From an uncultured Clostridia bacterium (lineage in GTDB: Bacteria; Bacillota; Clostridia; Christensenellales; UBA1242): 64,000 nt of DNA. The stretch spans positions 55,503 to 119,502 of the forward strand of contig CANRIT010000003.1 of the NCBI GenBank assembly GCA_947630745.1, in the 5' to 3' direction. Below the pieces are notes generated by a model, which saw only the letters and a program-made list of their open reading frames with translations, did no database searches and had not been told where the DNA came from. The position numbers and the translations under genes are program-made. Shown here piece after piece: positions 1 through 64,000 of the stretch. Positions within the stretch are counted from its first letter, which is position 1. Each line of letters starts with the position of its first letter.

Positions 1-405
1 ACCAAGTTTGACGAAAGTTTGTGGGAACTTTTGGACGATATGCACGAAACACTTGATGTTACAAAAGGCTCGGGTTTAAGCGCGGTGCAAGTGGGGGTGC
101 TAAAACGCGTGTTTATTATTGATATAAACGAAATGCGCATCGAATTTATCAATCCAACCATCATCAAAACCAGTGGGGCGCAGTATAAAAAAGAAGGCTG
201 TCTATCTGTTAAACTTCCATTTGACTATGTTAAGCGTCCAAAAACTGTTACTGTTTCCGCATTTGATAGATATGGCAACAAATTTACTTTGACATGTGAA
301 GATTGGACAGCGGTTTGCGTTTGCCACGAAAACGACCATCTAGACGGCATCCTATATATCGACAAAATTTGTGTTCCGCCGCGCGGTCTTGCAGAAGACG
401 ATTAG
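1..405 (+). CDS. def: Peptide deformylase, 5' end cut by window edge
   Basis: Frame is open from base 1. Contains GSGLSAVQVG (GxGxAAxQ), EGCLS and HENDH (HExxH) metal-site motifs. Lies directly upstream of fmt. Confidence 0.9.
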   Translation, partial: TKFDESLWELLDDMHETLDVTKGSGLSAVQVGVLKRVFIIDINEMRIEFINPTIIKTSGAQYKKEGCLSVKLPFDYVKRPKTVTVSAFDRYGNKFTLTCEDWTAVCVCHENDHLDGILYIDKICVPPRGLAEDD

Positions 406-414
406 GCGCAATAC

Positions 415-450
415 TTGTTCTTTTGTAACTTTTCTGTCAAAGAAAAGTTA
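415..450 (-). repeat. AACTTTTC hairpin repeat, inverted orientation (TAACTTTTCT-gtcaa-AGAAAAGTTA preceded by GTTCTTTTGT)
   Basis: 10-bp perfect stem at 426-435/441-450. The flanking GTTCTTTTGT is the reverse complement of the ACAAAAGAAC tail seen at 9790-9838. Located just after the def stop. Confidence 0.7.
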
Positions 451-488
451 TTATTAAAAATGCAATAATTTAAAATTGGGAGGGTGGC

Positions 489-1403
489 GTGAAAATTGTA
501 TTTTTTGGGACGGGGGAATTTAGCACAACAATATTAAACGGGCTTATTGAAATGGGGCAGGAAGTGGTTGGTGTGGTAAGTCAACCGGACAAGGTTAATG
601 GCAGAAATAACAAGTTGATTTTTTCGCCAATCAAGCAGTATTGCATAAAAAACAACATCCCACTTTTTCAATTCGAAAAGTTGAATAAACAAGGTGAGCA
701 GCCACTTAAAAACCTTGATGCTGACCTTTTTGTAACCGCAAGTTATGGTCAAATTATCCGCCAAAACATTTTGGATATTCCGCACATTTGCACCATTAAT
801 GTCCATGCAAGTTTGCTTCCAAAATATCGTGGCTCGTCACCAATTCAGTGGGCGATTATTAATGGCGAAAAGGTTACTGGCGTAACAATTATGCGCACCG
901 ATGCCGGGCTGGATACGGGCGATATGTATTTATCTAAACAAATTGATATTTCGCCAGAAGATACATCATCTAGTGTATTCAATAAGCTATCTACACTAGG
1001 AATAGAATGTTTAAAAGAGTTTTTTGCAAATTTTGACTATTACATAAATCACCCAATTAAACAAGACGAGTCCCAATCAAGTTATTACCCAATGATAAAA
1101 AAAGAAGACTATCTATTAAACTTTAATATGACCGCAAAAGATTTGGTTAACAAAATTCGCGGGCTGGAAAATTGCTATTTCATCTACAACAATTTGCGCT
1201 ACAAAGTTCTGTTTGCAAAAGAGTGCGAACTTAGCGGCAAGGTGGGTGAAATTTTGGAATGTGATTCAAAGCGCGGACTTGTTATCGCATGCCAAGACAC
1301 TTCAATTGAAGTAATCACCATTCAGCCAGAAGACAAAGGCAAAATGCCCGCCAAAGCCTATATGAATGCTGGCAAATTTGTTAAGGGAGATATAATTAAA
1401 TAA
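489..1403 (+). CDS. fmt: Methionyl-tRNA formyltransferase
   Basis: GTG start after GGGAGGGTGG SD. N-terminal MKIVFFGTGEFS, formyltransferase core HASLLPKYRGSSPIQ. def-fmt synteny. Confidence 0.9.
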   Translation: MKIVFFGTGEFSTTILNGLIEMGQEVVGVVSQPDKVNGRNNKLIFSPIKQYCIKNNIPLFQFEKLNKQGEQPLKNLDADLFVTASYGQIIRQNILDIPHICTINVHASLLPKYRGSSPIQWAIINGEKVTGVTIMRTDAGLDTGDMYLSKQIDISPEDTSSSVFNKLSTLGIECLKEFFANFDYYINHPIKQDESQSSYYPMIKKEDYLLNFNMTAKDLVNKIRGLENCYFIYNNLRYKVLFAKECELSGKVGEILECDSKRGLVIACQDTSIEVITIQPEDKGKMPAKAYMNAGKFVKGDIIK

Positions 1404-1452
1404 AACTTATAAAATTTTTGCAATAAGGCGAAATAAAAAACAAGGTTAATTT

Positions 1453-2487
1453 ATGGAAATTTTGGCAGATTTTAGTTTGGATGAATTATATGCAAAGTTT
1501 AACCAATATCCGCGTTTTAGGGTTAAACAGATTTTTGACGCGATAATCCAAGCAAAAGATTACAATAAAACAAATTTGCCAAAAGATTTAATTGCCACAT
1601 TGCAACAAGACTACATTTTAAAGCCGATTGAAATTGTTAAAGTGCTTTTAAGCGCGGATGGAACAAAAAAATATTTACTTAAACTTTTTGACGGCAACAT
1701 AATTGAGGGCGTGTTTTTGCATCAAAATTATGGCAACACAATCTGCATGTCCACCCAAGTTGGCTGTCGCATGGGCTGCAAATTTTGTGCGTCAACAATT
1801 GGCGGACGGGTGCGCGATTTGTCCGCGGGCGAAATGGTGGGCAGTATTGCCGCAATGAATGCGGACAACGGGGTTAAAACCAAACGCAACTTTTCCAACA
1901 TCGTGCTTATGGGAAGTGGCGAGCCGTTTGATAACTACGATAATGTGGTAAAATTTTTGCATCTTTTAACTGACAAAAGCGGCTTTAATGTAAGCGAGCG
2001 CAACATTTCACTTTCCACATGCGGGCTGGTGGACAAAATCTACCAATTTGCGCGCCTAAATTTTAACATTACGCTTTGTATTTCACTTCACGCCACCACG
2101 GACGAAACTCGCAAAACCATAATGCCAATTGCCAACAAATATTCAATTGCCGACATCATAAAAGCGGTAAAATTTTATCAGCAACAAAACAGCAGACGGG
2201 TGGTGTTTGAATATTGCCTAATTAAAGGCGTCAACAACACTCCAGCCGACATCGCGCGTTTAAAAACTTTAACCAGCGGGCTAACCTGCCACATAAATGT
2301 AATCTGCCTAAACGAAAATGGCGGCAGCCTAAAAGCCACCACGCGTGCCGAGGCGGAAAAATTTGTTACGGATTTAAACAAAAACGGCATTTCAGCCACA
2401 CTTCGCCGCAGCCAAGGTAGCGACATAGAAGGCGCGTGCGGAATGTTGCGCGCAAAAACTCTTAAAAAAGCAGACAACCAAAATTAA
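1453..2487 (+). CDS. rlmN: 23S rRNA/tRNA adenine-C2 methyltransferase, radical SAM (RlmN/Cfr family)
   Basis: CRMGCKFC radical-SAM cluster motif, C-terminal DIEGACGML, 344 aa. Confidence 0.85.
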   Translation: MEILADFSLDELYAKFNQYPRFRVKQIFDAIIQAKDYNKTNLPKDLIATLQQDYILKPIEIVKVLLSADGTKKYLLKLFDGNIIEGVFLHQNYGNTICMSTQVGCRMGCKFCASTIGGRVRDLSAGEMVGSIAAMNADNGVKTKRNFSNIVLMGSGEPFDNYDNVVKFLHLLTDKSGFNVSERNISLSTCGLVDKIYQFARLNFNITLCISLHATTDETRKTIMPIANKYSIADIIKAVKFYQQQNSRRVVFEYCLIKGVNNTPADIARLKTLTSGLTCHINVICLNENGGSLKATTRAEAEKFVTDLNKNGISATLRRSQGSDIEGACGMLRAKTLKKADNQN

Positions 2488-2634
2488 TCGCGCTTGCAAT
2501 TTCTTTTTATAAACTAACATAAACTTGTGCGTGCAAAAATTTGCCGCATTTTTTATTATTTTGAATTAATAATATGGTTTTTGTTTTTAATTTATTTCAA
2601 ATTATGATATAATTATATATCAAAAGGAAAATTT

Positions 2635-3291
2635 ATGCAAAAAGTTTTAATTTCAGCATCAAGTTTGCCTGCGGGCAGAAACATGAGTTCGCAATTGGAG
2701 TATGTTCAACGCGTGGGCAGCTATGGGGCGGACATCTATCACATTGATGTTATGGACGGCACATACACCAAATTTAAAACCATTGACTATGGCTACATTG
2801 ACCAGTTGCGGGTAAATTCCGCACTGCTTTTTGAGGCGCATTTGATGGTTAACGAGCCAGATAAGGTCATTGATAAATATCTAAAAACCAGCCTTAGTTT
2901 AATTTATGTGCATATTGAAGTGCTTGACGATGACGGCATTAAAAAAATCATCCACAAAATTAAAAAAGCCAAAAAAATGGTCGGTTTGGTGGTCGATTTG
3001 GATACTGACATAAAAAAGGTTGAACCATATTTAGATTTTATTGACGCCGTGCTTATTATGACGGTAAAAGCGGGCAAGGGCGGTCAAACTTTCAACGAAA
3101 AAGCGCTTAACAAAATTAAATACATCCGCAAAATAAACAAGGACATTTTAATTGAAGTGGACGGCGGCATAATCCCAGAAACGGGTGCAAAATGTGTTAA
3201 GGCGGGCGCGGACATTTTGGTAAGCGGCAACTATATCTATAAAAACGACACATACGAGGCAATTCAATCGCTGCGGGGCAAAAATGGATAA
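2635..3291 (+). CDS. rpe: Ribulose-phosphate 3-epimerase
   Basis: YHIDVMDG and VDGGI motifs, TIM-barrel size (218 aa), SD AAGGAAA upstream. Confidence 0.8.
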   Translation: MQKVLISASSLPAGRNMSSQLEYVQRVGSYGADIYHIDVMDGTYTKFKTIDYGYIDQLRVNSALLFEAHLMVNEPDKVIDKYLKTSLSLIYVHIEVLDDDGIKKIIHKIKKAKKMVGLVVDLDTDIKKVEPYLDFIDAVLIMTVKAGKGGQTFNEKALNKIKYIRKINKDILIEVDGGIIPETGAKCVKAGADILVSGNYIYKNDTYEAIQSLRGKNG

Positions 3292-3976
3292 CCGCTATTA
3301 TTTTGAAAAGCAGACCGCGGACAGCATATATTTTGTCGGGCAAGAAGCAAAACACTTAAGCCTTGTCCGCCGCGCATCTGTGGGGGAAGAATTGGTGGGC
3401 TTTAACGGCGATGGGTATGACTATCTTGCCAAAATTTCTTCAATCACAAAACAAGAAGTGGTGGCAAAAATCATTTCAAAAACTTTAAATCGCGCAAAAA
3501 CCAATAAAAGGGTGGCGGTGTTTTTGGCAATGATTAAAAACGATGCACTTACCGATGCAATTGACCATTTGGCGGAACTTAATGTGGGTGCAGTGTACTT
3601 GTTTAAAGCGGATAGAAGTGTGGCAGTAGTTGACCAAAAGAAGTTGGAAAAACTTGCCGCAATTTCACTTCAAACCAGCAAACAGTGTGAACGCGCGGAT
3701 GTTATGAAGATTAGCATAATTGACAAGGGCGAAATTAAGGCAAAAGCACAACAATTTAAAAACACCTTTTTTGCTTACGAAGATGCCAGCAACAACATTC
3801 AACCATTTAACGGCGATTATGCGGTTATAATCGGACCGGAAGGCGGATTTAGCCAAAATGAAGTGGAATATTTTTCTTCATTTGCAAAAACAATTACGCT
3901 AGGCAAAACCATATTACGCGCCCCAGTTGCCGCACTTGTTGCAGTAAGCAAACTGGAAGAGAAAAGCGAAAGCTGA
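3284..3976 (+). CDS. rsmE: 16S rRNA (uracil1498-N3)-methyltransferase RsmE
   Basis: 230 aa with a C-terminal IIGPEGGFS SPOUT motif. 8-nt overlap with rpe. rsmE-mtaB synteny as in Bacillus yqeU-yqeV. Confidence 0.75.
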   Translation: MDNRYYFEKQTADSIYFVGQEAKHLSLVRRASVGEELVGFNGDGYDYLAKISSITKQEVVAKIISKTLNRAKTNKRVAVFLAMIKNDALTDAIDHLAELNVGAVYLFKADRSVAVVDQKKLEKLAAISLQTSKQCERADVMKISIIDKGEIKAKAQQFKNTFFAYEDASNNIQPFNGDYAVIIGPEGGFSQNEVEYFSSFAKTITLGKTILRAPVAALVAVSKLEEKSES

Positions 3977-3977
3977 T

Positions 3978-4009
3978 TTACTTTTCAATGTGAAAAGTAA
4001 CAAAAGCAA
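3978..4009 (+). repeat. AACTTTTC hairpin repeat copy (TTACTTTTCA-atg-TGAAAAGTAA + CAAAAGCAA tail)
   Basis: 10-bp perfect stem at 3978-3987/3991-4000, followed by the ACAAAAG tail. Located right after the rsmE stop. Confidence 0.7.
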
Positions 4010-4060
4010 TAATATGGATTGAAAATGATATAAAAAAATTAAAAAAACAAAAGGAAAAAA

Positions 4061-5305
4061 ATGATTGCAAGTGTGGTTACGCTTGGCTGCAAGGTTAATG
4101 AGTACGAAAGTCAAAGCGTGTTAAATCAATTACAGCGTGCGGGCTATCAGGTTAGGGAAGGCTTGGTTTTTGCCGATGTGTATGTGCTTAACAGTTGCGC
4201 GGTCACCAATCTTGCCGAACGCAAATCGCGCCAATACATCACTAAAATTTTAAAAATAAATCCAAATGCAAAAATTGTGGTTATGGGTTGTGCCAGCCAA
4301 AATAATCCTGACCAGTTTTTAAAAAATCCCAACGTGGTTGCGCTAACTGGCAATTTTGGCAAAAATGATATTGTATCAATTTTAAACAGCCAAAATAAAC
4401 AGCCCCAACCAATACAAAAAGAGTACGCAAATTTCGCCCGCCCAATTGAAACGCGCGCGCGGCAGTACATAAAAATTCAAGATGGGTGCGACTATTTCTG
4501 CACATATTGTTTAATCCCATATCTTCGCGGCAGAAGTAGAAGCCGCAGCATTGCCGACATTTTGGATGAAATTAAATCCACCAACGCAAACGAAGTGGTG
4601 CTTACTGGCATAAATATGAGCGATTTTAAATCAAACAATCAGCTTGCACTAAAAGATTTAATTGAGCAAATCGATAAGTTAAACAAGCGGTTTAGGTTGT
4701 CTTCGCTTGAATGCAATGTGCTGGATGACCAGTTGTTGAACACGCTTGCAAGTTCAAAAAATTTTTGTCCGCATTTCCATTTAAGTTTGCAGTCTGCGTG
4801 CAACCAAACCTTAAAGCGCATGAACAGGCACTACTCAATTGAGGATTTTATTTCAATCGTCAAAAAAATCCGCCAAAAATTTGCCAACCCAACCATTTCC
4901 ACCGACATAATTGTGGGTTTTAAAGGCGAAACGGATGACGAATTTAACGATACAATAAAAAACCTTAAAAAAATAAAGTTTGACTTTATGCACATCTTCC
5001 CGTACAGCGAACGCGCAGGCACAGTGGCAAGCAAAATGTCGGGCGATGTAGATAAAAAGGTGGTTGCCGAACGCGAAAAGCAAATTCAAGCGCTTAACAG
5101 CAAGTTTAAAGCGGATTTTTACAAGCGCAACCAAGGCAAAATTCAAACCATGCTGGTTGAGGCGGTGGAAGGCAATTTAAGTTTGGGCTACACAAACAAC
5201 TATATTTATGCTTACTGCCCGACAAAACTAGAAGTTGGCAAAATCTATCGCGTTAAACTTACAAAACCGCACAAAGACGGCATGCTGGCTGAACTTATCA
5301 ACTAA
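4061..5305 (+). CDS. mtaB: tRNA threonylcarbamoyladenosine methylthiotransferase (MiaB-like, MtaB)
   Basis: N-terminal VVTLGCKVNEYES domain, radical-SAM CDYFCTYC, 414 aa, synteny after rsmE. Confidence 0.75.
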   Translation: MIASVVTLGCKVNEYESQSVLNQLQRAGYQVREGLVFADVYVLNSCAVTNLAERKSRQYITKILKINPNAKIVVMGCASQNNPDQFLKNPNVVALTGNFGKNDIVSILNSQNKQPQPIQKEYANFARPIETRARQYIKIQDGCDYFCTYCLIPYLRGRSRSRSIADILDEIKSTNANEVVLTGINMSDFKSNNQLALKDLIEQIDKLNKRFRLSSLECNVLDDQLLNTLASSKNFCPHFHLSLQSACNQTLKRMNRHYSIEDFISIVKKIRQKFANPTISTDIIVGFKGETDDEFNDTIKNLKKIKFDFMHIFPYSERAGTVASKMSGDVDKKVVAEREKQIQALNSKFKADFYKRNQGKIQTMLVEAVEGNLSLGYTNNYIYAYCPTKLEVGKIYRVKLTKPHKDGMLAELIN

Positions 5306-5364
5306 TTTTGTTGATTTTTTCCGCGTCGTTTGGTATAATAAAATTGTAAATTTAGGAGGATATT

Positions 5365-5700
5365 ATGGAAGATTGCATATTTTGCAGAATAAGAAAGGGT
5401 GAAATTCCAAGCGAAATTTTGTATAAGGACGATGATTTTATGATTATTAAAGACATAAATCCACAAGCCAAAATTCACTTGCTGGCAATCCCAACAAAGC
5501 ATGTGCCATACATTGACATGCTTGACGATGCGGGGGCAAGTTTGCTTGGCAAAATAATGCATAAGGTGTCCAAAATGCAAAAACAACTTGGATTAACTAA
5601 CGGCTATCGCCTTATTATCAACCAAGGTGAAGACGGCAGACAAGCGGTTAAACATATCCACATTCACATTTTGGGCGGGGAAAGGTTGTCAGAATTCTAA
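5365..5700 (+). CDS. HIT (histidine triad) family nucleotide hydrolase
   Basis: CIFCRI zinc-like N-terminus and HIHIHILGG histidine triad. 111 aa. SD AGGAGG upstream. Confidence 0.85.
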   Translation: MEDCIFCRIRKGEIPSEILYKDDDFMIIKDINPQAKIHLLAIPTKHVPYIDMLDDAGASLLGKIMHKVSKMQKQLGLTNGYRLIINQGEDGRQAVKHIHIHILGGERLSEF

Positions 5701-5716
5701 TTTTTGCATTAAATCA

Positions 5717-5745
5717 TTGACAATTTTCAAATTTTGTGGTATAAT
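5717..5745 (+). promoter_or_regulatory. Sigma-A-type promoter (TTGACA-17-TGgTATAAT) with a leader of about 15 nt and an AGGAGG SD
   Basis: TTGACA at 5717-5722, extended -10 TGGTATAAT at 5737-5745, SD 5756-5761, ATG 5767. Confidence 0.7.
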
Positions 5746-5766
5746 AAAAACAAGTTAGGAGGAAAT

Positions 5767-6159
5767 ATGATAAAAAGTAATTTAAATAGAGCAGGTATTG
5801 AACTTAAAGGATACAAACACTTGCTTGTGTATGTAGAAGATGGCAAACTTTATGTTGACCCGCAAGATAAAGGCACAATTTATTGTGAATCAGGTGCAGG
5901 CATGTATAACCAAATGGCTATGGATGCGGTAGATTTGCTTGCTGAACATCCAGATAGAGAATCATGTGTTTTTGATTTTAATAGCGTGTTTGGCACTTTC
6001 CATGTTAGGATTGGAAGGGAATTTACGTACGATGATGCAGTTGAATACACAGAAAAGCTCTTCAATTTGGAAGAAAAAAAATATAAAATGCAAAATGAAA
6101 TTCTAAGAAAAATGGAAGAAGAGATAGCACTCCGCAAGGACAAGGGCAATGAAGCATAG
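5767..6159 (+). CDS. Hypothetical protein (130 aa), acidic, coiled-coil C-terminus
   Basis: ORF with its own consensus promoter, strong SD and terminator. The track start at 5734 lies inside the promoter, so ATG 5767 is preferred. No recognisable motif. Confidence 0.6.
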   Translation: MIKSNLNRAGIELKGYKHLLVYVEDGKLYVDPQDKGTIYCESGAGMYNQMAMDAVDLLAEHPDRESCVFDFNSVFGTFHVRIGREFTYDDAVEYTEKLFNLEEKKYKMQNEILRKMEEEIALRKDKGNEA

Positions 6160-6182
6160 TGGCAAACGCCACTTTTTTTTTT
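6159..6182 (+). terminator. Rho-independent terminator
   Basis: GTGGC-aaac-GCCAC followed by a T10 run. Confidence 0.8.
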
Positions 6183-6201
6183 ATAAAATTTAAATATAAT
6201 A

Positions 6202-6230
6202 TTGACAAATTGAATTTTATATAATATAAT
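6202..6230 (+). promoter_or_regulatory. Sigma-A-type promoter placed for a leaderless transcript
   Basis: TTGACA at 6202-6207, 17-nt spacer, TATAAT at 6225-6230. ATG at 6237 is only 6 nt after the -10 box. Confidence 0.6.
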
Positions 6231-6236
6231 TGCAAT

Positions 6237-6605
6237 ATGTTTGAAAAATTAAAAAAATATAAATGTGAAGATCTCTATTTTGTAAAACTTGCTCAGGTGG
6301 TTGATATTAAACCGGACGACCACGATTTTGGTAGTGAGCATATCATATTTGAAGAGAAAAAAAAGATTTGGTTTGCCACCAAAGTTGAGTTTTATGACGA
6401 ATTTAAAATTATCTCACTTAACAAAACTTTTAAAAACGACCTTATTGGGGTTAATAGTGTGGGTGATTATTTCGTTTGCTATAGCGATAGTTTAATTGTA
6501 AACCTGCCAAAACTTCGTGGTAAAAAATTAAGTTTAAACGAAATTATTAAATTGGAAAATGACGCCAACAAAACAACCGAGCAACAAACCGAACGCCATG
6601 TTTAA
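6237..6605 (+). CDS. Hypothetical protein (122 aa)
   Basis: ORF with a dedicated promoter. No recognisable family motif. Confidence 0.5.
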   Translation: MFEKLKKYKCEDLYFVKLAQVVDIKPDDHDFGSEHIIFEEKKKIWFATKVEFYDEFKIISLNKTFKNDLIGVNSVGDYFVCYSDSLIVNLPKLRGKKLSLNEIIKLENDANKTTEQQTERHV

Positions 6606-6630
6606 TTTTTTATAAATTTTTTAAAAACTG

Positions 6631-6659
6631 TTGACAAAATTTGGTGGATATGCTAAAAT
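6631..6659 (+). promoter_or_regulatory. Sigma-A-type promoter of rpsU (TTGACA-17-TGcTAAAAT)
   Basis: TTGACA at 6631-6636 and extended -10 at 6651-6659. A leader of about 30 nt carries a GTGGGTGA SD. Confidence 0.7.
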
Positions 6660-6693
6660 AAATTAGTAATTTACATTAAAAGTGGGTGATTAA

Positions 6694-6882
6694 ATGACTA
6701 CTGTACGCTGTGGAGAAAATGAGTCGGTAGAAAGCGCATTAAAGCGTTTCAAACGCAAATGCCAAAAAGACGGCATCATTGGCGACCTTAAAAAGAAAAC
6801 TGAATATGTAAAGCCAAGCGTTCGCCGTAAAGAGAAATCTAAGGCAGCTCGCAAGCGTGCTATGAAACGTAGCCGTTATTAA
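6694..6882 (+). CDS. rpsU: 30S ribosomal protein S21
   Basis: 62 aa, ALKRFKRKCQKDGI...KPSVRRKEKSKAARKR, typical S21 sequence. Confidence 0.95.
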   Translation: MTTVRCGENESVESALKRFKRKCQKDGIIGDLKKKTEYVKPSVRRKEKSKAARKRAMKRSRY

Positions 6883-6926
6883 ACACTGGCTTTGCTGGTG
6901 TTTTTTCTTATTTTTAAGGGGGTTGT

Positions 6927-7490
6927 ATGAAAGTTTATGTGTGTGCAAGCAAGCATTATTCGTCCGATAAATCAATAAACGCATATGCAAAAAAATTGGG
7001 CGAGATATTGGGCAAAAATCCAAACATAACCTATGTTCAAAACGGCACAACAACCGGGCTGTGCGGGCTAATTTTAAGCGAATATTTAAAATACAGCAAG
7101 GATGTGCAGTTTTACATCGCGGATGCGTACGAATTAAGTTCGATTAAAGACATGCTTAGTGAAGAAAATTTCCATTGCGAAGTGTATAAAAGCGAAGCCG
7201 AACGCCTAAACCAGATTGCAAGTTGTGACATGGTTTTGGTGTTGCCGGGCGAACTTGACACGCTTTTGGAGTTTTTGTATTGCAATGTAACCAAATCTTC
7301 GCGTGAACACAATCCAAAAATTGGGTTTATCAACATAAACGGCTTTTTTGACGGCTTTTTGCAGCAGATTAGCACAATAGAAAAGCTTATAAAATCGCCC
7401 GACAAAGTCCCTTATCACGTGTTTGACAAAAGCGAGTTTGCAAAACTTATTTCGGAAGAAAATATCACAAAAAACAAGCCAAATATTTAA
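6927..7490 (+). CDS. LOG/TIGR00730-like Rossmann-fold protein (divergent)
   Basis: 187 aa. LPGELDTLLE sits where LOG proteins carry PGGxGTxxE. Overall layout resembles the lysine-decarboxylase-like/LOG family but the motif is degenerate. Confidence 0.45.
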   Translation: MKVYVCASKHYSSDKSINAYAKKLGEILGKNPNITYVQNGTTTGLCGLILSEYLKYSKDVQFYIADAYELSSIKDMLSEENFHCEVYKSEAERLNQIASCDMVLVLPGELDTLLEFLYCNVTKSSREHNPKIGFININGFFDGFLQQISTIEKLIKSPDKVPYHVFDKSEFAKLISEENITKNKPNI

Positions 7491-7497
7491 AAATATT

Positions 7498-7525
7498 TTG
7501 ATTAAAAAAATAATTTTGGTATAAT
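7498..7525 (+). promoter_or_regulatory. Promoter placed for leaderless pcrA mRNA (TTGATT-16-TGgTATAAT)
   Basis: TTGATT at 7498-7503, TGGTATAAT at 7517-7525. ATG 7532 is 6 nt after the -10 box with no SD. Confidence 0.6.
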
Positions 7526-7531
7526 TATATT

Positions 7532-9724
7532 ATGGATTACAAATCACTGCTTAACGAAGAACAATACGCTGCTGTAAAGTGTGCGTCTGGTCCAGTTTTG
7601 GTTAGTGCGGGTGCGGGGAGTGGCAAAACAAGGTTGCTTACTTACCGCATCGCTTATTTAATAACCGAATGTGGCGTGCCGGCACACAAAATTTTGGCAA
7701 TCACTTTCACAAACAAGGCAACGGGCGAAATGAAGGATAGAATAACCAAGGTTGCTCCGGATGGCGACTTGGTTACTGTTTGCACATTTCACAGTTTTTG
7801 CGCGCGCATGCTTAGAAGTTACGCAAGTTTTTTGCCAAATTACCGTGAAAACTTTACCATTTATAGCGAGCAAGACACGGCAAAAATTTTTAAGGACATT
7901 TTTAAAACCCTAAAAATTGAAGACGAAAGCACAAAAAGCAATTTCAAAAACAATCTGTCGGTTATAAAAAACGACAATATGACAATTGATGAGTATTGCA
8001 ACATAAATCGTTATTCGCGCGACATTGGCGAGTTTAAGCAATTTTACCTTATGTATCAAGACGAGCTGAAAAAGAACAACGCCATGGATTTTGACGATTT
8101 GCTTATAAATTTTTACAACTTAATTTCGTCAAACCAGCAAGTGCTTGACAGTATCCAAGCCAAATACACGCATTTTAGTGTGGACGAATTTCAAGACACA
8201 AACAAATTGCAGTACGACATTGTCAAACTTTTGGCAAGCAAAACGCACAATCTGCTGATTGTTGGGGACGAAGACCAGTCAATTTATGGTTGGCGTGGGG
8301 CAAACATCGCAAACATATTCAATTTTACCAAAGATTTCCCCGAGGCGCAGGTGTTTAAGCTTGAACAGAATTATCGCAGCACCAAAAAGATACTTGACCG
8401 CGCAAACGCAATAATAAAAAACAACCGCAATCGGCTTAACAAGCGGTTGTACACGCAAAATGACGATGGCAGAGATGTTGAATATTATCCCGCGTATAAC
8501 GAAACGGAAGAGGCGGATTTTGTGGTCTCCAACATCATTTCCAAGCATAACGGCGGAGTGCCATACAACGAAATGGCAATTTTGATGCGGCTAAATGCAC
8601 TGTCCCGCGCGTTTGAAGAAAAGTTGTTGGCTTACAACATCCCGCACATCATGTACAACGGCTTTAAGTTTTTTGAGCGCGCCGAGATAAAAAATGTGCT
8701 TGCATACCTTACCGTGCTAACAAATCCAACGGACGATATAAGTTTTATGCGGATTATCAACTTTCCTAAGCGCGGCATAGGTGACACAAGCATACAAAAT
8801 TTGCAGCAGATTGCTAGCGGGCTTAAAACCAGTCTATTTAATGTGGTTTTAAATTACGAACAACACAATTTTAAATCCGCGCTGGCAAGCAAGTTGAAAG
8901 AGCTTAAAACGCTGCTTGTGGATTTAACGCAAAAAATGGGTGAAATGAATATGTATGACTTCTTCACCTACATGTTAAGGGAAAGCAAAATCACATCCAC
9001 CTTTGACCTGGATAACGAGCAAGAATACGAACGCTATTTAAACATAAACTCGCTGTCAAATTCGGTTAAAGAGTACGCGGAAAACAACCCAACAAGCACA
9101 ATTGTGGACTATCTGCAATCGGTCACCCTGTCAAGCAACATGGACGAAGATGACGGCAAGGGTGTGGTTATTGCCACTGTGCATGGTGCCAAGGGGCTGG
9201 AATTTAACACTGTGTTTGTTGTTGGGTGCGAAGAAGGCATTTTCCCAATTTCGCGTGACGACAACAACGATTTGGAAGAAGAACGCCGCCTTATGTATGT
9301 TGCCATAACGCGCGCGCAAAAAGAGTTGTATCTAACCAGCAGTTCGCAACGTTTTATGTATGGCAAAACTGAGTACAGTCCAAAATCGCGCTTTTTGTAC
9401 GAGCTTGATTTGGTTAAGGATAGAAAAATAAATAGAAGTGCAAATTCATATAATACAAATTATAGAGGAGGAGATATGAACAAATTACAATCAAACAATC
9501 ATCAAACTTTCAACTACACTTTCAGCAAAAATACGGTTGAAAAAAAGGAGATAGATTATTCCAAAATTAAATTGGGTGCGCGTGTTACTCACCCTAAATT
9601 TGGCGATGGAGTTATTTCTGAAATTACACCAAACAGCAGCAACCATGCTGTTAAAATAAAGTTTGATTCGGTGGGCGAAAAAATGCTTAGTCTAGAATAC
9701 GCCCCAATTGAATTTAAAGACTAA
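7532..9724 (+). CDS. pcrA: ATP-dependent DNA helicase PcrA (UvrD family)
   Basis: Walker A GAGSGKTR, DEFQDT, QNYRS, VHGAKGLEF, VAITRA motifs. C-terminal Tudor-like HPKFGDGVI. 730 aa. pcrA-ligA synteny. Confidence 0.92.
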   Translation: MDYKSLLNEEQYAAVKCASGPVLVSAGAGSGKTRLLTYRIAYLITECGVPAHKILAITFTNKATGEMKDRITKVAPDGDLVTVCTFHSFCARMLRSYASFLPNYRENFTIYSEQDTAKIFKDIFKTLKIEDESTKSNFKNNLSVIKNDNMTIDEYCNINRYSRDIGEFKQFYLMYQDELKKNNAMDFDDLLINFYNLISSNQQVLDSIQAKYTHFSVDEFQDTNKLQYDIVKLLASKTHNLLIVGDEDQSIYGWRGANIANIFNFTKDFPEAQVFKLEQNYRSTKKILDRANAIIKNNRNRLNKRLYTQNDDGRDVEYYPAYNETEEADFVVSNIISKHNGGVPYNEMAILMRLNALSRAFEEKLLAYNIPHIMYNGFKFFERAEIKNVLAYLTVLTNPTDDISFMRIINFPKRGIGDTSIQNLQQIASGLKTSLFNVVLNYEQHNFKSALASKLKELKTLLVDLTQKMGEMNMYDFFTYMLRESKITSTFDLDNEQEYERYLNINSLSNSVKEYAENNPTSTIVDYLQSVTLSSNMDEDDGKGVVIATVHGAKGLEFNTVFVVGCEEGIFPISRDDNNDLEEERRLMYVAITRAQKELYLTSSSQRFMYGKTEYSPKSRFLYELDLVKDRKINRSANSYNTNYRGGDMNKLQSNNHQTFNYTFSKNTVEKKEIDYSKIKLGARVTHPKFGDGVISEITPNSSNHAVKIKFDSVGEKMLSLEYAPIEFKD

Positions 9725-9730
9725 CTTTTC

Positions 9731-9838
9731 ACTTTTCTTAACAAGAAAAGTTGCAAAAGAATCCGTCTACTTTTCTTTGTAAAAAAAGTAACAAAAGAAC
9801 AACTTTTCTTAACAAGAAAAGTAACAAAAGAATCCGTT
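9731..9838 (+). repeat. Three tandem copies of the AACTTTTC hairpin repeat
   Basis: Copy 1 is 9731-9767, copy 2 (one stem mismatch) is 9769-9800, copy 3 is 9802-9838. Each is ACTTTTCTT-N3-AAGAAAAGT plus an (A/T)(A/G)CAAAAGAA(TCCGT) tail. An extra half-site lies at 9723-9730. Confidence 0.8.
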
Positions 9839-9938
9839 ATAAATCTAAATTTAAAAAATTAATAAAAATTTAATAAAAAATGCAAAAAAACATTAAATTT
9901 TTGTTAAAAAACGCAATAATTTGAAAAAATCTTTGTAA

Positions 9939-11906
<1,968 letters not shown>

Positions 11907-12025
11907 AATCTAATAATTTGCTAAATTTTGGTCAATTTTAATAAAATTTTGTGATTTTTTAAAGATTTTTAAAAAATTTTGCAAAAAAGTGATACAAATT
12001 TTAAAAAAGTGTGTTATAATATAAT

Positions 12026-12165
12026 TATCCATAAAGAGTGTGCGAGGGACAGCCCCGTTGACCACACAGCAACCTGCTTTAAGCAAGGTGCTAATGGCTG
12101 ACCGATGGGTTTAATTTGATTTTTGCGCTCATCGGTAACGATGGGTTTTTTCATCTCTTTATGGT
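12026..12165 (+). promoter_or_regulatory. SAM-I (S-box) riboswitch leader of metK
   Basis: P1 CCATAAAGAG (12029-12038) pairs with CTCTTTATGG (12155-12164). Conserved core GAGGGA..GCCCC..GCAACC..AAGGTGCTAA present. Extended -10 TGTTATAAT at 12012-12020. Sits upstream of metK. Confidence 0.8.
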
Positions 12166-12181
12166 TTAAAGGGAGAAAGAT

Positions 12182-13276
12182 ATGATAAAATTTATCACCA
12201 GCGAATCGGTGAACATTGGACATCCGGACAAAACATGCGACACAATTGCGGATGCGTTTTTAGATGAGGCGCTTAGGCAGGATAAAAACAGCCAAATGGC
12301 GGTTGAATGCGCAATTAAAAACAACAAATTATTCATCTATGGCGAGGCGACAACAAAGGCAAAAATTAACTACAATAAAATTGCGCGGCAGGTTTTAAGC
12401 GAGATTGGGTACAAAAATCATTTTAAAATTATTAAAGAGATTTCACACCAAAGCCCGGATATAAATCAAGCCGTGGTAAAAAACAAGCTTATGGCAAATG
12501 ACCAAGGGATAATTTATGGTTACGCTTGCAACGAAACGGACGAGTTTATGCCGCTGCCAATTTTGATTGCTCACAAACTTATGAAAAGGTATGACGATTT
12601 TAGGCGCACAACCAGCACATATTTTGCCGATGCAAAAGCGCAAGTTTCGGTTAAGTACGAAGATGATGTGCCGCTTGAAATTACCACAATCTTAATAAGT
12701 GTATCGCATCACAAAAATTTAACTCAGCAGCAGATTGAAAACGAAATCAAATCAAATGTAATCATGCCAGTTTTGCAAAATTTTCCGCGATTTAAATTAG
12801 ACAACACGCGCTTTATAATCAACCCAAGTGGCAAATTTACAATTTGGGGAAGTTTTGGTGACAGTGGCTGTGTTGGCAGAAAAATTGTGGTGGATAGTTA
12901 TGGCGGAATAGGTCGAGTTGGCGGTGGCTGTTTCAGTTCCAAAAACGCAACCAAAGTTGATAGGTCAGCTGCATATTATTGTAGATATGTAGCAAAAAAT
13001 ATTGTGGCACACAATTTATGCGATAGGTGCGAAATTTCAGTTGCATATTCAATAGGTATGGAAAATCCAATTTCAATAAACATAGATTGTTTTAACTCAA
13101 ACAAAATACCCATGGAGGGTATATATAATTTTGTTAATAATAATTTTAATTTCAGCCTTAACAACATTATCGACGAACTAAATCTGTTAAATCCAATCTA
13201 TAAACAGACTGCATGTTATGGTCATTTTGGAAATGCAAGCTACCCATGGGAAAAGATTAAACAATGCAAAATTTAA
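12182..13276 (+). CDS. metK: S-adenosylmethionine synthetase
   Basis: SESVNIGHPDKTCD N-terminus, GDSGCVGRKIVVDSYGG and GGGCFSSKNATKVDRS motifs. 364 aa, slightly short for the family. Confidence 0.9.
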   Translation: MIKFITSESVNIGHPDKTCDTIADAFLDEALRQDKNSQMAVECAIKNNKLFIYGEATTKAKINYNKIARQVLSEIGYKNHFKIIKEISHQSPDINQAVVKNKLMANDQGIIYGYACNETDEFMPLPILIAHKLMKRYDDFRRTTSTYFADAKAQVSVKYEDDVPLEITTILISVSHHKNLTQQQIENEIKSNVIMPVLQNFPRFKLDNTRFIINPSGKFTIWGSFGDSGCVGRKIVVDSYGGIGRVGGGCFSSKNATKVDRSAAYYCRYVAKNIVAHNLCDRCEISVAYSIGMENPISINIDCFNSNKIPMEGIYNFVNNNFNFSLNNIIDELNLLNPIYKQTACYGHFGNASYPWEKIKQCKI

Positions 13277-13351
13277 ACAAAGTAATAAAATCAACAAAAA
13301 TTAAAAAATAAGCACATTTTAATGTTAATTTTAAATAAAATTTAAAAAAAT

Positions 13352-13382
13352 TGCACCAAATTTTAGTTTTGGCGCATTTTTC
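13352..13382. terminator. Bidirectional terminator between convergent metK and sigE
   Basis: TGCACCAAA-N7-TTTGGCGCA hairpin (one mismatch), flanked by an A-run upstream and a T-run downstream. Confidence 0.65.
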
Positions 13383-14123
13383 TTATAGATTTTTACTCAT
13401 CTCAATCTTTAATTTGTGCAAGATTTTCTTTTCTAGGCGTGAGATGTAACTTTGGCTGATATTCATACTGTCAGCCACTTCTTTTTGTGTTTGTTCGCTA
13501 TACCCATTAAGCCCATATCGCATACTCATAATTATGCGTTCGCGTTCGTTTAAATTTTTTATACTTTCTAATAGATAAGATTTTTGGTCTTTCAGTTCAA
13601 TTTCGTCCGACACAAATTTTTCGTCTGGGATAATTTCACCAAGCGTTAAATTGTTGCCTTCTTCATCGTTGACAAGCGTGTCGTCCAAACTTAAATCGTT
13701 AATGCTTTTGTTAACCTTTCTTAAATACATCAAAATTTCGTTTTCAATGCAGCGGCTGGCGTAGGTTGCAAGTTTAATATTTTTGTCCAATTTATAACTA
13801 TCGACCGCCTTAATAAGCCCAATGCTGCCAACCGACACCAAATCTTCCATATCCAATTTTTTGCTTTCAAATCGCTTTGCGATAAACATTACAAGCCTAA
13901 GATTATGCTCAATTAGTTGGCTTTTTGCAGTTAAATCTTTATAGTCTTGAAAAGCGCGCACCAGTTCGGCTTCTCTGTCCGCATCAAGTGGGGCAGGCAG
14001 GCTTTCAGCCGAGTAAATATAGTTAACAATGTCGCTTGCATCCAAAAGATTTGGCTTTTTAGTTTTAAAGAAAACCGCTATTTTATGCACTAAATTTTTA
14101 AAAAAGTTAATAATTTTTTTCAT
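13383..14123 (-). CDS. sigE: Sporulation sigma factor E (pro-sigma-E)
   Basis: Sigma-70 regions 2-4. N-terminal pro-sequence followed by YIYSAESLPAPLD (compare YYIGGSEALPPPL). Immediately downstream of spoIIGA on the same strand. Confidence 0.88.
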   Translation of the reverse strand: MKKIINFFKNLVHKIAVFFKTKKPNLLDASDIVNYIYSAESLPAPLDADREAELVRAFQDYKDLTAKSQLIEHNLRLVMFIAKRFESKKLDMEDLVSVGSIGLIKAVDSYKLDKNIKLATYASRCIENEILMYLRKVNKSINDLSLDDTLVNDEEGNNLTLGEIIPDEKFVSDEIELKDQKSYLLESIKNLNERERIIMSMRYGLNGYSEQTQKEVADSMNISQSYISRLEKKILHKLKIEMSKNL

Positions 14124-14131
14124 TTTACCTC

Positions 14132-14935
14132 CTAAAACAAAGATGGGTTTAATAACGCTTGATAATTTGTGTTTTTAAAACTGTTAGATACGGCAACAAA
14201 TTGATTATTATATATTTTGTTTTTGCCATCAACGCAAATTTCCAGCTTATCAATCTTTTCAATTTTTAACTTGCTATTACCATTTACAGTGGCAGTTTTT
14301 GCATACTCCCCGGGGGTAACAAAATAGTCAATTAAATTTTTGTTTGTAAGTTTTAAATAACTGTTTAAGTCAATAACAATAACTGGACTATTGTTGTAAT
14401 TCAACAAATTTCCCGTATCTAAGTACGCAAACAATTTTACTTTATTTTTATCTTTATATAGGGTAATGGGGTATATCAAATTGTTGGTGTTAATTTTAAA
14501 TTTTATATGTTTCACCACAAGTTCAAATATGTAACTAAGTGTAATAACACAAATTGCAACAATATTTAAATTTATTTTACTTGAAATTACCACTCCAAAA
14601 CTTGTTAAATAACTAGTTCCCGCAAAAGTTGTTACAATACCCCCAAGGGCATAGGTGTAAATAAATAAAAGTATAAAATTAAACACAAATTGTTTTTTGC
14701 TACATTTAAATGCAACTCTAATCATAATAATCGCCGACAAAAATTTTATAATGTTTAAAATTATAACATTTTTAATAAAAATTGCGCCTAAAACGCTAAA
14801 AAATGTGGCAAAAATTGAAGAAATTAGCATTTTATAAAACTTTGTGCCAGATTTTGTTGTTAAATACACAAGCCTTAACAAACAAAAATTTATCAACAAA
14901 TTTTGCAATAAGAACGATTCGATATATATAGTCAA
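14132..14935 (-). CDS. spoIIGA: Sigma-E processing aspartic peptidase SpoIIGA
   Basis: Five N-terminal TM helices and an LDTGN aspartic-protease motif. TTG at 14935 sits 5 nt after AGGAGG and is preferred over the track GTG at 14941, which overlaps the SD. Confidence 0.8.
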   Translation of the reverse strand: MTIYIESFLLQNLLINFCLLRLVYLTTKSGTKFYKMLISSIFATFFSVLGAIFIKNVIILNIIKFLSAIIMIRVAFKCSKKQFVFNFILLFIYTYALGGIVTTFAGTSYLTSFGVVISSKINLNIVAICVITLSYIFELVVKHIKFKINTNNLIYPITLYKDKNKVKLFAYLDTGNLLNYNNSPVIVIDLNSYLKLTNKNLIDYFVTPGEYAKTATVNGNSKLKIEKIDKLEICVDGKNKIYNNQFVAVSNSFKNTNYQALLNPSLF

Positions 14936-15052
14936 GCGCACCTCCTATATACAAAATTATATAATTTTAAACCCAAAATCCATACAAAATTTTTAAACAA
15001 CAAAAACATATTTTGTCGCTATTTGTTATATTTGCACTAAATTATTTTTTTT

Positions 15053-15081
15053 GAATATTTTTCTTTTGCTTGAACACAATA
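15053..15081 (+). promoter_or_regulatory. Candidate forespore (sigma-F/G type) promoter of sigG
   Basis: GAATA (15053-57), 17-nt spacer, CACAATA (15075-81). This fits the remembered sigma-G consensus GHATR-17/18-CAHWHTA. No sigma-A -35/-10 pair is seen here. Confidence 0.4.
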
Positions 15082-15102
15082 TTTACACACAAAGGAGAGA
15101 TT

Positions 15103-15873
15103 ATGTCTAGGCGAGTTTACATTTGCGGTATTGATACCAGCACCTTACCAAAACTTACAAATCAACAATCCATTGAAATTTTAAAAAAAATTAAAGCGGG
15201 CGATAACACTGCCAAAGATTATTATGTTTATTGCAACATGCGCCTTGTGCTAAGTGTGGCGCAACAATTTGTTTCCAGCAAAGAAAATATGGACGATATT
15301 TTTCAAGTTGGCTGTGTGGGGTTAATAAAAGCGGTCGACAATTTTGACACCAGCCTAAATGTTCAATTTTCCACCTACGCCGTGCCAATGATAAAGGGTG
15401 AAATCCGCCGTTTTTTGCGCGATTCTTCCACCATGCGGGTAAGCCGAAGTTTGCGCGACACAGCCTATTTGGTGCTTAAAAGCAAAGAGCGTTTGCAGCG
15501 TGACCGCCAAGATGAGGTTGGGCTTGAAGATATAGCATCTGATTTAAATTTGACCATACGCGAAGTTTATGACGCGATTGATGCTGTTTCAACTCCGCTT
15601 TCGCTTGACGAAACCTTTTACAACGAATCGGACGAAGAAATGCGCCTTAGTGAGCATGTTGCGGACAGCGAACATTCAGTCGAAAAATGGATTGACCACA
15701 CCGACCTTATTGACGCGATAAAACTTTTGGAGGATAGGGAAAAGCAGATTTTAAGCCTTAGATATTTTATGGGCAAAACCCAGATGGAAGTAAGCGATGC
15801 GGTTGGCATTTCGCAAGCGCAAGTTAGTAGGCTTGAAAAAAACGCGCTTGACCACATAAAGCGCAGTTTGTAA
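15103..15873 (+). CDS. sigG: Sporulation sigma factor G
   Basis: MSRRVYICGIDTSTLPKL (compare Bacillus SigG KVEICGVDTSKLPVL), sigma-70 regions 2-4. ATG 15103 follows AAAGGAGAG. Confidence 0.85.
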   Translation: MSRRVYICGIDTSTLPKLTNQQSIEILKKIKAGDNTAKDYYVYCNMRLVLSVAQQFVSSKENMDDIFQVGCVGLIKAVDNFDTSLNVQFSTYAVPMIKGEIRRFLRDSSTMRVSRSLRDTAYLVLKSKERLQRDRQDEVGLEDIASDLNLTIREVYDAIDAVSTPLSLDETFYNESDEEMRLSEHVADSEHSVEKWIDHTDLIDAIKLLEDREKQILSLRYFMGKTQMEVSDAVGISQAQVSRLEKNALDHIKRSL

Positions 15874-16047
15874 AAGAAAAAATTTGCTATTATTTTAGCG
15901 AATTTTTTTAATATTTTTTCGCCACGAATTAACAATTTTTGCTTTTTACTATTAAAATTTTAAAAATTTGCAACATTTTTTGTTAAAAAGCGCAATTTTT
16001 ATCTAATTCATTTTGATTTTATTGCATTTTTGTAGTAAATTAGTTAT

Positions 16048-17712
16048 ATGGAAGTGGAAAATAAAAAACAAGAAAACATCCTTAAACGCTGGTATAAATT
16101 GTGCCAGCCAAACAAATTTGATTGGGCAATGCAAATCATTACATATTCGCTATATGCAATAATAAACGCGCTTATGGCGATTTTTGCCGCAAAAACAATA
16201 AATTGCTTGTACAATTCGGATTTTAGTGGAGCATTCTTTTGGTTGGCAGTTGAATTTTTGGACATCTTGGTGCGCAACGTGGTGTATCATTTGGAGTATT
16301 ACTATTACGGCAAGGTGTATAGCAAAATAAACCGAACGCTGTGCAGCAAAATCTACGACAAAATTATGTCGGTCTCCAACACGGAAATCAAAAAGTTTTC
16401 GCCAGAAAAAATTATAAGCATCGCGCAAAGCAACACCAGCTATGCGTGCGAATTTCCAGATTATGTTGCATCAATGGTGTCAAGGGTGGTGTTTGTAATT
16501 GTGTCGATTGTTGCCGTGTTTTCAACAAGCTGGTTTGCGGGCATAATTATTGCGCTGCTTGGTGTGGTTGACTTTTTTGTCTATCGCGCGGCACACAAAA
16601 AACTTGGCTATCACCTTAAACGCCGTTTTGAAGCGCAGGATGAAAGATTTAGGGAATATTCTCGCATTATAGGTGCAAAAGAGGTTATAAGCGAATTTGG
16701 CGTGCAAGACGAATATAAGCAAAAAATTTTAAAACAAGTCGACAAATACAACGATGAGTATTCCAAATATTACATGACATATTCAGCCAAAGAAAACCTT
16801 TATTATGTGGTGTGGAATGCGGTGGTGTATGCAATAACTGCCGTGCTTATATTTTTGGTTTCCAAAAACATGTTTGACATTGCGCTATACCTAATTGTTG
16901 TGCCATATTTAACCAATTGCACCACTAAATTAAACGAACTTTACGACAAGTTTGGCTCGGTAGAAAACACGCGCGTGGATGTGGATAGGTTAAATTTAAT
17001 TCTGTCGCTTAACGATAAAGAACTTATAAGTTATGGCAATGTAAACAAAGAGTGTGAGGGTTACAACTTGGGTTTTGCTTCTGTTTCGTGCAAGGATAAA
17101 GATAACCCAACAATCAAACTTGTCAACAGCAATGTCGCCTTTAAAATGAACGCAATCAACATTGTGCGCGGCGAACGCGATAGCGGCAAGCGCATAGTGT
17201 TTGATATTTTGCGCAGGCGGATAAAACCAGATGACGGCGTGGTGGTGCTGGATAATTTGAATTTGTTTGATTATTCGCCAAAAATTTTTAAAAACCACAT
17301 CGATTATTGTTCGCAGCACCCAATGTTTATCAGCGGCACAATTATGGAAAATTTGCAGGCTACAAAGCGCGATTTGTCCAAACTTAACGACCTTATTGAA
17401 GAACTTAATTTAAATCAAGTTATTGCCCGCCAGAAAAACGGGCTTAACACCCAAATTGACGATGTAAGTAACCCAGAAGACCGCTTTTGGATTGGCATAA
17501 TCCGCGCGGCGCTAAGCAAGTGCAAGATTTTGATGATTTACGAGTATCCAAACACAGACAACCCAGAATTCCGCGAAATATTCCAAAACATGATACAGAC
17601 ATGCGAAACAGACAAGCGCACACTTATATTATTTACTCACAACACTCAGCACGACAACCTTGCCGATGCCGTGTTTGAAGTTAAAAAAGGCAAAATAAAA
17701 AAGGTTAAATAG
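16048..17712 (+). CDS. ABC exporter-type protein (TMD-NBD fusion) with degenerate nucleotide-binding motifs
   Basis: Six-helix ABC exporter TMD. The NBD has GERDSGKR for Walker A, VSNPEDRF for LSGGQ, and ILMIYEYP for Walker B. The Q-loop Q and H-loop H are retained. Confidence 0.7.
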   Translation: MEVENKKQENILKRWYKLCQPNKFDWAMQIITYSLYAIINALMAIFAAKTINCLYNSDFSGAFFWLAVEFLDILVRNVVYHLEYYYYGKVYSKINRTLCSKIYDKIMSVSNTEIKKFSPEKIISIAQSNTSYACEFPDYVASMVSRVVFVIVSIVAVFSTSWFAGIIIALLGVVDFFVYRAAHKKLGYHLKRRFEAQDERFREYSRIIGAKEVISEFGVQDEYKQKILKQVDKYNDEYSKYYMTYSAKENLYYVVWNAVVYAITAVLIFLVSKNMFDIALYLIVVPYLTNCTTKLNELYDKFGSVENTRVDVDRLNLILSLNDKELISYGNVNKECEGYNLGFASVSCKDKDNPTIKLVNSNVAFKMNAINIVRGERDSGKRIVFDILRRRIKPDDGVVVLDNLNLFDYSPKIFKNHIDYCSQHPMFISGTIMENLQATKRDLSKLNDLIEELNLNQVIARQKNGLNTQIDDVSNPEDRFWIGIIRAALSKCKILMIYEYPNTDNPEFREIFQNMIQTCETDKRTLILFTHNTQHDNLADAVFEVKKGKIKKVK

Positions 17713-17738
17713 TGCAAAAAGTAAAATAAGGAGATTTT

Positions 17739-17816
17739 ATGAAATTAGATGATGTTATTAAAGAAAGGCATTCATGCCGCAATGCGATGTGGCAAAATTT
17801 CCATTTAAATTTGTAG
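17739..17816 (+). pseudogene. Possible remnant of a nitroreductase-family gene (first ~15 codons only)
   Basis: MKLDDVIKERHSCRN resembles the M..D.I..RRS.R.F nitroreductase N-terminus and is preceded by AAGGAG. The ORF stops after 25 codons. Confidence 0.3.
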
Positions 17817-17882
17817 GTTACACAATTAATTAAATTTTAGATTACATTCAAAATTGTGATTTGATTTGGTAGGGAAGGATTT

Positions 17883-18391
17883 ATGAACAATAAAATTGTG
17901 ATAGCTGGCTTTGCGGGCATTGGAAAAACATACCTTGCAAAAAATATAGCAATGTTAAAGATTTGGAAAGTAGCATTTATAAATATGATTATTCCAGTAT
18001 AAAACACCCAAATTATGAAAGATTAAAAGGGAATACGGATAGGATTTTAAATGAAAATTTTCCGCAAAATTACATTGATGCCATAAAACAAGCGCAAAAA
18101 GAATTTGATATCGTTATGGTCTGGCTGAATGACGAAGTGTACGATGTTTACCGGAAAAATAATATAAAATTTTGCATGTGCTATCCAGATAAAACTGATT
18201 TTTTAAACAATTATATCTTTAGATACATTGCACGCGGCAACTCACAACGCTGGATTAATAATGTTGTGATGAATTATGATAATACAATAGATAAAATAAA
18301 TCATATGAAAGAAAAAAAGATTGTTTTGCACAACAATCAGACTTTGGAAGATTGGCTGCTTGAAAACGGATACAATTTAAAAATCAAATAA
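17883..18391 (+). pseudogene. P-loop NTPase gene interrupted by a frameshift in an A6 run
   Basis: MNNKIVIAGFAGIGKTYLAK (Walker A) stops after 39 codons. The 142-aa continuation (17963-18391) is in another frame. One extra A in the run 17939-17944 would restore LAKKYSNVKDLESSIYKYDY. Confidence 0.7.
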
Positions 18392-18483
18392 ACAAAACAT
18401 AACATTTATAATAGTGTAGGCTGCTCCCAAAGTCGTTCAAATTCCTAGTTGTTAAATGTCATAGACGTTCACTGATTTTTAAG

Positions 18484-18815
18484 ATGTAATAGTTTGTAAA
18501 CATAAAAATAGCATTTTTATTTATACGGACTTTTGTGTTAAATTTGTAAAATACTATAAAATTATAATCAAATTACGCTGATTTGTTATATATGATAATA
18601 ATGTGATAGTTTGTAAGCATAAAAAAATTGCATTCTATATGTACCCATTTTTGTGTTAAGATTAAATCTGTTTATAAATATAATTAAAATTAACTTTTTT
18701 GATATAGTATAATGTAATAGTTTGTAAATTATAAAAATAGCATTTTTATTTTGTGTGTATTTTTGTGCTAAGTTTAGATTTGTCAAGAATTATATATGAT
18801 TATAATCAAATTGCA
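18484..18815 (+). repeat. Three degenerate tandem repeats of ~111-117 bp
   Basis: Units start at 18484, 18601 and 18712 with the shared core ATGTRATAGTTTGTAARCATAAAAATAGCATTTTTAT..TTTTGTGYTAARTTT. ATTATAATCAAATT recurs at 18561 and 18798. Confidence 0.75.
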
Positions 18816-18863
18816 AAGGATTTCAATTTATAAATAATTTTTTAAAAAAGTTATAAAAAATCA

Positions 18864-18892
18864 TTGACAAATGTAAAAAAAACTGATATCAT
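18864..18892 (+). promoter_or_regulatory. Sigma-A-type promoter of the tRNA-Ala/tRNA-Ile unit
   Basis: TTGACA at 18864-18869, 17-nt spacer, TATCAT at 18887-18892. Confidence 0.5.
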
Positions 18893-18939
18893 AATAAAGC
18901 ATTGACTTTTTGGTTTTTGCAAAATCACCTATAAATAGC

Positions 18940-19016
18940 GGGGGATTAGCTCAGTTGGCTAGAGCACTTGCCTTGCAAGCAAGGGGTCATCGGTTCGAAT
19001 CCGATATTCTCCACCA
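18940..19016 (+). tRNA. tRNA-Ala (anticodon TGC), CCA encoded
   Basis: Manual cloverleaf with acceptor GGGGGAT/ATTCTCC including G3:U70, anticodon loop CTTGCAA, T-loop TTCGAAT. Confidence 0.9.
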
Positions 19017-19124
19017 TTAAATAAGTCGTTATGCGATTTATTTAAACTTCCTTAAAGAAGCTAAGCATTTTGTAAGTCCGCCTCCTTGGGCTTACAAAAC
19101 AGCTGCGGCTGTAAGGTTTTACAA

Positions 19125-19201
19125 TGAGATGTAGCTCAGCAGGTTAGAGCACCACCCTGATAAGGTGGGGGTCGGTGGTTCGAGTCCACTCATCTCAACC
19201 A
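19125..19201 (+). tRNA. tRNA-Ile (anticodon GAT), CCA encoded
   Basis: Manual cloverleaf with acceptor TGAGATG/CATCTCA, anticodon stem CCACC/GGTGG, loop CTGATAA, T-loop TTCGAGT. Confidence 0.88.
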
Positions 19202-19250
19202 GATCGCCACCTTATATGGAACAAAGTGAAATATAAGTGGGGCGAGGTGA

Positions 19251-19265
19251 TGAGTCCACTCATCT
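19251..19265 (+). repeat. Degenerate partial copy of the tRNA-Ile 3' part (copy 1)
   Basis: GAGTCCACTCATCT (19252-19265) is identical to tRNA positions 19182-19195. Upstream, CCACCTTATATGGA...GTGGGGCGAGGTGA mimics the anticodon stem through the T-stem. Confidence 0.7.
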
Positions 19266-19346
19266 AAGTAGGGTAACCTACTTTTTTTAGACCCCCACCT
19301 TATACGGAATATAATGTAGTATAAAGAACAGGGTCGTGAGGTCCAA

Positions 19347-19365
19347 AGTCCACTCATCTCAACCA
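19347..19365 (+). repeat. Partial copy of the tRNA-Ile 3' end (copy 2, 19 nt identical including CCA)
   Basis: AGTCCACTCATCTCAACCA is identical to 19183-19201. It is preceded by GGGTCG and CCACCTTATACGGA, as in copy 1. Confidence 0.8.
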
Positions 19366-19390
19366 AGCGGGCGACACGCCCTCTTTTATC

Positions 19391-19415
19391 AAAACCGCAA
19401 GTGTGCGGTTTTTTC
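19391..19415 (+). terminator. Rho-independent terminator
   Basis: AACCGCA-agtg-TGCGGTT followed by a T-run. A second hairpin GGGCG-aca-CGCCC lies at 19367-19379. Confidence 0.8.
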
Positions 19416-19677
19416 ATTATTGGTCGCTTGCCCGCTTTTAAGAAAGGGGACCGACCTCCCCTTTCTTCCTTTCCTCTTGAATAGGATATAAATTTATATG
19501 TGCATAAGATTGAATGTAAATAAACTGATTCAATAAATTTTAAAATATTTTAAAAATTTTTTAAAAAAACAGTTAAACTTTTGAAATTGTTAAAAATGCG
19601 GAAAGTTTGACAAAATGGCGAAATTTGTTTAAGATTAGGGCGAATATTATCAAATTTTTTAAAAATTACAATTTTAT

Positions 19678-19706
19678 TTGATTTATTTTTGTTTTGGTGG
19701 TATAAT
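19678..19706 (+). promoter_or_regulatory. Promoter placed for leaderless plsY mRNA (TTGATT-17-TGgTATAAT)
   Basis: TTGATT at 19678-83, TGGTATAAT at 19698-19706. ATG 19713 is 6 nt after the -10 box. Confidence 0.6.
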
Positions 19707-19712
19707 TACAAT

Positions 19713-20372
19713 ATGATTTATTTGTTGTACTATATTTTGCTTGCTGTGTTCAGTTATTTTATTGGAAATATTAACTTTGGCAGAGTTTTTGGCAAAATTA
19801 ATCATAAAGATGTAACCAAGTCGGCTAGTGGCAATCCCGGCACACTAAACACTTGGCGTGTGTGCGGATTTTGGCCCGGCGTTTTTACTTTTGTTTGTGA
19901 TATGCTTAAAGGCTTAATTGTATGTTTAGCGGCCTATTTTATATTTAAATACAACGGCGGCAATCCAGAAATTGCAATCTATGTCGCAGGGTTTAGCGTG
20001 GTGCTTGGGCACAACTATCCAGTTATATTCTGTTTTAAAGGTGGCAAAGGGGTGGCAACCAGCATTGGCGTGTTTTTGGTGGCAAACTGGTGGGTTAGCC
20101 TAATTGTTTTTGTTATTATGATTGTTGGTATGCTGTTTGTTAAATACGCTTCAATTTTCACCATTGGCTTTGTTATCACAATGTCGATTGTTGAACTTTG
20201 CCTGTGCAATCCAGCAAACTGGGTTAATTACATTTTAATATCCTTGCTTTTAACCGTGGTTTTAATTTCCCACCATGCAAACATCCACCGCTTGCTTACT
20301 GGTAAAGAGAATAAAACCGAACTTTGGGCGATGGTAAAAGGCATATTTAAAAAGAAAGATAAAACCAACTAA
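19713..20372 (+). CDS. plsY: Glycerol-3-phosphate acyltransferase PlsY
   Basis: GNINFGRVFGK...SGNPGTLNTWRV matches the PlsY signature. Multi-pass membrane protein. ATG 19713 is preferred to the track TTG 19689, which lies upstream of the -10 box. Confidence 0.85.
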   Translation: MIYLLYYILLAVFSYFIGNINFGRVFGKINHKDVTKSASGNPGTLNTWRVCGFWPGVFTFVCDMLKGLIVCLAAYFIFKYNGGNPEIAIYVAGFSVVLGHNYPVIFCFKGGKGVATSIGVFLVANWWVSLIVFVIMIVGMLFVKYASIFTIGFVITMSIVELCLCNPANWVNYILISLLLTVVLISHHANIHRLLTGKENKTELWAMVKGIFKKKDKTN

Positions 20373-20388
20373 ATTTTTCATTTTTTGT

Positions 20389-20416
20389 TTGAAAAGTTTT
20401 TATTTTGTTATATAAT
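20389..20416 (+). promoter_or_regulatory. Promoter placed for leaderless tatD mRNA
   Basis: TTGAAA at 20389-94, 16-nt spacer, TATAAT at 20411-16. ATG 20424 is 7 nt downstream. Confidence 0.5.
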
Positions 20417-20423
20417 ATTGTTT

Positions 20424-21179
20424 ATGATTGATACTCATTGCCATTTGAATGATGAAAAATATGAAAATGTTGACGAAATTGTAAACAACTATCTTTCCGC
20501 GGGGGTGGATAAGGTGGTTTGTGCAAGTTCTAGTTTTTCCGCAAGCATAAAGGCGGGCGAGATTGCTGCAAAATATCCGTCAGTTTATTACACGGTTGGC
20601 ATTCATCCAGACGAAGTTGATGAGTTTGATATTGACAGGCTTGAAAGTTTGGTTAAAAAAGCCAGCAACAAACTGGTTGCAATTGGGGAAATTGGGCTTG
20701 ACTATTTCCATAATAAAGAAAACAAGTCCGAGCAAATACACGCATTTATAAGCCAAATTGAGCTTGCAAACAAATACAAACTGCCAATTGTTATCCATTG
20801 CCGTGAAGCATATGGCGACACGCTTGATGTGCTTAAACAACATCCGCCAAAATATGGCGCGGTTATGCACTGTTACAGCGGAAGTTTGGAGTACGCGCGG
20901 CAAATTATTGCGCTTGGATACAAACTTTCATTTACTGGCAATGTAACCTTTAAAAACGCAAAAAACATAAAAGAAGTGGCGCAAAATATCCCAGAAGATA
21001 GTTTCTTTTTGGAAACGGACAGCCCATATCTTACCCCCGAGCCAAATAGGGGAAAGCGTAACGAGCCGAAAAATGTTTTCTTTGTGGCAGCAGTTATTGC
21101 CGACTTGCGCGGAATAAGTAAAAATAAACTTAGTGAGATTACTGATAAAAACGCAATCGAATTTTACAAATTTAAATAA
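20424..21179 (+). CDS. tatD: TatD-family metal-dependent hydrolase/DNase
   Basis: MIDTHCHL start, IGEIGLDY, VIHCR, ETDSPYL motifs. 251 aa from ATG 20424. Confidence 0.85.
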   Translation: MIDTHCHLNDEKYENVDEIVNNYLSAGVDKVVCASSSFSASIKAGEIAAKYPSVYYTVGIHPDEVDEFDIDRLESLVKKASNKLVAIGEIGLDYFHNKENKSEQIHAFISQIELANKYKLPIVIHCREAYGDTLDVLKQHPPKYGAVMHCYSGSLEYARQIIALGYKLSFTGNVTFKNAKNIKEVAQNIPEDSFFLETDSPYLTPEPNRGKRNEPKNVFFVAAVIADLRGISKNKLSEITDKNAIEFYKFK

Positions 21180-21228
21180 TACAAAATTCAACAAAAACAA
21201 ATAAATGTTTTTATAATTAGCACTTAAT

Positions 21229-21255
21229 TTAGGTGCTTGTTTTTTGTTGCTTTAA
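21229..21255 (+). terminator. Rho-independent terminator after tatD
   Basis: AGCAC-ttaatttag-GTGCT followed by TGTTTTTT. Confidence 0.65.
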
Positions 21256-21289
21256 ATAACTTATTTTAGGGTAACCAAAAGGAGTTAAT

Positions 21290-21679
21290 ATGAGCAAAAT
21301 AAAGTCTGTATCATCAAATATTTTACCAATTTTAAAAAGCGTGCTAATTGGCATTGCAACCACTTTGGCGGGAATTGTTATTTTTGCGCTTGTGCTTAAA
21401 TTTACCAACATAAATGCAAACGCGGTAACCTATGTAAACGACATAATTAAAGGGATTGCAATATTTTTAATGATTTTTGCGCTTAAAAGGAAATCTAACA
21501 GCCAACTTTTTGTTAAAAGTATAATTGCGGGCTTAATTTACGCGGTTTTAAGCTTTGTTATATTCTCTATTTTAAACGGCGGATTTAATTTTAACATCAC
21601 CTTTTTGTACGATTTAATTTTTGCAATAATTGTTGCCGCAGTTGCTAGCGTGATTTTAAGCTTATTCCACAAAAACTAG
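21290..21679 (+). CDS. Small integral membrane protein (4 TM, possibly TIGR04086-like)
   Basis: 129 aa with four hydrophobic segments and SD AAAGGAG. The family assignment is from memory only. Confidence 0.5.
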   Translation: MSKIKSVSSNILPILKSVLIGIATTLAGIVIFALVLKFTNINANAVTYVNDIIKGIAIFLMIFALKRKSNSQLFVKSIIAGLIYAVLSFVIFSILNGGFNFNITFLYDLIFAIIVAAVASVILSLFHKN

Positions 21680-21726
21680 TATTCGTTGATTAACTTGGCA
21701 AAACTAGTAAGTGCAGTCGACCAAGT

Positions 21727-21823
21727 GGGGGCGGGACTTTAAACCGAGCCGCCGCGGGCGGCTTGGTTTGGCGGGGTGCGTGGCACCCCGCAATTTGCGT
21801 TCTGCAAATCAAGTCCCGCCCCC
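21727..21823 (+). other. GC-rich four-way-junction (cloverleaf-like) palindromic element of unknown class
   Basis: 13-bp closing helix at 21727-39/21811-23, enclosing hairpins at 21741-69 (13 bp), 21772-90 (8 bp) and 21793-809 (6 bp). Strongly GC-rich inside an AT-rich spacer. Confidence 0.6.
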
Positions 21824-21973
21824 GAATAAGCCCCCGTTTTCTGTCAATAATTACAAATAAGCAAACTTTTTACAATTTTTTTGGTTTTTTAGTTAAATAA
21901 TTAAGTTTAAACTTTTTAAATTGTTTGACAATTATATTATATTTAGATATAATTATTTAAAATTAGGAGTAGT

Positions 21974-23311
21974 ATGACTAAAAGAAAATCTAAGGGCTTA
22001 TTTGTAGTTTTTTCTATAATTCTAACCATATTGCTTGTGGCAAGTTTTTTCAACTTTACTTATCCATTTACAATAAAAGGTGTTTATTATAGATACACAA
22101 GCTTTTTATCCAGTTTCAGTTTGGGCGAAGATGTAGGCAAATCGGTTAGGATAGTCTATCGTGCCGAACAAGAGGATGACCAGCAGAATGAATCGTATAT
22201 TAAGCTGCGCCATTCCACCATAAATCAATTGCACCAAATTGCAACCGATGCGGGATACAGCGATGTTACAGTTGCAACTTATGGTGAAAACGGCATAACT
22301 TTGCAGGTGGGCAACATCTTAACGCGTGAAGATGAGCAGTATATTCAAGCGCTAATTGGCAATCCAGCGCCAATAGTTTTTTGCGCATCTAACGACAAAA
22401 CCCAGTATTTTGCCAATCGCCACGATGTTGCAAGCGTAACCATGACGCAAAACGCAAGTCAAACCGGCGGCACAGACTATGGCATAACCATAACTTTTAA
22501 AAACAAACAAAAAGTGCTTGATGCAATCCGTGATGACTCGGGCAATATAACGGGCAATTTGTATGTATTTTTGGGCGACCAAACGCTTATGAATGGCGAT
22601 TTAAGTTTGTCCAGTTATGAGGAATTATTAGAGCAAAGCGGTCAAATCACATTCACCAGCAGTTCGTTTGAAGATGCCAACCAAACACAAGAATACATCA
22701 ACACCATCCGCACCGGCCTGCTTGATTTAAATTTAACTCAAATTGAATCCAACACCATCACACCAAGTTATGGGCAGAAGGCGGCACTACTGATAACAAT
22801 TGCAATTTTGGTTTTTGTGCTTGCATCGTTTATCTATTTAATTGTAAGGTATGGTCAACTTGGTTGGCTTAGTTGCTTTACGCTTTTGTTCTTTATAACA
22901 ATAAGCATGTTTATTATGCAATCAATTCCAATTTTGCATGTAAACTTCTCTGGCTTTATTGGTATGGTTATTGCTTATATCGTTGCGTTTGACAGTTTGG
23001 TTTGCGTGCTGGAAAGTACTCGCACTTACTATAATTCGGACACAAAACTTTACATTGCGCTTACTCAAAGCAGAAAAGACCATTTAATCCGCACACTAAT
23101 TTCCAACTTGTTGCTTGCAGTAACTGGAGTGATTTGTGTGTTTATGCCAGTGGCGGGACTGTCTTCGTTCGGCTGGCCAATGCTTATTATGCCAATTGTA
23201 AGTTTGTTCACTTCACTTGTGCTGTTTAGGTTGTTTACAAACATGTATTTGCCACTAAATTCTTACGATGGCAAAAAATGCAACTTCCACAAAGGAGGCA
23301 AAAATGCTTAA
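21974..23311 (+). CDS. secD: Protein translocase subunit SecD (divergent)
   Basis: N-terminal TM, large extracytoplasmic domain, six C-terminal TM helices with a SecD/F-type segment IGMVIAYIVAFDSLVCVLES. Followed by secF with an 8-nt overlap. Confidence 0.7.
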   Translation: MTKRKSKGLFVVFSIILTILLVASFFNFTYPFTIKGVYYRYTSFLSSFSLGEDVGKSVRIVYRAEQEDDQQNESYIKLRHSTINQLHQIATDAGYSDVTVATYGENGITLQVGNILTREDEQYIQALIGNPAPIVFCASNDKTQYFANRHDVASVTMTQNASQTGGTDYGITITFKNKQKVLDAIRDDSGNITGNLYVFLGDQTLMNGDLSLSSYEELLEQSGQITFTSSSFEDANQTQEYINTIRTGLLDLNLTQIESNTITPSYGQKAALLITIAILVFVLASFIYLIVRYGQLGWLSCFTLLFFITISMFIMQSIPILHVNFSGFIGMVIAYIVAFDSLVCVLESTRTYYNSDTKLYIALTQSRKDHLIRTLISNLLLAVTGVICVFMPVAGLSSFGWPMLIMPIVSLFTSLVLFRLFTNMYLPLNSYDGKKCNFHKGGKNA

Positions 23312-24254
23312 ACGAGATTTTTCTAAGCCAGTTAAACAATATTTTAACAAAAACAAATTTGTGTTAATAGGTGTGTTGGCTTTCTTTTTGCTGGCAATAA
23401 TTATTGGCGCAATTTTTGGTATGAATGGCAATTTTGAATTTAAAAATCATCAACAATTTGCCGTGCGCGTGTCGGGTGCAAGCGCAAAATCTTATGTTGA
23501 TGATGTGCAAAATATAGTCAACAAAGCGGGCGGAAAGTTTGATAGTTACCAGATATTTTCAAGTGGGGACAACACCCAAATTGTGGTGCGCTACAACAAA
23601 TTGTTAAGCGAGCAAAAGCAGCAAGAAATTAACGACCAAATAGAAGCCCTTTCAAAAGACAACATTCAGCTTAAAATTATAAAAACCTTATCTTCCACTG
23701 GGCATGAAACAGTCGGCAAAGTGGTTAATTACAAACATTACACCTTTACAGCCGTGTCAATTTTAATTTTGCTTGTGGCGGCAATTATCTTTGCTTACAT
23801 TAGATATAACGGGGCAAGCGCAATTGCAATTTTGTTTGCATCGCTTTTTGCCACGGCGGGCTACATTGCAGTTGGCGCAATTTTGCGGCTTACAATTGGG
23901 CAAAGTTATTTTGCAATGCTGGTGGCATTAAATGTGCTTACAATATACTGCACCATAATGTTGTTTGAAAACATCCGCTCAACCAATTGGCTGGTTAGCG
24001 AGCAGTACGACATGGCAATAGATGAGGGCATCAAAAAATCCAAACTAAGGCTGTTTATAATTTCAATCGCCTTGTTTGTGGCGGGATTGTTGTTTGTTAT
24101 CATCGCACCAAACAGCATAAAATATATCTCAATCAACCTGCTATTTATGGCAGTGACATTGCTTGCAGTTATGCTTTATGTTGTACCTTTTGTGTGGAAT
24201 ATCTTTATCCCTTACCGCAAAAAAGCAGTTAAAATCAAAAAAGAAAGCAAATAA
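23304..24254 (+). CDS. secF: Protein translocase subunit SecF (divergent)
   Basis: ATG 23304 follows AGGAGG. SecF-like topology with LTIYCTIMLFENIRS corresponding to the GYSxNDTIVxFDRIRE segment. Confidence 0.65.
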   Translation: MLKRDFSKPVKQYFNKNKFVLIGVLAFFLLAIIIGAIFGMNGNFEFKNHQQFAVRVSGASAKSYVDDVQNIVNKAGGKFDSYQIFSSGDNTQIVVRYNKLLSEQKQQEINDQIEALSKDNIQLKIIKTLSSTGHETVGKVVNYKHYTFTAVSILILLVAAIIFAYIRYNGASAIAILFASLFATAGYIAVGAILRLTIGQSYFAMLVALNVLTIYCTIMLFENIRSTNWLVSEQYDMAIDEGIKKSKLRLFIISIALFVAGLLFVIIAPNSIKYISINLLFMAVTLLAVMLYVVPFVWNIFIPYRKKAVKIKKESK

Positions 24255-24257
24255 AGT

Positions 24258-26651
24258 ATGAAATATATATGTAATTTAGACGAAAATTTTGACCAAGAAT
24301 TTATTGACAAGATGAGCGAAACTTTTAATTTGGATAAGCATCTTGTTCATCTTTTATATTCGCGCGGCATTGATAGTTACGACAAATTAAACAATTACCT
24401 AAACCCGTCTGAAAACGACATATATGACCCGTTTTTGTTTGAAGATATGTCAAAAGCGGTTGATCTTATAAAATATCACCTTAACAAGGGTAGCAAAATT
24501 TTGGTGTTTGGCGATTACGATGTGGACGGCATTTCAGCAAGCGCAATTCTTATTAAATATTTCAGTTCAATAGGGGCAAAAATCTTCAATTTTATGCCAA
24601 ACAGATATGTTGACGGCTATGGCTTAACCATTCCAACTCTGCAAAAAATTGTGGCAGACAACAAGCCTGACCTTGTTATTACTGTTGACTGTGGCATAAC
24701 CGCAGTTGAAGAAGTTAAATTTTTAAAGGATTTAAATATTGATGTGGTTATAACCGACCACCATGAGCCAGCCGAGCAGTTGCCCGATGCGCCAATAATC
24801 AACCCAAAAGTTAGCAAAACCTATCCATTCCACTGTCTGTGCGGGGCGGGCGTGGCATTTAAACTTGTGCAAGCGCTGGCTGGGCTTAATGAAGCCAAAA
24901 AATATATATCCATTTGCGCCATTGCCACCATTGCCGACATTGTCGAGTTGATGGAAGAAAACCGCGCAATTGTCTACCTTGGGCTTAAAGATATTTTAAA
25001 CGCGCCAATTGGGATACTGAAATTGATGCGAGAATGTGGCTTGTCAATAAAAAACATAAAGGCAAGCGACATCGCGTTTAAAATTGCACCAAAAATTAAC
25101 GCAAGCGGGCGTATGGGTTCGGCGGAAACAAGTTTAAAGCTTTATTTGGAAACAAATCCGCTTGAAATCCGCAAACTTGTAAAGCAAGTTTTGGATTATA
25201 ATACCGAACGCCAGCAGTTGTGCGACAGGGTGTACAATGATGTTAAGGAAGAATTGCGCACAAAGGATATTTTTAGGATAAATGCGTGCATTATGTCCAG
25301 CCCAAACTGGGATAGCGGCATTTTAGGTATTGTTTCAACCCGCATTGCGGAAGAATATCATCGTCCAACCTTTTTGTTCAGCCAGGTGGGGGATGAATTG
25401 GTGGGTTCGTGCCGCAGCGTAAACGGGGTAAATGTGCACACGCTTTTAAGCAATATGAGCCATTTACTTACAAAATTTGGCGGGCATCCAATGGCGGCTG
25501 GTCTTACCCTTAAAGTAGAAAATTATGACGAGTTTGTTCGCCTAACTGACGAATATGTGGCAAAAAATTTGAATAAAGCCGACTTTTTGCCTACAAAATC
25601 TTACGACTTTATGCTTGAACCGGAAGAGATTTCAATCAAGTTTGTCGAAGATATCGATAGGTTAGAGCCATGCGGGCATTATAATCCGCGCCCAATTTTT
25701 AATTTCAAGCTTAAAAATGCGGCAATTTCAAGTCTGCCAAAACATCCGCAGCACCTTGTACTTAACTATCCAAACTTCAATTTGCTTGCGTTTAACAGCA
25801 GCGATTTGTACTTTGTTTTGTCTGGCAACACCTCATGCAATGTGCTTGCCGACCTTAATATTGACACTTTTAGAAACAGCAAAAAAATCTCGGGCATAGT
25901 TAAAAGCGTGGATTATGAGGATATATATCGCCCGGTTGATGCGGACATAATTTCGGCGGAATACATAAAGCAAGTGTACTACAACCTTGACGGAACATAC
26001 AGTTTTAACAACTATAATCGTGACCAACTTATCCGCTTGGTGGTGGATATGCAGCACAATGTTTATGGCACGCTTATTGTGGCGTTTGATTACAACACAT
26101 ATATCAATTTTAAGTCGGTTTACGACAGCAACAACATATTTAAAAACCGCATTTTTACCATTAATGACGAAACTGGGCTTAACACAATTTTGCTTGCACC
26201 AACTGATTTTAAATCGTTTAACACCTTTAGCCGCATAATATTTTTGGACCCAGTACTTAACATGGGCTATTTAACCGAGCTTAAAAAGTACACCAAATCA
26301 ACAATCTATCTGCCTTATATGATGTCAACTTCAAATCAAATGCTTAAAAACATAAACTTGTCGCGCCAAGTTTTTGGTGAGTATTTCCGCCTTATCCAGT
26401 TTGCGTACGAAAATGGGGTAAAGGGATATTACACCTACAACTTTTACAAAAACATTTTGTCAAAAATCAAAGATAAATTCAGTTACAACTATCTGCAATT
26501 TTATGTTTGCCTTAATGTGTTTAAAGAATTGGGCATAATTATAACAGACGAGCGCGACACCCAAATTGTTGAGATAACCAAAGTTAAAAGCCCACTTAAT
26601 TCAAGCGCGTTCTATAATCGCCTTAACACCTTAAAAGTTGGCAATAATTAG
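24258..26651 (+). CDS. recJ: Single-stranded-DNA-specific exonuclease RecJ
   Basis: DHH-family motifs GDYDVDGISA, TVDCG, VITDHH and GGHPMAAG. 797 aa. secDF-recJ synteny typical of Bacillota. Confidence 0.9.
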   Translation: MKYICNLDENFDQEFIDKMSETFNLDKHLVHLLYSRGIDSYDKLNNYLNPSENDIYDPFLFEDMSKAVDLIKYHLNKGSKILVFGDYDVDGISASAILIKYFSSIGAKIFNFMPNRYVDGYGLTIPTLQKIVADNKPDLVITVDCGITAVEEVKFLKDLNIDVVITDHHEPAEQLPDAPIINPKVSKTYPFHCLCGAGVAFKLVQALAGLNEAKKYISICAIATIADIVELMEENRAIVYLGLKDILNAPIGILKLMRECGLSIKNIKASDIAFKIAPKINASGRMGSAETSLKLYLETNPLEIRKLVKQVLDYNTERQQLCDRVYNDVKEELRTKDIFRINACIMSSPNWDSGILGIVSTRIAEEYHRPTFLFSQVGDELVGSCRSVNGVNVHTLLSNMSHLLTKFGGHPMAAGLTLKVENYDEFVRLTDEYVAKNLNKADFLPTKSYDFMLEPEEISIKFVEDIDRLEPCGHYNPRPIFNFKLKNAAISSLPKHPQHLVLNYPNFNLLAFNSSDLYFVLSGNTSCNVLADLNIDTFRNSKKISGIVKSVDYEDIYRPVDADIISAEYIKQVYYNLDGTYSFNNYNRDQLIRLVVDMQHNVYGTLIVAFDYNTYINFKSVYDSNNIFKNRIFTINDETGLNTILLAPTDFKSFNTFSRIIFLDPVLNMGYLTELKKYTKSTIYLPYMMSTSNQMLKNINLSRQVFGEYFRLIQFAYENGVKGYYTYNFYKNILSKIKDKFSYNYLQFYVCLNVFKELGIIITDERDTQIVEITKVKSPLNSSAFYNRLNTLKVGNN

Positions 26652-26715
26652 TGTATTATATGCATTAAATACACAACATCTAGTATTTATTTAGATTTAA
26701 ATAAAAGGAGGAGAA

Positions 26716-27399
26716 ATGCTATTTTCAATACTATTCAGTGACGGACTTACGCCCTTGCAAGCGGTTATATGGTTTTTATTTACAATTGTAATATTTATCT
26801 TTTCGCTTGCTTGTCACGAATTTGCCCACGGGCTTGTGGCTTACAAAATGGGTGACCCAACTCCAAAGCAAGCGGGCAGGCTTACACTAAATCCGCTGCG
26901 CCACATTTCTCCGGTTGGCTTTTTGGCGTTTATGATAATTGGCGTGGGCTGGGCAAAACCTATGCCAACCAATCCGCTAAACTTCAAAAAATTTAAAACG
27001 GGCAATCGGCTGGTGGCACTTGCAGGGGTGGGTGCAAACTTGCTTATCGCGCTTGTTGCGGCAGTTATTCATCTAATTTTAAATTTAACAATCGGCTATG
27101 GCGTATATGTTCCGGTTGACTATATCCTTACCTTCTTTAACTACACAATTTTGATTAACTCGTTTTTGTTTATGTTCAACATTTTGCCATTGTTTCCGCT
27201 TGACGGGTTTGAATTTGTTGCAAGTTTTTTAAAATTAGACAACAAATTTATTAAATTTAATGTAAAATATGGTAGTATAGTTTTATATAGCATCTTGCTG
27301 GCATCAATATTTATTGAGCTTATAACTGGCTTTGACATAATTGGCTTTTATCTATCAATTTTGTACAACTATGTGCTTGGTCCACTTGCATTTATTTAG
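26716..27399 (+). CDS. Site-2 protease family zinc metalloprotease (peptidase M50)
   Basis: HEFAHG (HExxH) within a TM helix, NILPLFPLDG second motif, polytopic membrane protein. Confidence 0.8.
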   Translation: MLFSILFSDGLTPLQAVIWFLFTIVIFIFSLACHEFAHGLVAYKMGDPTPKQAGRLTLNPLRHISPVGFLAFMIIGVGWAKPMPTNPLNFKKFKTGNRLVALAGVGANLLIALVAAVIHLILNLTIGYGVYVPVDYILTFFNYTILINSFLFMFNILPLFPLDGFEFVASFLKLDNKFIKFNVKYGSIVLYSILLASIFIELITGFDIIGFYLSILYNYVLGPLAFI

Positions 27400-27407
27400 G
27401 AGATTTT

Positions 27408-28193
27408 GTGGAAGACGAAGAGATTGAATCAAGTTCCAAAATTACCTTTAAATTAGCGGATTTTGAAGGTCCGCTGGCTCTTTTATACAAACTTATTAAA
27501 GATAGGGACATGTCGATTGATGATGTAAAAATCTCGGATATAACCGCGCAATACTTGTCATACATGGACGGCGTGCAAGAGCTTGATATGGAAGAGGCAA
27601 CTGGCTTTTTGGATATGGCAAGCCGACTGCTGCTTATAAAATCGCGTTCAATTTTGCCAAAGGATGAAATCACCACGGAAGAAGAACCAATTGACGAAGA
27701 AACACTGCTTAAAATGCAACTTAAAGAGTACGAATTGTTTAAAGAAGCGGGCGGCAAATTGCACGATTTGGAAAATGTTGACCGCCTATACAAGCAGCCA
27801 GACAGGTCGGTGGGCGATGTTAGGGTGGTGTTTAATCAGTTTAATTTGGATAAAATGTTGGATGCGTTTGCCTTTATTTTGATGCGCACCAAAAATAGGG
27901 AAGAACCGCAAGAGAAAAAGATTAATCGTGACCGCTGGACGGTGGCAGACAAAATCAACTTTTTAACCAATCTATTAAAGGATACGCCAGAAATCAACTT
28001 TTTCAGCCTGTTTGACGACACCTATTCGCGCGGCGAAGTTATTACCGTGTTTATGGCGATTTTGGAGCTTTTAAAATTCCAAAAGATAGAAGTTGTGCAA
28101 GCTGAACGCTATGCCGACATAACCATCCGCCGCAAAAACACGGACGAAGACATGGTTGAAAATGAAAATAACGAAGGGGAAGATTATGAATAA
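27408..28193 (+). CDS. scpA: Segregation and condensation protein A
   Basis: GTG start. FEGPLALLYKLIKDRDMSIDDVKISDITAQY kleisin N-terminus. Followed by scpB with an overlap. Confidence 0.88.
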   Translation: MEDEEIESSSKITFKLADFEGPLALLYKLIKDRDMSIDDVKISDITAQYLSYMDGVQELDMEEATGFLDMASRLLLIKSRSILPKDEITTEEEPIDEETLLKMQLKEYELFKEAGGKLHDLENVDRLYKQPDRSVGDVRVVFNQFNLDKMLDAFAFILMRTKNREEPQEKKINRDRWTVADKINFLTNLLKDTPEINFFSLFDDTYSRGEVITVFMAILELLKFQKIEVVQAERYADITIRRKNTDEDMVENENNEGEDYE

Positions 28194-28857
28194 AATTGAA
28201 GAAATTGCCAAAATTGTGGAAGGAGTGCTGTTTGTTTCGGGCGAGGGGGTCGATATTGACGAATTTAAAACCCGCTTTGAAATGAACGACCGCGAATTTA
28301 ACAAGTGCTTGGATATTTTAAAGCAAAAGTATAATGAGAATAGTGGAATAAATGTTATTCAATACAAAAACAAAGTGCAGTTGTGTTCAAACCCATCAAT
28401 TGCGGAAAATATAACTGAAATTTTAAACCCAATCCGCGAGCGCAGCCTTACCAAAGCCGCACTTGAAACGGTGGCGATAATTGCCTACAAGCAGCCAATT
28501 ACGCGTATGGAAATTGAAAGCATCCGCGGGGTTAACAGCGACTATCCAATCCAACTTCTGCAATCCAACAACCTTATTGAAGTGGTTGGTAGAAAAGATA
28601 CGGTTGGCAAGCCGCTTATGTTTGGCACAACTGAAAACTTTTTAAAACGCTTTCAAATCCAGTCAATCGAGCAGTTGCCCGACTATAAAGATTTGCTTGA
28701 ACGCATCCGCGTAATTCACAGTGAGGGCGAAAGTTTGTATAGGGAATTTGACATTCCGGACGAAAATCAGGCGGATGAAAATCAGCAACAATTTCAGCAG
28801 TCGGTAGAAAATGTTGCCAACAAGCTTAGCGAGCAAGTTGATGACAGCGAAGAATAA
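28186..28857 (+). CDS. scpB: Segregation and condensation protein B
   Basis: ATG 28186 overlaps the scpA stop. IVEGVLFVSGEGV, ETVAIIAYKQPITRMEIESIRGV winged-helix motifs. Confidence 0.88.
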   Translation: MNKIEEIAKIVEGVLFVSGEGVDIDEFKTRFEMNDREFNKCLDILKQKYNENSGINVIQYKNKVQLCSNPSIAENITEILNPIRERSLTKAALETVAIIAYKQPITRMEIESIRGVNSDYPIQLLQSNNLIEVVGRKDTVGKPLMFGTTENFLKRFQIQSIEQLPDYKDLLERIRVIHSEGESLYREFDIPDENQADENQQQFQQSVENVANKLSEQVDDSEE

Positions 28858-29009
28858 TCATAAAAAACACAAAAAATTTTAAAATTTTGCTAAAATTTTA
28901 TAAAAAAACGCAAAAAAAAACTTAAAAAAACTAAAAAATCTGCAAAATATTTTTAAAATTGCACTTTTGCAAAAAGAATATTTTTAATTTAAAAAAAGAT
29001 ACTACATTT

Positions 29010-29597
29010 ATGTGGCGTCTTATTTTTTTATTTATCACGGCAATTACGCTTTTATCAAATTTGTATCCATTTTTGGTTTCGTTTGACATCAAATTTAACA
29101 TTTTACATTTGCACGGAGTGGTTACAATAAAAATCTTTAACAAAATTAAAATCGATTTTAAAATCCGCATAAAAAACGGCTATGTGTATATCAACCGCAA
29201 AAACAAGCAGCGCAGAGAAAAAATTACCAAGTCAAGTTTTATGTTGATTTTAATTTACAACCTTGTTGGGCAGTTGTATTTTAGAGAGCAATTTTTGGAT
29301 TTGTCCGTGGTGGGCGATTTTGGTTACAATCAAAATGCGCAAGTTACCGCGCTTGGCTGCGGATATGGCGAGATAATTTTAAAAGCAATTTTTTCAAAAA
29401 TAAAAAACAACAAAAAATCTTCACATATTTTTGTGGCAGTTGAGCCAAACTATAATCAAGATATACTTAATGTCAGCCTAACAAACACAATACGCATATC
29501 CGTGTTTGATTTGCTTTATACATTGGTGTATACAATAATTAAATCGTGGGGTAAATATGAAGAAGTTAGAAAATCAACAAACAGACAATCGAATTGA
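29010..29597 (+). CDS. YtfI-like membrane protein (DUF2953-type), sporulation-associated by synteny
   Basis: N-terminal TM followed by repetitive beta-like segments. Lies directly upstream of and overlapping ytfJ, as in the Bacillus ytfI-ytfJ pair. ATG 29010 preferred. Confidence 0.5.
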   Translation: MWRLIFLFITAITLLSNLYPFLVSFDIKFNILHLHGVVTIKIFNKIKIDFKIRIKNGYVYINRKNKQRREKITKSSFMLILIYNLVGQLYFREQFLDLSVVGDFGYNQNAQVTALGCGYGEIILKAIFSKIKNNKKSSHIFVAVEPNYNQDILNVSLTNTIRISVFDLLYTLVYTIIKSWGKYEEVRKSTNRQSN

Positions 29598-29949
29598 AAG
29601 CCTAATCGATGTTTCGCTTGACAAAATTCGCACGCTTATTGATGTAAATTGTGTGGTGGGCAGCCCAATAAGCATGCCGGACAACAGCGTAATCATCCCT
29701 ATAAGCAAGGTTAGTGTTGGATTTGTCGCGGGCGGCGGGCAGTACAACGACCTAAACGCCAAACGCAATCAAGCGGATTTCCCAATGGCGGGCGCAACGG
29801 GCGGCGGGTTTACCGTGCAACCACTTGGCTTTTTTGTGGTTAAGGACGACAAATTTAAACTTATCCATGCCGACAAATCCAACGCCTACTTAAACCTTAT
29901 TAAAAATGCCAGTGAAGTGCTTAAAAAGTATGTGGAGAAACTAAAATGA
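29557..29949 (+). CDS. ytfJ: GerW/YtfJ-family sporulation protein
   Basis: VVGSPISMPDNSVIIPISKVSVGFVAGGG...GGGFTVQPLGFFVV is characteristic of YtfJ. Confidence 0.85.
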   Translation: MKKLENQQTDNRIESLIDVSLDKIRTLIDVNCVVGSPISMPDNSVIIPISKVSVGFVAGGGQYNDLNAKRNQADFPMAGATGGGFTVQPLGFFVVKDDKFKLIHADKSNAYLNLIKNASEVLKKYVEKLK

Positions 29950-31115
29950 AAACCGCATCAAAATTTTTGGGGCTGTTTTTGTTGCCCTTGCTTGTGGTTA
30001 TATCGCTAATAAATGTTTTGGCAGTTATTCCAAGCCGCCCAGCAAAAGCATGCCAGTATGCGCCATCAACAAGCGCAAAAGCCATGTGTGTGCTGGATAA
30101 GGATAGCGGCCGCATACTATACAGCAAAAACCAAGATGCAAAGCTGCCCATGGCATCCACCACAAAGGTTGTAACCGCAATAACCGTGCTTAACAACTGC
30201 AACAATTTAGATGAATACATCACGGTTGACGACAAGGCGGTTGGGGTGGAAGGCACATCAATATATCTTAGACATGGCGAAACAATTAAGGTTATAGATC
30301 TATTATATGGACTAATGCTAAGAAGTGGCAATGATGCCGCAACTGCGCTTGCTTACCATGTGGGTGGAAGTGTGGAAGGTTTTGCCAACATGATGAACGA
30401 TTTGGCGCACAAAGTTGGGGCAACGAATTCGCATTTTTCAAACCCGCACGGGCTTGACAATCCGCAGCATTACACAACCGCATACGACTTGGCAAAAATT
30501 ACTGCATACGCGCTTAACAATCCAATTTTTAAACAGATTGTGTCAACAAAATCGTATCAAATTGAGCCGACAAACAAGTACGAAAAGCGCTATCTAACCA
30601 ACAAAAACCGCTTGCTAAATAGCTTATCTGGCTGTGTTGGTGTAAAAACTGGCTTTACATCAAAGGCGGGCAGGTGTTTGGTTAGTGCAGTCGAGCGCAA
30701 AAATGCCACAAGTGTGTGCGTGGTGTTAAATTGCGGGCCAATGTTTGAAGAAAGCACTGCACTTTTAGATAGCAGTTTTGAAGATTTCAATCGCATAAAA
30801 CTCATCGACAAAAACAAGGAAATTTACAACGAATACATTTTGGACGACAAACACGGCAAATTGTATCTTTACACAAACGAAGATTTCTGTTATCCGCTTT
30901 CGTATGGCGAAATAAACAAGGTTAAAATGGAGTATAAAGTAACCCTAGATGACGCTTGCGAAGGGGCAGAAGTTGGAAAAATTGACATAAAGCTTGATAA
31001 TCGCTTGATTAAAACGCTAAAATTGTATACAATGAATAAAATAGACAAGTTGATTGACAGCAAAACGCTTAAAATCAACGAAGTTCTATGGGAAGATAGG
31101 ATAGATGAGGATTAA
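29946..31115 (+). CDS. dacB: D-alanyl-D-alanine carboxypeptidase (PBP5* type)
   Basis: Signal peptide, SxxK (ASTTK), SGN (RSGND) and KTG (VKTGFT) motifs. scpAB-...-dacB synteny. Confidence 0.85.
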   Translation: MKTASKFLGLFLLPLLVVISLINVLAVIPSRPAKACQYAPSTSAKAMCVLDKDSGRILYSKNQDAKLPMASTTKVVTAITVLNNCNNLDEYITVDDKAVGVEGTSIYLRHGETIKVIDLLYGLMLRSGNDAATALAYHVGGSVEGFANMMNDLAHKVGATNSHFSNPHGLDNPQHYTTAYDLAKITAYALNNPIFKQIVSTKSYQIEPTNKYEKRYLTNKNRLLNSLSGCVGVKTGFTSKAGRCLVSAVERKNATSVCVVLNCGPMFEESTALLDSSFEDFNRIKLIDKNKEIYNEYILDDKHGKLYLYTNEDFCYPLSYGEINKVKMEYKVTLDDACEGAEVGKIDIKLDNRLIKTLKLYTMNKIDKLIDSKTLKINEVLWEDRIDED

Positions 31116-31815
31116 CAAATTTTTAGCACAAGCGGGCTTGGGCAGTCGCCGCAAGGTGGAAGAGCTGGTTACATCGGGCAAAATTAAGGTTAATGGCAAG
31201 GTTTGCACCTTGCTTTTTACCGATATAGCTGAAAACGATAGCGTAACATATTTAAATCACCCTGTTACAATCAGCCAAAATTATCAGTATTACAAACTTA
31301 ACAAGCCAAAAGGCTATGTAACCACACTGCATGATGAAAAGGATAGAAAAACGGTTGCCGACCTTATGCGCGGCGTGCATGCGCGAGTTTTCCCAGTTGG
31401 GCGGCTGGATTATGACACGGAAGGTTTGCTTATTATGACCAACGATGGTGATTTGGCAAACTATCTAACCAAGCCCAACAGCAAGGTGGAAAAAACCTAT
31501 ATGGCGCACATAGAAGGCAGTTTAACCAAGGAAGAAATTAAAAAACTATCAAGCGGGGTGGATATTGGCGGATATATCACCAAACCATGCAGTGTGGTGC
31601 AGACCGAAACAGATGGGCAGACAAGCAAGGTTAAAATCACCATAACCGAAGGCAAAAACCGCCAAATCCGCAAAATGTTGGCTGCTGTGGGCAAAAACGT
31701 AACCTACCTAAAACGCATCCAAATTGGCAACATTCATTTGGGCGGACTATCTCGCGGCGAATATGCACCTCTTAACCCAAAAGAACTCCGCTACATAAAA
31801 TCCCTAAAAAGTTAA
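31105..31815 (+). CDS. rluB: Pseudouridine synthase, RsuA/RluB family
   Basis: S4 domain (RINKFLAQAGLGSRR), catalytic RLDYDTEGLLIMTNDG, KNRQIRKM. Confidence 0.85.
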   Translation: MRINKFLAQAGLGSRRKVEELVTSGKIKVNGKVCTLLFTDIAENDSVTYLNHPVTISQNYQYYKLNKPKGYVTTLHDEKDRKTVADLMRGVHARVFPVGRLDYDTEGLLIMTNDGDLANYLTKPNSKVEKTYMAHIEGSLTKEEIKKLSSGVDIGGYITKPCSVVQTETDGQTSKVKITITEGKNRQIRKMLAAVGKNVTYLKRIQIGNIHLGGLSRGEYAPLNPKELRYIKSLKS

Positions 31816-31910
31816 CTGGGTGGCATTGCCACCTTTTTTGTTTTTTAAAATTAATAACAAATAGTAAATATAAATAATTAAAAAATATTAAAAATTTTTT
31901 AAAAAAACTA

Positions 31911-31944
31911 TTGACAATATACCCCCCCCCCCCTATGCTATAAT
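31911..31944 (+). promoter_or_regulatory. Promoter with a C12 homopolymer in the spacer (TTGACA-22-TGcTATAAT)
   Basis: TTGACA at 31911-16, C12 at 31922-33, extended -10 TGCTATAAT at 31936-44. The spacer is 22 nt, against an optimum of 17. Confidence 0.6.
31922..31933 (+). repeat. Poly-C tract (12 nt)
   Basis: Counted directly in the sequence. It is the only long C/G homopolymer in this AT-rich window. Confidence 0.95.
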
Positions 31945-31971
31945 AGGGGTGTGGGAGAAAAGGAGAAAAAT

Positions 31972-33075
31972 ATGACAAAGGAACAAATACGTTTAAAAGT
32001 TATTGATTATCTAAATGACAATCCAAGTATTTTAAAAGAGTTTGCAACTGTCAGGAGTGCTAGATTAAAATTGGAGGCAGATTTAAATCTGAACTACCCT
32101 TCATATGATGAGGTAACAATACAAAAAGTTATAACTGAGGTAGGAAATTGTAATGTCGAAGCGGTTGCTGATGATTTAATGAAAGGGCTCGCTTTTATGG
32201 GATATGGCGACGAGGACTATCACAAAGAACAATTAGAGGAATGCAAAAATAAAACTGACGAAGATTGCTATATATACTCAGTTTTTGATTGTGAAACCTG
32301 TAAAAAGTTGGGTACTTTTATTTCAACATATAAATCTTATCAAGAAAATATCGCTCTTGGTGGAGAACACAAAGAAAAGGTAGAAAAAATATACAATAGC
32401 GGTCTTGCTAAACGCGAACAGCATATAAAACATGGTAGAGAGATATTTAACGACTTTATAGCAAGATTTCAGGCTGCGTTGGAAAGAGACAAGCAAGATG
32501 ACATGCAGATGGATGAAATTATTCCTAGAAGAATAAATGATATGATCAAAGATGAAAAAACTCACATTGCCATGTTAAATAAAATTGAATATGCGGATGG
32601 CATTGTTGAAAAAGTATTTGATTTATTAGGTCAAAACATTCCTAAAAAGCAAGCACAAAAGATAGATAAAATTATAGAAATGAATGATGCAACCTTGGTT
32701 AATAACGTTTTAGATCGTTTAAAAGAAAATCCTACAAAAAACTTTATTGATTTAGGTAAAGTTTTGCTACAAACACCAGCACAAAATCCTGAAGAACTAA
32801 AATGGATGAAGGCTTTAGATGTTGCAGAAATGGTGACGGGTACAATTTTAACAGCAACTGGAATATTTACAAGTACGTTAACAGGCAATATTTCTTCTTT
32901 ATCTGTTACATTACCAGGTTTTGGTCTTATAGGATTGGGATTTGCTGGAATAAATCGGCATATTAAAAAAGCAAAAATTTGGGCTGAAAGAGATAGATTG
33001 GTTTCTTGTTGTGTTAATGATTTTCTTCATGAGGTTGAAGTTGAAAAAGCGATGCAAGCGGGATTAACAAATTAA
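31972..33075 (+). CDS. Hypothetical protein (367 aa): helical soluble region plus C-terminal Gly/Thr-rich transmembrane hairpin
   Basis: ATG 31972 follows AAAGGAGAAAAA. C-terminal VTGTILTATGIFTSTLTGNISSLSVTLPGFGLIGLGFAGI. AT-rich codon usage (AGA, GGA, TTA) unlike its neighbours. Confidence 0.6.
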   Translation: MTKEQIRLKVIDYLNDNPSILKEFATVRSARLKLEADLNLNYPSYDEVTIQKVITEVGNCNVEAVADDLMKGLAFMGYGDEDYHKEQLEECKNKTDEDCYIYSVFDCETCKKLGTFISTYKSYQENIALGGEHKEKVEKIYNSGLAKREQHIKHGREIFNDFIARFQAALERDKQDDMQMDEIIPRRINDMIKDEKTHIAMLNKIEYADGIVEKVFDLLGQNIPKKQAQKIDKIIEMNDATLVNNVLDRLKENPTKNFIDLGKVLLQTPAQNPEELKWMKALDVAEMVTGTILTATGIFTSTLTGNISSLSVTLPGFGLIGLGFAGINRHIKKAKIWAERDRLVSCCVNDFLHEVEVEKAMQAGLTN

Positions 33076-33089
33076 ATAAAGGGGTAAAT

Positions 33090-33299
33090 ATGAAAGTTAA
33101 TGATGTTATAAAAACCAAATCGGGCAATTTGTACACTATTCAGCGTGCAAAGGTTATAAATAAGGTTGAATATCTTGTGCTGTTTGAAGTGAGTACGGGT
33201 AATTTACTTATGGGATTTATCGAAAATGACGAACTGCAATTTGTAAACGACCCAAAAAAGCGCATTGAAATTGCCAAAGAGTTTGACAAAAAAGGATAA
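33090..33299 (+). CDS. Hypothetical small protein (69 aa)
   Basis: SD AAAGGGG. 14 nt downstream of the preceding orphan gene and followed by a terminator. No motif recognised. Confidence 0.5.
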   Translation: MKVNDVIKTKSGNLYTIQRAKVINKVEYLVLFEVSTGNLLMGFIENDELQFVNDPKKRIEIAKEFDKKG

Positions 33300-33308
33300 A
33301 AAGTAAAA

Positions 33309-33332
33309 GGATAGCATGTGCTATTCTTTTTT
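33309..33332 (+). terminator. Rho-independent terminator of the orphan cassette
   Basis: GGATAGCA-tg-TGCTATTC followed by T6. Confidence 0.7.
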
Positions 33333-33501
33333 ATATAAAGCTTTATAAATAAATTTTTTACAATTCATATGTATAGTTACTTAAAAACTATTATAATAAC
33401 TTGTAAAAATATACAACTTATATTATGTATTTTTTGCTTACTTTTTAAAAGTAAGTCGTTTTAAGGAGTCCGAGGGAAATCGAAATCCCTCGGTGCTTTT
33501 A

Positions 33502-33524
33502 TAACTTTTCACACTGAAAAGTTA
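33502..33524 (+). repeat. AACTTTTC hairpin repeat copy (no ACAAAAG tail)
   Basis: TAACTTTTCA-cac-TGAAAAGTTA, a 10-bp perfect stem. Confidence 0.65.
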
Positions 33525-33535
33525 ATATCATTTTA

Positions 33536-33564
33536 TTGCCAAAAATTTAAACTTGTGTTAAAAT
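33536..33564 (+). promoter_or_regulatory. Promoter placed for a leaderless transcript (TTGCCA-17-TGtTAAAAT)
   Basis: TTGCCA at 33536-41, TGTTAAAAT at 33556-64. ATG 33571 is 6 nt after the -10 box. Confidence 0.55.
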
Positions 33565-33570
33565 AGGGGT

Positions 33571-34788
33571 ATGGAAACAAATTTTGATGTGATAATTGTT
33601 GGTGGTGGGGCGGCTGGCATGATGGCTGGCATTTTTGCAAGTAAAAGTAAGCGTGTGCTTATAATTGACCATAACGAAAAGTTGGGCAAAAAGTTGTATA
33701 TCACGGGCAAGGGCAAATGCAATCTTACCAACAACAGCGAGGTTGAAACCCACCTTAACAACATAATTACAAACAGCAAATTTATGTACAGCGCACTTAA
33801 CAATTTTACCCCGCAAGACACAATAAATTTTTTTGAATCTAACGGCTTAAAAACGCGCACCGAACGCGGCAACCGTGTTTTTCCCGCGTCAGACAAAAGC
33901 AGCGATGTAATTAAATGTTTAATCAATTGCCTTAACAAAAATGGCGTAAAAGTTACCCTAAACACCGAGATTAAATCCATTTCCAAACACGATGATGTGT
34001 TTCATATATTGTGTATGTCGGGCATAGAATACACCTCATCTAGTTTAATTATGGCAACTGGTGGGCTAAGTTATTCTGGCACTGGCGCGTCGGATTTCGG
34101 CTACAAAATCGCAAAACAGTTTGGTCACAAAATTGTAAAACCAACAAGCGCGCTTTGCCCAATTGTAGTCAATCAAAACATATCTGCACTAAATGGAGTA
34201 AGTCTGCGCAACATCACACTATACACAAAAATTGGCAACAAAACATTCAGCCAGTTTGGCGACTTGCTTTTTACTTACAACTCGCTAACTGGACCAACCG
34301 CGCTCACCATGTCAAGTTTAATAAACAAGCTAAACATAAAAAATCAAACCATATCAATCGATTTTAAACCCGCCTTGTCGCATCAAAAGTTGGAAGAAAA
34401 ATTTAAGCGCGAATTTGTCGCTTTCGCCAAAAAGGATTTTAAAAACTATCTCTACACGCTTTTGCCAATCAAAATGGCAGACTATTTTTACTCATCAATC
34501 GGCATAAAAAATAAAAAGTTGGCAGACCTAACAAAGGAGGATAGGAATATTTTAATAACCAACCTTAAAAAATTTGACTTTTCAATAAAAAGTTTGGATA
34601 ATATAAATGTTGGAATTGTTACTTCGGGTGGGGTGGATGTTAAGGATATTGACGCGCACACCTGCATGAGTAAACTAATTAAAAACCTATATTTTGTGGG
34701 TGAACTGCTTGATGTTGATGCGCTAACTGGCGGATTTAATTTGCAAATTGCTTGGTCAACTGGGCATCTTGCCGGCGTTTCGGTTTAG
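33571..34788 (+). CDS. NAD(P)/FAD-dependent oxidoreductase, HI0933/YhiN (BaiN-like) family
   Basis: FDVIIVGGGAAGMMAG dinucleotide fold, GKKLYITGKGKCNLTN, C-terminal GGFNLQIAWSTG. 405 aa. Confidence 0.8.
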   Translation: METNFDVIIVGGGAAGMMAGIFASKSKRVLIIDHNEKLGKKLYITGKGKCNLTNNSEVETHLNNIITNSKFMYSALNNFTPQDTINFFESNGLKTRTERGNRVFPASDKSSDVIKCLINCLNKNGVKVTLNTEIKSISKHDDVFHILCMSGIEYTSSSLIMATGGLSYSGTGASDFGYKIAKQFGHKIVKPTSALCPIVVNQNISALNGVSLRNITLYTKIGNKTFSQFGDLLFTYNSLTGPTALTMSSLINKLNIKNQTISIDFKPALSHQKLEEKFKREFVAFAKKDFKNYLYTLLPIKMADYFYSSIGIKNKKLADLTKEDRNILITNLKKFDFSIKSLDNINVGIVTSGGVDVKDIDAHTCMSKLIKNLYFVGELLDVDALTGGFNLQIAWSTGHLAGVSV

Positions 34789-34847
34789 TTTTTTGTTTTG
34801 GTTTATTAAAATTTAAAAACCGCATCCACAACGCAAAAGGAGAAAAT

Positions 34848-35549
34848 ATGATTTTTATAATTTCTATCGCCGTGCTTTTTATTCCATGCACGCTTTTGTT
34901 CCCAGTTTTTAAGGTGGGCAAAAAAAATTTAAAAAAGTTAAAAGGTAAAAATTACATAATTTCGTGCAATCACACCAGCAACCTTGACGCGGTTATGCTT
35001 GATATTCGCTTTTGCAAAAAGCATGTGATTTTGGCAAAGAAAGAACTTTTTAAGCACAAATTGTCTGGTTGGTGGCTTAAACATTTGGGTGCGATTCCAG
35101 TTGACCGCGAGCATGTTGAACCGCAATCGGTAAAGCAAGTGTTTGGCGCACTTAACAAAAACAAGCCGGTTATGATTTTCCCGCAAGGCACGCGCGCAAC
35201 CGTTCGCATTGAAGAAGGCGCGGCAAAAGAGGGTGTTGCGATGTTTTCAATACGCACTGGTACGCCAGTTGTCCCAATGATGTTTGACAGAAAAATCCGC
35301 ATTTTCCATCGCACGCGCCTAATAATTGGTGAGCCAATTTTCCCGGACACCACACGCAAAAAAGACAAGGAATATTTGGACGAATTTGCCAATTTAATTA
35401 TTGAAAAAATGAACGCGCTTTTGGACCTTCCTGACCCAAAACAGGTTAAAAAACAAGCAAAGCAACAAAAACGCGAACAAAAACGCGCACTAAAACAACA
35501 GCGCAAACAAATTAAACTAGCAAAAAAGCAAGCGCGCAAACAAGCATAA
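34848..35549 (+). CDS. plsC: 1-acyl-sn-glycerol-3-phosphate acyltransferase with a Lys/Gln-rich C-terminal tail
   Basis: NHTSNLD (HxxxxD), FPQGTR motifs. ATG 34848 follows AAAGGAGAAAAT. The last ~40 aa are KQVKKQAKQQKREQKRALKQQRKQIKLAKKQARKQA. Confidence 0.85.
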   Translation: MIFIISIAVLFIPCTLLFPVFKVGKKNLKKLKGKNYIISCNHTSNLDAVMLDIRFCKKHVILAKKELFKHKLSGWWLKHLGAIPVDREHVEPQSVKQVFGALNKNKPVMIFPQGTRATVRIEEGAAKEGVAMFSIRTGTPVVPMMFDRKIRIFHRTRLIIGEPIFPDTTRKKDKEYLDEFANLIIEKMNALLDLPDPKQVKKQAKQQKREQKRALKQQRKQIKLAKKQARKQA

Positions 35550-35644
35550 ATACAATCAAATAAATAACAACAAATAAATTAGGAATTTAATTTGCATTTT
35601 AAATAAATCAATTTTGAAGTAAAATATATAAAGGAAAGTTAGTT

Positions 35645-36652
35645 ATGAAAATGAGTGATTTTGATATTACCATGACGCAATACAATCGCGGCGATATTAT
35701 TACTGGCACAATTGTTATGATTGGCGAAAGCGAGGTTGTGGTTGCGCTTGGCGGACTTAAAGAAGGAGTTTTTAAAAAGGAAGAGCTGCCCGCAGCGTTT
35801 AAACTGGGTGACGCCATTTTGGTTATGGTTACGGGCGAAATTGACGACAAAGGTTGCCTTGTTGTAACCCATGCGGGCGTAAACAAAGCGCTTGAAGAAA
35901 AGCAAAGATTAAACGACCTTAAAGTCGGCAGTGAATTTGATTTTGTTGTGTCCGAAATTGGCACAGCTGGCTTTGCGGGGGAATTTTCGGGCTATCATGT
36001 GTTTTTGCCATATGGTCAATGCACGGCAAACGAATTTGAAAACAAGGGCGAACTTAAAAACAACCCAATCCATGCCGCGGTTATTGAACTTAACAACCTA
36101 AAAAAGTCGATAGTTTGCAGCACAAAAATTTTGCAATCAAACCAAATCACCCCTGTTGCAGTGGGGGATATTCTGTCGGGCAAAGTCATCCGCGTGGAAG
36201 AGAAATACGCGCTTGTTATCCTTGCAAATAACGCCCGCGCAAAACTTTCAATTAAAGACGCAAGTTGGCAGCACATAAACAGCATGGAAGAAGTGGTAAC
36301 TTTGGGTGAACATTACGATTTTATGGTGCTTGAATGCAACACTGATTTTTCGCGCGTAACGGTTGGGCTTAAACAGTTGCAAACTAGCCCGCTGGATGCC
36401 AAATTTGACAGCCTTAAAATTGGAGATGAAGTGGAAGGCGAGGTGGTAAAAATTATGCCGGTTGGCGCACTGATTAAACTAACCAACGGCCTTACCGCAC
36501 TTGCAGTTACACGCGAAAATTCCGACCGCGCCAATGTTGCCACTCATCACATATACAAACTTCACACGCAGGTTAGCGGATACATCAGCCGCCTAGATAG
36601 TGAAACTCATCGCATAAATATAATCACCGCAAAAAAGCCAAGCCAGAACTAA
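35645..36652 (+). CDS. S1 RNA-binding domain protein (ribosomal protein S1 homolog, 4 S1-like repeats)
   Basis: Repeated GDIITGTIV / GDILSGKVIRV / GDEVEGEVVKI S1-type segments. Position after plsC matches the Bacillota cmk-plsC-rpsA-type loci. Confidence 0.75.
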   Translation: MKMSDFDITMTQYNRGDIITGTIVMIGESEVVVALGGLKEGVFKKEELPAAFKLGDAILVMVTGEIDDKGCLVVTHAGVNKALEEKQRLNDLKVGSEFDFVVSEIGTAGFAGEFSGYHVFLPYGQCTANEFENKGELKNNPIHAAVIELNNLKKSIVCSTKILQSNQITPVAVGDILSGKVIRVEEKYALVILANNARAKLSIKDASWQHINSMEEVVTLGEHYDFMVLECNTDFSRVTVGLKQLQTSPLDAKFDSLKIGDEVEGEVVKIMPVGALIKLTNGLTALAVTRENSDRANVATHHIYKLHTQVSGYISRLDSETHRINIITAKKPSQN

Positions 36653-36669
36653 GCTGCTGGCTTTTTTTT
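36641..36669 (+). terminator. Rho-independent terminator
   Basis: AGCCAG-N10-CTGGCT followed by T8. Confidence 0.7.
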
Positions 36670-36854
36670 AATGCCGCAAAAATATCATTTAGTTAGAATT
36701 TTTTATTATTTAAAACTAATAAACTAACCAAAATTGTGTTAAATTGTTTTGCAAATTTTAGGTTTGCGCTGCCCAAAATAACGCAAAATTTTTAAACATT
36801 ACAAAAATTTTTTTGCTTTAAAATTAAAAAAATCAAACTTTTATTAGTTGCAAA

Positions 36855-36881
36855 CAAAAAATAGGCTAGCAGCCTATTTTT
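36855..36881 (-). terminator. Terminator of the 36894-38519 gene (hairpin usable in both directions)
   Basis: ATAGGCT-agc-AGCCTAT, flanked by an A-run and a T-run. Confidence 0.7.
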
Positions 36882-36893
36882 CATTCACCCTTT

Positions 36894-38519
36894 TTACACA
36901 TTCATGCCGTCATCGTGGTGGAAGAAGTTGCGGGTGTTTTCTCTGCGCCTTTCGTGGTTTGAATACATTTTAGGATTGCGTTTGTATTTTAAATCATCAT
37001 CAAACCTTTTTTGCATTGCGGATAGCATTGCAGATTTCCTTTTTTCTTCTTTATCATATTCTTCGCGTTTTGCGTCAACAATGGCTTTAAATTTTTCCCA
37101 TTCCTCATTGTAAATTTTGTCAACTTCTTCTTGCTGCATCCCTTGTTCAATAAGTTCGGAAATATATTCTTTTGCCAACAAATATCTGGTTTCGGCAATC
37201 TGTTTCATTGGCTCGCTGTCTTTAACGAAATTTTTGCATGGGGTTTTTGTAAGTTCTAAGTAAAACTCAGCAAGTTGAACGTTTTGCGAGCTGGTGTCGT
37301 ATTTTGTATTAGTATCGATTTTGTCTAAATTTTCTGCCGGTTTCTCTTCATCATTTTTAATATCTTCAGCTGCGTTATTGATTTCATCTAAGTTATTTTT
37401 ATCCGCCTTTGCACCATCATCCACAACTTGTTTGCGTGTTAGTCGCGCATATCTATCGGCGATGTTCTTTTTGAAAGTTTTAAAATCTTCGCTGCACGAT
37501 TTTGCAAACGAAACCATCTTCCAATATCCCTTTTTGTCCGAAGTAAATTTTATGTAGTCGGCTAGGGTGGTCACGCCTTGATTCATCAGATAGTTAAGCA
37601 AAGGTTCAGCCGTGCTAGGAACAAGGTTTTCTATGCTTAAATTGTCTTTTTCCAGCACAGTTTTAACCGCTTTCGTTATCATAAATTCATCTTTCTTGGT
37701 GGTGGCTTTACTAACCAAACCGCCACTATTTTTGTTGGCTTTTGGCTTGGCTTTTGCTTCTTCTGGCAACTTTAACAAGCCGTCTTCTTCCAAATTTTTA
37801 ATATGCGCCATAACATTGTCTAAAAACACGGTGTACGCGTTTTCATAGTTGACTTTGCAGTTGTGGTGAAATTTGTTGAAATACTCTTTGTTTGCCGCAA
37901 ATTTTGCAAAATCGCCAAGCGTTTTAACATTGCGCTTATACAAATAGTTTGCCATCAATGGGCAATCGGTAGGGATAAATTTGTCAATAGGGGTGGTGTC
38001 CAAAGTTAAATACGCTATGTAACTTTTAAATTTTGCAGTGGTAACCTTAATTGGGTCGTCAAACAAATTGTATTTGCTTGCCTCAATGTCGGATTTTGAC
38101 TTTGATTCCCTTTCTTCCTCGCGCAACTCAGTTGCCAATTCTTCTTGCAAATTTTTTAAATCGGACATTATAAAATCGGTAACCTTAAATTTGTCCGCAT
38201 ATAAAGTGTTTGCCGCAAGTTTAAGATTTTTAACAAGTGTGCCCATTTCTTCCATTCTGGCGGTTTTGGTGCTATCCATAAATGTTGGATTGTATTTAGC
38301 CAGCAACTGCCTTATATTATCTTCAAACAGAAAAAACTCTGGACAATCTAAAAACAATTTCCAAACAAAATTAGAAGTGATAGTTTTGCCCAAAATTCTA
38401 CCAACCGTGCGCGCTCTTGCTTCTTCAACTGAGCGGGCTGGTTGCCAAGATGTGTTTTTTATACATTTAATAAGTTCATCAGGTGATTTTTCTGACCTTT
38501 TTTGTCTATTATTACTCAT
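36894..38519 (-). CDS. Hypothetical protein (541 aa) with two internal HhH-like repeats resembling the RNA polymerase alpha C-terminal domain
   Basis: ATG 38519 follows a GGGGG SD. Repeats are CPLMANYLYKRNVKTLGDFAKF and EPLLNYLMNQGVTTLADYIKF. Charged coiled-coil linkers and a basic C-terminus. Confidence 0.65.
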   Translation of the reverse strand: MSNNRQKRSEKSPDELIKCIKNTSWQPARSVEEARARTVGRILGKTITSNFVWKLFLDCPEFFLFEDNIRQLLAKYNPTFMDSTKTARMEEMGTLVKNLKLAANTLYADKFKVTDFIMSDLKNLQEELATELREEERESKSKSDIEASKYNLFDDPIKVTTAKFKSYIAYLTLDTTPIDKFIPTDCPLMANYLYKRNVKTLGDFAKFAANKEYFNKFHHNCKVNYENAYTVFLDNVMAHIKNLEEDGLLKLPEEAKAKPKANKNSGGLVSKATTKKDEFMITKAVKTVLEKDNLSIENLVPSTAEPLLNYLMNQGVTTLADYIKFTSDKKGYWKMVSFAKSCSEDFKTFKKNIADRYARLTRKQVVDDGAKADKNNLDEINNAAEDIKNDEEKPAENLDKIDTNTKYDTSSQNVQLAEFYLELTKTPCKNFVKDSEPMKQIAETRYLLAKEYISELIEQGMQQEEVDKIYNEEWEKFKAIVDAKREEYDKEEKRKSAMLSAMQKRFDDDLKYKRNPKMYSNHERRRENTRNFFHHDDGMNV

Positions 38520-38538
38520 AATTTCCCCCAACAAATAT

Positions 38539-38567
38539 ATTATATCACATATTTAAATTTTAGTCAA
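38539..38567 (-). promoter_or_regulatory. Consensus sigma-A promoter (TTGACT-17-TATAAT) of the 541-aa orphan gene
   Basis: The reverse strand reads TTGACT (38567-62), a 17-nt spacer ending in TGTGA, then TATAAT (38544-39). Confidence 0.7.
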
Positions 38568-38618
38568 TAGGTTAGAAAAAAATTGTGCCATTTAGTACAA
38601 CTTTTTTATGTTTTTTTA

Positions 38619-38657
38619 TGGAGCTGATGGGCGGACTCGAACCGCCGACCTGCTGAT
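38619..38657 (-). repeat. 39-nt exact copy of the 3' part of tRNA-Thr(CGT), from anticodon stem to CCA
   Basis: TGGAGCTGATGGGCGGACTCGAACCGCCGACCTGCTGAT is identical to 38854-38892. No 5' half is present. Confidence 0.85.
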
Positions 38658-38853
38658 AATGAGCTGAGCAATTAAAACCACTATGGATTTAATTGCCAAG
38701 CGAATTTCATTGTGTAACAATTTAATGTAAAGACAATTAAATGGCATAAAAGGCAATTAAAGACATAAGTGAAGTTTTAAGTTGCGAAGCGAAATTATAT
38801 TGAAACATTGTTTTCAATATTGCGAATCAGATTCGTAAGCAGCAGTATAGAAG

Positions 38854-38929
38854 TGGAGCTGATGGGCGGACTCGAACCGCCGACCTGCTGATTACGAATC
38901 AGCTGCACTACCGGCTGTGCTACATCAGC
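38854..38929 (-). tRNA. tRNA-Thr (anticodon CGT), CCA encoded
   Basis: Manual cloverleaf with acceptor GCTGATG/CATCAGC, anticodon stem GCTGA/TCAGC, loop TTCGTAA, T-loop TTCGAGT. Confidence 0.88.
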
Positions 38930-38938
38930 GTACACAAT

Positions 38939-38967
38939 ATTTTAGCATAAATTTTTGCTTTTTACAA
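38939..38967 (-). promoter_or_regulatory. Sigma-A-type promoter of tRNA-Thr(CGT)
   Basis: The reverse strand reads TTGTAA-17-TAAAAT, about 10 nt upstream of the tRNA 5' end. Confidence 0.6.
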
Positions 38968-39140
38968 TAGATTTATGCAAGTTTTTAAAATTAATTTTTT
39001 ATTTATACCAGCATATCAAACAATTTTAACTAAAACCACAATTAAACATAATTAAACATTGTGTTTGCCACAAACAACTGGCGGATTTATTACATTTTTT
39101 CAAATTTTGCAAAATAATTTAAATTAACAAATTTATTTGC

Positions 39141-39169
39141 TTGCAAAAATGGATTTTGTTTGCTAAAAT
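39141..39169 (+). promoter_or_regulatory. Promoter placed for a leaderless transcript (TTGCAA-17-TGcTAAAAT)
   Basis: TTGCAA at 39141-46, TGCTAAAAT at 39161-69. ATG 39177 is 7 nt after the -10 box. Confidence 0.55.
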
Positions 39170-39176
39170 ATAGATA

Positions 39177-40517
39177 ATGTTGGCATTAAAAATTGTTTTA
39201 GGTATAATATTTGTAATTTTGTATGTTGTTATGATGAGCATAATGATTATTTTTGAACGCGACAAGCCCAAAAATATCATTTTGTGGACAATAGCATTTT
39301 TCTTTTTAAGTTTGGTGGGGTATGTGTGGTACACAGTTGCAAAAATTGTGCATTTCAACAAACAACACTCGCTTGTGGTCAAAGATTGGGAAGATGGGGT
39401 ATACAACAATTTGGTTAAGGAAAATTTGACCGACATTGGCATTGTTGCGGACGACAACGGCTTGTATCAATTCAACCAAATGGCGTACGGCAGCAAACTT
39501 ATAGTAAATAATCAAATTGAAATGTACACGGCGGCGGACAAGTTTAAATCCGCGCTTATTAAAGACTTGCAATCGGCAAAAGAGCGCATTATCCTTGAAC
39601 TTTCCCGCATCAACGCCCACGATTTTGCCACTATCGCAGACGCAATTTGCAAAAAGGCGCAACAAGGGGTGCTTGTGAAGTTTGTTTATGACAAATCAAT
39701 TGGCATCCGCCTTAAAAAACAGCTTAAAAACGCGGGTGTAAAGTTGCACAAATTCAGCAAATATCACACGCTTAACAACACTTTTTCCAACATGCGCAAC
39801 CTTATAACTATTGACGGCAAAATTTCATACATGGCAAATTTGGATGTAAAAAATCGTCAACTTAAACAAAATGCGGATGTTTTAGATGTGTTTATGCGCC
39901 TAACGGGTGAAGTGGTGCAAGAAATTAATTTATTAACCAACAAAGACACCACTTTTGCCAGCGGCAAATTTTTGCCGTACTGCCAAACCATAGCAGAAAC
40001 AAAGCAGCAAACCACAATGCAGTTTGTTGCAAACTCTTCGTCTGCGGATTTGGAACTTTTGATAATAAAAGCCATAACCACAGCCAAAAAGTCAATTGTG
40101 TTGCAGTTGGATGAATTTATCCCAACCGAAAGCATAATTTCGCTGCTGCGCTTTGCCATAAATTCGGGCATAGAAGTCAAGCTTATGGTGCCAATAAAAA
40201 TTATCCGCCCGTCCACATATTACGCAACGCGCGCGTACGCAAAACAGCTGGCACTTTATGGCGCAAATGTGTATTTGTACGATGGTTTTATCCGCTACAA
40301 TTCAATTGTCGTGGACGATAACTATGTAATTTACGGCTCGTTTAGGCTGGATAGGCAACACATCAACACCGCACTTCAAAGCCTTGTTATTGTGGAAGAT
40401 GAAAAAATTGTCGACCAGTTTATTAAGCAATTTGATTTGGGGGTGGAAAACAGCTTCCGCATCAGCAACGCGCGCTATATGCTTATTCAAGAAAGATTTT
40501 TCAAAAACTTTGTGTAA
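39177..40517 (+). CDS. Cardiolipin synthase-like phospholipase D family protein with both HKD motifs substituted
   Basis: Two N-terminal TM helices and two PLD domains. Motif 1 reads NMRNLITIDGK (expected HxKxxxxDG). Motif 2 reads GFIRYNSIVVDD (expected HxKxxxxD). Confidence 0.7.
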   Translation: MLALKIVLGIIFVILYVVMMSIMIIFERDKPKNIILWTIAFFFLSLVGYVWYTVAKIVHFNKQHSLVVKDWEDGVYNNLVKENLTDIGIVADDNGLYQFNQMAYGSKLIVNNQIEMYTAADKFKSALIKDLQSAKERIILELSRINAHDFATIADAICKKAQQGVLVKFVYDKSIGIRLKKQLKNAGVKLHKFSKYHTLNNTFSNMRNLITIDGKISYMANLDVKNRQLKQNADVLDVFMRLTGEVVQEINLLTNKDTTFASGKFLPYCQTIAETKQQTTMQFVANSSSADLELLIIKAITTAKKSIVLQLDEFIPTESIISLLRFAINSGIEVKLMVPIKIIRPSTYYATRAYAKQLALYGANVYLYDGFIRYNSIVVDDNYVIYGSFRLDRQHINTALQSLVIVEDEKIVDQFIKQFDLGVENSFRISNARYMLIQERFFKNFV

Positions 40518-40567
40518 ACATATTGACAAATTTATTTTTTGTGATATATTTTTCCACGAGGTGAATT

Positions 40568-40945
40568 ATGGAAGCTATTATTGATGTTAGTGATGCGCAT
40601 GTGCTAAAAGATAATCAAGTGGCAGTTGTGGTGTCAAAAAACTGCAATCAGTCAATTGTTTATGCAATTATTGACGGCAATCCTTATAGCAAAATTTTGC
40701 AAACTGCTGACGAAAATGCTATTAAAGATTATTTAAACAAAGCCGATTATCCCGACGATATAAAATTTTACAATGCGGAAGACGGAAGTTGTTGCTTTAT
40801 TTCGGCATACAGCATTTCATCAATTGGCTGCTGTGTGCAAGAAATAAAAGAAAAATTTTGCGAGCCAGAACTATCCAAATCATATGCTTATGTAAACGGA
40901 TTTAAACCAGAATTTTACAAACCAGTCAGCAACAAAACATTTTAA
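40568..40945 (+). CDS. Hypothetical protein (125 aa), Cys-rich
   Basis: Own promoter (TTGACA at 40523-28, TGATATATT -10), SD GAGGTG, terminator downstream. No motif recognised. Confidence 0.5.
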   Translation: MEAIIDVSDAHVLKDNQVAVVVSKNCNQSIVYAIIDGNPYSKILQTADENAIKDYLNKADYPDDIKFYNAEDGSCCFISAYSISSIGCCVQEIKEKFCEPELSKSYAYVNGFKPEFYKPVSNKTF

Positions 40946-40960
40946 CAACTAATATAAATG

Positions 40961-40985
40961 GTCAACTTTGGTTGACTATTTTTTT
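40961..40985 (+). terminator. Rho-independent terminator
   Basis: GTCAAC-tttg-GTTGAC followed by TATTTTTTT. It overlaps the -35 box of the next promoter. Confidence 0.7.
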
Positions 40986-41000
40986 AAATTTTGCTACAAT
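40972..41000 (+). promoter_or_regulatory. Promoter placed for a leaderless transcript (TTGACT-17-TGcTACAAT)
   Basis: TTGACT at 40972-77, TGCTACAAT at 40992-41000. ATG 41007 is 6 nt after the -10 box. Confidence 0.6.
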
Positions 41001-41006
41001 TTTTAT

Positions 41007-41855
41007 ATGGAAAAAGAAATATTTGGTGTGGCTGGCGTGCCTACCAACTACAAGGGCAAGTTTAAAGATTTGTTCGCTTGGCTAAAAGGCATGGGTTTAA
41101 ACGCGTTTGAAATTCAATGCACATATGGCTTTAAAATAAGCGAGGATAGGCAGCAAATTATCCGCGAACACAATAATAATGGCGTGTTTTTCAGCATTCA
41201 TGCGCCGTACTACATAAATTTGGGCAGTTTAAATAAGGCGGTTGTTGACCGAAGTTTTAGCAATATGAAAGAAGGAATAAGCCTTGCCAAAAGCCTAAAT
41301 ATCACTCGCATAATTTTCCACCCGGGCGGCGGGCATGAAAATACGCCTGAAGGTAGGGTTAAGGCAATAAATCAACTTGTTGACGCGGTTAACAAACTTA
41401 CCAGCGAAATAGATATGGGCGAGGTGCGCTTGTACCCAGAAATTGGCGGGAAAACCGCAAGTTTGGGTAGTCTTGACGAGATTATTGACATATGCAAACG
41501 CTGCAAATATTGCTATCCTTGCATTGATATTGCCCATCTGCACGCACGCGAAATTGGCAGCATAAACACAAAGCAAGACATTTTAGATAAACTTAACAAA
41601 ATCAAGTCCGCATTGCCAGATAAGTTTGATAAAATTCATTTTCACGCCTACACAATTGAATACGGCGACAAAGGCGAAATTAAACATCTGTATCATGGTA
41701 AAAACATGGCGGATGGGCGAGTGGGCAAACCAAACCTAGATGATTTTATTTCAAGCTTAAAAGAACTTAAACTTTCGCCTTGGGTGATAAGCGAAGCGCT
41801 CGACAGCCAAGAACTAGGCGCAAAATACATGCACGATTTATATTTAAAAAATTAG
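41007..41855 (+). CDS. Endonuclease IV-like TIM-barrel protein (AP endonuclease family 2)
   Basis: SIHAPYYINLGS, IFHPGG, YPEIGGKTASLGS, CIDIAHLHA and HFHAY occur in the order of endonuclease IV metal-ligand motifs. The start is moved to ATG 41007. Confidence 0.6.
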   Translation: MEKEIFGVAGVPTNYKGKFKDLFAWLKGMGLNAFEIQCTYGFKISEDRQQIIREHNNNGVFFSIHAPYYINLGSLNKAVVDRSFSNMKEGISLAKSLNITRIIFHPGGGHENTPEGRVKAINQLVDAVNKLTSEIDMGEVRLYPEIGGKTASLGSLDEIIDICKRCKYCYPCIDIAHLHAREIGSINTKQDILDKLNKIKSALPDKFDKIHFHAYTIEYGDKGEIKHLYHGKNMADGRVGKPNLDDFISSLKELKLSPWVISEALDSQELGAKYMHDLYLKN

Positions 41856-41931
41856 TTTATTAAATTGTTGATATTTATATTTCTACCACATGATAAGTGT
41901 ATAACGAGCAACATACACAATATTTTGAATT

Positions 41932-42762
41932 ATGCAAAAGTTGGAGTTTGTTTTAAAAGAAGATAAAAAGTTGGTTAAGGCGATTATTGATGAATTGCCA
42001 TTTCTTTCGCGCTATGATGTAAAAAAGATTTTAGACAACAAGGATGTTAAAGTAAACAATGTTCGCGTTAAGGCGGATTGTGATGTTTTTGCGGGGAATA
42101 AGATTGTGGTTTTTTACACCCCAAAACAAGACAAAGAGTGGTTTATTCCCGTTTATCAAGACGAAAATATCCTTATTGTAAACAAGCGCGCGGGCATTGA
42201 AGTTGTAAGCGAAAACGAACGCGATTTGCTGTCTGTTTTAAAGCAGAATTTTGGCGAAATTTACGCGGTGCACCGCTTGGATAGAAATACGGAAGGGTTA
42301 ACAATTTTTGCACTTAACTTAAAGGCAAAAAGTGTGCTTGATGATGCCTTTAAAAATCGCAAAGAGATAACAAAAAAATACGCGCTTTTGGTCCATGGGC
42401 GGGTTGACATAGCAAAAATTAAGCGCACGGTTTACTTAAAAAAAGTAGAAAATTTGTCAAAAGTTTGGATAAGCGAACTTAAAACCAGCGGCTATGACCC
42501 AATTGTAACCGAATTTACCCCGATTGAATATAGGGGAGAAAACACGCTGCTAGAAGCCAATTTGGTTACTGGCAAAACCCACCAAATCCGCTCCCATATC
42601 GCATATTACGGCCACCCAATAGTAGGCGACAACAAATACGGCAAGGACAACGAAAAAACCCTGCACCTTACCGCCAACTATCTTTCCTTTTCCTTCAAAA
42701 AAGGCAGCCCGCTAAGCTACCTAAACACCAAATCCTTCGAAATCATCCCAAGTTGGCTTTAA
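41932..42762 (+). CDS. RluA-family pseudouridine synthase (RluD-like)
   Basis: S4-like N-terminus, catalytic HRLDRNTEGL, GKTHQIRSH. Confidence 0.85.
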   Translation: MQKLEFVLKEDKKLVKAIIDELPFLSRYDVKKILDNKDVKVNNVRVKADCDVFAGNKIVVFYTPKQDKEWFIPVYQDENILIVNKRAGIEVVSENERDLLSVLKQNFGEIYAVHRLDRNTEGLTIFALNLKAKSVLDDAFKNRKEITKKYALLVHGRVDIAKIKRTVYLKKVENLSKVWISELKTSGYDPIVTEFTPIEYRGENTLLEANLVTGKTHQIRSHIAYYGHPIVGDNKYGKDNEKTLHLTANYLSFSFKKGSPLSYLNTKSFEIIPSWL

Positions 42763-43949
42763 TGCTTTTTAATACATTTTAAAAATTTAAAATTATCAGA
42801 AATATTTGCTAAAAGGTTATCTGTATTTTCAATTTCAAATATTTCTTGGCTTTTTTCTGCATACTGAGTTTGAGATAATATTAGCTCTTGTGATATATTG
42901 TTGTTTTTGTCTAACAGCAAAATACCCGTTCCAATCCAGAAATCTGTGTTGCTTGCTGCAGTAGATTTGAGATGTAGTCCGCCGTCAGTAGGAGATGCAC
43001 AAGGGGATTTTCCCCAAGTCCCAAACAAAGATATTGCATTTGGCCTTTCCCAAAAATTAATTCGCAGTTCATAATCGGCAGCCAAAAAACATTCATTATT
43101 TATTCTTGCTTCAATAATTAATTTGTTAATTTCTTCTTCATTTAAATTTGAATAATCAGTTGTTCCGTTAACTAAAAAGTTGGTTTTTGCTCTTTTAAAC
43201 CAAATTTCTTTTCCTTCGTTTGATAGATTATTATAAGTGGCTTTCATTTCGTCATGATAATCTTTCATGCGGTTGTATAAATCTTGTGGGGTATATAAAT
43301 CTCTTGCAATAATTAAATTATAATCTAATTTTACACCATTTGCTTGGTAAATTTTGTCTGTAAAATATTTTAAAAGTGCCTTAAAAGTTTTGGTGTATCT
43401 ATCAGTTGTTGCTTGTGGCACATTGTTAAATTGTATAGAAATTTCTTCACTTTCGTATTCAAATTTAACACCATATTTGTATTTGGTTATTATTGGCCAT
43501 AAAAATGTGGTCATGTATTTCATGTGAAAAAGTTCAGCCAAATCAACTTCTGGATAGGATGGAGAGTTATAGTTTTTGTAGCCGCCAAAGCCAAAAATAA
43601 AAATGATTGGTTGTTTATTAGTAAAAGAATATATTAACTTATCAATTGTTAGTGAAATGGCCAAATTTGCTTGCTTACTTCCAGAAAATTTTGCAGATAA
43701 TAGGCGCGACAAAAAATCCAACAACAAATTTTTATCATTATTATTTAACTTTGCAAGTTTTGCTCTTTGTTCCAAAACAAAACTTAATTTGTCTTTAACT
43801 TTGTCATCGTCAATTGGCAAATTCATTTCTTTTGCAATCCAATTTATAAAAAGATTCGTATCTTCAGTTGAAAAGCGTAAACATTTTATTAAAGCAGAAT
43901 CGTTTGATTTTGCATTAGATACATCAATTTTAAAATAATTATCAAACAT
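42759..43949 (-). CDS. Hypothetical protein (396 aa), AT-rich orphan next to the tRNA cluster
   Basis: Own promoter (TGTGATATAAT) and AGAGG SD. No family assigned with confidence. 4-nt overlap with the convergent rluD-like gene end. Confidence 0.6.
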   Translation of the reverse strand: MFDNYFKIDVSNAKSNDSALIKCLRFSTEDTNLFINWIAKEMNLPIDDDKVKDKLSFVLEQRAKLAKLNNNDKNLLLDFLSRLLSAKFSGSKQANLAISLTIDKLIYSFTNKQPIIFIFGFGGYKNYNSPSYPEVDLAELFHMKYMTTFLWPIITKYKYGVKFEYESEEISIQFNNVPQATTDRYTKTFKALLKYFTDKIYQANGVKLDYNLIIARDLYTPQDLYNRMKDYHDEMKATYNNLSNEGKEIWFKRAKTNFLVNGTTDYSNLNEEEINKLIIEARINNECFLAADYELRINFWERPNAISLFGTWGKSPCASPTDGGLHLKSTAASNTDFWIGTGILLLDKNNNISQELILSQTQYAEKSQEIFEIENTDNLLANISDNFKFLKCIKKH

Positions 43950-44018
43950 ATAAACCTCTAATATATTATATCACAAAATTAGCCACGATTCCAAATGTTT
44001 TTGAATTATGAAAAGAAA

Positions 44019-44093
44019 TGGAGCTAGTGAGAGGAATCGAACCTCCAACCGGCTGATTACAAGTCAGCTGCTCTACCATTGAGCCACACTAGC
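44019..44093 (-). tRNA. tRNA-Thr (anticodon TGT), CCA encoded
   Basis: Acceptor GCTAGTG/CACTAGC, anticodon loop CTTGTAA, T-loop TTCGATT. Confidence 0.88.
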
Positions 44094-44114
44094 ATCTAAT
44101 AATATTAAATTTTT

Positions 44115-44199
44115 TGGTGGGAAGAGGTGGATTCGAACCACCGAAGACAAAGTCGACGGATTTACAGTCCGTTGCATTTGGCCGCTCTGCAATCTTCCC
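44115..44199 (-). tRNA. tRNA-Tyr (anticodon GTA), long variable arm, CCA encoded
   Basis: Acceptor GGGAAGA/TCTTCCC, anticodon loop CTGTAAA, 85 nt with an extra arm. Confidence 0.85.
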
Positions 44200-44235
44200 A
44201 TATTTATCCATAAAAATGGATTTTACCTAAAAGGT

Positions 44236-44266
44236 TGGTGCCTCGAACCGGAATCGAACCAGTGAC
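44236..44266 (-). repeat. 31-nt exact copy of the 3' end of tRNA-Phe (T-arm, acceptor 3' strand, CCA)
   Basis: TGGTGCCTCGAACCGGAATCGAACCAGTGAC is identical to 44413-44443. It is followed by TTGCAAGAGATTTGCTTGTGT (44267-87). Confidence 0.85.
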
Positions 44267-44351
44267 TTGCAAGAGATTTGCTTGTGTCCCTGTTTCTTTC
44301 AGGTTTTTTTTGGCTTATTTGTTACCCAAACCAATGTGGTTCAAGCAACTA

Positions 44352-44395
44352 TGGTGCCTCAGCGAACCATTAACTTGCAAGAGATTTGCTTGTGT
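44352..44395 (-). repeat. Degenerate second copy of the tRNA-Phe 3' end plus the TTGCAAGAGATTTGCTTGTGT motif
   Basis: TGGTGCCTC (44352-60) followed by AGCGAACC. An exact second copy of the 21-nt motif lies at 44375-95. Confidence 0.7.
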
Positions 44396-44412
44396 AACAT
44401 GGTTCGTGAGAA

Positions 44413-44488
44413 TGGTGCCTCGAACCGGAATCGAACCAGTGACACAAGGATTTTCAGTCCTTTGCTCTACCGACTGAGCTATCGAGGC
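44413..44488 (-). tRNA. tRNA-Phe (anticodon GAA), CCA encoded
   Basis: Acceptor GCCTCGA/TCGAGGC, anticodon loop CTGAAAA, T-loop TTCGATT. Confidence 0.9.
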
Positions 44489-44554
44489 GTGGTGGTTTAA
44501 AACCCAAATTATTTTACACTCTGTTGTTAAATTTATTTACCCTTGTAAATAAAA

Positions 44555-44631
44555 TGGCGACCCGTACGAGACTTGAACTCGTGACCTCCAGCGTGACAGG
44601 CTGGCGCTCTAACCAACTGAGCTAACGGGCC
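44555..44631 (-). tRNA. tRNA-Asp (anticodon GTC), CCA encoded
   Basis: Acceptor GGCCCGT/ACGGGTC, anticodon loop CTGTCAC, T-loop TTCAAGT. Confidence 0.88.
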
Positions 44632-44651
44632 ATAGGTTTGTACAACAAGGG

Positions 44652-44728
44652 TGGTGGGCCTTCACGGACTTGAACCGCGGACCGACCGGTTATGAGCCGG
44701 TTGCTCTAACCAACTGAGCTAAAGGCCC
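44652..44728 (-). tRNA. tRNA with CAT anticodon (elongator Met, or lysidine-modified Ile2)
   Basis: GGGCCTTTAGCTCAGTTGGTTAGAGC...CTCATAA loop. There are no three G:C pairs in the anticodon stem, so it is not an initiator. The 5' half resembles Bacillus tRNA-Ile2 as remembered. Confidence 0.8.
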
Positions 44729-44732
44729 CTAA

Positions 44733-44808
44733 TGGTCGGGGTGAAGGGACTCGAACCCCCGGCCCCATGATCCCAAATCACGTGCGCTACCAACTGCGCT
44801 ACACCCCG
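44733..44808 (-). tRNA. tRNA-Pro (anticodon TGG), CCA encoded
   Basis: Acceptor CGGGGTG/CACCCCG, anticodon loop TTTGGGA, T-loop TTCGAGT. Confidence 0.85.
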
Positions 44809-44828
44809 ACAAACAAGGTTACTTTTTA

Positions 44829-44857
44829 ATTTTACACTAAGTTTAAATATTTGTCAA
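44829..44857 (-). promoter_or_regulatory. Sigma-A promoter of the six-tRNA operon (Pro-Met/Ile2-Asp-Phe-Tyr-Thr)
   Basis: The reverse strand reads TTGACA-17-TAAAAT, about 20 nt upstream of tRNA-Pro. Confidence 0.65.
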
Positions 44858-45078
44858 TAAATTTTAACCAATTTTTTTAAAAAAATTAAATTAAACAAAA
44901 TAACGCCCAAAAAATAAAAAGCCAACAATTAAAGTAAACAATCATTTTAATATATGATAACCGCACAAATTATGATAAAAACAACAGACACAATTACACA
45001 AAAATTTAATCACCCACACTCGTCTAAACCATTTTTTCATACGAAAAAATCAAAATTTAGATTAATCATTTAAAATAT

Positions 45079-45107
45079 TTGTAAAATAAAATGATATGTG
45101 GTAAAAT
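45079..45107 (+). promoter_or_regulatory. Promoter placed for a leaderless transcript (TTGTAA-17-TGgTAAAAT)
   Basis: TTGTAA at 45079-84, TGGTAAAAT at 45099-107. ATG 45114 is 6 nt after the -10 box. Confidence 0.55.
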
Positions 45108-45113
45108 ACAATT

Positions 45114-46145
45114 ATGATTGAAAAATGCAAAAATTGTGGCGGAAAATTGTTTTTTAGCCCAAAAGATAAAGGGGTAAAGTGCGCGAATTGTGCGTCAGTT
45201 TTTCCTATTAAATATAATTATAATTTCACAAAAAAGCCGTTTGAACAGAATGTCGAGCCCAAGGTGGACAAACTTGCCAGCAGTCTAAAAAGCATAAAAT
45301 GCAAAAACTGCGGGGCAAACATAATGCTTAACAAACAGCAAATTCAAGCAAAGTGTCCATACTGCGGCAGCACCACGCTTATCGAAACAAAAACTGGAAA
45401 ATTGATGTACATTGACAGCCTTATTCCGTTTGCAATGACTAAAGAAGAGGCAATCGCCAAATTTAAAGCCAACTTGCTTAAAAAATTTTACGCAAACAAG
45501 CGCGTTTTTGCCAAGTTTAAGGAAGAAGATGTGGTTGGCGCGTACATAAACGCATTTGTGTTTGACCTTATTGCCGATTGCAGTTACGCGGGCGTGTTAA
45601 GTTACACGGTTGAGCACCGCGACAAAGAAGGGCGCACCCAAACCATAACCAAATATAAGGACGTTGCAGGCATACACAACAAGCGCATAAACAACTTGAC
45701 CATTGAATCCGACTCGTACCTTACGCAAGGCGACATGATGCAAATTTTGCCTTTTGATTACGCCTCAGCCGTAACCTTTGAAGACGATTTTTTGCAAGGC
45801 TATGTTATGGAGTATAAGGATAGGTTGTTTAACGATTGCTTTGCCAACGCCGAGCGGATTGTTAAGCGCATTGTTCAGCGCGAAATTTTGCAAAAATACA
45901 ATTGCCAAGATGTTGTAACTTTAACAATAAATGTGTCTTACCCTAAAAAAGAGTACAACTATTGCTTGCTGCCCGTTTACTTTTTCAATTCAACCTACAA
46001 AAACAAGCACTATCGCGTGCTGCTAAACGGGCAAACTGGCAAATTTGGCAAATTCCCAAAAGACGGCTTGCGCATTTTCTTAACCGCACTTTTTGCAAGC
46101 GTGCTTATCGTTGGCATAATATTCCTAATTTGGTTTTTGGTGTAA
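45114..46145 (+). CDS. Double zinc-ribbon protein with C-terminal membrane anchor (343 aa)
   Basis: CKNCGG..CANC and CKNCGA..CPYCGS CxxC pairs, C-terminal TM LRIFLTALFASVLIVGIIFLIWFLV. No family assigned. Confidence 0.6.
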   Translation: MIEKCKNCGGKLFFSPKDKGVKCANCASVFPIKYNYNFTKKPFEQNVEPKVDKLASSLKSIKCKNCGANIMLNKQQIQAKCPYCGSTTLIETKTGKLMYIDSLIPFAMTKEEAIAKFKANLLKKFYANKRVFAKFKEEDVVGAYINAFVFDLIADCSYAGVLSYTVEHRDKEGRTQTITKYKDVAGIHNKRINNLTIESDSYLTQGDMMQILPFDYASAVTFEDDFLQGYVMEYKDRLFNDCFANAERIVKRIVQREILQKYNCQDVVTLTINVSYPKKEYNYCLLPVYFFNSTYKNKHYRVLLNGQTGKFGKFPKDGLRIFLTALFASVLIVGIIFLIWFLV

Positions 46146-46337
46146 AAAAAAGGGCAGGTGAGATTACTGCTCTTTTTTTATGGTTTATTTTGTGGTAGTG
46201 TCTTTTTAAACTGCTTTTTAAAATAAGAAGGATATTTTTAAAGTGATTTTAAAAATAATCAACAATAGCCGACAAAAACTGGCGGAATTTCAACAATTGT
46301 TGTTGTTTTTTTTAATTTTTGGTTTGTTAGCATTATT

Positions 46338-46667
46338 GTGTTTAAGGGGGAAAATATGCAAATTAAATCACGCATTGTTAACAAAACGCTTTACATATTG
46401 CTATCTGGCGAACTTGACGAATATACCGCACCCAAAGTACGCGATGATTTGGACAGGCTTATGGAAACGGAAAAAGGCTTTGTGCAGATAGTTATGGATT
46501 TAAGCGAACTTACTTTTATGGACAGCCTTGGCGTGGGTGTGATGATTGGTCGATACAAAAAAATGAAACAGCTTGACAAGCCAATTTTTATATCCAATCC
46601 AAGCCGTGTTGCCGAACGAATTTTTAAAATGTCTGGGCTGTATGACATCATGCCCAAAATTATATAG
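46338..46667 (+). CDS. spoIIAA: Anti-sigma-F factor antagonist SpoIIAA (STAS domain)
   Basis: 109 aa with the phosphorylatable Ser context FMDSLGVGVMIGRYK. First gene of the spoIIAA-AB-sigF operon. Confidence 0.88.
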   Translation: MFKGENMQIKSRIVNKTLYILLSGELDEYTAPKVRDDLDRLMETEKGFVQIVMDLSELTFMDSLGVGVMIGRYKKMKQLDKPIFISNPSRVAERIFKMSGLYDIMPKII

Positions 46668-46675
46668 GAGGTTAT

Positions 46676-47110
46676 ATGAAAAATAGTATGGAAATAAAAT
46701 TTAAAGCAATTGCGGAAAATGTAAGTTTTGCGCGCAATGTGGTGGCGGCTTTTATTATGCCGCTTAATCCAAGTTTAAACGAGATTAGCGACATAAAAAC
46801 TGCGGTTAGCGAGGCGGTTACAAATGTTATTGTGCATGCCTATCCAAAAGAAGAAAAGGGGCTGGTTACAATAAAGGTTAACACAAAGGATAATTTTGTG
46901 GAAATTAGCGTTATAGATAACGGGGTGGGTATTCAAGATATTGAACGCGCACTTACACCTTTTTACACCAGCAAACCAGACGAAGAGCGTAGCGGCATGG
47001 GGTTTACTGTTATGGAAAGTTTTATGGATAAATTGGAGGTTAAAAACAACAAAAACGACGGGTTGATTGTTGTTATGAGCAAAAATCTAAGCGAAGCAGT
47101 GGGTATGTAG
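46676..47110 (+). CDS. spoIIAB: Anti-sigma-F factor SpoIIAB (serine protein kinase)
   Basis: HATPase N-box SEAVTNVIVHAY and G-boxes DNGVGI, GMGFTVM. 144 aa. Confidence 0.9.
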   Translation: MKNSMEIKFKAIAENVSFARNVVAAFIMPLNPSLNEISDIKTAVSEAVTNVIVHAYPKEEKGLVTIKVNTKDNFVEISVIDNGVGIQDIERALTPFYTSKPDEERSGMGFTVMESFMDKLEVKNNKNDGLIVVMSKNLSEAVGM

Positions 47111-47111
47111 T

Positions 47112-47834
47112 ATGCTGACAAATAGTGAGACCGCAGAACTTATTGAAGAAGCAAAAAAGGGCGACAACTTGGCAAAAGAAAAGCTTATTACCCTAAATTC
47201 TCCACTTATAAAAAGCGTGGTGAAACGATATTTAAACAAGGGAGTGGATTATGACGATTTGTACCAACTTGGCGCGCTTGGGTTTGTTAAGGCAATAAAC
47301 AATTTTGATGCCAAATTCAATGTTAAATTCACCACATACGCCGTGCCTATGATTGCGGGCGAGATTAAGCGTTTTTTGCGTGATGATGGCAGTGTAAAGG
47401 TGTCGCGCAGCATAAAGCATATTTCGATTGAAATTAACAATTTTATTGCAGAATATAATCGCCAGTTTGGCGAAAACCCAACATACGAGCAACTTTCAAA
47501 GCAGTTTAACATGGATAAGACCGAACTTGTTTTTGCTATGGAGGCGGTTAACAAGCCGCTTTCTATTGACGAAAAATTTAGCGATGACGAAGATTCCACC
47601 AGTTTAAAAGATAAGTTGCAAGACAATTTTAACTACGAAAATTATGTGGATAAATTGGCATTGCGTGATATGATTGCTGGGCTTGAAAGGCGGGAAAAAC
47701 AGGTTATAATTATGCGATATTATTTAGATAAAACCCAAAGCGAAATTGCAGCCATTTTGGGCATAAGTCAGGTGCAGGTTAGTAGGATAGAAAACAAGGT
47801 GCTAAAACAGTTAAAGGAGGGGATAATTCAATAG
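47112..47834 (+). CDS. sigF: Sporulation sigma factor F
   Basis: Sigma-70 regions 2-4. Follows spoIIAB with a 1-nt gap. 240 aa. Confidence 0.9.
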   Translation: MLTNSETAELIEEAKKGDNLAKEKLITLNSPLIKSVVKRYLNKGVDYDDLYQLGALGFVKAINNFDAKFNVKFTTYAVPMIAGEIKRFLRDDGSVKVSRSIKHISIEINNFIAEYNRQFGENPTYEQLSKQFNMDKTELVFAMEAVNKPLSIDEKFSDDEDSTSLKDKLQDNFNYENYVDKLALRDMIAGLERREKQVIIMRYYLDKTQSEIAAILGISQVQVSRIENKVLKQLKEGIIQ

Positions 47835-47905
47835 TTTTTATATAAAACATTAAGCAATAGATGTTAAATTAAAACTTTAAATCAATTTTGTATGTTTAAC
47901 ATTAA

Positions 47906-47939
47906 AAACAAAAAATGCAAAACTAATTTTGCATTTTTC
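47906..47939. terminator. Bidirectional terminator between convergent sigF and the lipoprotein gene
   Basis: ATGCAAAA-ctaa-TTTTGCAT, flanked by an A-run and a T-run. Confidence 0.75.
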
Positions 47940-49396
47940 TATTTGCCGATTAAGTTTTTTACGCGTGTTTTAAAATTTTTAATTCTGGCAATTGGAGTGG
48001 GAGTGTCCGCGTTGCGGAAAGTGTCAACATTTTTAATTAATCGCTTTTTTGATTTTTTGTTTGTGTCCGTTTGATTGTTATTTTCATCATTTACAGCGTT
48101 GTTTTCTTCCACAACATTTGGTGTATTATACGCTCTATCTACACCATAATTATTGCCTAGCATGTTGTTGTAACCATAGCCATTAAAGCCGTTTTCCATG
48201 CCATACATTCCATTAAAACCAAAACCATTCATTCCGTTTGCTGTGTTGTAAAAAGTGTCAATGTTGCGCTGCCTTGGATAGAATGTGTCAATATTGCTGT
48301 TTAAAAATTGACCATTTTGATTGTTGTTTTGATTATTTTCACCTTGTTCATTATTGTTGTTTTGTTTATCGTCATTGTTTTGCTGATTTTGTTCATCCGC
48401 TTGATTTTGCTCTTTATTATCAACTTCTAAATTATTTTGTTTACTATCAATGTCCGTTTTTTCAGTGTTTTCTTCATCTTTGTTATCTATTTGTTTATTT
48501 TCTTCTTTATTAATTGTATCTTCTTTATTTTCTAAATTATTGGTTTCTTCGCTTAAATTTGGCTGAATTTCTGTGTTTTCTGCTTTGTTTATCTCGGTCA
48601 GTTTGCCGTCTTTAAGTTCAAATTCCTTATATATTGATGGTTCACCTTCCTTTTGATAGCGGTAGGTTATTTTACCTTCCATATTATTCAATCGATTAGC
48701 GTAAAAGGTCTGATTTATTTGCTCAATCGAATGCAGCCCATTTTCAATCATCTCGTTGCCGTCCACCAAATTGTTTAAAATTACCAAATATTTAAGCGGC
48801 ATAAACCCAATATTTTGGTTCAATTCATCTATATTGTAGTTTAATTTGCTTGTTATATGTGTCAATTGTCGTGATAGTGAGCGCAATTGTTTTGTTTGGT
48901 CGGCAAGCATCATTTTTTGTTCGGAATTTAGTGTAATCTCTTTGTTTTTCACCTTGTTTAGCAAATTTTCCGTTTCGTTTATTGCGTTTATAATCTCGTT
49001 TTTAAGCGCGGTATAACGCTGGCAATTTTCCTTTATATCGGTCGATAGATTATATAGGGTCAAATCATCGATTTCCGCCTTTTCAACCGAACTATCCAGC
49101 TCATCATTTACAATAGGGTTGCCATTTTCATCCAATTTAACAATCGGTTCGCTCAAATTTTTGTCAGTTATTGGCGAAATCTCCAATTTGTAATTATTCA
49201 ATATGTTGTATGGATTGCCACTTGACAACACATCATGTTTATAATTTGTAATACTTTCCTTTAAATCCGCAATGTTGGATTTGTTGTCATTATGGTTTAA
49301 GTTGTTTGAGCAGCCAGTAAGCAAAACACCCGCACCCAAAAGCACAACGGCGGGCAGTATTTTTTTAATTTTTGATGATTTTTTACTATTTTTCAT
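47939..49396 (-). CDS. Lipoprotein (485 aa) with coiled-coil region and Asn/Gln-rich low-complexity C-terminal half
   Basis: Signal peptide with lipobox LLTGC. N/Q/D-rich tract. Three (N/S)(I/V)DTF repeats near the C-terminus. Confidence 0.7.
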   Translation of the reverse strand: MKNSKKSSKIKKILPAVVLLGAGVLLTGCSNNLNHNDNKSNIADLKESITNYKHDVLSSGNPYNILNNYKLEISPITDKNLSEPIVKLDENGNPIVNDELDSSVEKAEIDDLTLYNLSTDIKENCQRYTALKNEIINAINETENLLNKVKNKEITLNSEQKMMLADQTKQLRSLSRQLTHITSKLNYNIDELNQNIGFMPLKYLVILNNLVDGNEMIENGLHSIEQINQTFYANRLNNMEGKITYRYQKEGEPSIYKEFELKDGKLTEINKAENTEIQPNLSEETNNLENKEDTINKEENKQIDNKDEENTEKTDIDSKQNNLEVDNKEQNQADEQNQQNNDDKQNNNNEQGENNQNNNQNGQFLNSNIDTFYPRQRNIDTFYNTANGMNGFGFNGMYGMENGFNGYGYNNMLGNNYGVDRAYNTPNVVEENNAVNDENNNQTDTNKKSKKRLIKNVDTFRNADTPTPIARIKNFKTRVKNLIGK

Positions 49397-49502
49397 ACTT
49401 TTCTCCTTAACTTAGTGTGGCAAAATTATCAAATTTAATGCAATATATCAAATTTTTGTTTTAAAATTTTTAATTTGTATATAATCAAACCAAAGGACGA
49501 TT

Positions 49503-49949
49503 ATGGACAAACAAAAACGAAACGAAAATTACAACATTTATGTGGAAAGCAAAGTGCCAAAAACCAAGGCTTGGCCCTCACTTTTTAAGGCATTTTTAAC
49601 GGGGGGAATAATTTGCGTGATAGGGCAAGGATTTTTTGACCTATACAGCTATCTTTTTCCAAACCTTGCGGAAAGCGAAGTTACCACTTGCATGCTTATG
49701 AGCATAATTTTTTTGACCTGCCTACTTACTGGTTTTGGCATTTATGACGTTATTGGCGCATGGGGTGGCGCAGGCTCGGTTATTCCAATTACTGGCTTTT
49801 CCAACAGCATATCTTCCCCCGCAATTGAATTTAAAAAGGAAGGAATAATTTACGGCATCTGCGTAAAAATGTTTACCATTGCGGGTCCAGTTATTGTGTG
49901 CGGCGTGGTTGGAAGCATAATTTGTGGCATAGTTGGGCTGTTTATTTAG
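49503..49949 (+). CDS. spoVAC: Stage V sporulation protein AC
   Basis: 148 aa, four TM helices, AFLTGGIICVIGQ and GAGSVIPITGF motifs typical of SpoVAC. Followed by spoVAD and spoVAE. Confidence 0.88.
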   Translation: MDKQKRNENYNIYVESKVPKTKAWPSLFKAFLTGGIICVIGQGFFDLYSYLFPNLAESEVTTCMLMSIIFLTCLLTGFGIYDVIGAWGGAGSVIPITGFSNSISSPAIEFKKEGIIYGICVKMFTIAGPVIVCGVVGSIICGIVGLFI

Positions 49950-49956
49950 GGGGATT

Positions 49957-51057
49957 ATGCAAACTATAAAAATGAAAAACAACACCTATCTAACAGAGGG
50001 TTACAGTATTGTTGGACCACTTGAAGGCAAAGGTCCACTTAAAGATTATTTTGATTATATCCTAAAAGACGACACGCTTAAAGAAAAGACGTTTGAAAAG
50101 GCAGAGCGCAAACTTTTGGAAAATATTGTTGCGGGCGCAATTGATAAATCTGGCTTAAAAACCACAGATATTCAATTCTTTTTTGGGGGCGACTTGCTTA
50201 ACCAAATTGTAAGCTCATCTTACACCGCGCGCGAACTTGAAATACCTTTTATTGGGCTATATTCCGCATGTGCCACCATGGCGGAGTCAATTGCGCTGGC
50301 TGCCATTTTTGTGGACAATGGGCTGTGCGAAAACGCGCTTGCTGCCACTTGCACTCACTTTTCCAGCGCGGAAAGGCAATATCGTTTTCCGCTTGAACTT
50401 GGCAACCAACGCGCGCCAACAACTCAGTGGACAATAACGGGCGGCGGGGCAAGCGTGGTGTCAAAGTTAAAAAGCAATGTAAAAATTGTGGCAGTAACTT
50501 TTGGCAAAGTGTTGGATTTTGGCATTATTGATGTAAACAATATGGGGGCAGCAATGGCACCCGCCGCATGCGATACAATACGCGAGCACTTAAAAAACAT
50601 GGGCAGAACAACCAGCGATTACGATTTTATTGCCACGGGTGATTTGGGAAAACTTGGTTGCGAAATTTTGTTTGATTTGCTTGAACAAAACGAAATTGTG
50701 CTTGGCAAAAACTATCAAGATTGCGGTTGCATGATGTATAACAAAAAACAGCGCACTTTTATGGGTGGCAGCGGGGCGGGATGCAGTGCCAGTGTGTTTA
50801 ATGGATATATTTTAAACAAACTAAAAAAGGGCGAGTTTAAACGCGTGCTTTTGGTCAGCACGGGCGCGCTTATGAGCACAACCACAAATCAGCAAGGCGA
50901 CACAATCCCCGCAATTGCGCATGCGGTTGAATTTGAATATGTGGGCAACCAAATCAGCGCAAACAACCTTAAAGCCGCGCAAAATCCCGCACAAAATGCT
51001 AAGTTTTCACAAAACAAAAGCGCAAAATCCAAAGCTAAACACAACACGCGCAAGTAA
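49957..51057 (+). CDS. spoVAD: Stage V sporulation protein AD (thiolase-like fold)
   Basis: ATG 49957 follows AGGGGG. GPLEGKGPL, YSACATMAES (active-site-like Cys) and GGSGAGCSA motifs. Extra Lys/Asn/Gln-rich C-terminal tail. Confidence 0.88.
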   Translation: MQTIKMKNNTYLTEGYSIVGPLEGKGPLKDYFDYILKDDTLKEKTFEKAERKLLENIVAGAIDKSGLKTTDIQFFFGGDLLNQIVSSSYTARELEIPFIGLYSACATMAESIALAAIFVDNGLCENALAATCTHFSSAERQYRFPLELGNQRAPTTQWTITGGGASVVSKLKSNVKIVAVTFGKVLDFGIIDVNNMGAAMAPAACDTIREHLKNMGRTTSDYDFIATGDLGKLGCEILFDLLEQNEIVLGKNYQDCGCMMYNKKQRTFMGGSGAGCSASVFNGYILNKLKKGEFKRVLLVSTGALMSTTTNQQGDTIPAIAHAVEFEYVGNQISANNLKAAQNPAQNAKFSQNKSAKSKAKHNTRK

Positions 51058-51068
51058 AAGGAGATAAA

Positions 51069-51446
51069 ATGATTTCTGTTTGGGACTATGTTATATCGTT
51101 TTTGGTGGGCGGAATTATCTGCTTTTTAGGGCAAATTTTGGTTATTCGCACAAAAATAACCACCGCGCGCATACTGGTGCTGTTTTTGGTTATTGGTATG
51201 GTGCTTGAAGTGTTTAATGTGTACGCGCCGTTTAAAGAATTTGCCAAAGCGGGCGCAAGCGTGCCAATAATAGGATTTGGCGCAAGTTTAGCGCGTGGGG
51301 CGATTTTGGCAACAAAAGAGTACGGCATAATTGGCATTTTTACAGGTGGGTTAACCGCCACCGCGGGTGGAATTTCTATGGCGATTTTTGCCTCGTTTAT
51401 TTTTGCGCTGATATTCAGCAGCAAATCTAAGCGAGGAGGACACTAA
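51069..51446 (+). CDS. spoVAE: Stage V sporulation protein AE (SpoVAEB-type)
   Basis: 125 aa membrane protein, FLVGGIICFLGQ, AGASVPIIGFG. Confidence 0.85.
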   Translation: MISVWDYVISFLVGGIICFLGQILVIRTKITTARILVLFLVIGMVLEVFNVYAPFKEFAKAGASVPIIGFGASLARGAILATKEYGIIGIFTGGLTATAGGISMAIFASFIFALIFSSKSKRGGH

Positions 51447-51467
51447 GAGTTTTATACTCTTTTTTTT
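51445..51467 (+). terminator. Rho-independent terminator after spoVAE
   Basis: AAGAGT-tttat-ACTCTT followed by a T-run. Confidence 0.65.
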
Positions 51468-51520
51468 AAAAATAATTGACAAATAAAAAAGTTGTGCTAT
51501 AATTAAATTAGGAGTGAATT

Positions 51521-52027
51521 ATGGATTTTAACTTAAATGAGTATCAAGCAAACGAGCTTGCTAATCGAATTGTGGAGCAACTAAATAAAGCTGCTAAAAA
51601 GAATGGCAAAGCCTATTCTCCAATTTACGAAACATTTTCTTACAAAATGGACGAAGATTCCGCGCCAGAAATTTCGCTTACCGCAACCGTTTATAGTTAC
51701 GAAGATGATGAAATTAAGGACGCAATTATGCGTACACCTATTGCAATTCTTGTAACCGATTTTGCAATTAGTGTGCTTGTGCATGGGCTGGATGTGGTTG
51801 TTAAGGGCGATGATATGATGTTCTTTAAAATTTACTACCAATTTATGAGCGAGCAGTTTGATAACTATCTTCCAGAATTAAGGAAATATTTAAATCAAAA
51901 GAAGTTTAATTCGTTAAAGGAATATTATAAAGAATTTAGGAAAAAGGAGCGCGAATTGTTGTCTAAGTTTAAAAAATACGATGACGCGCTGTATGAAATT
52001 GAAGGGCAAAATATAAATAAAAATTAG
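51521..52027 (+). CDS. Hypothetical protein (168 aa)
   Basis: Own promoter (TTGACA-17-TGCTATAAT upstream), SD AGGAG. Flanked by two near-identical terminator hairpins. Confidence 0.55.
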   Translation: MDFNLNEYQANELANRIVEQLNKAAKKNGKAYSPIYETFSYKMDEDSAPEISLTATVYSYEDDEIKDAIMRTPIAILVTDFAISVLVHGLDVVVKGDDMMFFKIYYQFMSEQFDNYLPELRKYLNQKKFNSLKEYYKEFRKKERELLSKFKKYDDALYEIEGQNINKN

Positions 52028-52047
52028 AGTTTTACAACTCTTTTTTT
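52026..52047 (+). terminator. Rho-independent terminator, near-duplicate of 51445-51467
   Basis: AGAGT-tttaca-ACTCT followed by T7. Confidence 0.65.
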
Positions 52048-52124
52048 ATGTGGTTTTTATGTAGTTTTGTGTCTAAAAAGTGCTAAAAATATATATTGTT
52101 GCGGGCAAAATAATACAATGTTTT

Positions 52125-52763
52125 ATGGCAAGGTTTAAAAAAAAGTGGATGGCAATTTTTGTTTTTTTGTGTGCGGTTTTGCTTGCATACTACTTTTTTG
52201 TAATTAGCCCGGTTGTAAAAACCTATTCAGCGGCCAAAACCAAGCAGTTGACCGAAAACGCCATGAATTTAGCGGTAAGCACGGTAATAAACCGCACAAT
52301 AAGTTATGATAGTTTGATTGATATAAACTACGCGCCAAATGGCGAAATTACCTCATTTTCCGCCAACCAGTACGAAATAAACAGCATTGCGCGCGAAATT
52401 GTAAACGAAGGCCAAACGCTTATGCGCACGCTTGGGGAGGATGGGCTAAATTTAAACATTGGCACTTTTTCTGGCATGCCGTTTTTAATCGGTCGCGGAC
52501 CGGAAATTAAACTTAAACTTGTGCCAATTGGCATTGTTGCAAGTCGTTTTGACAGCGAGTTTAGCGCGGTGGGCATAAACATGACCAAACACACGCTTTA
52601 TCTATATTTGGATGTGCATGTAAACATTGCGCTGCCTATAAAATCGTACGAGGTGTATTCTACAAGTCAAGTTATGCTTGCCGAAAGTATAATTATTGGT
52701 AAAGTACCAGAAGTGTATTTAAACGGGGGCAGTTTGGGTGAAAGCCTAAATTTAGTGCCATAA
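52125..52763 (+). CDS. yunB: Sporulation protein YunB
   Basis: N-terminal TM, then the YunB-type domain (EINSIAREI..., GTFSGMPFLIGRGPEIKLKLVPIG, LYLDVHVNI). ATG 52125 preferred. Confidence 0.8.
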   Translation: MARFKKKWMAIFVFLCAVLLAYYFFVISPVVKTYSAAKTKQLTENAMNLAVSTVINRTISYDSLIDINYAPNGEITSFSANQYEINSIAREIVNEGQTLMRTLGEDGLNLNIGTFSGMPFLIGRGPEIKLKLVPIGIVASRFDSEFSAVGINMTKHTLYLYLDVHVNIALPIKSYEVYSTSQVMLAESIIIGKVPEVYLNGGSLGESLNLVP

Positions 52764-52825
52764 AGCGTTTAAAAGGAAAATAAGAAAAAAATTTAGCCAA
52801 AATAAGCGCGCGGGCAAAAAACCAT

Positions 52826-52854
52826 TTGTAAAAATATTTGATTTATGGTATACT
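52826..52854 (+). promoter_or_regulatory. Promoter placed for a leaderless transcript (TTGTAA-17-TGgTATACT)
   Basis: TTGTAA at 52826-31, TGGTATACT at 52846-54. ATG 52861 is 6 nt after the -10 box. Confidence 0.55.
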
Positions 52855-52860
52855 AATTGC

Positions 52861-53967
52861 ATGCTATATTTTGACAATGCGTCAACCACAAAAATTAGTG
52901 AGGCTGCTTTAAATAGTTATGTTGAAGCAAGTGAACTTTTTTACAATCCAAGCGCGCTGTATGCTGAGGCGGGTAAGACAAAACAACTGCTGGAAAATGC
53001 GCGCAGTCAAATTTTAAAGCGACTTAAAGCACCCGCAAAGTCAAATTTTATATTTACTGGTTCGGCAACCGAGGCAAACAATGCGGTTATAAACGCGTGT
53101 GTTGCGCGCAAAGATAAAACCTACCTTATTTCAGCGGGCGAGCATAGTTCGGTGTATGCGGCGGCAAAACAGAAAAAGGACGAAGGATATAATGTCAAAT
53201 TTGTTCCGCTGTTAAAAAATGGCGGGGTAGATAAGCAAAAGTTGTTTCAAATGCTTGACGATTCGGTTGCGTTTGTGTCAATAATTCATGTTAGCAACGA
53301 AACGGGCGCAATAAACGACATTGCGGACATTTGCGCACAGATAAAACAATTTAACCCAAACATACTTTTTCACAGCGATGGGGTGCAAGCGGTTGGCAAA
53401 ATGGATGTAAATTTGTCTAAACTTGGGGTGGATTTTTACACCATTTCCGCGCACAAAATATACGGACCAAAAGGGGTGGCGGGTTTGTACATTAAAAACA
53501 CCAACCGATTTAAACCGCTTTTGTTTGGTGGCGGGCAAGAGTTTAATCTTAGGTCGGGCACAGAAAATTTACCCGGGATTTGTGGATTTGTAACCGCGCT
53601 TAAAAATGTCGAAATTCATGATTTTTCTAAGCATAAACAAGCGCTTTTAAATGAAATTAATGAGCCACACATTTTGGTTAGTGACGCTAACTGCGAGGAT
53701 AATATAATATCCATTTGCTTTGAAGGTATGCGCGGTGAAACCATACTTCACATGTTGGAAGAACAAGGGTTTTTAATCGGCACAGGCTCGGCATGTAACA
53801 GCCATGCGGCAGGCAATCGCGTGCTGGAACAGATTGTGCCAAAAAACTATCTATCTGGCGCGGTGCGTATAAGTTTTGGTGCGGAAATTTCGCTTGATGA
53901 CTGCACAAATTTAGGCAAGACGCTAGATGGCGCGGTTAAAACCTACAAATTAAAAACAAAAAGATAA
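52861..53967 (+). CDS. Cysteine desulfurase (class V aminotransferase, NifS/IscS-like), partner of ThiI
   Basis: PLP-lysine motif SAHKIYGPKG, catalytic GSACNS, 368 aa. Immediately upstream of thiI. Confidence 0.88.
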   Translation: MLYFDNASTTKISEAALNSYVEASELFYNPSALYAEAGKTKQLLENARSQILKRLKAPAKSNFIFTGSATEANNAVINACVARKDKTYLISAGEHSSVYAAAKQKKDEGYNVKFVPLLKNGGVDKQKLFQMLDDSVAFVSIIHVSNETGAINDIADICAQIKQFNPNILFHSDGVQAVGKMDVNLSKLGVDFYTISAHKIYGPKGVAGLYIKNTNRFKPLLFGGGQEFNLRSGTENLPGICGFVTALKNVEIHDFSKHKQALLNEINEPHILVSDANCEDNIISICFEGMRGETILHMLEEQGFLIGTGSACNSHAAGNRVLEQIVPKNYLSGAVRISFGAEISLDDCTNLGKTLDGAVKTYKLKTKR

Positions 53968-53976
53968 AGGATAATT

Positions 53977-55125
53977 ATGAACGAAGTTATTTTAATACGA
54001 TTTAACGAAATACACTTAAAGGGTGGCAACAAACACTATTTTTTAAAGCTTTTGATAAACAACATTCGCCATGCGCTAAGCGGGATTGACTGCAAGATAG
54101 AAAACATTCAAAATCGCGTGCTTGTGCGCGGATATGATGACGCGGATGAGATTGTTGAAAAACTTAAATTTGTGTTTGGCGTGCATTCAATTTCAAAGGC
54201 GGCAGAGGTTAACAATAGCGAAGAAGAAATCGTAAATTTTGTAAAAAACATAACCATTTCTGGCAGTTTTAAATGCCAAGTCAACCGTGCGGACAAAGCT
54301 TTTCCAATTAAATCTAACGAATTTGCCGCAAAGTTGGGTGAAATTGTGCTTAACAACAACAGCAAAAGCTATGTTGATGTGCGCCAACCAAACACAGTCA
54401 TTAATGTCGACATTAGGGAAACGGGCAAAACATACATTTTTTACCACACAACCTACGCATATTCTGGCTTGCCGCTGGGTGAGCATCGGGACGGACTGCT
54501 GCTGTTAAGTGGCGGAATTGATAGCCCGGTTGCTGGTTTTTGTATGGCAAAACGCGGGCTTAGGCAGGATATTTTGCATTTTGATAGTTTCCCATACACA
54601 AGCACGCAAGCCAAACAAAAAGTGGTTGATATTGCAAAATCTATTAAAGACAAAATTGGCGCAAAATATATGTATGTCTGCTCAATGACCAAGATGCAGG
54701 AAGAATTTCACGTTAATTGCAAAACCGAGTTTGCCATAAACCTTCTTAGGCGCGCGATGATTAGAGTAGCCAACGCAGTGTGCAAACAATATGGCTACAA
54801 AACCATAATAACGGGCGAAAGTTTGGGGCAGGTCGCCAGCCAGACCATAGAAAGTTTAACCAGCACAAACAGCGTGGCGGAATATCCAGTTTTACGCCCG
54901 CTTATCAGCTTTAATAAAGATGAAATTATCTCGCTTGCCAAAGAAATTGGCACATACGATATAAGCATTTTGCCATACGAAGATTGCTGCACTGTCTTTT
55001 TGCCACGCAACCCAATAATCAAGCCCAAAGTTGAAGATGCCGTGCGTGAAGAAGCCAAAATCAACTACGCCGAACTTCTTCAAGCGGTTATCAACAACAT
55101 AGAAATAATAAATTTGGACGAATAA
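53977..55125 (+). CDS. thiI: tRNA 4-thiouridine synthase ThiI
   Basis: THUMP-like N-terminus, PP-loop LLLSGGIDSPVA, 382 aa. Confidence 0.9.
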   Translation: MNEVILIRFNEIHLKGGNKHYFLKLLINNIRHALSGIDCKIENIQNRVLVRGYDDADEIVEKLKFVFGVHSISKAAEVNNSEEEIVNFVKNITISGSFKCQVNRADKAFPIKSNEFAAKLGEIVLNNNSKSYVDVRQPNTVINVDIRETGKTYIFYHTTYAYSGLPLGEHRDGLLLLSGGIDSPVAGFCMAKRGLRQDILHFDSFPYTSTQAKQKVVDIAKSIKDKIGAKYMYVCSMTKMQEEFHVNCKTEFAINLLRRAMIRVANAVCKQYGYKTIITGESLGQVASQTIESLTSTNSVAEYPVLRPLISFNKDEIISLAKEIGTYDISILPYEDCCTVFLPRNPIIKPKVEDAVREEAKINYAELLQAVINNIEIINLDE

Positions 55126-55211
55126 TCCGCAAATTTAACTCTGAGCAAGTGTTTGGCAACGTTATCTAATTTTAACTTAAAAAAATTGTTTTAATAAAAA
55201 GAAAAACTAAT

Positions 55212-55238
55212 AGGGAGATATTTTTCCCTTTTTTTTAT
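55212..55238 (+). terminator. Rho-independent terminator after thiI
   Basis: AGGGA-gatattt-TCCCT followed by T9. Confidence 0.7.
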
Positions 55239-55245
55239 TTAAGTA

Positions 55246-55274
55246 TTGACAAATGTAGATTTTCGATATATAAT
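55246..55274 (+). promoter_or_regulatory. Consensus sigma-A promoter (TTGACA-17-TATAAT)
   Basis: TTGACA at 55246-51, TATAAT at 55269-74. The leader carries an AGGAG SD. Confidence 0.7.
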
Positions 55275-55294
55275 CAAGGTGTTAGGAGTTAAAA

Positions 55295-55960
55295 ATGACA
55301 CATCAAATGCTCGAAATACTTTACAATACAACATTGGATAATATGGACGACAAAAAAGCAAATTATTTTGAATACTTGTTATCTATGAGACAATTAAAAA
55401 TTTTATCTTTTATTCCTACTGCCTTTGCTGGCTTATTTTTAGCAGTTGGTATAGCATGTTCTATAATCAATTTATCAATTTATCCATTTGCTGTCTGTGG
55501 GGTTTTTAGTACAATTACGGCAGGAATTGGCACAGCTATGTTTGTTGCATCACCTCATTCAAATGATTATAATATAACAAGACAAGAGTATAAAGCATTT
55601 GTAAAGTCGGGCGGACGAAAGCGTATTAAAACATTGTTAAAAGAGTATCGTAAAAATATAAAAAGCAACCCTTTAACCAATGAAGAAAAAGAAATTGTAC
55701 GCCTTGATATATTGCAAAACAATTTAGAACTCACAAAGCAAGAAAAGTTAAACACAATTGCAGAGGCACAAAAAACCATCTCAGATGTGGAAGAGGAATT
55801 AAGCAAAGTGAAAACAAAAAAAGAAAACTTAATTAAGCAGTTATCCGAGCGCAAAGCAGCGGAAAAAGTCGAGCAAGCAAATGCTGAGCAAGTTGTAAAG
55901 CATAACACAGAAAAAGTGGCGGATGAGCAAGAAGAGATTAAAGAAGAAAAACTAAATTAA
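55295..55960 (+). CDS. Hypothetical membrane protein (221 aa): two TM helices plus charged coiled-coil tail
   Basis: TM hairpin ILSFIPTAFAGLFLAVGIACSIINLSIYPFAVCGVFSTITAGIGTAMFVA. C-terminal KENLIKQLSERKAAEKVEQ... AT-rich codon usage. Confidence 0.6.
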   Translation: MTHQMLEILYNTTLDNMDDKKANYFEYLLSMRQLKILSFIPTAFAGLFLAVGIACSIINLSIYPFAVCGVFSTITAGIGTAMFVASPHSNDYNITRQEYKAFVKSGGRKRIKTLLKEYRKNIKSNPLTNEEKEIVRLDILQNNLELTKQEKLNTIAEAQKTISDVEEELSKVKTKKENLIKQLSERKAAEKVEQANAEQVVKHNTEKVADEQEEIKEEKLN

Positions 55961-55998
55961 ATTAGGGAGATTAATTTCTTCCTTTTTTATTCTAGGTA

Positions 55999-56027
55999 TT
56001 GACAAGCATGGATTTTTAATGTAAAAT
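55999..56027 (+). promoter_or_regulatory. Sigma-A promoter (TTGACA-17-TAAAAT), duplicate of the 55246 promoter region
   Basis: TTGACA at 55999-56004, TAAAAT at 56022-27. Preceded by a terminator-like hairpin paralogous to 55212-38. Confidence 0.65.
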
Positions 56028-56046
56028 ATATCACAATAGGAGAGTA

Positions 56047-56464
56047 ATGATGTCAAAGAAAACAATTGATTTATTACACAGCATAAAATTAGAAGATTTA
56101 AACGATAATAAAGTTAAAGAGATTGAAGATAATTTATTTTGTCGTTCTGATATAATAAAAAATATTGTTGCTATTTCTATTTTACTTCCAACTTTAAAAG
56201 GTGGCAAATTTAGAAGAAATCAAAAGTAAGCAAGAAGAGGACATTGACCTATACCAATATACAATTAAAAATGTTGATATCAATCTAGTCGCAATAAAAG
56301 CGGATAAAGAAAACTTAATTAAGCAATTGTCTGCACGCAAGGCAGCAGAAAAAGCCGAACAAATGAATGTTGAAGAAGTCGAAGAGAATAACACAGAAAA
56401 AGTAGCGGATGAAATTCAGCAAGAAGAAATTGTAAATGAAGACAATGATAATTTAAATAAATAA
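56047..56464 (+). pseudogene. Truncated and frameshifted paralog of the 55295-55960 gene
   Basis: Two overlapping ORFs in different frames (56047-56229 and 56201-56464). The TM region is deleted. The C-terminal KENLIKQLSARKAAEKAEQ...NTEKVADE is about 80 percent identical at DNA level to 55830-55940. Confidence 0.65.
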
Positions 56465-56608
56465 TCAATATATATGGTATGTAGGTTGCTATTTACCATA
56501 TATTTTGTATATAAAAACAATTTTGAATAATTTGTTAGTTTAGTTGACTTTAATTTTTATATTGTGTTATAATTATAGTGTTGCAAAGCAACTTAAAGGT
56601 AGGATAGC

Positions 56609-58201
56609 ATGAGCATGATATTATCAATGCTTTGTGCTGTTAGCACACCAGTTGCAGTGATTTTATCTATTGTAATGTTAGCAGTTGGCGGGGGCGCAGG
56701 TTTGGGCGTCACGCTGGTTGTTATAAATAAAAAATCTAAATCGGCACAAAACAAAGCAGATAAAATTTTAACTGATGCGCAAGCACAAGCAGAAAAAATT
56801 AAAAAAGAACAAGTTGAACAGACAAGCAAAGAAATCAGCGTTTTAAGGGCAACCTTTGAGCAAGAGAACAAAGAGCGCAGGGAAGAGGCAAAACGCAGTG
56901 AAGAACGCTTGTACGCAAGGGAAGAGCTTTTAACTAAAAAAGAAGCCTCTCTTGACAAAAAAACTGAAGAATTGGAGCAAACCAAACAAAAAGTTCAAAA
57001 TCAAATTCAAGCGCTTAATTCTAAGGAAGAAGCCCTTGACGAGATGCAAGAAAGCATTGTTAAAGAGCTTGAAAAGGTTAGCGGCATGAGTAAGGACGAG
57101 GCAAAACAAGTTATTATTGACCGCTATACAGAAGAAGCAAAGATTGACGCAGTTAAAATTGCTAAGGAAATTGAAGACAAAGCGCGTGAAGAAGCAGAAA
57201 AGAAGGCAAAAAACATCATCACACTTGCAATTCAAAAGTGCGCAGCCGACCACACAAGTGAAGTTACAACCAGTGTGGTTACCTTGCCAAGTGAAGAGAT
57301 GAAAGGTAGAATTATCGGCCGCGAAGGGCGCAATATTCGTGCGTTGGAGGCAGCAACTGGGGTGGACTTTATTGTTGACGACACACCAGAGGCAATCACA
57401 ATTTCTGGCTTTGACCCAATTAGGCGTGAAGTGGCACGCATTGCGCTTGAAAAGCTTATTTTGGACGGGCGCATTCACCCAGCACGCATTGAAGAATTGG
57501 TGCAAAAAGTGCAAAAAGATATTGAAGAGACCATTAAAGAGGCGGGCGAAAACGCTTGCTTTGACGCGGATATTCACAACATCCACCCAGAACTTGTTAA
57601 AATTTTGGGCAGGCTTAAATATCGCACCAGTTATGGTCAAAATGTGTTAAATCATTCGCTGGAAACCTCGTACATTGCAGGTATGTTGGCAGCGGAAGTT
57701 GGCGCAAACGAAAAGGTTGCCCGCCGCGGTGGCTTGTTGCACGATTTGGGTAAGGCGGTTGACCACGAAGTTGAAGGCACCCACGTTTCTATTGGTGTTG
57801 AACTTGCCCGCAAGTATAAGGAAAGTGAAGCGGTTATCCACTGCATTGAGGCGCACCACAACGATGTTGAACCTCGCACTTTGGAGGCTGTTATCGTTCA
57901 AGCAGCCGACACAATTTCAAGTGCAAGGCCGGGCGCAAGGCGAGAATCTATTGAAAATTACATCAAGCGTTTGCAAGACTTGGAGGCAATTGCCAACGGC
58001 TTTAATGGGGTAGAAAAAACCTTCGCCATTCAAGCTGGGCGTGAAATTCGCGTTATGGTTAAGCCAGAACAGATAACGGATGAAGAAGCACAAGTGCTTG
58101 CACACGACATCGCCAAGGAAATTGAAGCAAAGCTTGAATATCCTGGCCACATTAAAGTTAATGTAATCCGTGAATCCCGCTTTTCTGACACAGCAAAATA
58201 A
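56609..58201 (+). CDS. rny: Ribonuclease Y
   Basis: N-terminal TM, long coiled coil, KH domain ([15 protein letters not shown]), HD domain (LLHDLGK...HH). 530 aa. Confidence 0.93.
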
Positions 58202-58208
58202 TAAAATT

Positions 58209-58231
58209 GCCCTAAATTACGGGCTTTTTTT
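58209..58231 (+). terminator. Rho-independent terminator after rny
   Basis: GCCC-taaattac-GGGC followed by T7. Confidence 0.7.
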
Positions 58232-58337
58232 ATTGAGTATTTTTTATGATAATCTGTTTATTTTCTTAGTCTAGTTAAATTTGTGCCTTTTTGATTATAT
58301 TATATCATTTAATAAAAAAAACCACCCAAAAGGGTAG

Positions 58338-58763
58338 TTAAACTCCAAGAGTTTTTTCTTTATTAAGGTTTATTTCAAATTCTTGCGAATAATGCGGATT
58401 GTTTGTTGGAGCAGGGAAACAATATTGTTTTGTAACTTTGTCAAAATTTACTTCCACATCAACACCAGCATTTTTCTTAACAAAGGCGGAAATCTTTTCT
58501 TCATCCAAACCTTCTTCGCCAAACATCATAACATAAGCTTTTATGCAATTTGCAATTTTGCTAGTGGTTGTTTTAAATAATAGGTCATCAGAAACAGTGT
58601 GAACATGGATGTTGTAAATTGCGCTAATTCCTGTGCCAACTTCGCGGTTAAGAGTTTCCACAACTTTGCCATCTTTATCTTTTTTGTGAACTTCGGTTTT
58701 TTCTTCTAAGATTTCATCCCTTATAACAATTAATTCACTTAAATGATTTTGTACTTTTGCCAT
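58338..58763 (-). CDS. Hypothetical protein (141 aa), paralog A
   Basis: Own promoter, SD AAGGAG, terminator. Shares the segment SA.Y.....(~20 aa)...A......M.GE..L.E..I..F.K.N.G......... with the adjacent 140-aa protein. Confidence 0.6.
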   Translation of the reverse strand: MAKVQNHLSELIVIRDEILEEKTEVHKKDKDGKVVETLNREVGTGISAIYNIHVHTVSDDLLFKTTTSKIANCIKAYVMMFGEEGLDEEKISAFVKKNAGVDVEVNFDKVTKQYCFPAPTNNPHYSQEFEINLNKEKTLGV

Positions 58764-58783
58764 ATTTTCTCCTTTATGTAACT

Positions 58784-58812
58784 ATATTAACACAAAAATA
58801 AATTTTAGTCAA
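58784..58812 (-). promoter_or_regulatory. Sigma-A promoter (TTGACT-17-TAATAT) of paralog A
   Basis: The reverse strand reads TTGACT (58812-07), a 17-nt spacer ending in TGTGT, then TAATAT (58789-84). Confidence 0.65.
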
Positions 58813-58855
58813 TAATATCTTATCTATTATTTAAAAAAACCGCCGGCTAGGCAGT

Positions 58856-59278
58856 TTAAACATTTTTGGTTGTGGTAGGGGCTAAAAGGTTAATTTCATC
58901 TGAATAATATTTTCCAACCCTGTATGTGGAAATATATGTTTTGTTGGCTTCGGTAATTTTTAAGTTTTTGATAGCAATGCCAGTGTTTTCTTTTAAAAAT
59001 TTTGCAATAATATTTTCCTCTAAACACTTTTCGCCTTGCATAACAATTATTGCCCTTAAAGCATTATCTAAAGCAAAAAAATCTTCGGTTGCCAGTTGTT
59101 TATTAAATTCATATAATACATTAACAATATATTGCGCAGATACCGCTTTTCCAGCATCTAAATCAATTTTACCGGTTATTGTATCACCCGTGCTTGCGCG
59201 ATATTTGTGCAAATATACAGTTATTTTATTTGGCAGCACTTCAGGTCTATTAATAGTTGTAAACAATTTATATTCCAT
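58856..59278 (-). CDS. Hypothetical protein (140 aa), paralog B
   Basis: Own promoter, SD AGAGG. Collinear similarity to paralog A, for example IIVMQGEKCLEENIIAKFLKENTGIAIKNL against YVMMFGEEGLDEEKISAFVKKNAGVDVEVN. Confidence 0.6.
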   Translation of the reverse strand: MEYKLFTTINRPEVLPNKITVYLHKYRASTGDTITGKIDLDAGKAVSAQYIVNVLYEFNKQLATEDFFALDNALRAIIVMQGEKCLEENIIAKFLKENTGIAIKNLKITEANKTYISTYRVGKYYSDEINLLAPTTTKNV

Positions 59279-59295
59279 AATTTAACCTCTATTTT

Positions 59296-59324
59296 ACTCT
59301 AACACAAAACAAAGTTTTTGTCAA
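59296..59324 (-). promoter_or_regulatory. Sigma-A promoter (TTGACA-17-TAGAGT) of paralog B
   Basis: The reverse strand reads TTGACA (59324-19), a 17-nt spacer ending in TGTGT, then TAGAGT (59301-296). Confidence 0.6.
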
Positions 59325-59411
59325 TATTATATTATAAAATTCTAATAGGCTATTTAAAAATTTGTCAAATAATTATCGGCAAAATATCTATAATTATTTT
59401 GGCTTAAACAG

Positions 59412-59440
59412 TTGACAATTAAGTGCGGTTAAGTTATAAT
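59412..59440 (+). promoter_or_regulatory. Consensus sigma-A promoter of tRNA-Trp (TTGACA-17-TATAAT)
   Basis: TTGACA at 59412-17, TATAAT at 59435-40. The tRNA starts at 59451. Confidence 0.75.
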
Positions 59441-59450
59441 ATAAAAGCAT

Positions 59451-59525
59451 AGGGGAGTGGCTCAATGGTAGAGTAGCGGTCTCCAAAACCGTAGGTTGCG
59501 TGTTCGAATCGCGTCTCCCCTGCCA
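59451..59525 (+). tRNA. tRNA-Trp (anticodon CCA), CCA encoded
   Basis: Acceptor AGGGGAG/CTCCCCT, anticodon loop CTCCAAA, T-loop TTCGAAT. Confidence 0.88.
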
Positions 59526-59530
59526 AATTT

Positions 59531-59554
59531 GACCCAATTGGGTTGATTTTTTTT
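59531..59554 (+). terminator. Rho-independent terminator after tRNA-Trp
   Basis: Palindrome ACCCAATTGGGT followed by TGATTTTTTTT. Confidence 0.7.
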
Positions 59555-59555
59555 A

Positions 59556-59581
59556 TTAAAAAAAAACGGATTTGTAATCCG
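59556..59581 (-). terminator. Rho-independent terminator after tRNA-Glu
   Basis: The reverse strand reads CGGAT-tacaa-ATCCG followed by T9. Confidence 0.7.
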
Positions 59582-59583
59582 CT

Positions 59584-59658
59584 TGGTAGCCCTATGGGGA
59601 TTCGAACCCCAGTTCCCACCGTGAGAGGGTGGTGTCCTAACCACTAGACGATAGAGCC
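59584..59658 (-). tRNA. tRNA-Glu (anticodon CTC), CCA encoded
   Basis: Acceptor GGCTCTA/TAGGGCT (two G-U pairs), D-region GTCTAGTGGTTAGGAC typical of tRNA-Glu, anticodon stem CCACC/GGTGG, loop CTCTCAC. Confidence 0.8.
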
Positions 59659-59857
59659 ATAAATTTTTCCACGCAGCCATGTGTAAACACATGGGGTGCG
59701 GAAAATTTATGGATACTATATTTAATTTTCTTCGTAGGTTTTGCTTGCTAATATAGACCGTGCAGATGACTATTTATGGGATAAGCATAAGAAATTGTAG
59801 GTTCTATATTTTACTTAACTTCGTAGGCTTTCTTTAAAATATAGGACCATAAACATG
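59659..59857 (-). ncRNA. ~200-nt structured leader co-transcribed with tRNA-Glu (two repeated hairpin modules plus an imperfect palindrome)
   Basis: A promoter at 59864-92 points toward tRNA-Glu. Module stems are 59800-11/59837-48 and 59711-22/59750-60. Each loop carries CTTCGTAGG (+ strand). A palindrome at 59659-59710 abuts the tRNA 5' end. Confidence 0.45.
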
Positions 59858-59863
59858 CAATTT

Positions 59864-59892
59864 ATTATAACACATATTAAATATATTTTCAA
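59864..59892 (-). promoter_or_regulatory. Sigma-A promoter (TTGAAA-17-TGtTATAAT) driving the tRNA-Glu leader
   Basis: The reverse strand reads TTGAAA (59892-87), a 17-nt spacer ending in TGT, then TATAAT (59869-64). Confidence 0.6.
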
Positions 59893-59982
59893 CTGTTTTT
59901 CAACAAAATTTTCAACAAATTTAAAAAAGGGTATTGCCAAATCAAAAATTGTGTGTTAATATAAGGGCAAGGAGACGAAATT

Positions 59983-60297
59983 ATGCAACAAATCAGTTTA
60001 GATGACATTAAAGCATTTTTACAGCAAAAAGTTGGTGTTGAATGGAAGGGCGAGGTAATGCTTGCAAATCAAACCTTTACATTTGCAAGGTCGGCTGAGC
60101 AGATTTTAAATCAACCAATTTCCTTTAAAGTATTTAAGGGTGAAAATTTTGGCTGGTTTACCTTTATCATCAACGAAAATCAGTTTAAATCGGTGTTTAT
60201 TTGCACAAAAAATGGGCAAGAATTTTTGGTTGATGGAATTGATTTTTCAAGCAAATGGCGCGATTTCATCACACAAGAAAGCACAAAAAATGCCTAA
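59983..60297 (+). CDS. Hypothetical protein (104 aa)
   Basis: Promoter TTGCCA-17-TAATAT, SD AAGGAG, terminator downstream. No motif recognised. Confidence 0.55.
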   Translation: MQQISLDDIKAFLQQKVGVEWKGEVMLANQTFTFARSAEQILNQPISFKVFKGENFGWFTFIINENQFKSVFICTKNGQEFLVDGIDFSSKWRDFITQESTKNA

Positions 60298-60302
60298 CTA
60301 CA

Positions 60303-60327
60303 ATATGCCGCTTGGCATATTTTTTTA
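60303..60327 (+). terminator. Rho-independent terminator
   Basis: ATATGCC-gctt-GGCATAT followed by T7. Confidence 0.8.
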
Positions 60328-60371
60328 TTTCTACAAAATGCGATAATTTGTAAACAATTTTTGTCGATATA

Positions 60372-60380
60372 TGTTATAAT
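60372..60380 (+). promoter_or_regulatory. Extended -10 element (TGTTATAAT) placed for leaderless comEC mRNA
   Basis: GTG 60387 lies 6 nt after the -10 box. No SD, and no good -35 at 17 nt. Confidence 0.45.
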
Positions 60381-60386
60381 TTAAGC

Positions 60387-61904
60387 GTGAAACGACATTG
60401 GTTTAATTTTAGGGCGCTTTGTTTGATATTTATCTTCCTACTTTTAGGGAGTTTGTTTGGCTTTTACATATACACAAAATTTGTTGGCTGCCTAATTGTT
60501 GCGCTGATAATTTTTGTTGGTTCGCTGGTTGTGGCGATAGTCAACAAAAAGGCATCAAATTTTTTAATACCAATAATCTGCTTTGTCATCGGGTTTTGTT
60601 GTTACAGCGTGGCAATTGACAATTTCAACAAAGGTCAAGATAAAATTTTGCCAACCACGGTAAGCGCGCGCATCTACAATGTTGGGCTAACTGATGGCAA
60701 AACGCTTAGTTTGTGTGTTGACAGCCTAAAATTTGACGGCAGAAAAGTTGATGGCAGGGCGCGGCTTTACATTGTTGACTACCAAAACCGATTTGATGAT
60801 TTTTCAATTGGCACAACAATAGATTTTGAGCCGTACAGCGTTGATTTGGTCAATTTGTTGGTGGGCGACATTCCGTCCGCATACTATTACAAAAACGATT
60901 TTAAATACCAAATTTACACTGGATATTCGCTTGTCAACATTACGGGCAATGACAAAACGTTTGCGGAAAAACTTCAACTTAAAATAAAGGAAAACTTGTC
61001 AAACGGCTTGTCAAACGAAAATGTGGAAATTGCATACGCTGCCATGTTTGGCGACAAATCGCTTATGCCAAGCGAGCAGTATTCAAATTACCAACTGTCG
61101 GGCGTGGCGCACATTTTAGCTGTGTCTGGCTTGCATGTAAGCATAATTGTTGGCGTGCTGTACGCTTTCTTTAAACTTATACATGTAAAAGGTTGGTGGA
61201 GATTTGCAATTTTAACCGCATTTTTGCTGTTTTACATGTATTTGTGCAGCTATTCAGTGTCGGTTGTGCGCGCCTCGATAATGTCGATAATCATGTTGCT
61301 TGCTCCGCTTATTGGGCGAAGATACGATACGCTATCCGCCTTGTCAGTTGCTGGCATAGTCATCTTTTGCACCAATCCGCTTTGTGTTTACGATGTTGGC
61401 TTTTTGATGAGCTTTTCGTGCGTGCTTGGCATTGCGTTTATGTTTAAGCCAATTGCAAGCGCAATATCCAAAACCCACCTTCCAAAATGGCTAGGGGATA
61501 GCGTGGCAATTTCAACTGCCACCATGGTATCCGTACTTATAGTTATGGCGTATTTCTTTGGCAGAATAAACATTGTGTCCGTATTTGCCAACATTTTGAT
61601 TTTGCCAATGTTTTCGCTTGCCTTTTCAATTGTTTTTGTGCTTGGATTTTTGTCGCTTATTGCACCGTTTATAACATACATGCTGCTGCCGCTAAACTTT
61701 TTGTTTAACATAATCAACAGCATGACATTTGTTATTGCAAATTTAAAGTACGTTAACTACAACACAGCCAACCTAAATTACTATGTTTGCCTTATATATT
61801 TCTTTTTATTGATGATTTTGGGCAGAATTTGCACGGCAAAACGGGGTGAAAAAGTGGTAACATCCCTTACAATAGTTGCACTTTTGATGGCATGTTTGGT
61901 ATAA
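60387..61904 (+). CDS. comEC: ComEC/Rec2-family DNA internalization channel protein (no C-terminal metallo-beta-lactamase domain)
   Basis: Polytopic membrane protein with SGVAHILAVSGLHVSII competence-domain motif. 505 aa. comEC-holA synteny. Confidence 0.8.
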   Translation: MKRHWFNFRALCLIFIFLLLGSLFGFYIYTKFVGCLIVALIIFVGSLVVAIVNKKASNFLIPIICFVIGFCCYSVAIDNFNKGQDKILPTTVSARIYNVGLTDGKTLSLCVDSLKFDGRKVDGRARLYIVDYQNRFDDFSIGTTIDFEPYSVDLVNLLVGDIPSAYYYKNDFKYQIYTGYSLVNITGNDKTFAEKLQLKIKENLSNGLSNENVEIAYAAMFGDKSLMPSEQYSNYQLSGVAHILAVSGLHVSIIVGVLYAFFKLIHVKGWWRFAILTAFLLFYMYLCSYSVSVVRASIMSIIMLLAPLIGRRYDTLSALSVAGIVIFCTNPLCVYDVGFLMSFSCVLGIAFMFKPIASAISKTHLPKWLGDSVAISTATMVSVLIVMAYFFGRINIVSVFANILILPMFSLAFSIVFVLGFLSLIAPFITYMLLPLNFLFNIINSMTFVIANLKYVNYNTANLNYYVCLIYFFLLMILGRICTAKRGEKVVTSLTIVALLMACLV

Positions 61905-61905
61905 T
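61876..61905 (+). promoter_or_regulatory. Promoter inside the comEC 3' end, placed for leaderless holA mRNA (TTGCAC-18-TGgTATAAT)
   Basis: TTGCAC at 61876-81, TGGTATAAT at 61897-905, overlapping the comEC stop. ATG 61912 is 6 nt after the -10 box. Confidence 0.5.
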
Positions 61906-61911
61906 ATAGGT

Positions 61912-62820
61912 ATGAAGTTTATTGAAATAAACAAAAAATTGAAAGAGAAGATAGAAAATGTTTACAACCTTGTTGGCGAGGATGATTTTTTAATTAAAAA
62001 TGCCATTTTAAACATCAAGGCAGCCACCATAACTCAGTTTGAAGAATTTAATTACCAAGTTTTGCAAAACGATTGTTCAAAACAGAGTTTTTTGGCGGCT
62101 TTGTCCACCTTGCCAATGGCAAATGATTATAGGCTGGTGGTGATATATAATCCAACCGCTGAGCAAGTTAAATTGATTGGCGATTTTGAATTTGATTCGT
62201 CCGTGGTGCTTGTAACTGTAAATGCGGACAAGCTTAAAATTGGCGAAGTTGTGGATTGTTCAAAACTGGATAGAATCGACATCAACCGCTATGTGCTAAA
62301 CTATCTAAAAAAGGTGAATTTAAGCATAGAAGAGCAAGCGTTGGACTATTTAATTGATGCGTGTTCGTCAAACATGAGCAGAATTTCAAACGAACTTAAC
62401 AAAATTGTCAGCTACTGCGCGGACGAGCAGATTATTAAGTTAAATGATGTGGTAAACCTTGTTTCAAGCGCAAGCGAGTATGTTATCTATATGCTGACCA
62501 GCGCGATAGATGAAAAAAACTATCAAAAATTTCAGCAGATTGTAAACGAGATGGGCAAAACCAACACGGCAAACGAAATATTTTCCTACCTTGGGCGGTA
62601 TTTTAGGCGAATGCAGTATGTGTCAATCAACAAAAACGATGATGAAGTGGCAAAATATTTGGCAATAAAACCATACGCGGTTAAGATGTCGCGCAAGGAA
62701 GTTAATAAAAACGGAATTAAGTACTACATAAACTTGTACCAAAAATATATTGACTTGGACTATAAAATTAAGTCGGGCAAAATATCGGCGATAAATGCGC
62801 TGTATAGTTTGGTTTTTTAG
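61912..62820 (+). CDS. holA: DNA polymerase III delta subunit
   Basis: 302 aa. Position directly after comEC as in Bacillota (comEC-holA). Delta-like N-terminal domain pattern, though sequence conservation is weak. Confidence 0.7.
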   Translation: MKFIEINKKLKEKIENVYNLVGEDDFLIKNAILNIKAATITQFEEFNYQVLQNDCSKQSFLAALSTLPMANDYRLVVIYNPTAEQVKLIGDFEFDSSVVLVTVNADKLKIGEVVDCSKLDRIDINRYVLNYLKKVNLSIEEQALDYLIDACSSNMSRISNELNKIVSYCADEQIIKLNDVVNLVSSASEYVIYMLTSAIDEKNYQKFQQIVNEMGKTNTANEIFSYLGRYFRRMQYVSINKNDDEVAKYLAIKPYAVKMSRKEVNKNGIKYYINLYQKYIDLDYKIKSGKISAINALYSLVF

Positions 62821-62828
62821 GTTGAATT

Positions 62829-63482
62829 ATGTTTTATCCAAGTGAAATTATCCGATGCAAGCGAAGGACAATAAGCCTAATTATCAATTCGGCCGGCGAA
62901 CTTATTGTGCGCGCACCGTTGCGGGCAAGCGATAGGGCGATTTTTAATTTTGTTAACGAAAAGCAGGCGTGGATTGAAAAAAATGTCAACAAAATAATAT
63001 CAAAACACATCGTTCCGCTAAAAGTGGTGGACGACGAGGTGTTTTATATTTTGGACACGCTTGTCACCATAAAATTGTCAACAAGCGGCAGCGTAAAATT
63101 GGTTGGCGACAAAATTTTTGTGCCAGCAAACAATGCAAAACAAAAACTCATTGCCTTTTTAAAGCGTTTTGCAAAACAATATCTAACGGGTAGGGTAAAT
63201 GAAATTGCAGCCAAGTGCGGGTTTAAATTTAATGGGATAAAAATTTCGTCCGCGCACACAAATTGGGGTTCGTGTTCAAGCAAAAACCACCTTAATTTTA
63301 CCTACAAACTTATGCTTTGCCCGTCCGATGTGGTGGACTATATTATTATCCACGAACTAAGCCACACCATAGTTAAAAACCACAGCAGCAAATTTTACAG
63401 CCTTGTTAGCCAGTACGACCCAAACTATAAACTGCACAAAAAATGGCTTAAAGACAACAGCGCAATAATAGATTTAATCTAA
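62829..63482 (+). CDS. YgjP/DUF45-type zinc metallohydrolase (M48-like)
   Basis: C-terminal WGSCS...HLNFTYKL...IIHELSHTIVKNHSSKFY with an HExxH motif. 217 aa. Confidence 0.8.
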   Translation: MFYPSEIIRCKRRTISLIINSAGELIVRAPLRASDRAIFNFVNEKQAWIEKNVNKIISKHIVPLKVVDDEVFYILDTLVTIKLSTSGSVKLVGDKIFVPANNAKQKLIAFLKRFAKQYLTGRVNEIAAKCGFKFNGIKISSAHTNWGSCSSKNHLNFTYKLMLCPSDVVDYIIIHELSHTIVKNHSSKFYSLVSQYDPNYKLHKKWLKDNSAIIDLI

Positions 63483-63498
63483 AATTTACCATTTTTGT

Positions 63499-63527
63499 TT
63501 GACAATTTGGTTTATAATACTTACAAT
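63499..63527 (+). promoter_or_regulatory. Sigma-A promoter (TTGACA-17-TACAAT) placed 6 nt before a GTG
   Basis: TTGACA at 63499-504, TACAAT at 63522-27, GTG at 63534. Confidence 0.55.
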
Positions 63528-63533
63528 ATTAGT

Positions 63534-64000
63534 GTGAAAAATTCTAGCACACAAAACAAACAATATCAAAAACCAAGCCTTAAAATGTATTTAAAAAAAT
63601 TTAAAGGCCCAATTTTTGCGTACATTTTGGTGTCTATTATTTACACAATCATTGGCGTTTTTAACACCATACTTGCCGCAGAAGGCATTGTTAAAATTAC
63701 CGAACACTTGTATGTGCAAGCGGTTTACACCTTTGTTTTGCTTATCGTTTTGTCGCTGATTGAACGGCTTATGTGGTGGTTAACTCACTTTATTTACAAC
63801 AAATACGCAAACAAAATGATGGCAAGTTTAAATATCGACCTAGCAAAACAAGCTTTTAAGTTAACCAGTTCAACATACGAATCGCATGATACTGGCACAT
63901 TCGTTCAAAGGATAGTTAACGACCCGCAACAGGTGGTGGATAATCTTGCCACAATAATTGATGAAATTGCCGAGGTGCTTTCTGTTTTAATTATTGCGCT
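63534..64000 (+). CDS. ABC exporter transmembrane domain, 3' end cut by window edge
   Basis: Frame open to the window end. Helices IFAYILVSIIYTIIGVF and VYTFVLLIVLSLIERL, then HDTGTFVQRIVNDPQQV typical of the ABC exporter intracellular loop. The start is uncertain (GTG 63534 or ATG 63585). Confidence 0.7.
   Translation, partial: MKNSSTQNKQYQKPSLKMYLKKFKGPIFAYILVSIIYTIIGVFNTILAAEGIVKITEHLYVQAVYTFVLLIVLSLIERLMWWLTHFIYNKYANKMMASLNIDLAKQAFKLTSSTYESHDTGTFVQRIVNDPQQVVDNLATIIDEIAEVLSVLIIA

Follow-up and report, generated by a model that had tools for sequence, protein, structure and literature searches.

Promoter -10 elements 6-7 nt before the start codon predict frequent leaderless mRNAs in a 64-kb window of an uncultured low-GC Clostridia genome

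The window, by which we mean the whole stretch of DNA analysed, covers 64,000 nt of an uncultured Clostridia bacterium (Christensenellales, UBA1242; assembly GCA_947630745.1, contig CANRIT010000003.1), a host with 37 % GC and the standard code that bears sporulation genes. On its forward strand lie 12 genes preceded at very short distance by a promoter-like sequence. Upstream of the orphan gene 6237-6605 this reads TTGACA, 17 nt, TATAAT (6225-6230), 6 nt, ATG (promoter and start together at 6202-6239), with an in-frame stop four codons upstream of the ATG, and upstream of pcrA (7532-9724) it reads TTGATT, 16 nt, TGG-TATAAT (hexamer at 7520-7525), 6 nt, ATG (7498-7534). The next two genes are plsY (19713-20372; TTGATT, 17 nt, TGG-TATAAT, 6 nt, ATG at 19678-19715) and tatD (20424-21179; TTGAAA, 16 nt, TATAAT, 7 nt, ATG at 20389-20426), followed by an FAD flavoprotein gene (33571-34788; TTGCCA, 17 nt, TGT-TAAAAT, 6 nt, ATG at 33536-33573), a cardiolipin-synthase-like (cls-like) gene (39177-40517; TTGCAA, 17 nt, TGC-TAAAAT, 7 nt, ATG at 39141-39179) and an AP-endonuclease-2/nfo-like gene (41007-41855; TTGACT, 17 nt, TGC-TACAAT, 6 nt, ATG at 40972-41009). 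A zinc-ribbon protein gene (45114-46145; TTGTAA, 17 nt, TGG-TAAAAT, 6 nt, ATG at 45079-45116) and a cysteine desulfurase gene (52861-53967; TTGTAA, 17 nt, TGG-TATACT, 6 nt, ATG at 52826-52863) come before three genes near the end of the window: comEC (60387-61904), where TGT-TATAAT stands 6 nt before a GTG (60375-60389) with no good -35; holA (61912-62820), with TTGCAC, 18 nt, TGG-TATAAT (hexamer at 61900-61905), 6 nt and ATG at 61876-61914; and an ABC transporter gene with a possible GTG start at 63534 (TTGACA, 17 nt, TACAAT, 6 nt, GTG at 63499-63536). Two further candidates on the same strand were absent from the earlier list of 12, namely a weaker one at another ABC transporter gene (16048-17712; TTGATT, 17 nt, TAAATT, 6 nt, ATG at 16013-16050) and a possible leaderless start at yunB (52125-52763; TACAAT, 5 nt, ATG at 52114-52127, no clear -35).

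Comparison of the 12 genes revealed a narrow architecture. The distance from the end of the -10 hexamer to the start codon is 6 nt in 10 genes and 7 nt in the other two (20424 and 39177), the hexamers are TATAAT (six genes), TAAAAT (three), TACAAT (two) and TATACT (one), and nine genes carry a TG extension beside the hexamer. A TTGNNN lies 16-18 nt upstream of the -10 in all except 60387. No Shine-Dalgarno sequence (SD) of at least 4 nt at usable distance was found at any of the 12 starts, all of which had an SD score of 0. The initial annotation had described at least 12 genes without an SD and with a -10, usually extended, 6-7 nt before the start codon, mostly accompanied by a TTGNNN -35 at 16-18 nt, and each element of this description held at the 12 listed starts, that at 63534 being ambiguous. 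The G-runs before 33571 and 61912 stop 0-1 nt short of the ATG, a distance that does not allow SD function.

The remainder of the window looks different. More than 30 of its genes carry SDs of at least 5 nt matching AGGAGG, and the same promoter motif recurs 15-27 nt upstream of SD-led genes, forming a second -10 mode at ~15-27 nt from the start that would leave leaders of only ~9-21 nt, while the interval of 8-14 nt holds no strong -10 in any gene of the window. The split between leaderless-type and SD-led genes in the window is real, and the earlier description of a bimodal pattern instead of a general SD loss was borne out, the peak at 6-7 nt standing apart from the SD-led mode. That the motif is a promoter is supported by its -35 partner, its TG extension and its recurrence before SD-led genes. 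Leaderless-type placement accounts for 11-12 of the 61 genes (~20 %, about one in five), a share that describes 64 kb of one genome and from which the genome-wide fraction may differ, given the 64 kb available and the lower count (two of ~20) at the syntenic loci in clade members that are more distantly related. It also makes up about a quarter of the first genes of transcription units in the window, and 11 of the 28 genes for which a strong -10 is recognisable within 60 nt. The leaderless genes showed no weaker structure at the 5' end of their coding sequence than the other genes did (mean MFE -1.75 vs -2.05 kcal/mol, p=0.85).

Transcription by RNA polymerase begins ~7 nt downstream of the final T of the -10 hexamer, and a gap of 6 nt is the canonical distance to +1. 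We consider it very probable, on the strength of the sequence, that the 12 genes are served by sigma-A/sigma-70-type promoters, mostly of the extended -10 kind, giving predicted leaderless mRNAs. Housekeeping-sigma promoters would be positioned such that +1 is the initial A or G of the start codon, and since the gap of 6-7 nt matches the canonical distance from -10 to +1, the mRNA would begin with AUG or GUG and possess neither a 5' UTR nor an SD. A ribosome carrying initiator tRNA would then bind the 5'-terminal start codon directly, a mode of recruitment that we infer from established leaderless translation. The starts of comEC at 60387 and of the ABC transporter gene at 63534 are GTG, which is a poor leaderless start codon in E. 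coli.

To place these promoters in their transcriptional context, we considered the upstream neighbours. Eleven of the 12 genes have an upstream spacer of at least 41 nt or a divergent neighbour, which fits a first position in the transcription unit, the exception being holA, with a gap of 7 nt and a promoter inside comEC whose -10 includes the TAA that ends this gene (61902-61904). At four loci an intrinsic terminator separates the upstream gene from the promoter, just upstream of the promoter at 6237 (6159-6182), ahead of the flavoprotein promoter at 33571 (33470-33502), overlapping the -35 of the nfo-like gene at 41007 (40960-40985) and upstream of the comEC -10 at 60387 (60303-60330); these leave only ~45-70 nt, a space that one promoter fills. 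A terminator also lies upstream of the yunB candidate (52026-52049). Four other genes follow a co-directional neighbour at 41 nt (pcrA, 7532), 51 nt (tatD, 20424), 7 nt (holA, 61912) and 51 nt (ABC transporter, 63534), and no hairpin with a T-run was found in these four gaps, where read-through may thus yield leadered transcripts as well. It is possible, if rather unlikely, that much of the protein from these four genes comes from read-through polycistronic mRNA, translated by termination-reinitiation or SD-independent initiation, with the proximal promoter adding a leaderless fraction only; the short gaps and the position of the holA -10 within the end of comEC speak for such a dual supply. 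Against it, all four have a TTG -35, a spacing of 16-18 nt and a strong -10, gaps of 41-51 nt exceed simple coupling, and 10 relatives without conservation of the flanking sequences have a pcrA promoter at the identical spacing of 6 nt.

Evaluating the start codons themselves, we relied on NCBIfam/Pfam profile coordinates and on in-frame stops just upstream. Residue 1 aligns to profile position 1 in both tatD (TIGR00010) and the cysteine desulfurase (nifS/iscS profile), residue 6 of pcrA aligns to position 4, and residue 7 of plsY aligns to position 5 of TIGR00023, favouring 19713 over the TTG at 19689; in the nfo-like gene residue 52 aligns to position 56. Homologues of the zinc-ribbon protein are nearly all ~343 aa long, a uniform length that agrees with a start at 45114. 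Profile coordinates and orthologue N-termini thus lend indirect support to the proposed start codons, including those that the initial annotation had moved from 19689, 20385 and 40968 to 19713, 20424 and 41007, with which the HMM coordinates agree. It is nevertheless conceivable, though very improbable, that the promoters are real and translation begins at a codon farther downstream, which would make the leaders ordinary or SD-less. This is the likely situation at 31951, a GTG 6 nt after TGCTATAAT that we rejected as a leaderless start, an AAGGAG-led ATG 21 nt downstream at 31972 being likelier. It is also possible at 63534, where the choice between this GTG and an ATG at 63585 is ambiguous, a gene caller having picked the position equivalent to 63585 on an identical contig. 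Elsewhere, profiles align from residues 1-7 in pcrA, plsY, tatD, the flavoprotein, cls and the cysteine desulfurase, orthologues start at the same residue, and initiation at the following in-frame start codons, where an SD is missing, would cost conserved N-terminal residues.

The placement of promoters on start codons in the window is far above chance. A choice-free scan of the first two ATG or GTG codons of each long ORF (60 window ORFs) found a strong -10 at d=6 in 10 genes and at d=7 in two, and none at d=0-5 or d=8-9 in the same ORFs. Similarly, eight of the 38 occurrences of TGNTAWAAT in the window are followed at 6-7 nt by the ATG or GTG of a long ORF, and for none of the 38 does such a codon follow at 0-5 or 8-14 nt. 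Of the 61 curated starts, 11 carry a strong -10 at 6-7 nt, against 0.44 on average and never more than four in 2000 shuffles, and when a TTG at -35 is also required the observed number is 10 and the expected number 0.026. The distance from -10 to start, which the initial annotation had proposed to plot genome-wide, was enriched at 6-7 nt across the window together with 34 loci from relatives. Outgroup Clostridia showed no peak at 6-7 nt, with strong -10 counts of one (d=6) and two (d=7) in 643 ORFs from loci outside the clade. Two cruder approaches were set aside, as counting where ATG codons follow a TANNNT of any kind throughout the window gave a signal drowned in coding background and was replaced by counts at ORF openings, and a classifier that accepted starts anywhere within the first third of an ORF was noisy and was narrowed to the first two ATG or GTG codons. 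A generic promoter scan, which served only as a cross-check of coordinates and terminators, gave 71 matches, barely above the shuffle expectation of 52. The many chance matches in that scan and the 74 % A+T of the upstream regions are what could be said for the least likely reading, namely that leadered mRNAs start farther upstream and the TATAAT-like sequence is either an A/U-rich, SD-independent signal as in Bacteroidetes group B or mere AT-rich intergenic sequence, but the peak stands at 6-7 nt alone with adjacent positions empty, the -35 and TG elements accompany it far beyond expectation, four of the promoters have a terminator immediately before them, and the strong AGGAGG SDs elsewhere in the window indicate that SD use is not lost, so that the genome-wide lack of SDs and the non-promoter A-rich motif of group B do not describe this genome.

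Returning to leaderless initiation at promoters placed on the start codon, we examined orthologues in related genomes. All 26 pcrA orthologues from related MAGs keep ATG GAT TAC AAA at the start; 10 of them keep the -10, the 6 nt and the ATG, and 16 carry an SD, such that the upstream sequence is either TGGTATAAT plus 6 nt with an unrelated spacer or a GGAG SD. The zinc-ribbon gene has its promoter architecture, with differing spacers, in each of the five other genomes examined (L097 and L099-L102), and TGnTATAAT, 6 nt and ATG precede the cysteine desulfurase gene in four of five (L081, L097, L100 and L101), the gap being 9 nt in L102; a metagenome scan with the cysteine desulfurase gave three useful loci only. 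The cls-like orthologue in L100 has TTGCAA, 17 nt, TATTAT, 8 nt and ATG, and the nfo-like orthologues in L097 and L100 begin at the equivalent residue but are AGGAGG-led. Of the two weaker candidates, the ABC transporter gene at 16048 has an orthologue in L001 with TGCTAAATT, 6 nt and ATG, and a -10-like hexamer lies 5 nt upstream in three yunB orthologues. We lean somewhat towards a broader reading in which this 'Candidatus Onthoplasma'-like Christensenellales gut lineage would be an unrecognised clade of low-GC Clostridia with endospore genes that is leaderless at an actinobacterial level, with promoters collapsed onto the coding regions and -10 and SD interchanging. Its mRNAs would have either the AUG or the SD at their very 5' end, and the -10 and the SD would swap repeatedly at the same start codon through short indels of ~14-19 nt.

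The signature itself is already known (Zheng et al. 2011; GeneMarkS-2 group C) and is rare in standard-code, low-GC Bacillota. Leaderless genes have been recognised by a TANNNT ~10-12 nt upstream of the start, the 'TA-led' genes (PMC3160421, Zheng et al. 2011), or by a Pribnow box 6-8 nt from it (bioRxiv 10.1101/193490), and the window genes have such a box (10 at 6 nt, two at 7 nt) with no SD. They resemble TA-led and group C genes in having it before first-in-operon starts alongside coexisting SD-led genes. Such leaderless genes have been mapped by experiment in Mycobacterium, Streptomyces, Corynebacterium and Deinococcus, and the standard-code genomes of group C, a GeneMarkS-2 class (PMC6028130; bioRxiv 10.1101/193490), are nearly all high-GC (bioRxiv 10.1101/2022.07.25.500264), whereas the host here is a 37 % GC, standard-code Clostridia bearing sporulation genes. 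The window's ~20 % of genes and ~25 % of unit-first genes compare with ~19 % of genes in Actinobacteria and with the low end of the 25-50 % of operons in group C, although high-GC taxa show a degenerate TANNNT in place of the full TGnTATAAT and clear -35 seen here. A like motif marks the predicted leaderless genes of Lactococcus/Streptococcus, Oenococcus/Leuconostoc and Mycoplasma, where an AT-rich TAtAAT with TG extension lies ~10-12 nt before the start (PMC3160421); among low-GC Firmicutes, however, these cases belong to Lactobacillales (~4 % of genes) and Mollicutes, and that survey reported no Clostridia. The initial annotation's remark that such a pattern is not textbook for Bacillota is therefore fair, with the reservation that earlier predictions of leaderless genes exist for Lactobacillales and Mycoplasma (PMC3160421) and for 3.4 % of Firmicutes genomes (bioRxiv 10.1101/193490). 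We also considered and rejected a reassignment of TGA (code 4, used by the Mycoplasma of group C): code 11 gives intact ORFs, and TGA is the stop codon of three of the 61 genes. Mapped Clostridia, that is solventogenic clostridia (PMC9045289) and Clostridium phytofermentans (PMC5171806), share the class, the sigma-A promoters and the TTGACA/TATAAT consensus, yet have only 2-4 % leaderless transcripts and 5' UTR lengths that peak near 32 nt, against predicted leaders here of 0 nt or ~9-21 nt, and the 'leaderless' genes of C. phytofermentans usually keep an RBS and have another start site upstream (PMC5171806).

The mechanism is not new, and GeneMarkS-2 already detects its signature. If our reading is true, a low-GC Clostridia lineage joins the heavy users of leaderless mRNAs, and it would offer a case in which to examine how ribosomes of Firmicutes deal with these messages and whether reliance on them follows genome compaction. 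A direct comparison could be made between the members of many natural pairs, in which one gene with one start codon is leaderless in one genome and SD-led in another. A more practical consequence is that SD-based gene callers misplace leaderless starts, such that MAG protein catalogues of this abundant gut clade would hold wrong N-termini unless a leaderless-aware model is applied. In the window, the track starts of plsY, tatD and the nfo-like gene are TTG codons 24-39 nt too far upstream, and in the annotation of the related contig L097 the zinc-ribbon gene is extended through its own promoter and cls is truncated.

The 60 nt before each of the twelve listed starts (6237, an orphan; 7532, pcrA; 19713, plsY; 20424, tatD; 33571, flavoprotein; 39177, cls-like; 41007, nfo-like; 45114, zinc-ribbon; 52861, cysteine desulfurase; 60387, comEC; 61912, holA; 63534, ABC transporter) carried the pattern described in the initial annotation, a -10 element ending 6-7 nt before the start codon, and the reported lack of a Shine-Dalgarno (SD) sequence held as well, with no SD match at a usable distance at any of the 12. 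In this 64 kb window of 37% GC, the -10 hexamers were TATAAT (n = 6), TAAAAT (n = 3), TACAAT (n = 2) and TATACT (n = 1), and the gap between the last base of the hexamer and the start codon was 6 nt in ten starts and 7 nt in two (20424 and 39177). Nine starts possessed a TG extension and 11 a TTGNNN -35 box at a spacing of 16-18 nt, comEC being the sole one with an extended -10 only. The entire holA promoter lies within the 3' end of comEC, such that its -10 TATAAT (61900-61905) shares bases with the comEC stop TAA (61902-61904).

By established promoter geometry the -10 hexamer occupies positions -12 to -7, so that a 6-nt gap would make the first base of the start codon, A or G, the +1 nucleotide. 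The mRNA would then start with AUG or GUG and, by analogy with other bacteria, could be translated via the leaderless route, with the ribosome and initiator tRNA binding the 5'-terminal start codon directly. Every in-silico test supported this leaderless interpretation of the 12 starts.

The check put forward with the initial annotation, the distribution of distances between -10 boxes and start codons, revealed an enrichment at 6-7 nt across the window and related loci. We counted, per offset behind every TGNTAWAAT on both strands of the window, the ATG or GTG codons opening ORFs of at least 80 codons; among 38 such motifs, 7 had one at 6 nt and 1 at 7 nt, and none had one at 0-5 or 8-14 nt. 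When the position of a strong -10 was scored for the first two ATG/GTG codons of each long, non-overlapped ORF, with no hand-picked starts, the 60 window ORFs yielded 10 at 6 nt, 2 at 7 nt, zero at 0-5 and 8-9 nt, and a broad second mode at ~15-27 nt. The same count over 28 related loci (366 ORFs) placed 14 at 6 nt and 4 at 7 nt over a near-empty background, and 52 outgroup Clostridia loci (643 ORFs) showed no peak (1 at 6 nt, 2 at 7 nt). At 61 curated starts, a strong -10 lay at 6-7 nt in 11, whereas 2000 shuffles of the upstream regions averaged 0.44 and never exceeded 4, and requiring a TTG at -35 as well left 10 observed against 0.026 expected from shuffles.

The proposed split between leaderless and SD-led genes was likewise borne out. 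A strong -10 within 60 nt was found for 28 window genes, with 11 at 6-7 nt versus 12 at 15-27 nt with an SD downstream of it, 4 farther away and none at 8-14 nt. That interval is empty, we suggest, because a leader of 2-8 nt is too short for an SD plus spacer; leaders of this length also disturb leaderless initiation. The 28th gene, 63534, has a strong TATAAT at 15 nt that lacks a -35 partner, and its promoter is likely the weaker TACAAT at 6 nt. Predicted leaders were minimal in SD-led genes such as 38519(-), 40568, 43949(-), 49503 and 51521: a strong -10 precedes their ATG by no more than 15-27 nt, which would put the 5' end of the transcript on or beside the SD, as in the layout TATAAT-ATATTA-GAGGTTTAT-ATG at 43949(-). 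In mapped clostridia, 5' UTR lengths peak near 32 nt (PMC9045289).

Intrinsic terminators separate the upstream gene from the promoter at 6159-6182, 33470-33502, 40960-40985 (whose 3' arm contains the -35) and 60303-60330, and between each of them and the start codon there is room for a single promoter only. Four other starts (7532, 20424, 61912 and 63534) follow a co-directional gene across a short, terminator-less gap, and read-through transcripts may also contribute at these.

As to the start codons themselves, most of the 12 genes had an in-frame stop a few codons upstream, and family profiles matched from the first residues of most proposed proteins (protein residue to profile position: tatD and cysteine desulfurase, 1 to 1; pcrA, 6 to 4; plsY, 7 to 5; cls-like, 6 to 5; flavoprotein, 7 to 1; nfo-like, 52 to 56). 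These alignments back the earlier start corrections from 19689 to 19713, 20385 to 20424 and 40968 to 41007. Nearly all zinc-ribbon homologues are ~343 aa long. The GTG start of 63534 is uncertain; on a short contig of identical sequence, gene calling settled on the ATG equivalent to 63585. Weaker additional candidates were the ABC transporter gene 16048 (TAAATT + 6 nt; TGCTAAATT + 6 nt in its orthologue at the related locus L001) and the sporulation gene yunB (52114-52127, start 52125), with TACAAT + 5 nt. A -10-like hexamer likewise precedes the yunB ATG by 5 nt in three related loci (L097 16804, L100 16780, L101 16790), with no SD and no clear -35 in the window or these three, and yunB may be a leaderless gene under a sporulation sigma factor. 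Stored gene calls at L097 misplace leaderless starts, with a practical consequence for gene-start annotation in gut MAGs: the zinc-ribbon call (10001-11083) is stretched to a TTG 39 nt upstream, across its own TGTTATAAT box, giving 360 aa versus 343-347 aa elsewhere, and the cls call (6158-7432) is cut back to an internal ATG.

By its PcrA relatives, the window belongs to an uncultured Clostridia lineage that several records label 'Candidatus Onthoplasma' or Christensenella and that NCBI taxonomy places in Christensenellales. A bin labelled 'Lapin' supplied the closest relative in the genome collection, and human gut, sheep colon and roe-deer rectum samples supplied others. The pcrA start ATG GAT TAC AAA was kept in 26 clade orthologues, of which 10 showed TGGTATAAT (or TATACT) + 6 nt + ATG with unrelated spacers and 16 an SD of the GGAG type, frequently accompanied by a -10 ~20-25 nt upstream. 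On a rough PcrA tree the leaderless and SD-led forms are intermixed, implying several independent switches. The zinc-ribbon ATG is preceded at 6 nt by an extended -10 in each of the five further genomes examined (~50-80% protein identity), and cysteine desulfurase kept the architecture in four of five, the fifth having a 9-nt gap. The nfo-like gene is SD-led in two relatives, there immediately behind cls; the reverse holds for 1453, which has a weak SD in the window and a leaderless orthologue in L001. The density of leaderless-type genes differs among clade members: the window (12 of ~60) lies at the high end, and the syntenic region of more distant members holds ~2 in 20. Separately, spoVAC orthologues (L097 14730, L100 14820, L101 14794) of three relatives have no SD and a conserved GATTAAAAT ~25 nt before the ATG; in the window, spoVAC (49503) has an SD downstream of a TATAAT.

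Zheng et al. 2011 recognized bacterial leaderless genes by a TANNNT ~10-12 nt upstream of the start, and found them to be ~19% of genes in Actinobacteria, ~39% in Deinococcus-Thermus and on average 4.2% in Firmicutes, there confined to Lactobacillales and Mycoplasma (PMC3160421). The same architecture, in which 6-8 nt separate the Pribnow box from the start, defines GeneMarkS-2 'group C', to which 3.4% of Firmicutes genomes were assigned (bioRxiv 10.1101/193490). According to a later preprint, group C genomes that use the standard code are almost all high-GC (bioRxiv 10.1101/2022.07.25.500264). Clostridia with experimental transcription start site maps have 2-4% leaderless transcripts (PMC9045289, PMC5171806), and our full-text literature searches found no paper linking Christensenellales to leaderless initiation.

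One rejected candidate was 31951, a GTG 6 nt behind TGCTATAAT (-10 at 31939-31944), but AAGGAG with an ATG at 31972 marks it as a false positive. A C12 run (31922-31933), the only C/G run of at least 9 in the window, lies between this element and TTGACA (31911-31916), giving a 22-nt spacer that 7 C would reduce to 17 nt. The arrangement resembles a promoter with slipped-strand phase variation that would serve gene 31972-33075 (367 aa, no Pfam match, absent at the syntenic locus L097), although the run may also be an assembly artefact. Elsewhere, ~2 kb (17713-19700) without a convincing protein gene contains tRNA-Ala(TGC) and tRNA-Ile(GAT) (18940-19201), a pair usually found in the 16S-23S spacer, with no rRNA adjoining it. 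A SAM riboswitch (12026-12147; Rfam RF00162, 65.5 bits) upstream of gene 12182-13276 forms one of the few long leaders within the window.

What the first reader, a model, noticed from the sequence alone, without database searches (positions are those of the whole stretch)
19202..19365. Two degenerate partial copies of the tRNA-Ile 3' portion directly downstream of tRNA-Ile(GAT)
After the intact tRNA-Ile (19125-19201), the next 165 nt contain two further copies of its 3' part.
- Copy 1: GAGTCCACTCATCT (19252-65).
- Copy 2: AGTCCACTCATCTCAACCA (19347-65), 19 of 19 nt identical including CCA.

Each is preceded by CCACCTTATA(T/C)GGA... and a GTGGG/GGGTCG segment that mimics the anticodon stem, variable region and T-stem. 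The 5' acceptor strand and D-arm are missing.

Site-specific integrases that target tRNA genes duplicate exactly this part of the tRNA, from the anticodon loop or T-loop to the 3' end. Tandem displaced copies are therefore most simply read as scars of serial integration and excision. No integrase or cargo remains, and the flanking genes downstream are housekeeping.

The same signature recurs at two other tRNA loci in this window (see separate findings). That raises the alternative that these 3' fragments are transcribed and functional.
Basis: partly seen in the sequence, partly recalled or inferred. Interest (0 to 1): 0.55.

Follow-up and report, generated by a model that had tools for sequence, protein, structure and literature searches.

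The report
Hairpin-capped tRNA 3'-end copies behind tRNA genes
Two short, partly decayed re-copies of the tail of tRNA-Ile, each led by an inverted snippet of the same tRNA, really do sit directly behind the gene in an uncultured gut Clostridia bacterium; they look like small local fold-back duplications kept in the tRNA's trailer rather than footprints of departed viruses or islands.

Summary
GAGTCCACTCATCT (19252-65) and AGTCCACTCATCTCAACCA (19347-65) repeat the tRNA-Ile 3' end. None is expected by chance, and two other assemblies carry the identical sequence.

The genome is an uncultured Christensenellales relative ('Ca. Onthoplasma'-like).

Each copy belongs to a module. An arm antisense to tRNA positions 36-49 comes first (19202-15, 12/14; 19290-303, 14/14). 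A decayed sense copy of positions ~36-58 follows, then a perfect 3' block, then terminators.

tRNA-Thr(CGT) and tRNA-Phe in the window have the same sense-antisense-sense layout.

The serial-integration reading is only partly supported:
- No integrase or cargo is present.
- The intervals are 50-196 nt.
- No matching attP was found in IMG/VR or GenBank phages.
- The Phe module recurs in a distant relative (L105) with shared derived changes.
- L009 has a 30-nt tandem array of tRNA-Gly ends.

In its favour, all copies are 3' portions, relatives have empty Thr and Phe sites, and a sister species has DNA inserted at the same tRNA-Thr position.

Best reading (about 0.4): small fold-back or template-switch duplications at the tRNA's own stem-loops, later homogenised with the tRNA at their 3' ends and retained as trailer hairpins. 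Function is untested. The tRNA-Ile locus itself could not be found in relatives.

The parts
18864..18892 (+). Promoter-like site (TTGACA, 17 nt, TG-TATCAT) ahead of the tRNA-Ala/tRNA-Ile pair
   Evidence: Consensus scan, 11 of 12 matches with an extended -10 TG. Function is inferred, not shown.
18940..19016 (+). tRNA-Ala(TGC)
   Evidence: ARAGORN; Rfam tRNA 70.3 bits.
19125..19201 (+). Intact tRNA-Ile(GAT) with encoded CCA and a U1-A72 first pair; source of all the copied sequence
   Evidence: ARAGORN; Rfam tRNA 70.5 bits.
19202..19215 (+). Module A antisense arm, GATCGCCACCTTAT, reverse complement of tRNA positions 36-49 (12/14); starts at the first base after the CCA
   Evidence: the repeat finder pair I2; local alignment.
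19204..19245 (+). Module A hairpin H1, in which the antisense arm pairs with the module's own sense copy of the anticodon-loop 3' side and stem 3' strand
   Evidence: RNA fold of 19202-19265: -20.8 kcal/mol, z = -3.15.
19233..19265 (+). Module A sense copy of tRNA positions 36-71. Positions 36-57 are decayed (15/22). The last 14 nt (19252-19265) are perfect and form the palindrome GATGAGTCCACTCATC (hairpin H2) with 19249-19251
   Evidence: family D2; Fisher p = 0.03 for uneven identity.
19266..19288 (+). Intrinsic-terminator-like hairpin T1 (AAGTAGG-GTAA-CCTACTT plus a T run) between the two modules
   Evidence: Terminator scan.
19290..19303 (+). Module B antisense arm, GACCCCCACCTTAT, perfect reverse complement (14/14) of tRNA positions 36-49
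   Evidence: the repeat finder pair I1; 1 of 500 shuffles reached this score.
19323..19365 (+). Module B sense copy of tRNA positions ~36-77. The upstream part is decayed (14/23). The last 19 nt (19347-19365) are perfect, including the discriminator base and CCA
   Evidence: Fisher p = 0.002.
19369..19418 (+). Two further terminator-like hairpins (T2 at 19369-19381, T3 at 19391-19412) directly after module B
   Evidence: Terminator scan.
19440..19467 (+). Perfect 11-bp hairpin T4. Its right arm (19450-19464) is 80% complementary to tRNA-Ile 19162-19176, so it may be an older relic of the same kind
   Evidence: pairs I3, I7. The relic reading is inference only.
38619..38853 (-). Sister case at tRNA-Thr(CGT). 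It comprises an antisense arm 38845-38830 (15/16 to tRNA positions 30-45), a short sense piece 38830-38819, an AT-rich spacer with repeats, and a sense copy 38666-38619 whose last 39 nt are perfect
   Evidence: 0 of 500 shuffles reached the antisense score.
44236..44412 (-). Sister case at tRNA-Phe. Module A (44412-44351) has an antisense arm at 44406-44389, a sense copy with the T-loop deleted, and ends GAGGCACCA. Module B has an antisense arm at 44305-44281 and a sense copy at 44279-44236 whose last 31 nt are perfect

Best explanation
The two fragments are small, locally made re-copies of tRNA-Ile's own 3' portion. They are not leftovers of large integrated elements.

Each module has three parts: an inverted (antisense) piece of the tRNA's anticodon-loop, stem and variable region; a direct copy of positions ~36 to the 3' end; and, counting the gene itself, this gives the order sense - antisense - sense.

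That order is the signature of fold-back or template-switch replication errors (inverted triplication, 'tandem inversion duplication', short-range template-switch mutation). Here the turn-round point falls at the tRNA's own anticodon stem-loop.

A first module was probably duplicated in tandem to give A and B, which are about 70-78% alike. The arms then decayed or were trimmed, while the 3'-most 14-19 nt were kept or re-made identical to the gene, most simply by short-patch gene conversion with the adjacent tRNA.

The modules lie between the tRNA and a stack of terminators, so they are expected to be transcribed as trailer. There the antisense arm pairs with the module's own sense copy to form a hairpin behind the CCA.

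Shown: the anatomy, its statistical significance, its recurrence at three tRNAs in the window, and the conservation of the Phe module.

Inferred: the replication-error origin, the gene conversion, transcription, and any benefit (trailer hairpin, terminator or processing aid).
For: 1. The antisense arms are real and start 0-10 nt after the CCA at all three window loci. Ile scores 14/14 with 1 of 500 shuffles as good. Thr scores 15/16 with 0 of 500. Phe scores 15 and 13 with 4 of 500.

2. The module sequence is specific to each tRNA. No motif is shared between the Ile, Thr and Phe spacers. This fits copying from the neighbouring gene rather than one mobile-element family.

3. The sense-to-antisense junction is a palindrome centred on the tRNA 3' end in L105 Phe (TTCGAGG-CACCA-CCTGAA) and L009 Gly (GCTC-CAT-GAGCG).

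4. No recombinase, transposase or phage protein was found among the ORFs flanking the three loci. No attP-like match was found in IMG/VR or in GenBank phages.

5. L009 has 4.6 tandem 30-nt units ending in the tRNA-Gly 3' end, a slippage-type product.

6. Phe module B has regained a full T-arm that module A and the L105 module both lack. This shows sequence exchange with the tRNA gene, which would also explain the sharp perfect blocks. The uneven identity of the Ile copies fits the same process: 14/23 against 19/19 (p = 0.002) and 15/22 against 14/14 (p = 0.03).

7. Among the other tRNAs in about 1 Mb of related loci, only L096's upstream 5' fragment of tRNA-Thr and matches to the truncated tRNA-Asp of L097 also passed the same threshold; none had a downstream 3' copy.

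8. Template switching is documented to create hairpins and inverted triplications (PMC8794818; PMC4689423).

9. The Ile locus lies at a synteny breakpoint, where complex repair junctions are expected.
Against: - No ancestral, module-free tRNA-Ile locus could be recovered, so the event itself was not observed.
- The antisense arm covers only 14 nt, so most of a symmetric inverted copy would have had to be deleted afterwards.
- The loops between antisense and sense arms (13-27 nt) are not tRNA-derived.
- The antisense arms of the L105 Phe and L009 Gly units are not individually significant.
- A sharp switch from perfect to partial identity is also exactly what an integrase crossover predicts.
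- All six modules are 3' portions. Integration predicts this directly, whereas a replication error needs an extra assumption (5' duplications being harmful).
- Integrative DNA does use the tRNA-Thr of a sister species at the very position where the window's copy begins.
- Long-term conservation of the Phe module is not explained by a neutral mutational by-product.
Confidence: 0.4

Rival explanations
1. Relic attachment sites. Elements with tRNA-Ile-specific tyrosine integrases integrated one after another (accretion). Each restored the tRNA and displaced the older 3' end. The element bodies were later deleted, leaving only attP-arm stubs plus the displaced cores, an extreme form of the cis-mobilizable element (CIME).
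For: - Only 3' fragments occur, in direct orientation, downstream.
- The perfect blocks begin at canonical sublocations: T-loop for Ile, anticodon loop for Thr. Islander counts 3760 islands with 3' fragments against 159 with 5' fragments, and lists anticodon-centred and T-stem crossover classes (PMC4383910).
- Identity is two-phase, perfect to the right and partial to the left.
- Empty Thr and Phe sites exist in relatives.
- L096 shows foreign DNA with arm-type-like repeats inserted after position 38 of the same tRNA-Thr.
- The Thr spacer has repeated TTCGCTT(C/G)GCAA and TTAATTGC motifs that resemble protein-binding sites.
- Accretion and CIMEs are described in PMC5704250.
- The Ile locus is at a synteny breakpoint.
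Against: - No integrase, cargo or pseudogene remains at any of the three loci.
- Module A begins at the first base after the CCA, so the whole P' arm and body would have had to vanish precisely.
- Five or six independent elements would all have been cut down to 30-235 bp.
- The same 62-66-nt Phe module, with the same internal deletion, occurs in two lineages whose Cls proteins are about 53% identical.
- Antisense arms are not a feature of att sites.
- No matches in IMG/VR or INPHARED.
- A 30-nt array cannot be an integrase product.
Confidence: 0.3
2. Functional mimics of the tRNA end. The modules are processed out of the tRNA operon transcript as small RNAs, each a hairpin plus the tRNA's acceptor 3' strand and NCCA. 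They would have a specific job, such as offering RNase P a cleavage site just behind the real tRNA's CCA, or acting as decoys or guides for enzymes that read the acceptor end.
For: - The Phe module is conserved between deep lineages: 45/58 identical, 8 shared derived characters, and one A-U to G-C double change in the stem. The neighbouring Met-Asp spacer shows no similarity.
- Window Phe module A folds as a 13-bp helix with a free CACCA tail, independently of the cloverleaf (z = -3.6 and -3.25).
- The 3' block is kept perfect in every module.
- The modules lie between a promoter-driven tRNA and terminators.
Against: - There is no comparative or expression evidence for the Ile modules.
- Ile module A lacks the CCA. 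The module B fold is no better than shuffles (z = -0.83), and module B lies behind a strong terminator.
- The L105 Phe module does not fold better than shuffles (z = -0.27).
- No Rfam family matches.
- Template switching can itself produce apparent compensatory changes (PMC8794818).
- Modules are absent from L097 and L098, and from Trp, Glu and Thr(TGT) in the window.
Confidence: 0.18
3. Decayed tandem gene copies. tRNA-Ile was once present as two or three tandem genes, and the extra copies lost their 5' halves by deletion.
For: - Module B is 77 nt, the length of the tRNA.
- Weak sense similarity exists to positions 20-41 (score 11).
- Tandem tRNA duplicates occur in the clade: two tRNA-Thr(TGT) genes in L105.
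- A small internal deletion in a tRNA gene occurs in L097 (tRNA-Asp).
Against: - No homology to the 5' acceptor strand or D-arm.
- The loop-flanking bases fit the antisense reading (5/7) far better than the sense reading (1/7).
- Random decay should leave 5' fragments as often as 3' fragments.
- Identity is strongly uneven rather than uniformly eroded.
Confidence: 0.07

Closest known systems
Displaced 3' tRNA-gene fragments at the ends of tRNA-integrated islands and prophages, and their decayed forms (CIMEs, tandem accretion)
   Same: A direct repeat of the tRNA 3' portion lies downstream of an intact tRNA. The start of the perfect block falls in the anticodon loop or the T region. Several copies can lie in series (PMC4383910; PMC5704250).
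   Different: Here the intervals are 30-235 nt, with no integrase, cargo or matching attP. An inverted copy of tRNA sequence sits right behind the CCA. One module type is conserved across distant lineages.
Inverted triplications, tandem inversion duplications and short-range template-switch mutations
   Same: The copy order is sense - antisense - sense. The turn-round points fall at pre-existing short inverted repeats (here the tRNA stem-loops). The arms are later trimmed asymmetrically. New hairpins are created in a single event (PMC4689423; PMC8794818).
   Different: The described cases are kilobase-scale amplifications under selection, or few-base changes inside RNA genes. Recurrent 30-100-nt modules built from the 3' portion of tRNA genes, kept next to the gene, are not described in the papers read here.
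tRNA-like 3' processing signals and RNase P minihelix or guide substrates (for example the MALAT1 mascRNA element and external guide sequences); this comparison rests on my own knowledge, not on a tool result
   Same: A helix followed by a free NCCA tail placed directly after another RNA's 3' end, as in Phe module A.
   Different: No cleavage or expression data exist. The Ile modules are poor minihelices. No 5' acceptor strand is present.
tRNA-dependent lysogeny (Guerrero-Bustamante and Hatfull 2024)
   Same: This applies to L096 only. The host tRNA-Thr is cut in the anticodon loop without being rebuilt, and a second complete tRNA-Thr of the same anticodon lies 54 nt inside the inserted DNA (PMC10865867).
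   Different: The contig ends before any integrase or phage gene. The window itself carries an intact tRNA plus a 3' copy, which is a different arrangement.

Membership tests
att-site remnant of a tRNA-integrated element (island, prophage or CIME) | Direct repeat of the tRNA 3' portion, same orientation, downstream of the regenerated gene | tested here: met
   The 19-mer and the 14-mer are repeated in direct orientation.
att-site remnant of a tRNA-integrated element (island, prophage or CIME) | Repeat boundary at a known crossover sublocation (anticodon loop or T-stem/T-loop region) | tested here: inconclusive
   The perfect Ile blocks start in the T-loop (G57 or A58), while decayed similarity runs back to the anticodon loop. 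This is compatible with a crossover but also with a gene-conversion tract.
att-site remnant of a tRNA-integrated element (island, prophage or CIME) | Integrase gene or other element genes (or their pseudogenes) between the repeats or next to them | tested here: not met
   The intervals are 50 and 81 nt. The flanking ORFs are SigE, SpoIIGA, SigG, an ABC exporter, a flavodoxin-like protein, PlsY, TatD, SecDF and RecJ. No recombinase was found by NCBIfam, Pfam or PHROGs.
att-site remnant of a tRNA-integrated element (island, prophage or CIME) | A matching attP on a phage, plasmid or integrative element | tested here: not met
   No exact match of the tRNA-Ile 3' 19-mer or the 34-mer in IMG/VR. No blastn hit of 19195-19420 in 50,697 phage records. 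No hit for the module pattern in JGI metagenomes. Coverage of this clade in those collections is thin.
att-site remnant of a tRNA-integrated element (island, prophage or CIME) | Occupied and empty versions of the same site among relatives | tested here: inconclusive
   No relative with tRNA-Ala/tRNA-Ile at either flank was found (80 PlsY loci; ABC-exporter loci). For Thr and Phe, empty sites exist and there is one interrupted Thr site.
Inverted triplication or template-switch product | Three copies with the middle one inverted | tested here: met
   tRNA positions 36-49 occur as sense, then 19202-15 as antisense, then 19233-46 as sense. The pattern repeats with 19290-303 antisense and 19323-36 sense.
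Inverted triplication or template-switch product | Switch points at pre-existing short inverted repeats, with microhomology | tested here: inconclusive
   The turn-round lies at the anticodon stem-loop. An ACC microhomology at the CCA/arm junction is possible but is offset by one base (reading).
Inverted triplication or template-switch product | An ancestral state without the extra copies in close relatives | not testable with these tools
Known structured RNA family (Rfam) | Match to a curated covariance model | tested here: not met
   Only tRNA matched. All other hits were far below the gathering scores.
Functional tRNA-mimic RNA | Conservation with covariation across species | tested here: inconclusive
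   For Ile there are no orthologues. For Phe the modules are 78% identical over 58 nt between lineages with 53% Cls identity. They share 8 derived characters and show one compensatory pair, but the L105 fold is no better than shuffles.
Functional tRNA-mimic RNA | Accumulation as a discrete RNA | not testable with these tools
   No transcriptome data were available.
tRNA pseudogene (decayed full gene copy) | Residual homology along the whole tRNA, including the 5' acceptor strand and D-arm | tested here: not met
   Sense alignments begin at position 36 (module A) or 45 (module B). Only a weak match, score 11, covers positions 20-41.
Assembly artefact | Structure not reproduced in independent assemblies | tested here: not met
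   L001 and L002, from two other samples, are identical over the modules.

The most novel reading that the evidence does not exclude
Christensenellales carry a previously undescribed class of tRNA-linked elements. Each is a co-transcribed, hairpin-capped copy of a tRNA's 3' portion ending in the same acceptor strand and CCA. They would be born by fold-back copying of the gene, kept in step with it by gene conversion, and retained because they act on tRNA metabolism. Candidate roles are a surrogate 'downstream tRNA' that lets RNase P cut right behind the CCA, or a decoy or guide for enzymes and toxins that recognise the acceptor end.
Probability: 0.18. Interest if true: 0.75.

Novelty: new variant of a known kind. 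Interest (0 to 1): 0.48.

Why it matters
Partial tRNA genes next to intact ones are routinely read as att-site scars and used to delimit genomic islands. These loci show that the same signature can arise, and persist, without any mobile element, through small inverted-plus-direct re-copying of the gene's own 3' end.

If that is general, three consequences follow:
- Island-finding methods that rely on tRNA fragments will produce false positives.
- It would be a concrete example of new RNA hairpins and terminators being born from tRNA sequence by template switching.
- The conserved Phe module and the strictly preserved acceptor-CCA ends would make a testable case for tRNA-end mimics in bacterial tRNA processing.

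Tried and rejected
- Chance. Rejected: 0.00 matches expected, and the antisense arms beat 496-500 of 500 shuffles.
- Assembly artefact. Rejected: two other assemblies are identical.
- Known RNA family. No Rfam hit.
- attP search. Exact scans of IMG/VR found nothing for the Ile, Thr and Phe 3' ends, the second tRNA-Thr of L096, the conserved Phe motif, or the tRNA-Ile body. blastn of the three spacer regions against 50,697 phage records hit only tRNA-like parts.
- Orthologous tRNA-Ile locus. PlsY-anchored loci in 80 genomes and ABC-exporter-anchored loci contain no tRNA-Ala/tRNA-Ile. The sister MAG has der-plsY and ABC-flavodoxin-CMD instead. The locus is therefore a lineage-specific junction, and comparison was impossible.
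- The metagenome pattern search for the module and the Cls-anchored metagenome scan gave nothing useful.
- Extending the source contig through edge proteins gave only short contigs.
- Retro-copy of a tRNA 3' half with a reverse-transcriptase stop at modified base 37. Rejected because the antisense arms read through the anticodon loop, including position 37.
- Miniature transposon with terminal inverted repeats and a target duplication. Rejected because the 'inverted repeats' are themselves tRNA sequence, and similarity to the tRNA runs through the whole sense arm.
- Simple tandem duplication of [3' end + spacer]. This fits the relation between Ile modules A and B, but not the base structure. 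The sequence after the last copy does not repeat the spacer at Ile or Thr.
- Integron attC, IS200/IS605-type ends and casposon duplications were considered from memory. They were dropped because no defining motif or gene was present.
Full report
**Observation.** The window comes from an uncultured, spore-forming member of the Christensenellales (37% G+C). SigE, SpoIIGA and SigG are present, and the nearest public genomes are 'Candidatus Onthoplasma'-like MAGs from rabbit, chicken and human gut.

tRNA-Ala(TGC) lies at 18940-19016 and tRNA-Ile(GAT) at 19125-19201. They form a free-standing pair behind a good sigma-70-type promoter.

- GAGTCCACTCATCT at 19252-19265 (tRNA positions 58-71).
- AGTCCACTCATCTCAACCA at 19347-19365 (positions 59-77, 19/19, CCA included).

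Neither is expected by chance: 0.00 matches in shuffles. Two other metagenome assemblies are identical through the whole region.

**Anatomy.** Each copy is the end of a longer module.

Module A (19202-19265) begins at the first base after the CCA. Its first part, GATCGCCACCTTAT, is the reverse complement of tRNA positions 36-49 (12/14). A 13-nt loop follows, then a decayed sense copy of positions 36-57 (15/22), then the perfect 14-mer. A canonical terminator follows at 19266-19288.

Module B (19289-19365) repeats the plan:
- GACCCCCACCTTAT is a perfect 14/14 reverse complement of positions 36-49.
- A decayed sense copy follows (14/23).
- The perfect 19-mer comes next.
- Two further terminators and a perfect 11-bp hairpin follow.

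The anticodon stem is itself a palindrome, so the lead-in could be misread as the 5' stem strand. The flanking loop and variable-region bases decide for the antisense reading: 5/7 against 1/7 in the loop, and 5/5 against 3/5 in module B's variable region.

Identity to the tRNA is significantly uneven within each copy (Fisher p = 0.002 and 0.03). Modules A and B are homologous to each other, 78% over the first 36 nt. Module A folds into two hairpins (z = -3.15). Module B folds no better than shuffles.

**The same plan elsewhere.**
- tRNA-Thr(CGT), 38929-38854 on the minus strand, is followed after 8 nt by an arm antisense to positions 30-45 (15/16; 0 of 500 shuffles as good). About 150 nt further on lies a sense copy whose last 39 nt are perfect.
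- tRNA-Phe, 44488-44413 on the minus strand, is followed by two modules, each with an antisense arm. One ends in GAGGCACCA after losing the T-loop. The other ends in a perfect 31-mer.
- In L009, a relative, tRNA-Gly(TCC) runs into 4.6 tandem 30-nt units that each end in CCCGCTCCA.
- Under the same test, the only other hits in about 1 Mb of related DNA were L096's upstream 5' fragment of tRNA-Thr and matches to the truncated tRNA-Asp of L097; no other tRNA had a downstream 3' copy.

**Comparative evidence for Ile.** The Ile locus could not be compared. In 80 PlsY-anchored loci no relative has tRNAs upstream of plsY. The sister MAG has der-plsY on one side and ABC exporter-flavodoxin-CMD on the other. 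The tRNA pair and its modules therefore sit at a lineage-specific synteny junction.

**Comparative evidence for Thr and Phe.** The Cls gene anchors both loci in relatives.
- In the L097-L101 lineage and in L105 (Cls 51-54% identical, three roughly equidistant lineages), tRNA-Thr is followed at once by the next gene or a terminator, so the site is empty.
- In L097 and L098 tRNA-Phe is followed directly by another gene.
- L105 carries a 66-nt module right behind tRNA-Phe that is homologous to the window's module A. The two share 45/58 identical positions, the same loss of the T-loop, the same one-base insertion (AAATCtCTTG) and the same GCT. One stem pair changes from A-T to G-C.
- The nearby Met-Asp spacer shows no similarity, whereas the promoter does.
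- The window's module B shares the CCTGAAA start with L105 but has a full T-arm identical to the gene. This is most simply a conversion tract copied from the tRNA.
- In the sister species (L096, Cls 80%) the window-type tRNA-Thr is cut after position 38. A 54-nt spacer follows, then a second and different complete tRNA-Thr(CGT), a terminator, and direct and inverted ATACACCTAAAT repeats. This arrangement resembles tRNA-dependent lysogeny (PMC10865867).

**Weighing the explanations: integration.** The integration reading explains several things:
- the exclusive 3' polarity of the copies;
- the position of the perfect blocks at sublocations integrases use (PMC4383910);
- the two-phase identity;
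- the patchy distribution among relatives;
- the L096 insertion, which proves that integrative DNA uses this tRNA-Thr.

It does not explain the following:
- the significant antisense arms placed 0-10 nt behind every CCA;
- the tRNA-specific nature of all module sequence;
- the complete lack of recombinase, cargo or pseudogenes;
- intervals of 30-235 nt at five or six separate modules;
- the absence of any attP match;
- the 30-nt array in L009;
- above all, the same 62-66-nt Phe module in two deep lineages.

**Weighing the explanations: template switching.** The order sense (gene) - antisense - sense is what fold-back or template-switch errors produce at short inverted repeats. Such events are known to create hairpins and inverted triplications (PMC8794818; PMC4689423). 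The tRNA's own stem-loops supply the repeats.

In L105 and L009 the first junction is still a palindrome centred on the tRNA 3' end. At the Ile locus most of the inverted arm would have been trimmed.

Gene conversion with the adjacent gene, for which Phe module B is direct evidence, accounts for the sharp perfect blocks.

I therefore rank local template-switch duplication first (0.40), relic att sites second (0.30), a specific RNA function third (0.18) and decayed tandem genes last (0.07). The first and third are not exclusive. A mutational origin leaves room for the Phe module's retention to reflect a use.

**How it would work.** This part is inferred. Transcription from the tRNA-Ala promoter runs through tRNA-Ile into module A. 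There the antisense arm pairs with the module's own sense copy and the 14-mer closes into a second hairpin. Terminator T1 then ends most transcripts. Module B would be reached by read-through, or from a weak internal promoter-like site (19286-19315).

In the Phe case the module forms a 13-bp helix with a free CACCA tail beside an undisturbed cloverleaf. That is the shape RNase P and CCA-reading enzymes recognise (my own knowledge). This is the basis for the more novel reading, a surrogate downstream 'tRNA' or an acceptor-end decoy, to which I give about 0.18.

**Limits.**
- There are no orthologous Ile loci and no expression data.
- Only three Phe modules are available for comparison.
- The antisense arms of the L105 and L009 units are not individually significant.
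- Apparent compensatory changes can themselves be template-switch products.
- The viral and metagenome collections cover this clade poorly, so the missing attP is weak negative evidence.

**Verdict.** This is a real, reproducible and non-random feature. The 'serial integration scars' interpretation is only partly supported. The best-supported reading is a small inverted-plus-direct re-copy of the tRNA's own 3' portion kept in the trailer. That makes it a new variant of known mutational products, of moderate interest, with a less likely but testable functional reading.

Noticed in passing
L096:1-440 (minus strand): In a sister species the window-type tRNA-Thr(CGT) is truncated after position 38 in the anticodon loop. 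A 54-nt spacer follows, then a different complete tRNA-Thr(CGT) (345-270), a terminator, ATACACCTAAAT twice direct and GTAGGTGTAT twice inverted, and an outward-facing promoter. It looks like the end of an integrated element that replaces the tRNA it destroys (tRNA-dependent lysogeny type). The contig ends before any gene.
   Followed up: partly
L009:3021-3159: A tandem array of 4.6 copies of a 30-nt unit (97% matches) overlaps the 3' end of tRNA-Gly(TCC). Each unit ends in CCCGCTCCA and begins with GAGCGTGAAG, the near-complement of the tRNA's 3' end.
   Followed up: partly
L105:13348-13413: A 66-nt module directly behind tRNA-Phe in a distant relative is homologous to the window's Phe module A, with a shared T-loop deletion and a shared one-base insertion. 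The same contig has two tRNA-Thr(TGT) genes.
   Followed up: partly
window 18400-19700: The tRNA-Ala/tRNA-Ile pair stands outside any rRNA operon and at a synteny breakpoint. The sister MAG has der directly upstream of plsY, and flavodoxin-CMD downstream of the ABC exporter, with no tRNA at either place.
   Followed up: yes
window 19125-19201: tRNA-Ile(GAT) has a U1-A72 first base pair instead of the usual G1-C72.
   Followed up: no
window 19440-19467: A perfect 11-bp hairpin has a right arm (19450-19464) that is 80% complementary to tRNA-Ile 19162-19176. It may be a third, older relic, or chance.
   Followed up: no
L097:14559-14614 versus L098:8286-8362: Two contigs that encode the identical Cls protein differ by a 24-nt deletion inside tRNA-Asp, between two AGGTC repeats. 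This leaves a truncated tRNA-Asp in L097. It could be strain variation or an assembly error.
   Followed up: partly
window 12026-12147: A SAM-I riboswitch (65.5 bits) lies ahead of the S-adenosylmethionine synthetase gene (12182-13276). This is an ordinary arrangement.
   Followed up: yes
window 38688-38796 (minus strand): The spacer between tRNA-Thr and its 39-nt copy contains direct repeats, AATTTCGCTTCGCAACTTAA and AAATTCGCTTGGCAATTAAA, 89 nt apart. It also has three TTAATTGC motifs and a palindrome, ATATTGAAA...TTTCAATAT. These look like protein-binding sites and remain unexplained.
   Followed up: no
window 31951-33075; 36894-38519; 42759-43949: Three sizeable ORFs (374, 541 and 396 aa) have no Pfam, NCBIfam or PHROG match. 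The first is extra relative to the L097 gene order. The other two lie directly downstream of the Thr copy and of the tRNA cluster.
   Followed up: partly

What the first reader, a model, noticed from the sequence alone, without database searches (positions are those of the whole stretch)
21727..21836. Unique GC-rich ~97-nt element folding into a perfect four-way junction upstream of secD
A ~290-bp AT-rich spacer separates a small membrane-protein gene from secD. Within it, one segment is conspicuously GC-rich and almost entirely self-complementary.

By inspection it forms these helices:
- Closing helix GGGGGCGGGACTT (21727-39) with AAGTCCCGCCCCC (21811-23), 13 perfect bp.
- Arm 1 AAACCGAGCCGCC-gcg-GGCGGCTTGGTTT (21741-69), 13 bp with one G-U.
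- Arm 2 CGGGGTGC-gtg-GCACCCCG (21772-90), 8 bp.
- Arm 3 ATTTGC-gttct-GCAAAT (21793-809), 6 bp.

Junction linkers are only 1-2 nt, so the shape is a cloverleaf with oversized arms. Downstream, GCCCCC (21830-35) followed by GTTTT could pair with the 5' G-run as an alternative.

It has no T-loop or anticodon features and no motif of any riboswitch class I can recall. No second copy exists in the window. Plausible identities are a structured ncRNA, a cis-regulatory leader of secDF, or a DNA-level element such as a cruciform recombination site or a MITE-like palindrome.
Basis: seen in the sequence. Interest (0 to 1): 0.7.

Follow-up and report, generated by a model that had tools for sequence, protein, structure and literature searches.

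The report
Cloverleaf-shaped palindromic repeat at gene ends
The GC-rich four-armed fold is real, but it is not a unique secD leader: it is one copy of a small, previously undescribed family of structured palindromic repeats that sit just after genes in a few related gut Clostridia and most likely act as end-of-transcript terminator or insulator modules.

Summary
Window 21726-21824 folds into a near-perfect four-way junction (43 pairs, 2 unpaired junction bases, z -6.6). It matches no Rfam family and is not a tRNA.

- **Position.** The element lies upstream of secD's own perfect, conserved sigma-70 promoter (21925-21953). It is therefore the 3' region of the DUF3792 gene, not an obvious secD leader.
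- **Uniqueness.** It is single-copy in the window, but four more copies exist in two related genomes. Two are orthologues at the same site. Two lie after der, upstream of plsY, in the opposite orientation, with almost the same 13-bp closing helix but different arms.
- **Distribution.** Five more distant relatives lack it at the secD site. One of them, with the same gene order, is empty at both sites.

Stems evolve by compensatory changes: 7 double changes against 5 broken pairs between window and L075 (P about 3e-5). Loops evolve freely.

Best reading: a lineage-restricted, MITE/REP/SPRITE-like structured repeat. It was gained twice in an ancestor and then retained. Its central hairpin plus U-rich tail serves as a terminator, and the full fold serves as an RNA end-cap or insulator. 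The function is inferred, not shown.

I rate it a new variant of a known kind, of moderate interest.

The parts
21726..21739 (+). P1 5' strand (closing helix), T-GGGGGCGGGACTT. This is the left terminal inverted repeat of the element.
   Evidence: Pairs with 21811-21824 in the MFE and centroid folds. The same 13-mer closes the second-site copy in L001. Its 3' partner AAGTCCCGCCCC is present in the contig-end-truncated copy in L075.
21740..21770 (+). P2 arm: 13-14 bp, GCG triloop, one internal G.U.
   Evidence: Four pairs are changed on both sides in L075 while pairing is kept.
21771..21791 (+). P3 arm: 9-bp G+C-rich hairpin with a GTG loop. This is the terminator-like core.
   Evidence: Flagged by the terminator scan with tail AATTTGCGTT. 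The orthologous hairpin in L001 is also flagged, with tail GTTTGCTTTA. GGGG/CCCCG and the following TTTGC are invariant in the three orthologues.
21792..21810 (+). Junction A, the P4 arm (ATTTGC-gttct-GCAAAT) and junction C. The 5' half of P4 is the U-rich tail that follows P3.
   Evidence: ATTTG/CAAAT is kept in L075. L001 has GTTTG/TAAAC, an A-U to G-C double change.
21811..21824 (+). P1 3' strand, AAGTCCCGCCCCC-G. This is the right terminal inverted repeat.
21830..21840 (+).
   Evidence: Present in the window. It is replaced by CCACCCAAATT in L075 and TGCATAAAATT in L001, so it is not part of the conserved element.
21290..21679 (+). Upstream gene: DUF3792 / TIGR04086 small membrane protein. 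The element lies 47 nt after its stop codon.
   Evidence: Pfam PF12670 E 1.2e-11. NCBIfam TIGR04086 E 5.5e-10, above its cut-off.
21925..21953 (+). Sigma-70 promoter of secD (TTGACA-17 nt-TATAAT), 100 nt downstream of the element.
   Evidence: 12/12 consensus match. The block is conserved in L001 and L075. Equivalent promoters are present in the outgroups.
21974..24254 (+). Divergent secD (21974-23311) and secF (23268-24254), the downstream transcription unit.
   Evidence: NCBIfam SecD/SecF models give E 3e-18 and 5e-14, both below cut-off. PDB SecD gives E 1.5e-7. There is no Pfam hit. The yajC-DUF3792-X-Y-recJ gene order in relatives supports the assignment.

Best explanation
The element is one copy of a small, lineage-restricted family of palindromic intergenic repeats of about 85-100 bp. 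Each copy has a 13-bp terminal inverted repeat (consensus GGGGGCGGG[A/G]CTT ... AAG[T/C]CCCGCCCCC). This closes three internal hairpins, so either strand folds as a compact four-way junction.

Copies were gained at two intergenic sites in the ancestor of a genus-level clade of uncultured spore-forming gut Clostridia. One site is just after der and the other just after the DUF3792 gene. The two copies have opposite orientations. They have been kept since then with their pairing maintained.

In the window the element lies in the 3' untranslated region of the DUF3792 gene, upstream of secD's own promoter.

Most likely mode of action (inferred): it is co-transcribed with the upstream gene and works as an orientation-tolerant end-of-transcript module.
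- The central G+C-rich hairpin (P3) with its U-rich tail acts as an intrinsic terminator.
- On transcripts that read through, the complete four-way fold forms. This very stable block would protect the upstream mRNA 3' end from exonucleases and insulate the secD promoter from upstream transcription.

Shown here: the fold, the family, the two sites, the orientation, the empty sites, the compensatory evolution, and the position relative to the promoter.

Inferred: transcription, termination, stabilisation, and how the element spread.
For: **Fold.**
- Window: z -6.6.
- L075 orthologue: z -5.0.
- L001 second-site copy: z -5.4 on the plus strand and -5.0 on the minus strand.
- L001 orthologue: z -2.5, same architecture.

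**Family.**
- A covariance model built from the window copy alone finds L001:1189-1274 (40.8 bits, E 1.8e-5) and L075:2738-2835 (65.8 bits, E 5e-11).
- A model built from window + L075 finds both der-plsY copies (35.7 and 32.7 bits, both better on the minus strand) and the diverged L001 orthologue (24.7 bits).

**Position.** Copies start 5-47 nt after a stop codon. The secD promoter lies downstream of the element and is conserved.

**Terminator-like core.** P3 plus its tail passes the terminator scan in the window and in L001. No other hairpin terminator lies between the DUF3792 gene and the secD promoter.

**Structural constraint.**
- Window versus L075 on an alignment not fitted to the structure: 30 pairs identical, 7 changed on both sides and still paired, 5 broken.
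- Paired columns are 75% identical; unpaired columns are 31% identical.
- Simulating the same 21 substitutions placed at random gives 14.6 broken pairs on average. P(5 or fewer broken) = 3e-5. P(7 or more kept double changes) < 1e-5.
- Three orthologues: 83% of cells paired and 13 pairs with double changes. With partners slid by 1-3 columns these fall to 33-51% and 1-4.

**Gain, not ancient inheritance.** Outgroup spacers L002, L003, L073 and L074 lack the element. L078 has the same der-plsY-tatD-DUF3792-secD order and both sites are empty.

**Precedent.** REP/BIME elements affect mRNA stability. SPRITE is a repeat of about 105 bp with a Rho-independent-terminator-like motif near gene 3' ends (PMC3184786).
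Against: - There are no expression data, so no 3' end has been mapped.
- The U-tract after P3 is weak in the window (AAUUUGCGUU). Plain terminators nearby have six or more U.
- If termination at P3 were efficient, the 3' strand of P1 would seldom be transcribed. Conservation of P1 pairing is then not explained by termination alone.
- The middle hairpin of the der-plsY copy was not flagged by the terminator scan.
- Wobble and mismatch asymmetry gives no strand call. The window has G.U on the plus strand. L075 has two C/A mismatches on the plus strand that would be G.U on the minus strand.
- Only five instances in three genomes are known. Copy number per genome is unknown.
- The structure was derived from one of the aligned sequences, which favours it in the slid control.
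Confidence: 0.5

Rival explanations
1. A selfish or neutral DNA palindrome (MITE/REP-like) with no host function. It spread by an unknown transposase or by duplication. The hairpins persist because palindromes are repaired towards perfection by intrastrand template switching during replication, or because only folded copies could be mobilised.
For: - Conserved terminal inverted repeats with variable interiors, two sites, opposite orientations, and empty sites in an outgroup with the same gene order.
- Loops and junctions are unconstrained.
- Symmetric palindromic expansions occur between the L001 and L075 der-plsY copies.
- Both strands fold equally well.
- Template-switch correction of quasi-palindromes is established knowledge (my own knowledge, not tested here).
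Against: - Both sites have been retained in all sampled clade members that cover them. SecD has diverged to 75% identity over the same period.
- No target-site duplication is visible.
- No transposase was found among the window ORFs checked.
- Copy density is low: 1 in 64 kb, 2 in 21 kb, 0 in 20 kb.
- The diverged L001 orthologue changed its P1 sequence yet kept the pairing. This looks more like selection on structure than selection on a transposase-binding sequence.
Confidence: 0.2
2. A new structured non-coding RNA class: a four-way junction RNA made from the 3' UTR or from its own promoter. It would act in trans or bind a protein through the conserved G/C-rich closing helix.
For: - Strong, statistically supported compensatory evolution in all four helices.
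- No Rfam family matches.
- The P1 sequence is conserved between paralogous sites in different genomes.
- A G+C-rich island in an AT-rich spacer is the classic signature used to find ncRNAs.
Against: - No promoter-like site lies upstream on either strand, and there is no dedicated terminator (sequence).
- No unpaired nucleotides are conserved and the loops are only 3-5 nt, leaving no obvious interaction surface.
- Arm order is inverted at the second site relative to the direction of the flanking genes.
- Distribution is very narrow.
Confidence: 0.12
3. A DNA-level site: a cruciform or four-way structure used by a recombinase, or a scar of integrative elements whose ends copy a tRNA 3' end.
For: - AAGTCCCGCCCC reads like a tRNA T-loop/T-stem/acceptor 3' strand.
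- In metagenome contig L044 an analogous closing helix is an inverted plus direct copy of the 3' end of the adjacent tRNA-Leu.
- The window itself carries two extra direct copies of the tRNA-Ile 3' half just upstream of plsY. This shows integrase activity in this lineage.
- The strand symmetry of the fold fits a DNA-level role.
Against: - None of the 11 window tRNAs matches P1, and no tRNA in related loci does either.
- The P1 flanks lack CCA.
- No integrase or recombinase gene is adjacent to the element.
- The repeats are inverted, not the direct repeats that integration leaves.
- Rfam tRNA and ARAGORN do not see tRNA-like features.
Confidence: 0.08
4. A cis-regulatory 5' leader (riboswitch or attenuator) of secDF, as the finding's title implies.
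For: - It lies in the spacer upstream of secD.
- It is highly structured and contains a terminator-like hairpin.
- Read-through from the DUF3792 gene could place it in a long secD 5' UTR.
Against: - A perfect conserved promoter lies between the element and secD.
- Five outgroups keep that promoter and secD but lack the element.
- A sister copy follows der.
- There are no conserved unpaired bases to form a ligand pocket.
Confidence: 0.03

Closest known systems
[quoted passage not shown]
   Same: An intergenic repeat of about 100 bp in a low-G+C Firmicute. Its predicted fold contains a Rho-independent-terminator-like motif, it lies near gene 3' ends, and a role at the RNA level has been proposed (PMC3184786).
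   Different: - No sequence relation was tested.
- SPRITE is multi-copy within one genome and biased to convergent gene pairs.
- Here only two sites are known, both between co-directional genes.
- Here the terminator-like hairpin is nested inside a closed four-way junction.
REP / BIME / REPIN elements of Proteobacteria
   Same: G+C-rich extragenic palindromes that are co-transcribed at operon ends or between cistrons. They are known to affect mRNA stability (PMC3184786). Their structure matters more than their sequence.
   Different: - REPs are single imperfect hairpins of 20-40 nt with a GTAG or CGTC tag (PMC3733652 abstract).
- They occur in hundreds of copies and are linked to RAYT transposases.
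- None of these features was found here.
Bacterial MITEs (Correia, ERIC, RUP, bcr1)
   Same: About 100-150 bp, terminal inverted repeats, intergenic, found in either orientation, with presence/absence between relatives (Table 1 of PMC3184786).
   Different: - No target-site duplication or partner IS was seen.
- Copies are not near-identical. Only the 13-bp ends are shared, and the interiors differ completely in sequence while keeping three hairpins.
- Copy density is low.
Intrinsic (Rho-independent) terminators
   Same: The P3 hairpin plus a U-rich tail lies directly downstream of a stop codon. It is the only terminator-like feature in the spacer.
   Different: A plain terminator needs only one hairpin. 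Here it is flanked by two further hairpins and enclosed by a 13-bp helix whose 3' strand lies beyond the presumed termination point. The U-tract is interrupted.
Integron attC sites
   Same: These work in a similar way in one respect: short conserved inverted ends, a variable palindromic interior, and a constraint on the folded shape rather than on sequence (my own knowledge).
   Different: - There are no RYYYAAC/GTTRRRY core sites.
- There is no integron integrase or cassette array.
- The context is chromosomal housekeeping genes.

Membership tests
Any Rfam 15 family (riboswitch, ribozyme, sRNA, leader) | Match to a family covariance model at or near the gathering score. | tested here: not met
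   - There is no hit over 21727-21823 at gathering threshold.
- At E<=10 on 21500-22100 only chance-level hits appear (best 23 bits against a gathering score of 59).
- The same holds for the L001 second-site copy.
tRNA / tRNA-like element | Cloverleaf with a 7-bp acceptor stem, T-loop and anticodon loop, detectable by ARAGORN or RF00005. | tested here: not met
   - ARAGORN finds 11 tRNAs in the window, none at this position.
- RF00005 gives no hit at E<=10.
- The arms are 13, 13, 9 and 6 bp with loops of 3, 3 and 5 nt.
- No tRNA 3' end matches P1.
cis-regulatory 5' leader / riboswitch of secDF | Located between the gene's promoter and its start codon. | tested here: not met
   The 12/12 sigma-70 promoter at 21925-21953 lies downstream of the element. 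It is conserved in the relatives.
cis-regulatory 5' leader / riboswitch of secDF | Conserved unpaired nucleotides, and association with the regulated gene across taxa. | tested here: not met
   - Unpaired columns are 4/13 identical between window and L075, against 64/85 for paired columns.
- The element is absent upstream of secD in 5 outgroup lineages.
- A paralogous copy follows der.
Intrinsic terminator | G+C-rich hairpin immediately followed by a U-tract, downstream of a stop codon. | tested here: inconclusive
   - P3 passes the simple scan in the window and in L001.
- The U-tract is interrupted.
- The middle hairpin of the der-plsY copy is not flagged.
Intrinsic terminator | Transcript 3' ends map to the U-tract. 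| not testable with these tools
   No transcriptome data are available for this uncultured lineage.
MITE | Terminal inverted repeats shared between copies. | tested here: met
   GGGGGCGGGACTT / AAGTCCCGCCCCC in the window is matched by GGGGGCGGGACTT / AAGTCCCGCCaCC in L001 and by ...AAGTCCCGCCCC in L075.
MITE | Insertion polymorphism: filled versus empty sites, and both orientations. | tested here: met
   Both sites are empty in L078, which has the same gene order. The der-plsY copies score better on the minus strand, while the secD-site copies score better on the plus strand.
MITE | Target-site duplication, many near-identical copies, and a related autonomous IS. | tested here: not met
   - No flanking direct repeat is visible.
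- Copy density is 1 in 64 kb, 2 in 21 kb and 0 in 20 kb.
- The interiors are unalignable between the two sites.
- No transposase was found among the ORFs checked.
- Whole genomes could not be scanned.
REP / REPIN (RAYT-mobilised) | Imperfect palindrome of 20-40 nt tagged by GTAG or CGTC, high copy number, and a RAYT gene. | tested here: not met
   - No GTAG or CGTC tag lies at the element ends in the window.
- Copy density is low.
- A RAYT gene was not looked for genome-wide.
SPRITE | Sequence homology to the pneumococcal SPRITE consensus. | not tested
Only the functional resemblance is claimed.
Integron attC | R''/R' core sites (RYYYAAC ... GTTRRRY) and an adjacent integrase or cassette array. 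| tested here: not met
   The ends are GGGGGCGGGACTT/AAGTCCCGCCCCC. The neighbours are plsY, tatD, the DUF3792 gene, secDF and recJ.

The most novel reading that the evidence does not exclude
The elements could be a new class of structure-defined genetic element. It would be a four-way-junction RNA, or single-stranded DNA, whose conserved G/C-rich closing helix is recognised by a dedicated protein. That protein could be a structure-specific recombinase or transposase, as with attC-IntI or REP-RAYT, or an RNA-binding factor. The three arms would need only to be hairpins. The element would thus be both mobile and a functional RNA module that clade members have kept at operon boundaries.
Probability: 0.15. 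Interest if true: 0.65.

Novelty: new variant of a known kind. Interest (0 to 1): 0.4.

Why it matters
If this reading is right, a palindromic repeat was gained at two operon boundaries around plsY-tatD-DUF3792 and then kept under selection for its shape.

That would be a clear small-scale example of a mobile or duplicating palindrome being domesticated as a terminator or insulator in poorly known gut Clostridia.

It also provides a covariation-supported four-way-junction motif that is not in Rfam. It can be modelled and searched for once complete genomes of this clade are available.

It does not reveal a new regulatory mechanism for secDF.

Tried and rejected
1. **Rfam.** Gathering and E<=10 searches on the window copy and on the L001 second-site copy found nothing.
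2. **tRNA.** ARAGORN found nothing at this position.
3. **Plasmids and phages.** blastn of 21700-21850 against both collections gave no match.
4. **Pattern scan for the closing helix.** I used GGCGGGACTT N{45,75} AAGTCCCGCC.
   - Viral contigs gave one unrelated GC-rich phage sequence.
   - Metagenome contigs gave 60 loci. These are a mixed bag of long perfect palindromes, mostly in G+C-rich contigs. They score only 17-31 bits with the models, against 33-66 bits for the independently detected true copies at full power (24.7 for the diverged L001 orthologue), so I rejected them as family members.
5. **Genome-contig scan with SecD.** It returned only the L001 contig. The window's own genome is not retrievable.
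6. **P1 copied from a tRNA 3' end.** This idea was prompted by L044. No tRNA in the window or in related loci matches P1, so I kept it only as a low-probability rival.
7. **Strand assignment from G.U versus A/C asymmetry.** The signals are contradictory between copies, so I dropped it.
It is not conserved.
9. **MAFFT alignment of copies from the two sites.** It is not structurally meaningful because the interiors are unalignable. I used model-based alignment and manual inspection instead.
10. **Transposase or integrase next to the element.** None was found among 20 window ORFs scanned.
11. **Literature searches.** Searches for a described cloverleaf or tRNA-like repeat in Clostridia found nothing specific.
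Full report
**1. The observation**

RNAfold gives the same four-way junction as both the minimum-free-energy and the centroid structure, and it adds a terminal U.G pair to P1 and to P2. The result is 43 pairs in 99 nt (21726-21824) with only two unpaired junction bases.

The energy for 21700-21860 is -80.9 kcal/mol, against -53.6 +/- 4.1 for dinucleotide shuffles (z -6.6, 0 of 200 shuffles as good). The reverse strand folds just as well (z -7.1).

The window holds no second copy. A 13-mer search with up to 3 mismatches found none, and neither did a full covariance-model scan with filters off.

**2. Context**

The gene order is plsY, tatD, a DUF3792/TIGR04086 membrane-protein gene (21290-21679), the element, then two ORFs followed by recJ.

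The two ORFs are very divergent SecD and SecF:
- Pfam finds nothing.
- NCBIfam SecD/SecF models give E 3e-18 and 5e-14, both below their cut-offs.
- PDB SecD 5mg3 gives E 1.5e-7.
- The yajC-DUF3792-X-Y-recJ gene order in relatives agrees with the assignment.

The important point is a perfect TTGACA-17-TATAAT promoter at 21925-21953. It lies 100 nt downstream of the element and about 20 nt upstream of secD. This promoter block is nearly identical in the two closest relatives, and an equivalent promoter is present in every outgroup spacer I read. The element therefore belongs to the 3' end of the upstream transcription unit, not to the secD leader made from that promoter. No promoter-like site precedes the element on either strand.

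**3. Known families**

Rfam 15 gives no match at gathering threshold, and only chance-level hits at E<=10. The same is true for a sister copy. ARAGORN finds no tRNA at this position. blastn against plasmid and phage collections finds nothing.

**4. Relatives**

The organism is an uncultured, spore-forming Clostridia lineage (spoIIGA, sigE and spoVAD are in the window). The lineage is sparsely sampled. The best SecD relative is 75% identical and all others are 52% or less.

| Copy | Genome / locus | Site | Key result |
|---|---|---|---|
| Window | window 21726-21824 | after DUF3792 gene | reference copy |
| 'R' | L001/L072, GCA_947632645.1, rabbit-gut MAG | same site, 5 nt after the stop | diverged, still folds as a four-way junction; 16.9 bits with the window-only model, 24.7 bits with the two-sequence model |
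| L001b | L001:1189-1274 | between der and plsY | 40.8 bits, E 1.8e-5, better on the minus strand |
| L075a | L075:2738-2835 (Logan contig, PlsY 82% identical) | after DUF3792 gene | 65.8 bits, E 5e-11; folds independently, z -5.0 |
| L075b | L075:1-58 | der-plsY site | 3' part only, cut by the contig end |

L001b has almost the same closing helix as the window copy (GGGGGCGGGACTT ... AAGTCCCGCCaCC). Its three arms have entirely different sequences but similar sizes, and it folds as a four-way junction on its own (z -5.4 and -5.0).

This makes five instances, at two sites, in three genomes. In L001 the two sites flank the plsY-orf-tatD-DUF3792 block, about 2.5 kb apart. In both genomes that hold a der-plsY copy, that copy is inverted relative to the secD-site copies.

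In the window, synteny with L001 starts only at plsY. The der-plsY site is replaced by tRNA-Ala, tRNA-Ile and repeats of the tRNA-Ile 3' half.

**5. Distribution**

Four more distant relatives have AT-rich DUF3792-secD spacers with no G+C-rich element (L002, L003, L073 and L074, with SecD about 50% identical). Both models find nothing in them.

L078 has PlsY 72% identical and the same der-plsY-orf-tatD-DUF3792-secD gene order. Both of its sites are empty: the der-plsY spacer is 81 nt and the DUF3792-secD spacer is an AT-rich 244 nt.

The simplest history is two gains in the ancestor of the window/L001/L075 clade, followed by retention. A 20-kb locus from another relative has no copy (L071).

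**6. Structural constraint**

I compared window and L075 on a plain MAFFT alignment that was not fitted to any structure:
- 30 of 42 pairs are identical.
- 7 pairs are changed on both sides and still pair.
- No pair is changed on one side only while still pairing.
- 5 pairs are broken, three of them at helix ends.
- Paired columns are 64/85 identical. Loop and junction columns are only 4/13 identical.

I then placed the same 21 substitutions at random. This breaks 14.6 +/- 2.2 pairs on average. P(5 or fewer broken) is 3e-5, and none of 100,000 trials reached 7 kept double changes.

With the three orthologues:
- 83% of cells pair.
- 13 pairs carry a change on both sides.
- With the partners slid by 1-3 columns these drop to 33-51% and 1-4.
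- 0 of 500 shuffles reach the observed values.

Caveats:
- There are only three related sequences.
- The structure was taken from one of them.
- The L001 row is partly misaligned in P1 and P2, which works against the structure rather than for it.

The pattern of constrained helices and free loops and junctions argues against a ligand-binding or catalytic RNA. It argues for a role in which the helices themselves are the point.

**7. Strand**

Wobble pairs do not settle the strand. The window has an internal G.U on the plus strand. L075 has two C/A mismatches on the plus strand that would be G.U on the minus strand.

The inverted arm order at the second site means that any function must tolerate either orientation. 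Alternatively, the interior may have flipped by recombination between the 13-bp inverted repeats; this is my inference.

**8. Wider searches**

I scanned for GGCGGGACTT N{45,75} AAGTCCCGCC. Viral contigs gave one unrelated phage sequence. Metagenome contigs gave 60 loci. These are heterogeneous long palindromes, mostly in G+C-rich DNA. They score no more than 31 bits with the window model and no more than 21 bits with the two-sequence model. I do not count them as members.

One of them, L044, is instructive. Its closing helix is an inverted plus direct copy of the 3' end of the neighbouring tRNA-Leu. The string AAGTCCCGCCCC is generally tRNA-3'-end-like. However, no tRNA available from this lineage matches P1, so that origin remains speculative.

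**9. How it most likely works**

All copies begin 5-47 nt after a stop codon. In the secD-site copies the central arm P3 is a G+C-rich hairpin followed by an invariant UUUGC and further U. The terminator scan flags it in the window and in L001. No other terminator lies between the DUF3792 gene and the secD promoter.

I therefore propose the following:
- The element is transcribed as the 3' end of the upstream gene.
- P3 gives some intrinsic termination.
- On read-through RNA the whole junction forms. P1 and P2 together offer about 27 stacked pairs. This would block 3'-exonucleases and insulate the strong secD promoter.

This is how REP/BIME elements are reported to behave, and how SPRITE is proposed to behave (PMC3184786).

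Weak points:
- The U-tract is interrupted.
- P1's 3' strand lies beyond the presumed termination point.
- There are no expression data.

**10. Rivals**

- **Purely selfish or neutral palindrome kept paired by template-switch mutation (0.2).** It fits the inverted repeats, the two orientations and the empty sites. It fits less well with long retention at both sites and with pairing being kept while the P1 sequence drifts in L001.
- **New ncRNA class (0.12).** It fits the covariation. It does not fit the lack of a promoter, the lack of conserved single-stranded bases, or the inverted arm order.
- **DNA-level recombination site or tRNA-end scar (0.08).** There is no matching tRNA or recombinase.
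- **secDF riboswitch or leader (0.03).** It is contradicted by the promoter position and by the distribution.

**11. Comparison and verdict**

The element works most like terminator-type and REP-type intergenic repeats. It shares terminal inverted repeats and insertion polymorphism with MITEs. It fails the defining tests of each named family:
- no GTAG or CGTC tag;
- no target-site duplication;
- no high copy number;
- no partner transposase seen;
- no Rfam model.

Its distinctive traits are the closed four-way junction, interiors that are hairpins of unrelated sequence, and statistically supported compensatory evolution.

I rate it a new variant of a known kind, of moderate interest (0.4). 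It is real, conserved within a narrow clade and not catalogued. It is probably a structural end-of-gene module rather than a new regulatory principle.

Noticed in passing
window 19159-19366: There are three direct copies of the tRNA-Ile(GAT) 3' half. One is the real gene end (19159-19201). Two are degenerate copies at 19229-19265 and 19323-19359, each followed by a repeated CCACCTTATA(T/C)GGAA segment. This looks like stacked attachment-site scars of integrative elements, at the place where relatives carry the der-plsY copy of the element.
   Followed up: partly
window 18484-18812: Three tandem-like units of about 115 nt (ATGTAATAGTTTGTAAACATAAAAATAGCATTTTTATTT...) lie in a very AT-rich stretch (GC 0.26) just upstream of tRNA-Ala. 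Their function is unknown.
   Followed up: partly
window 21974-24254: The SecD/SecF pair is unusually divergent. It has no Pfam hit at E<=0.01 and falls below all NCBIfam cut-offs. More than 100 homologues in the protein database likewise carry almost no precomputed Pfam domain.
   Followed up: partly
window 12026-12147: A SAM-I riboswitch (65.5 bits) lies directly upstream of metK at 12182-13276. This is ordinary.
   Followed up: no
window 36894-38534, 42759-43949, 47939-49396 (minus strand) and 31951-33075: Four large ORFs (374-546 aa) have no Pfam family. Three of them are on the minus strand in a mostly plus-strand region.
   Followed up: no
L044 1135-1350 (metagenome contig Ga0209083_1019089): In a low-G+C contig, a structured palindrome of about 104 nt has an 18-bp closing helix that is an inverted plus direct copy of the 3' end of the adjacent tRNA-Leu(GAG). 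The two are separated by a terminator-like hairpin.
   Followed up: partly
L015, L030, L053, L065, L066, L069 (metagenomes Ga0209782 and Ga0209366): This is a multi-copy family of near-perfect palindromes of about 75-110 bp (…GTGGGCGGGACTTAGTTTCTCGTGGCACTGGCAGCC…). They are flanked by further inverted sequence (ACGCAATATATGTG / CACATATATTGCGT) and occur on several contigs of the same samples.
   Followed up: no
L031 1075-1333; L042 2148-2400; L019 5433-5633: These contigs hold tandem arrays of structured G+C-rich units of 83-93 nt that share the GGCGGGACTT/AAGTCCCGCC ends. L031 has 3 units at 88-nt spacing. L042 has 2 at 160-nt spacing. L019 has 2 at 117-nt spacing. The L019 units end in GGGGTTCAAGTCCCGCC, which is tRNA-T-arm-like.
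   Followed up: no
L072 8152-8454; L075 999-1397: Relatives carry an extra small ORF (100-132 aa, no Pfam) between plsY and tatD that is absent from the window. L078 has a 102-aa ORF there on the opposite strand.
   Followed up: no
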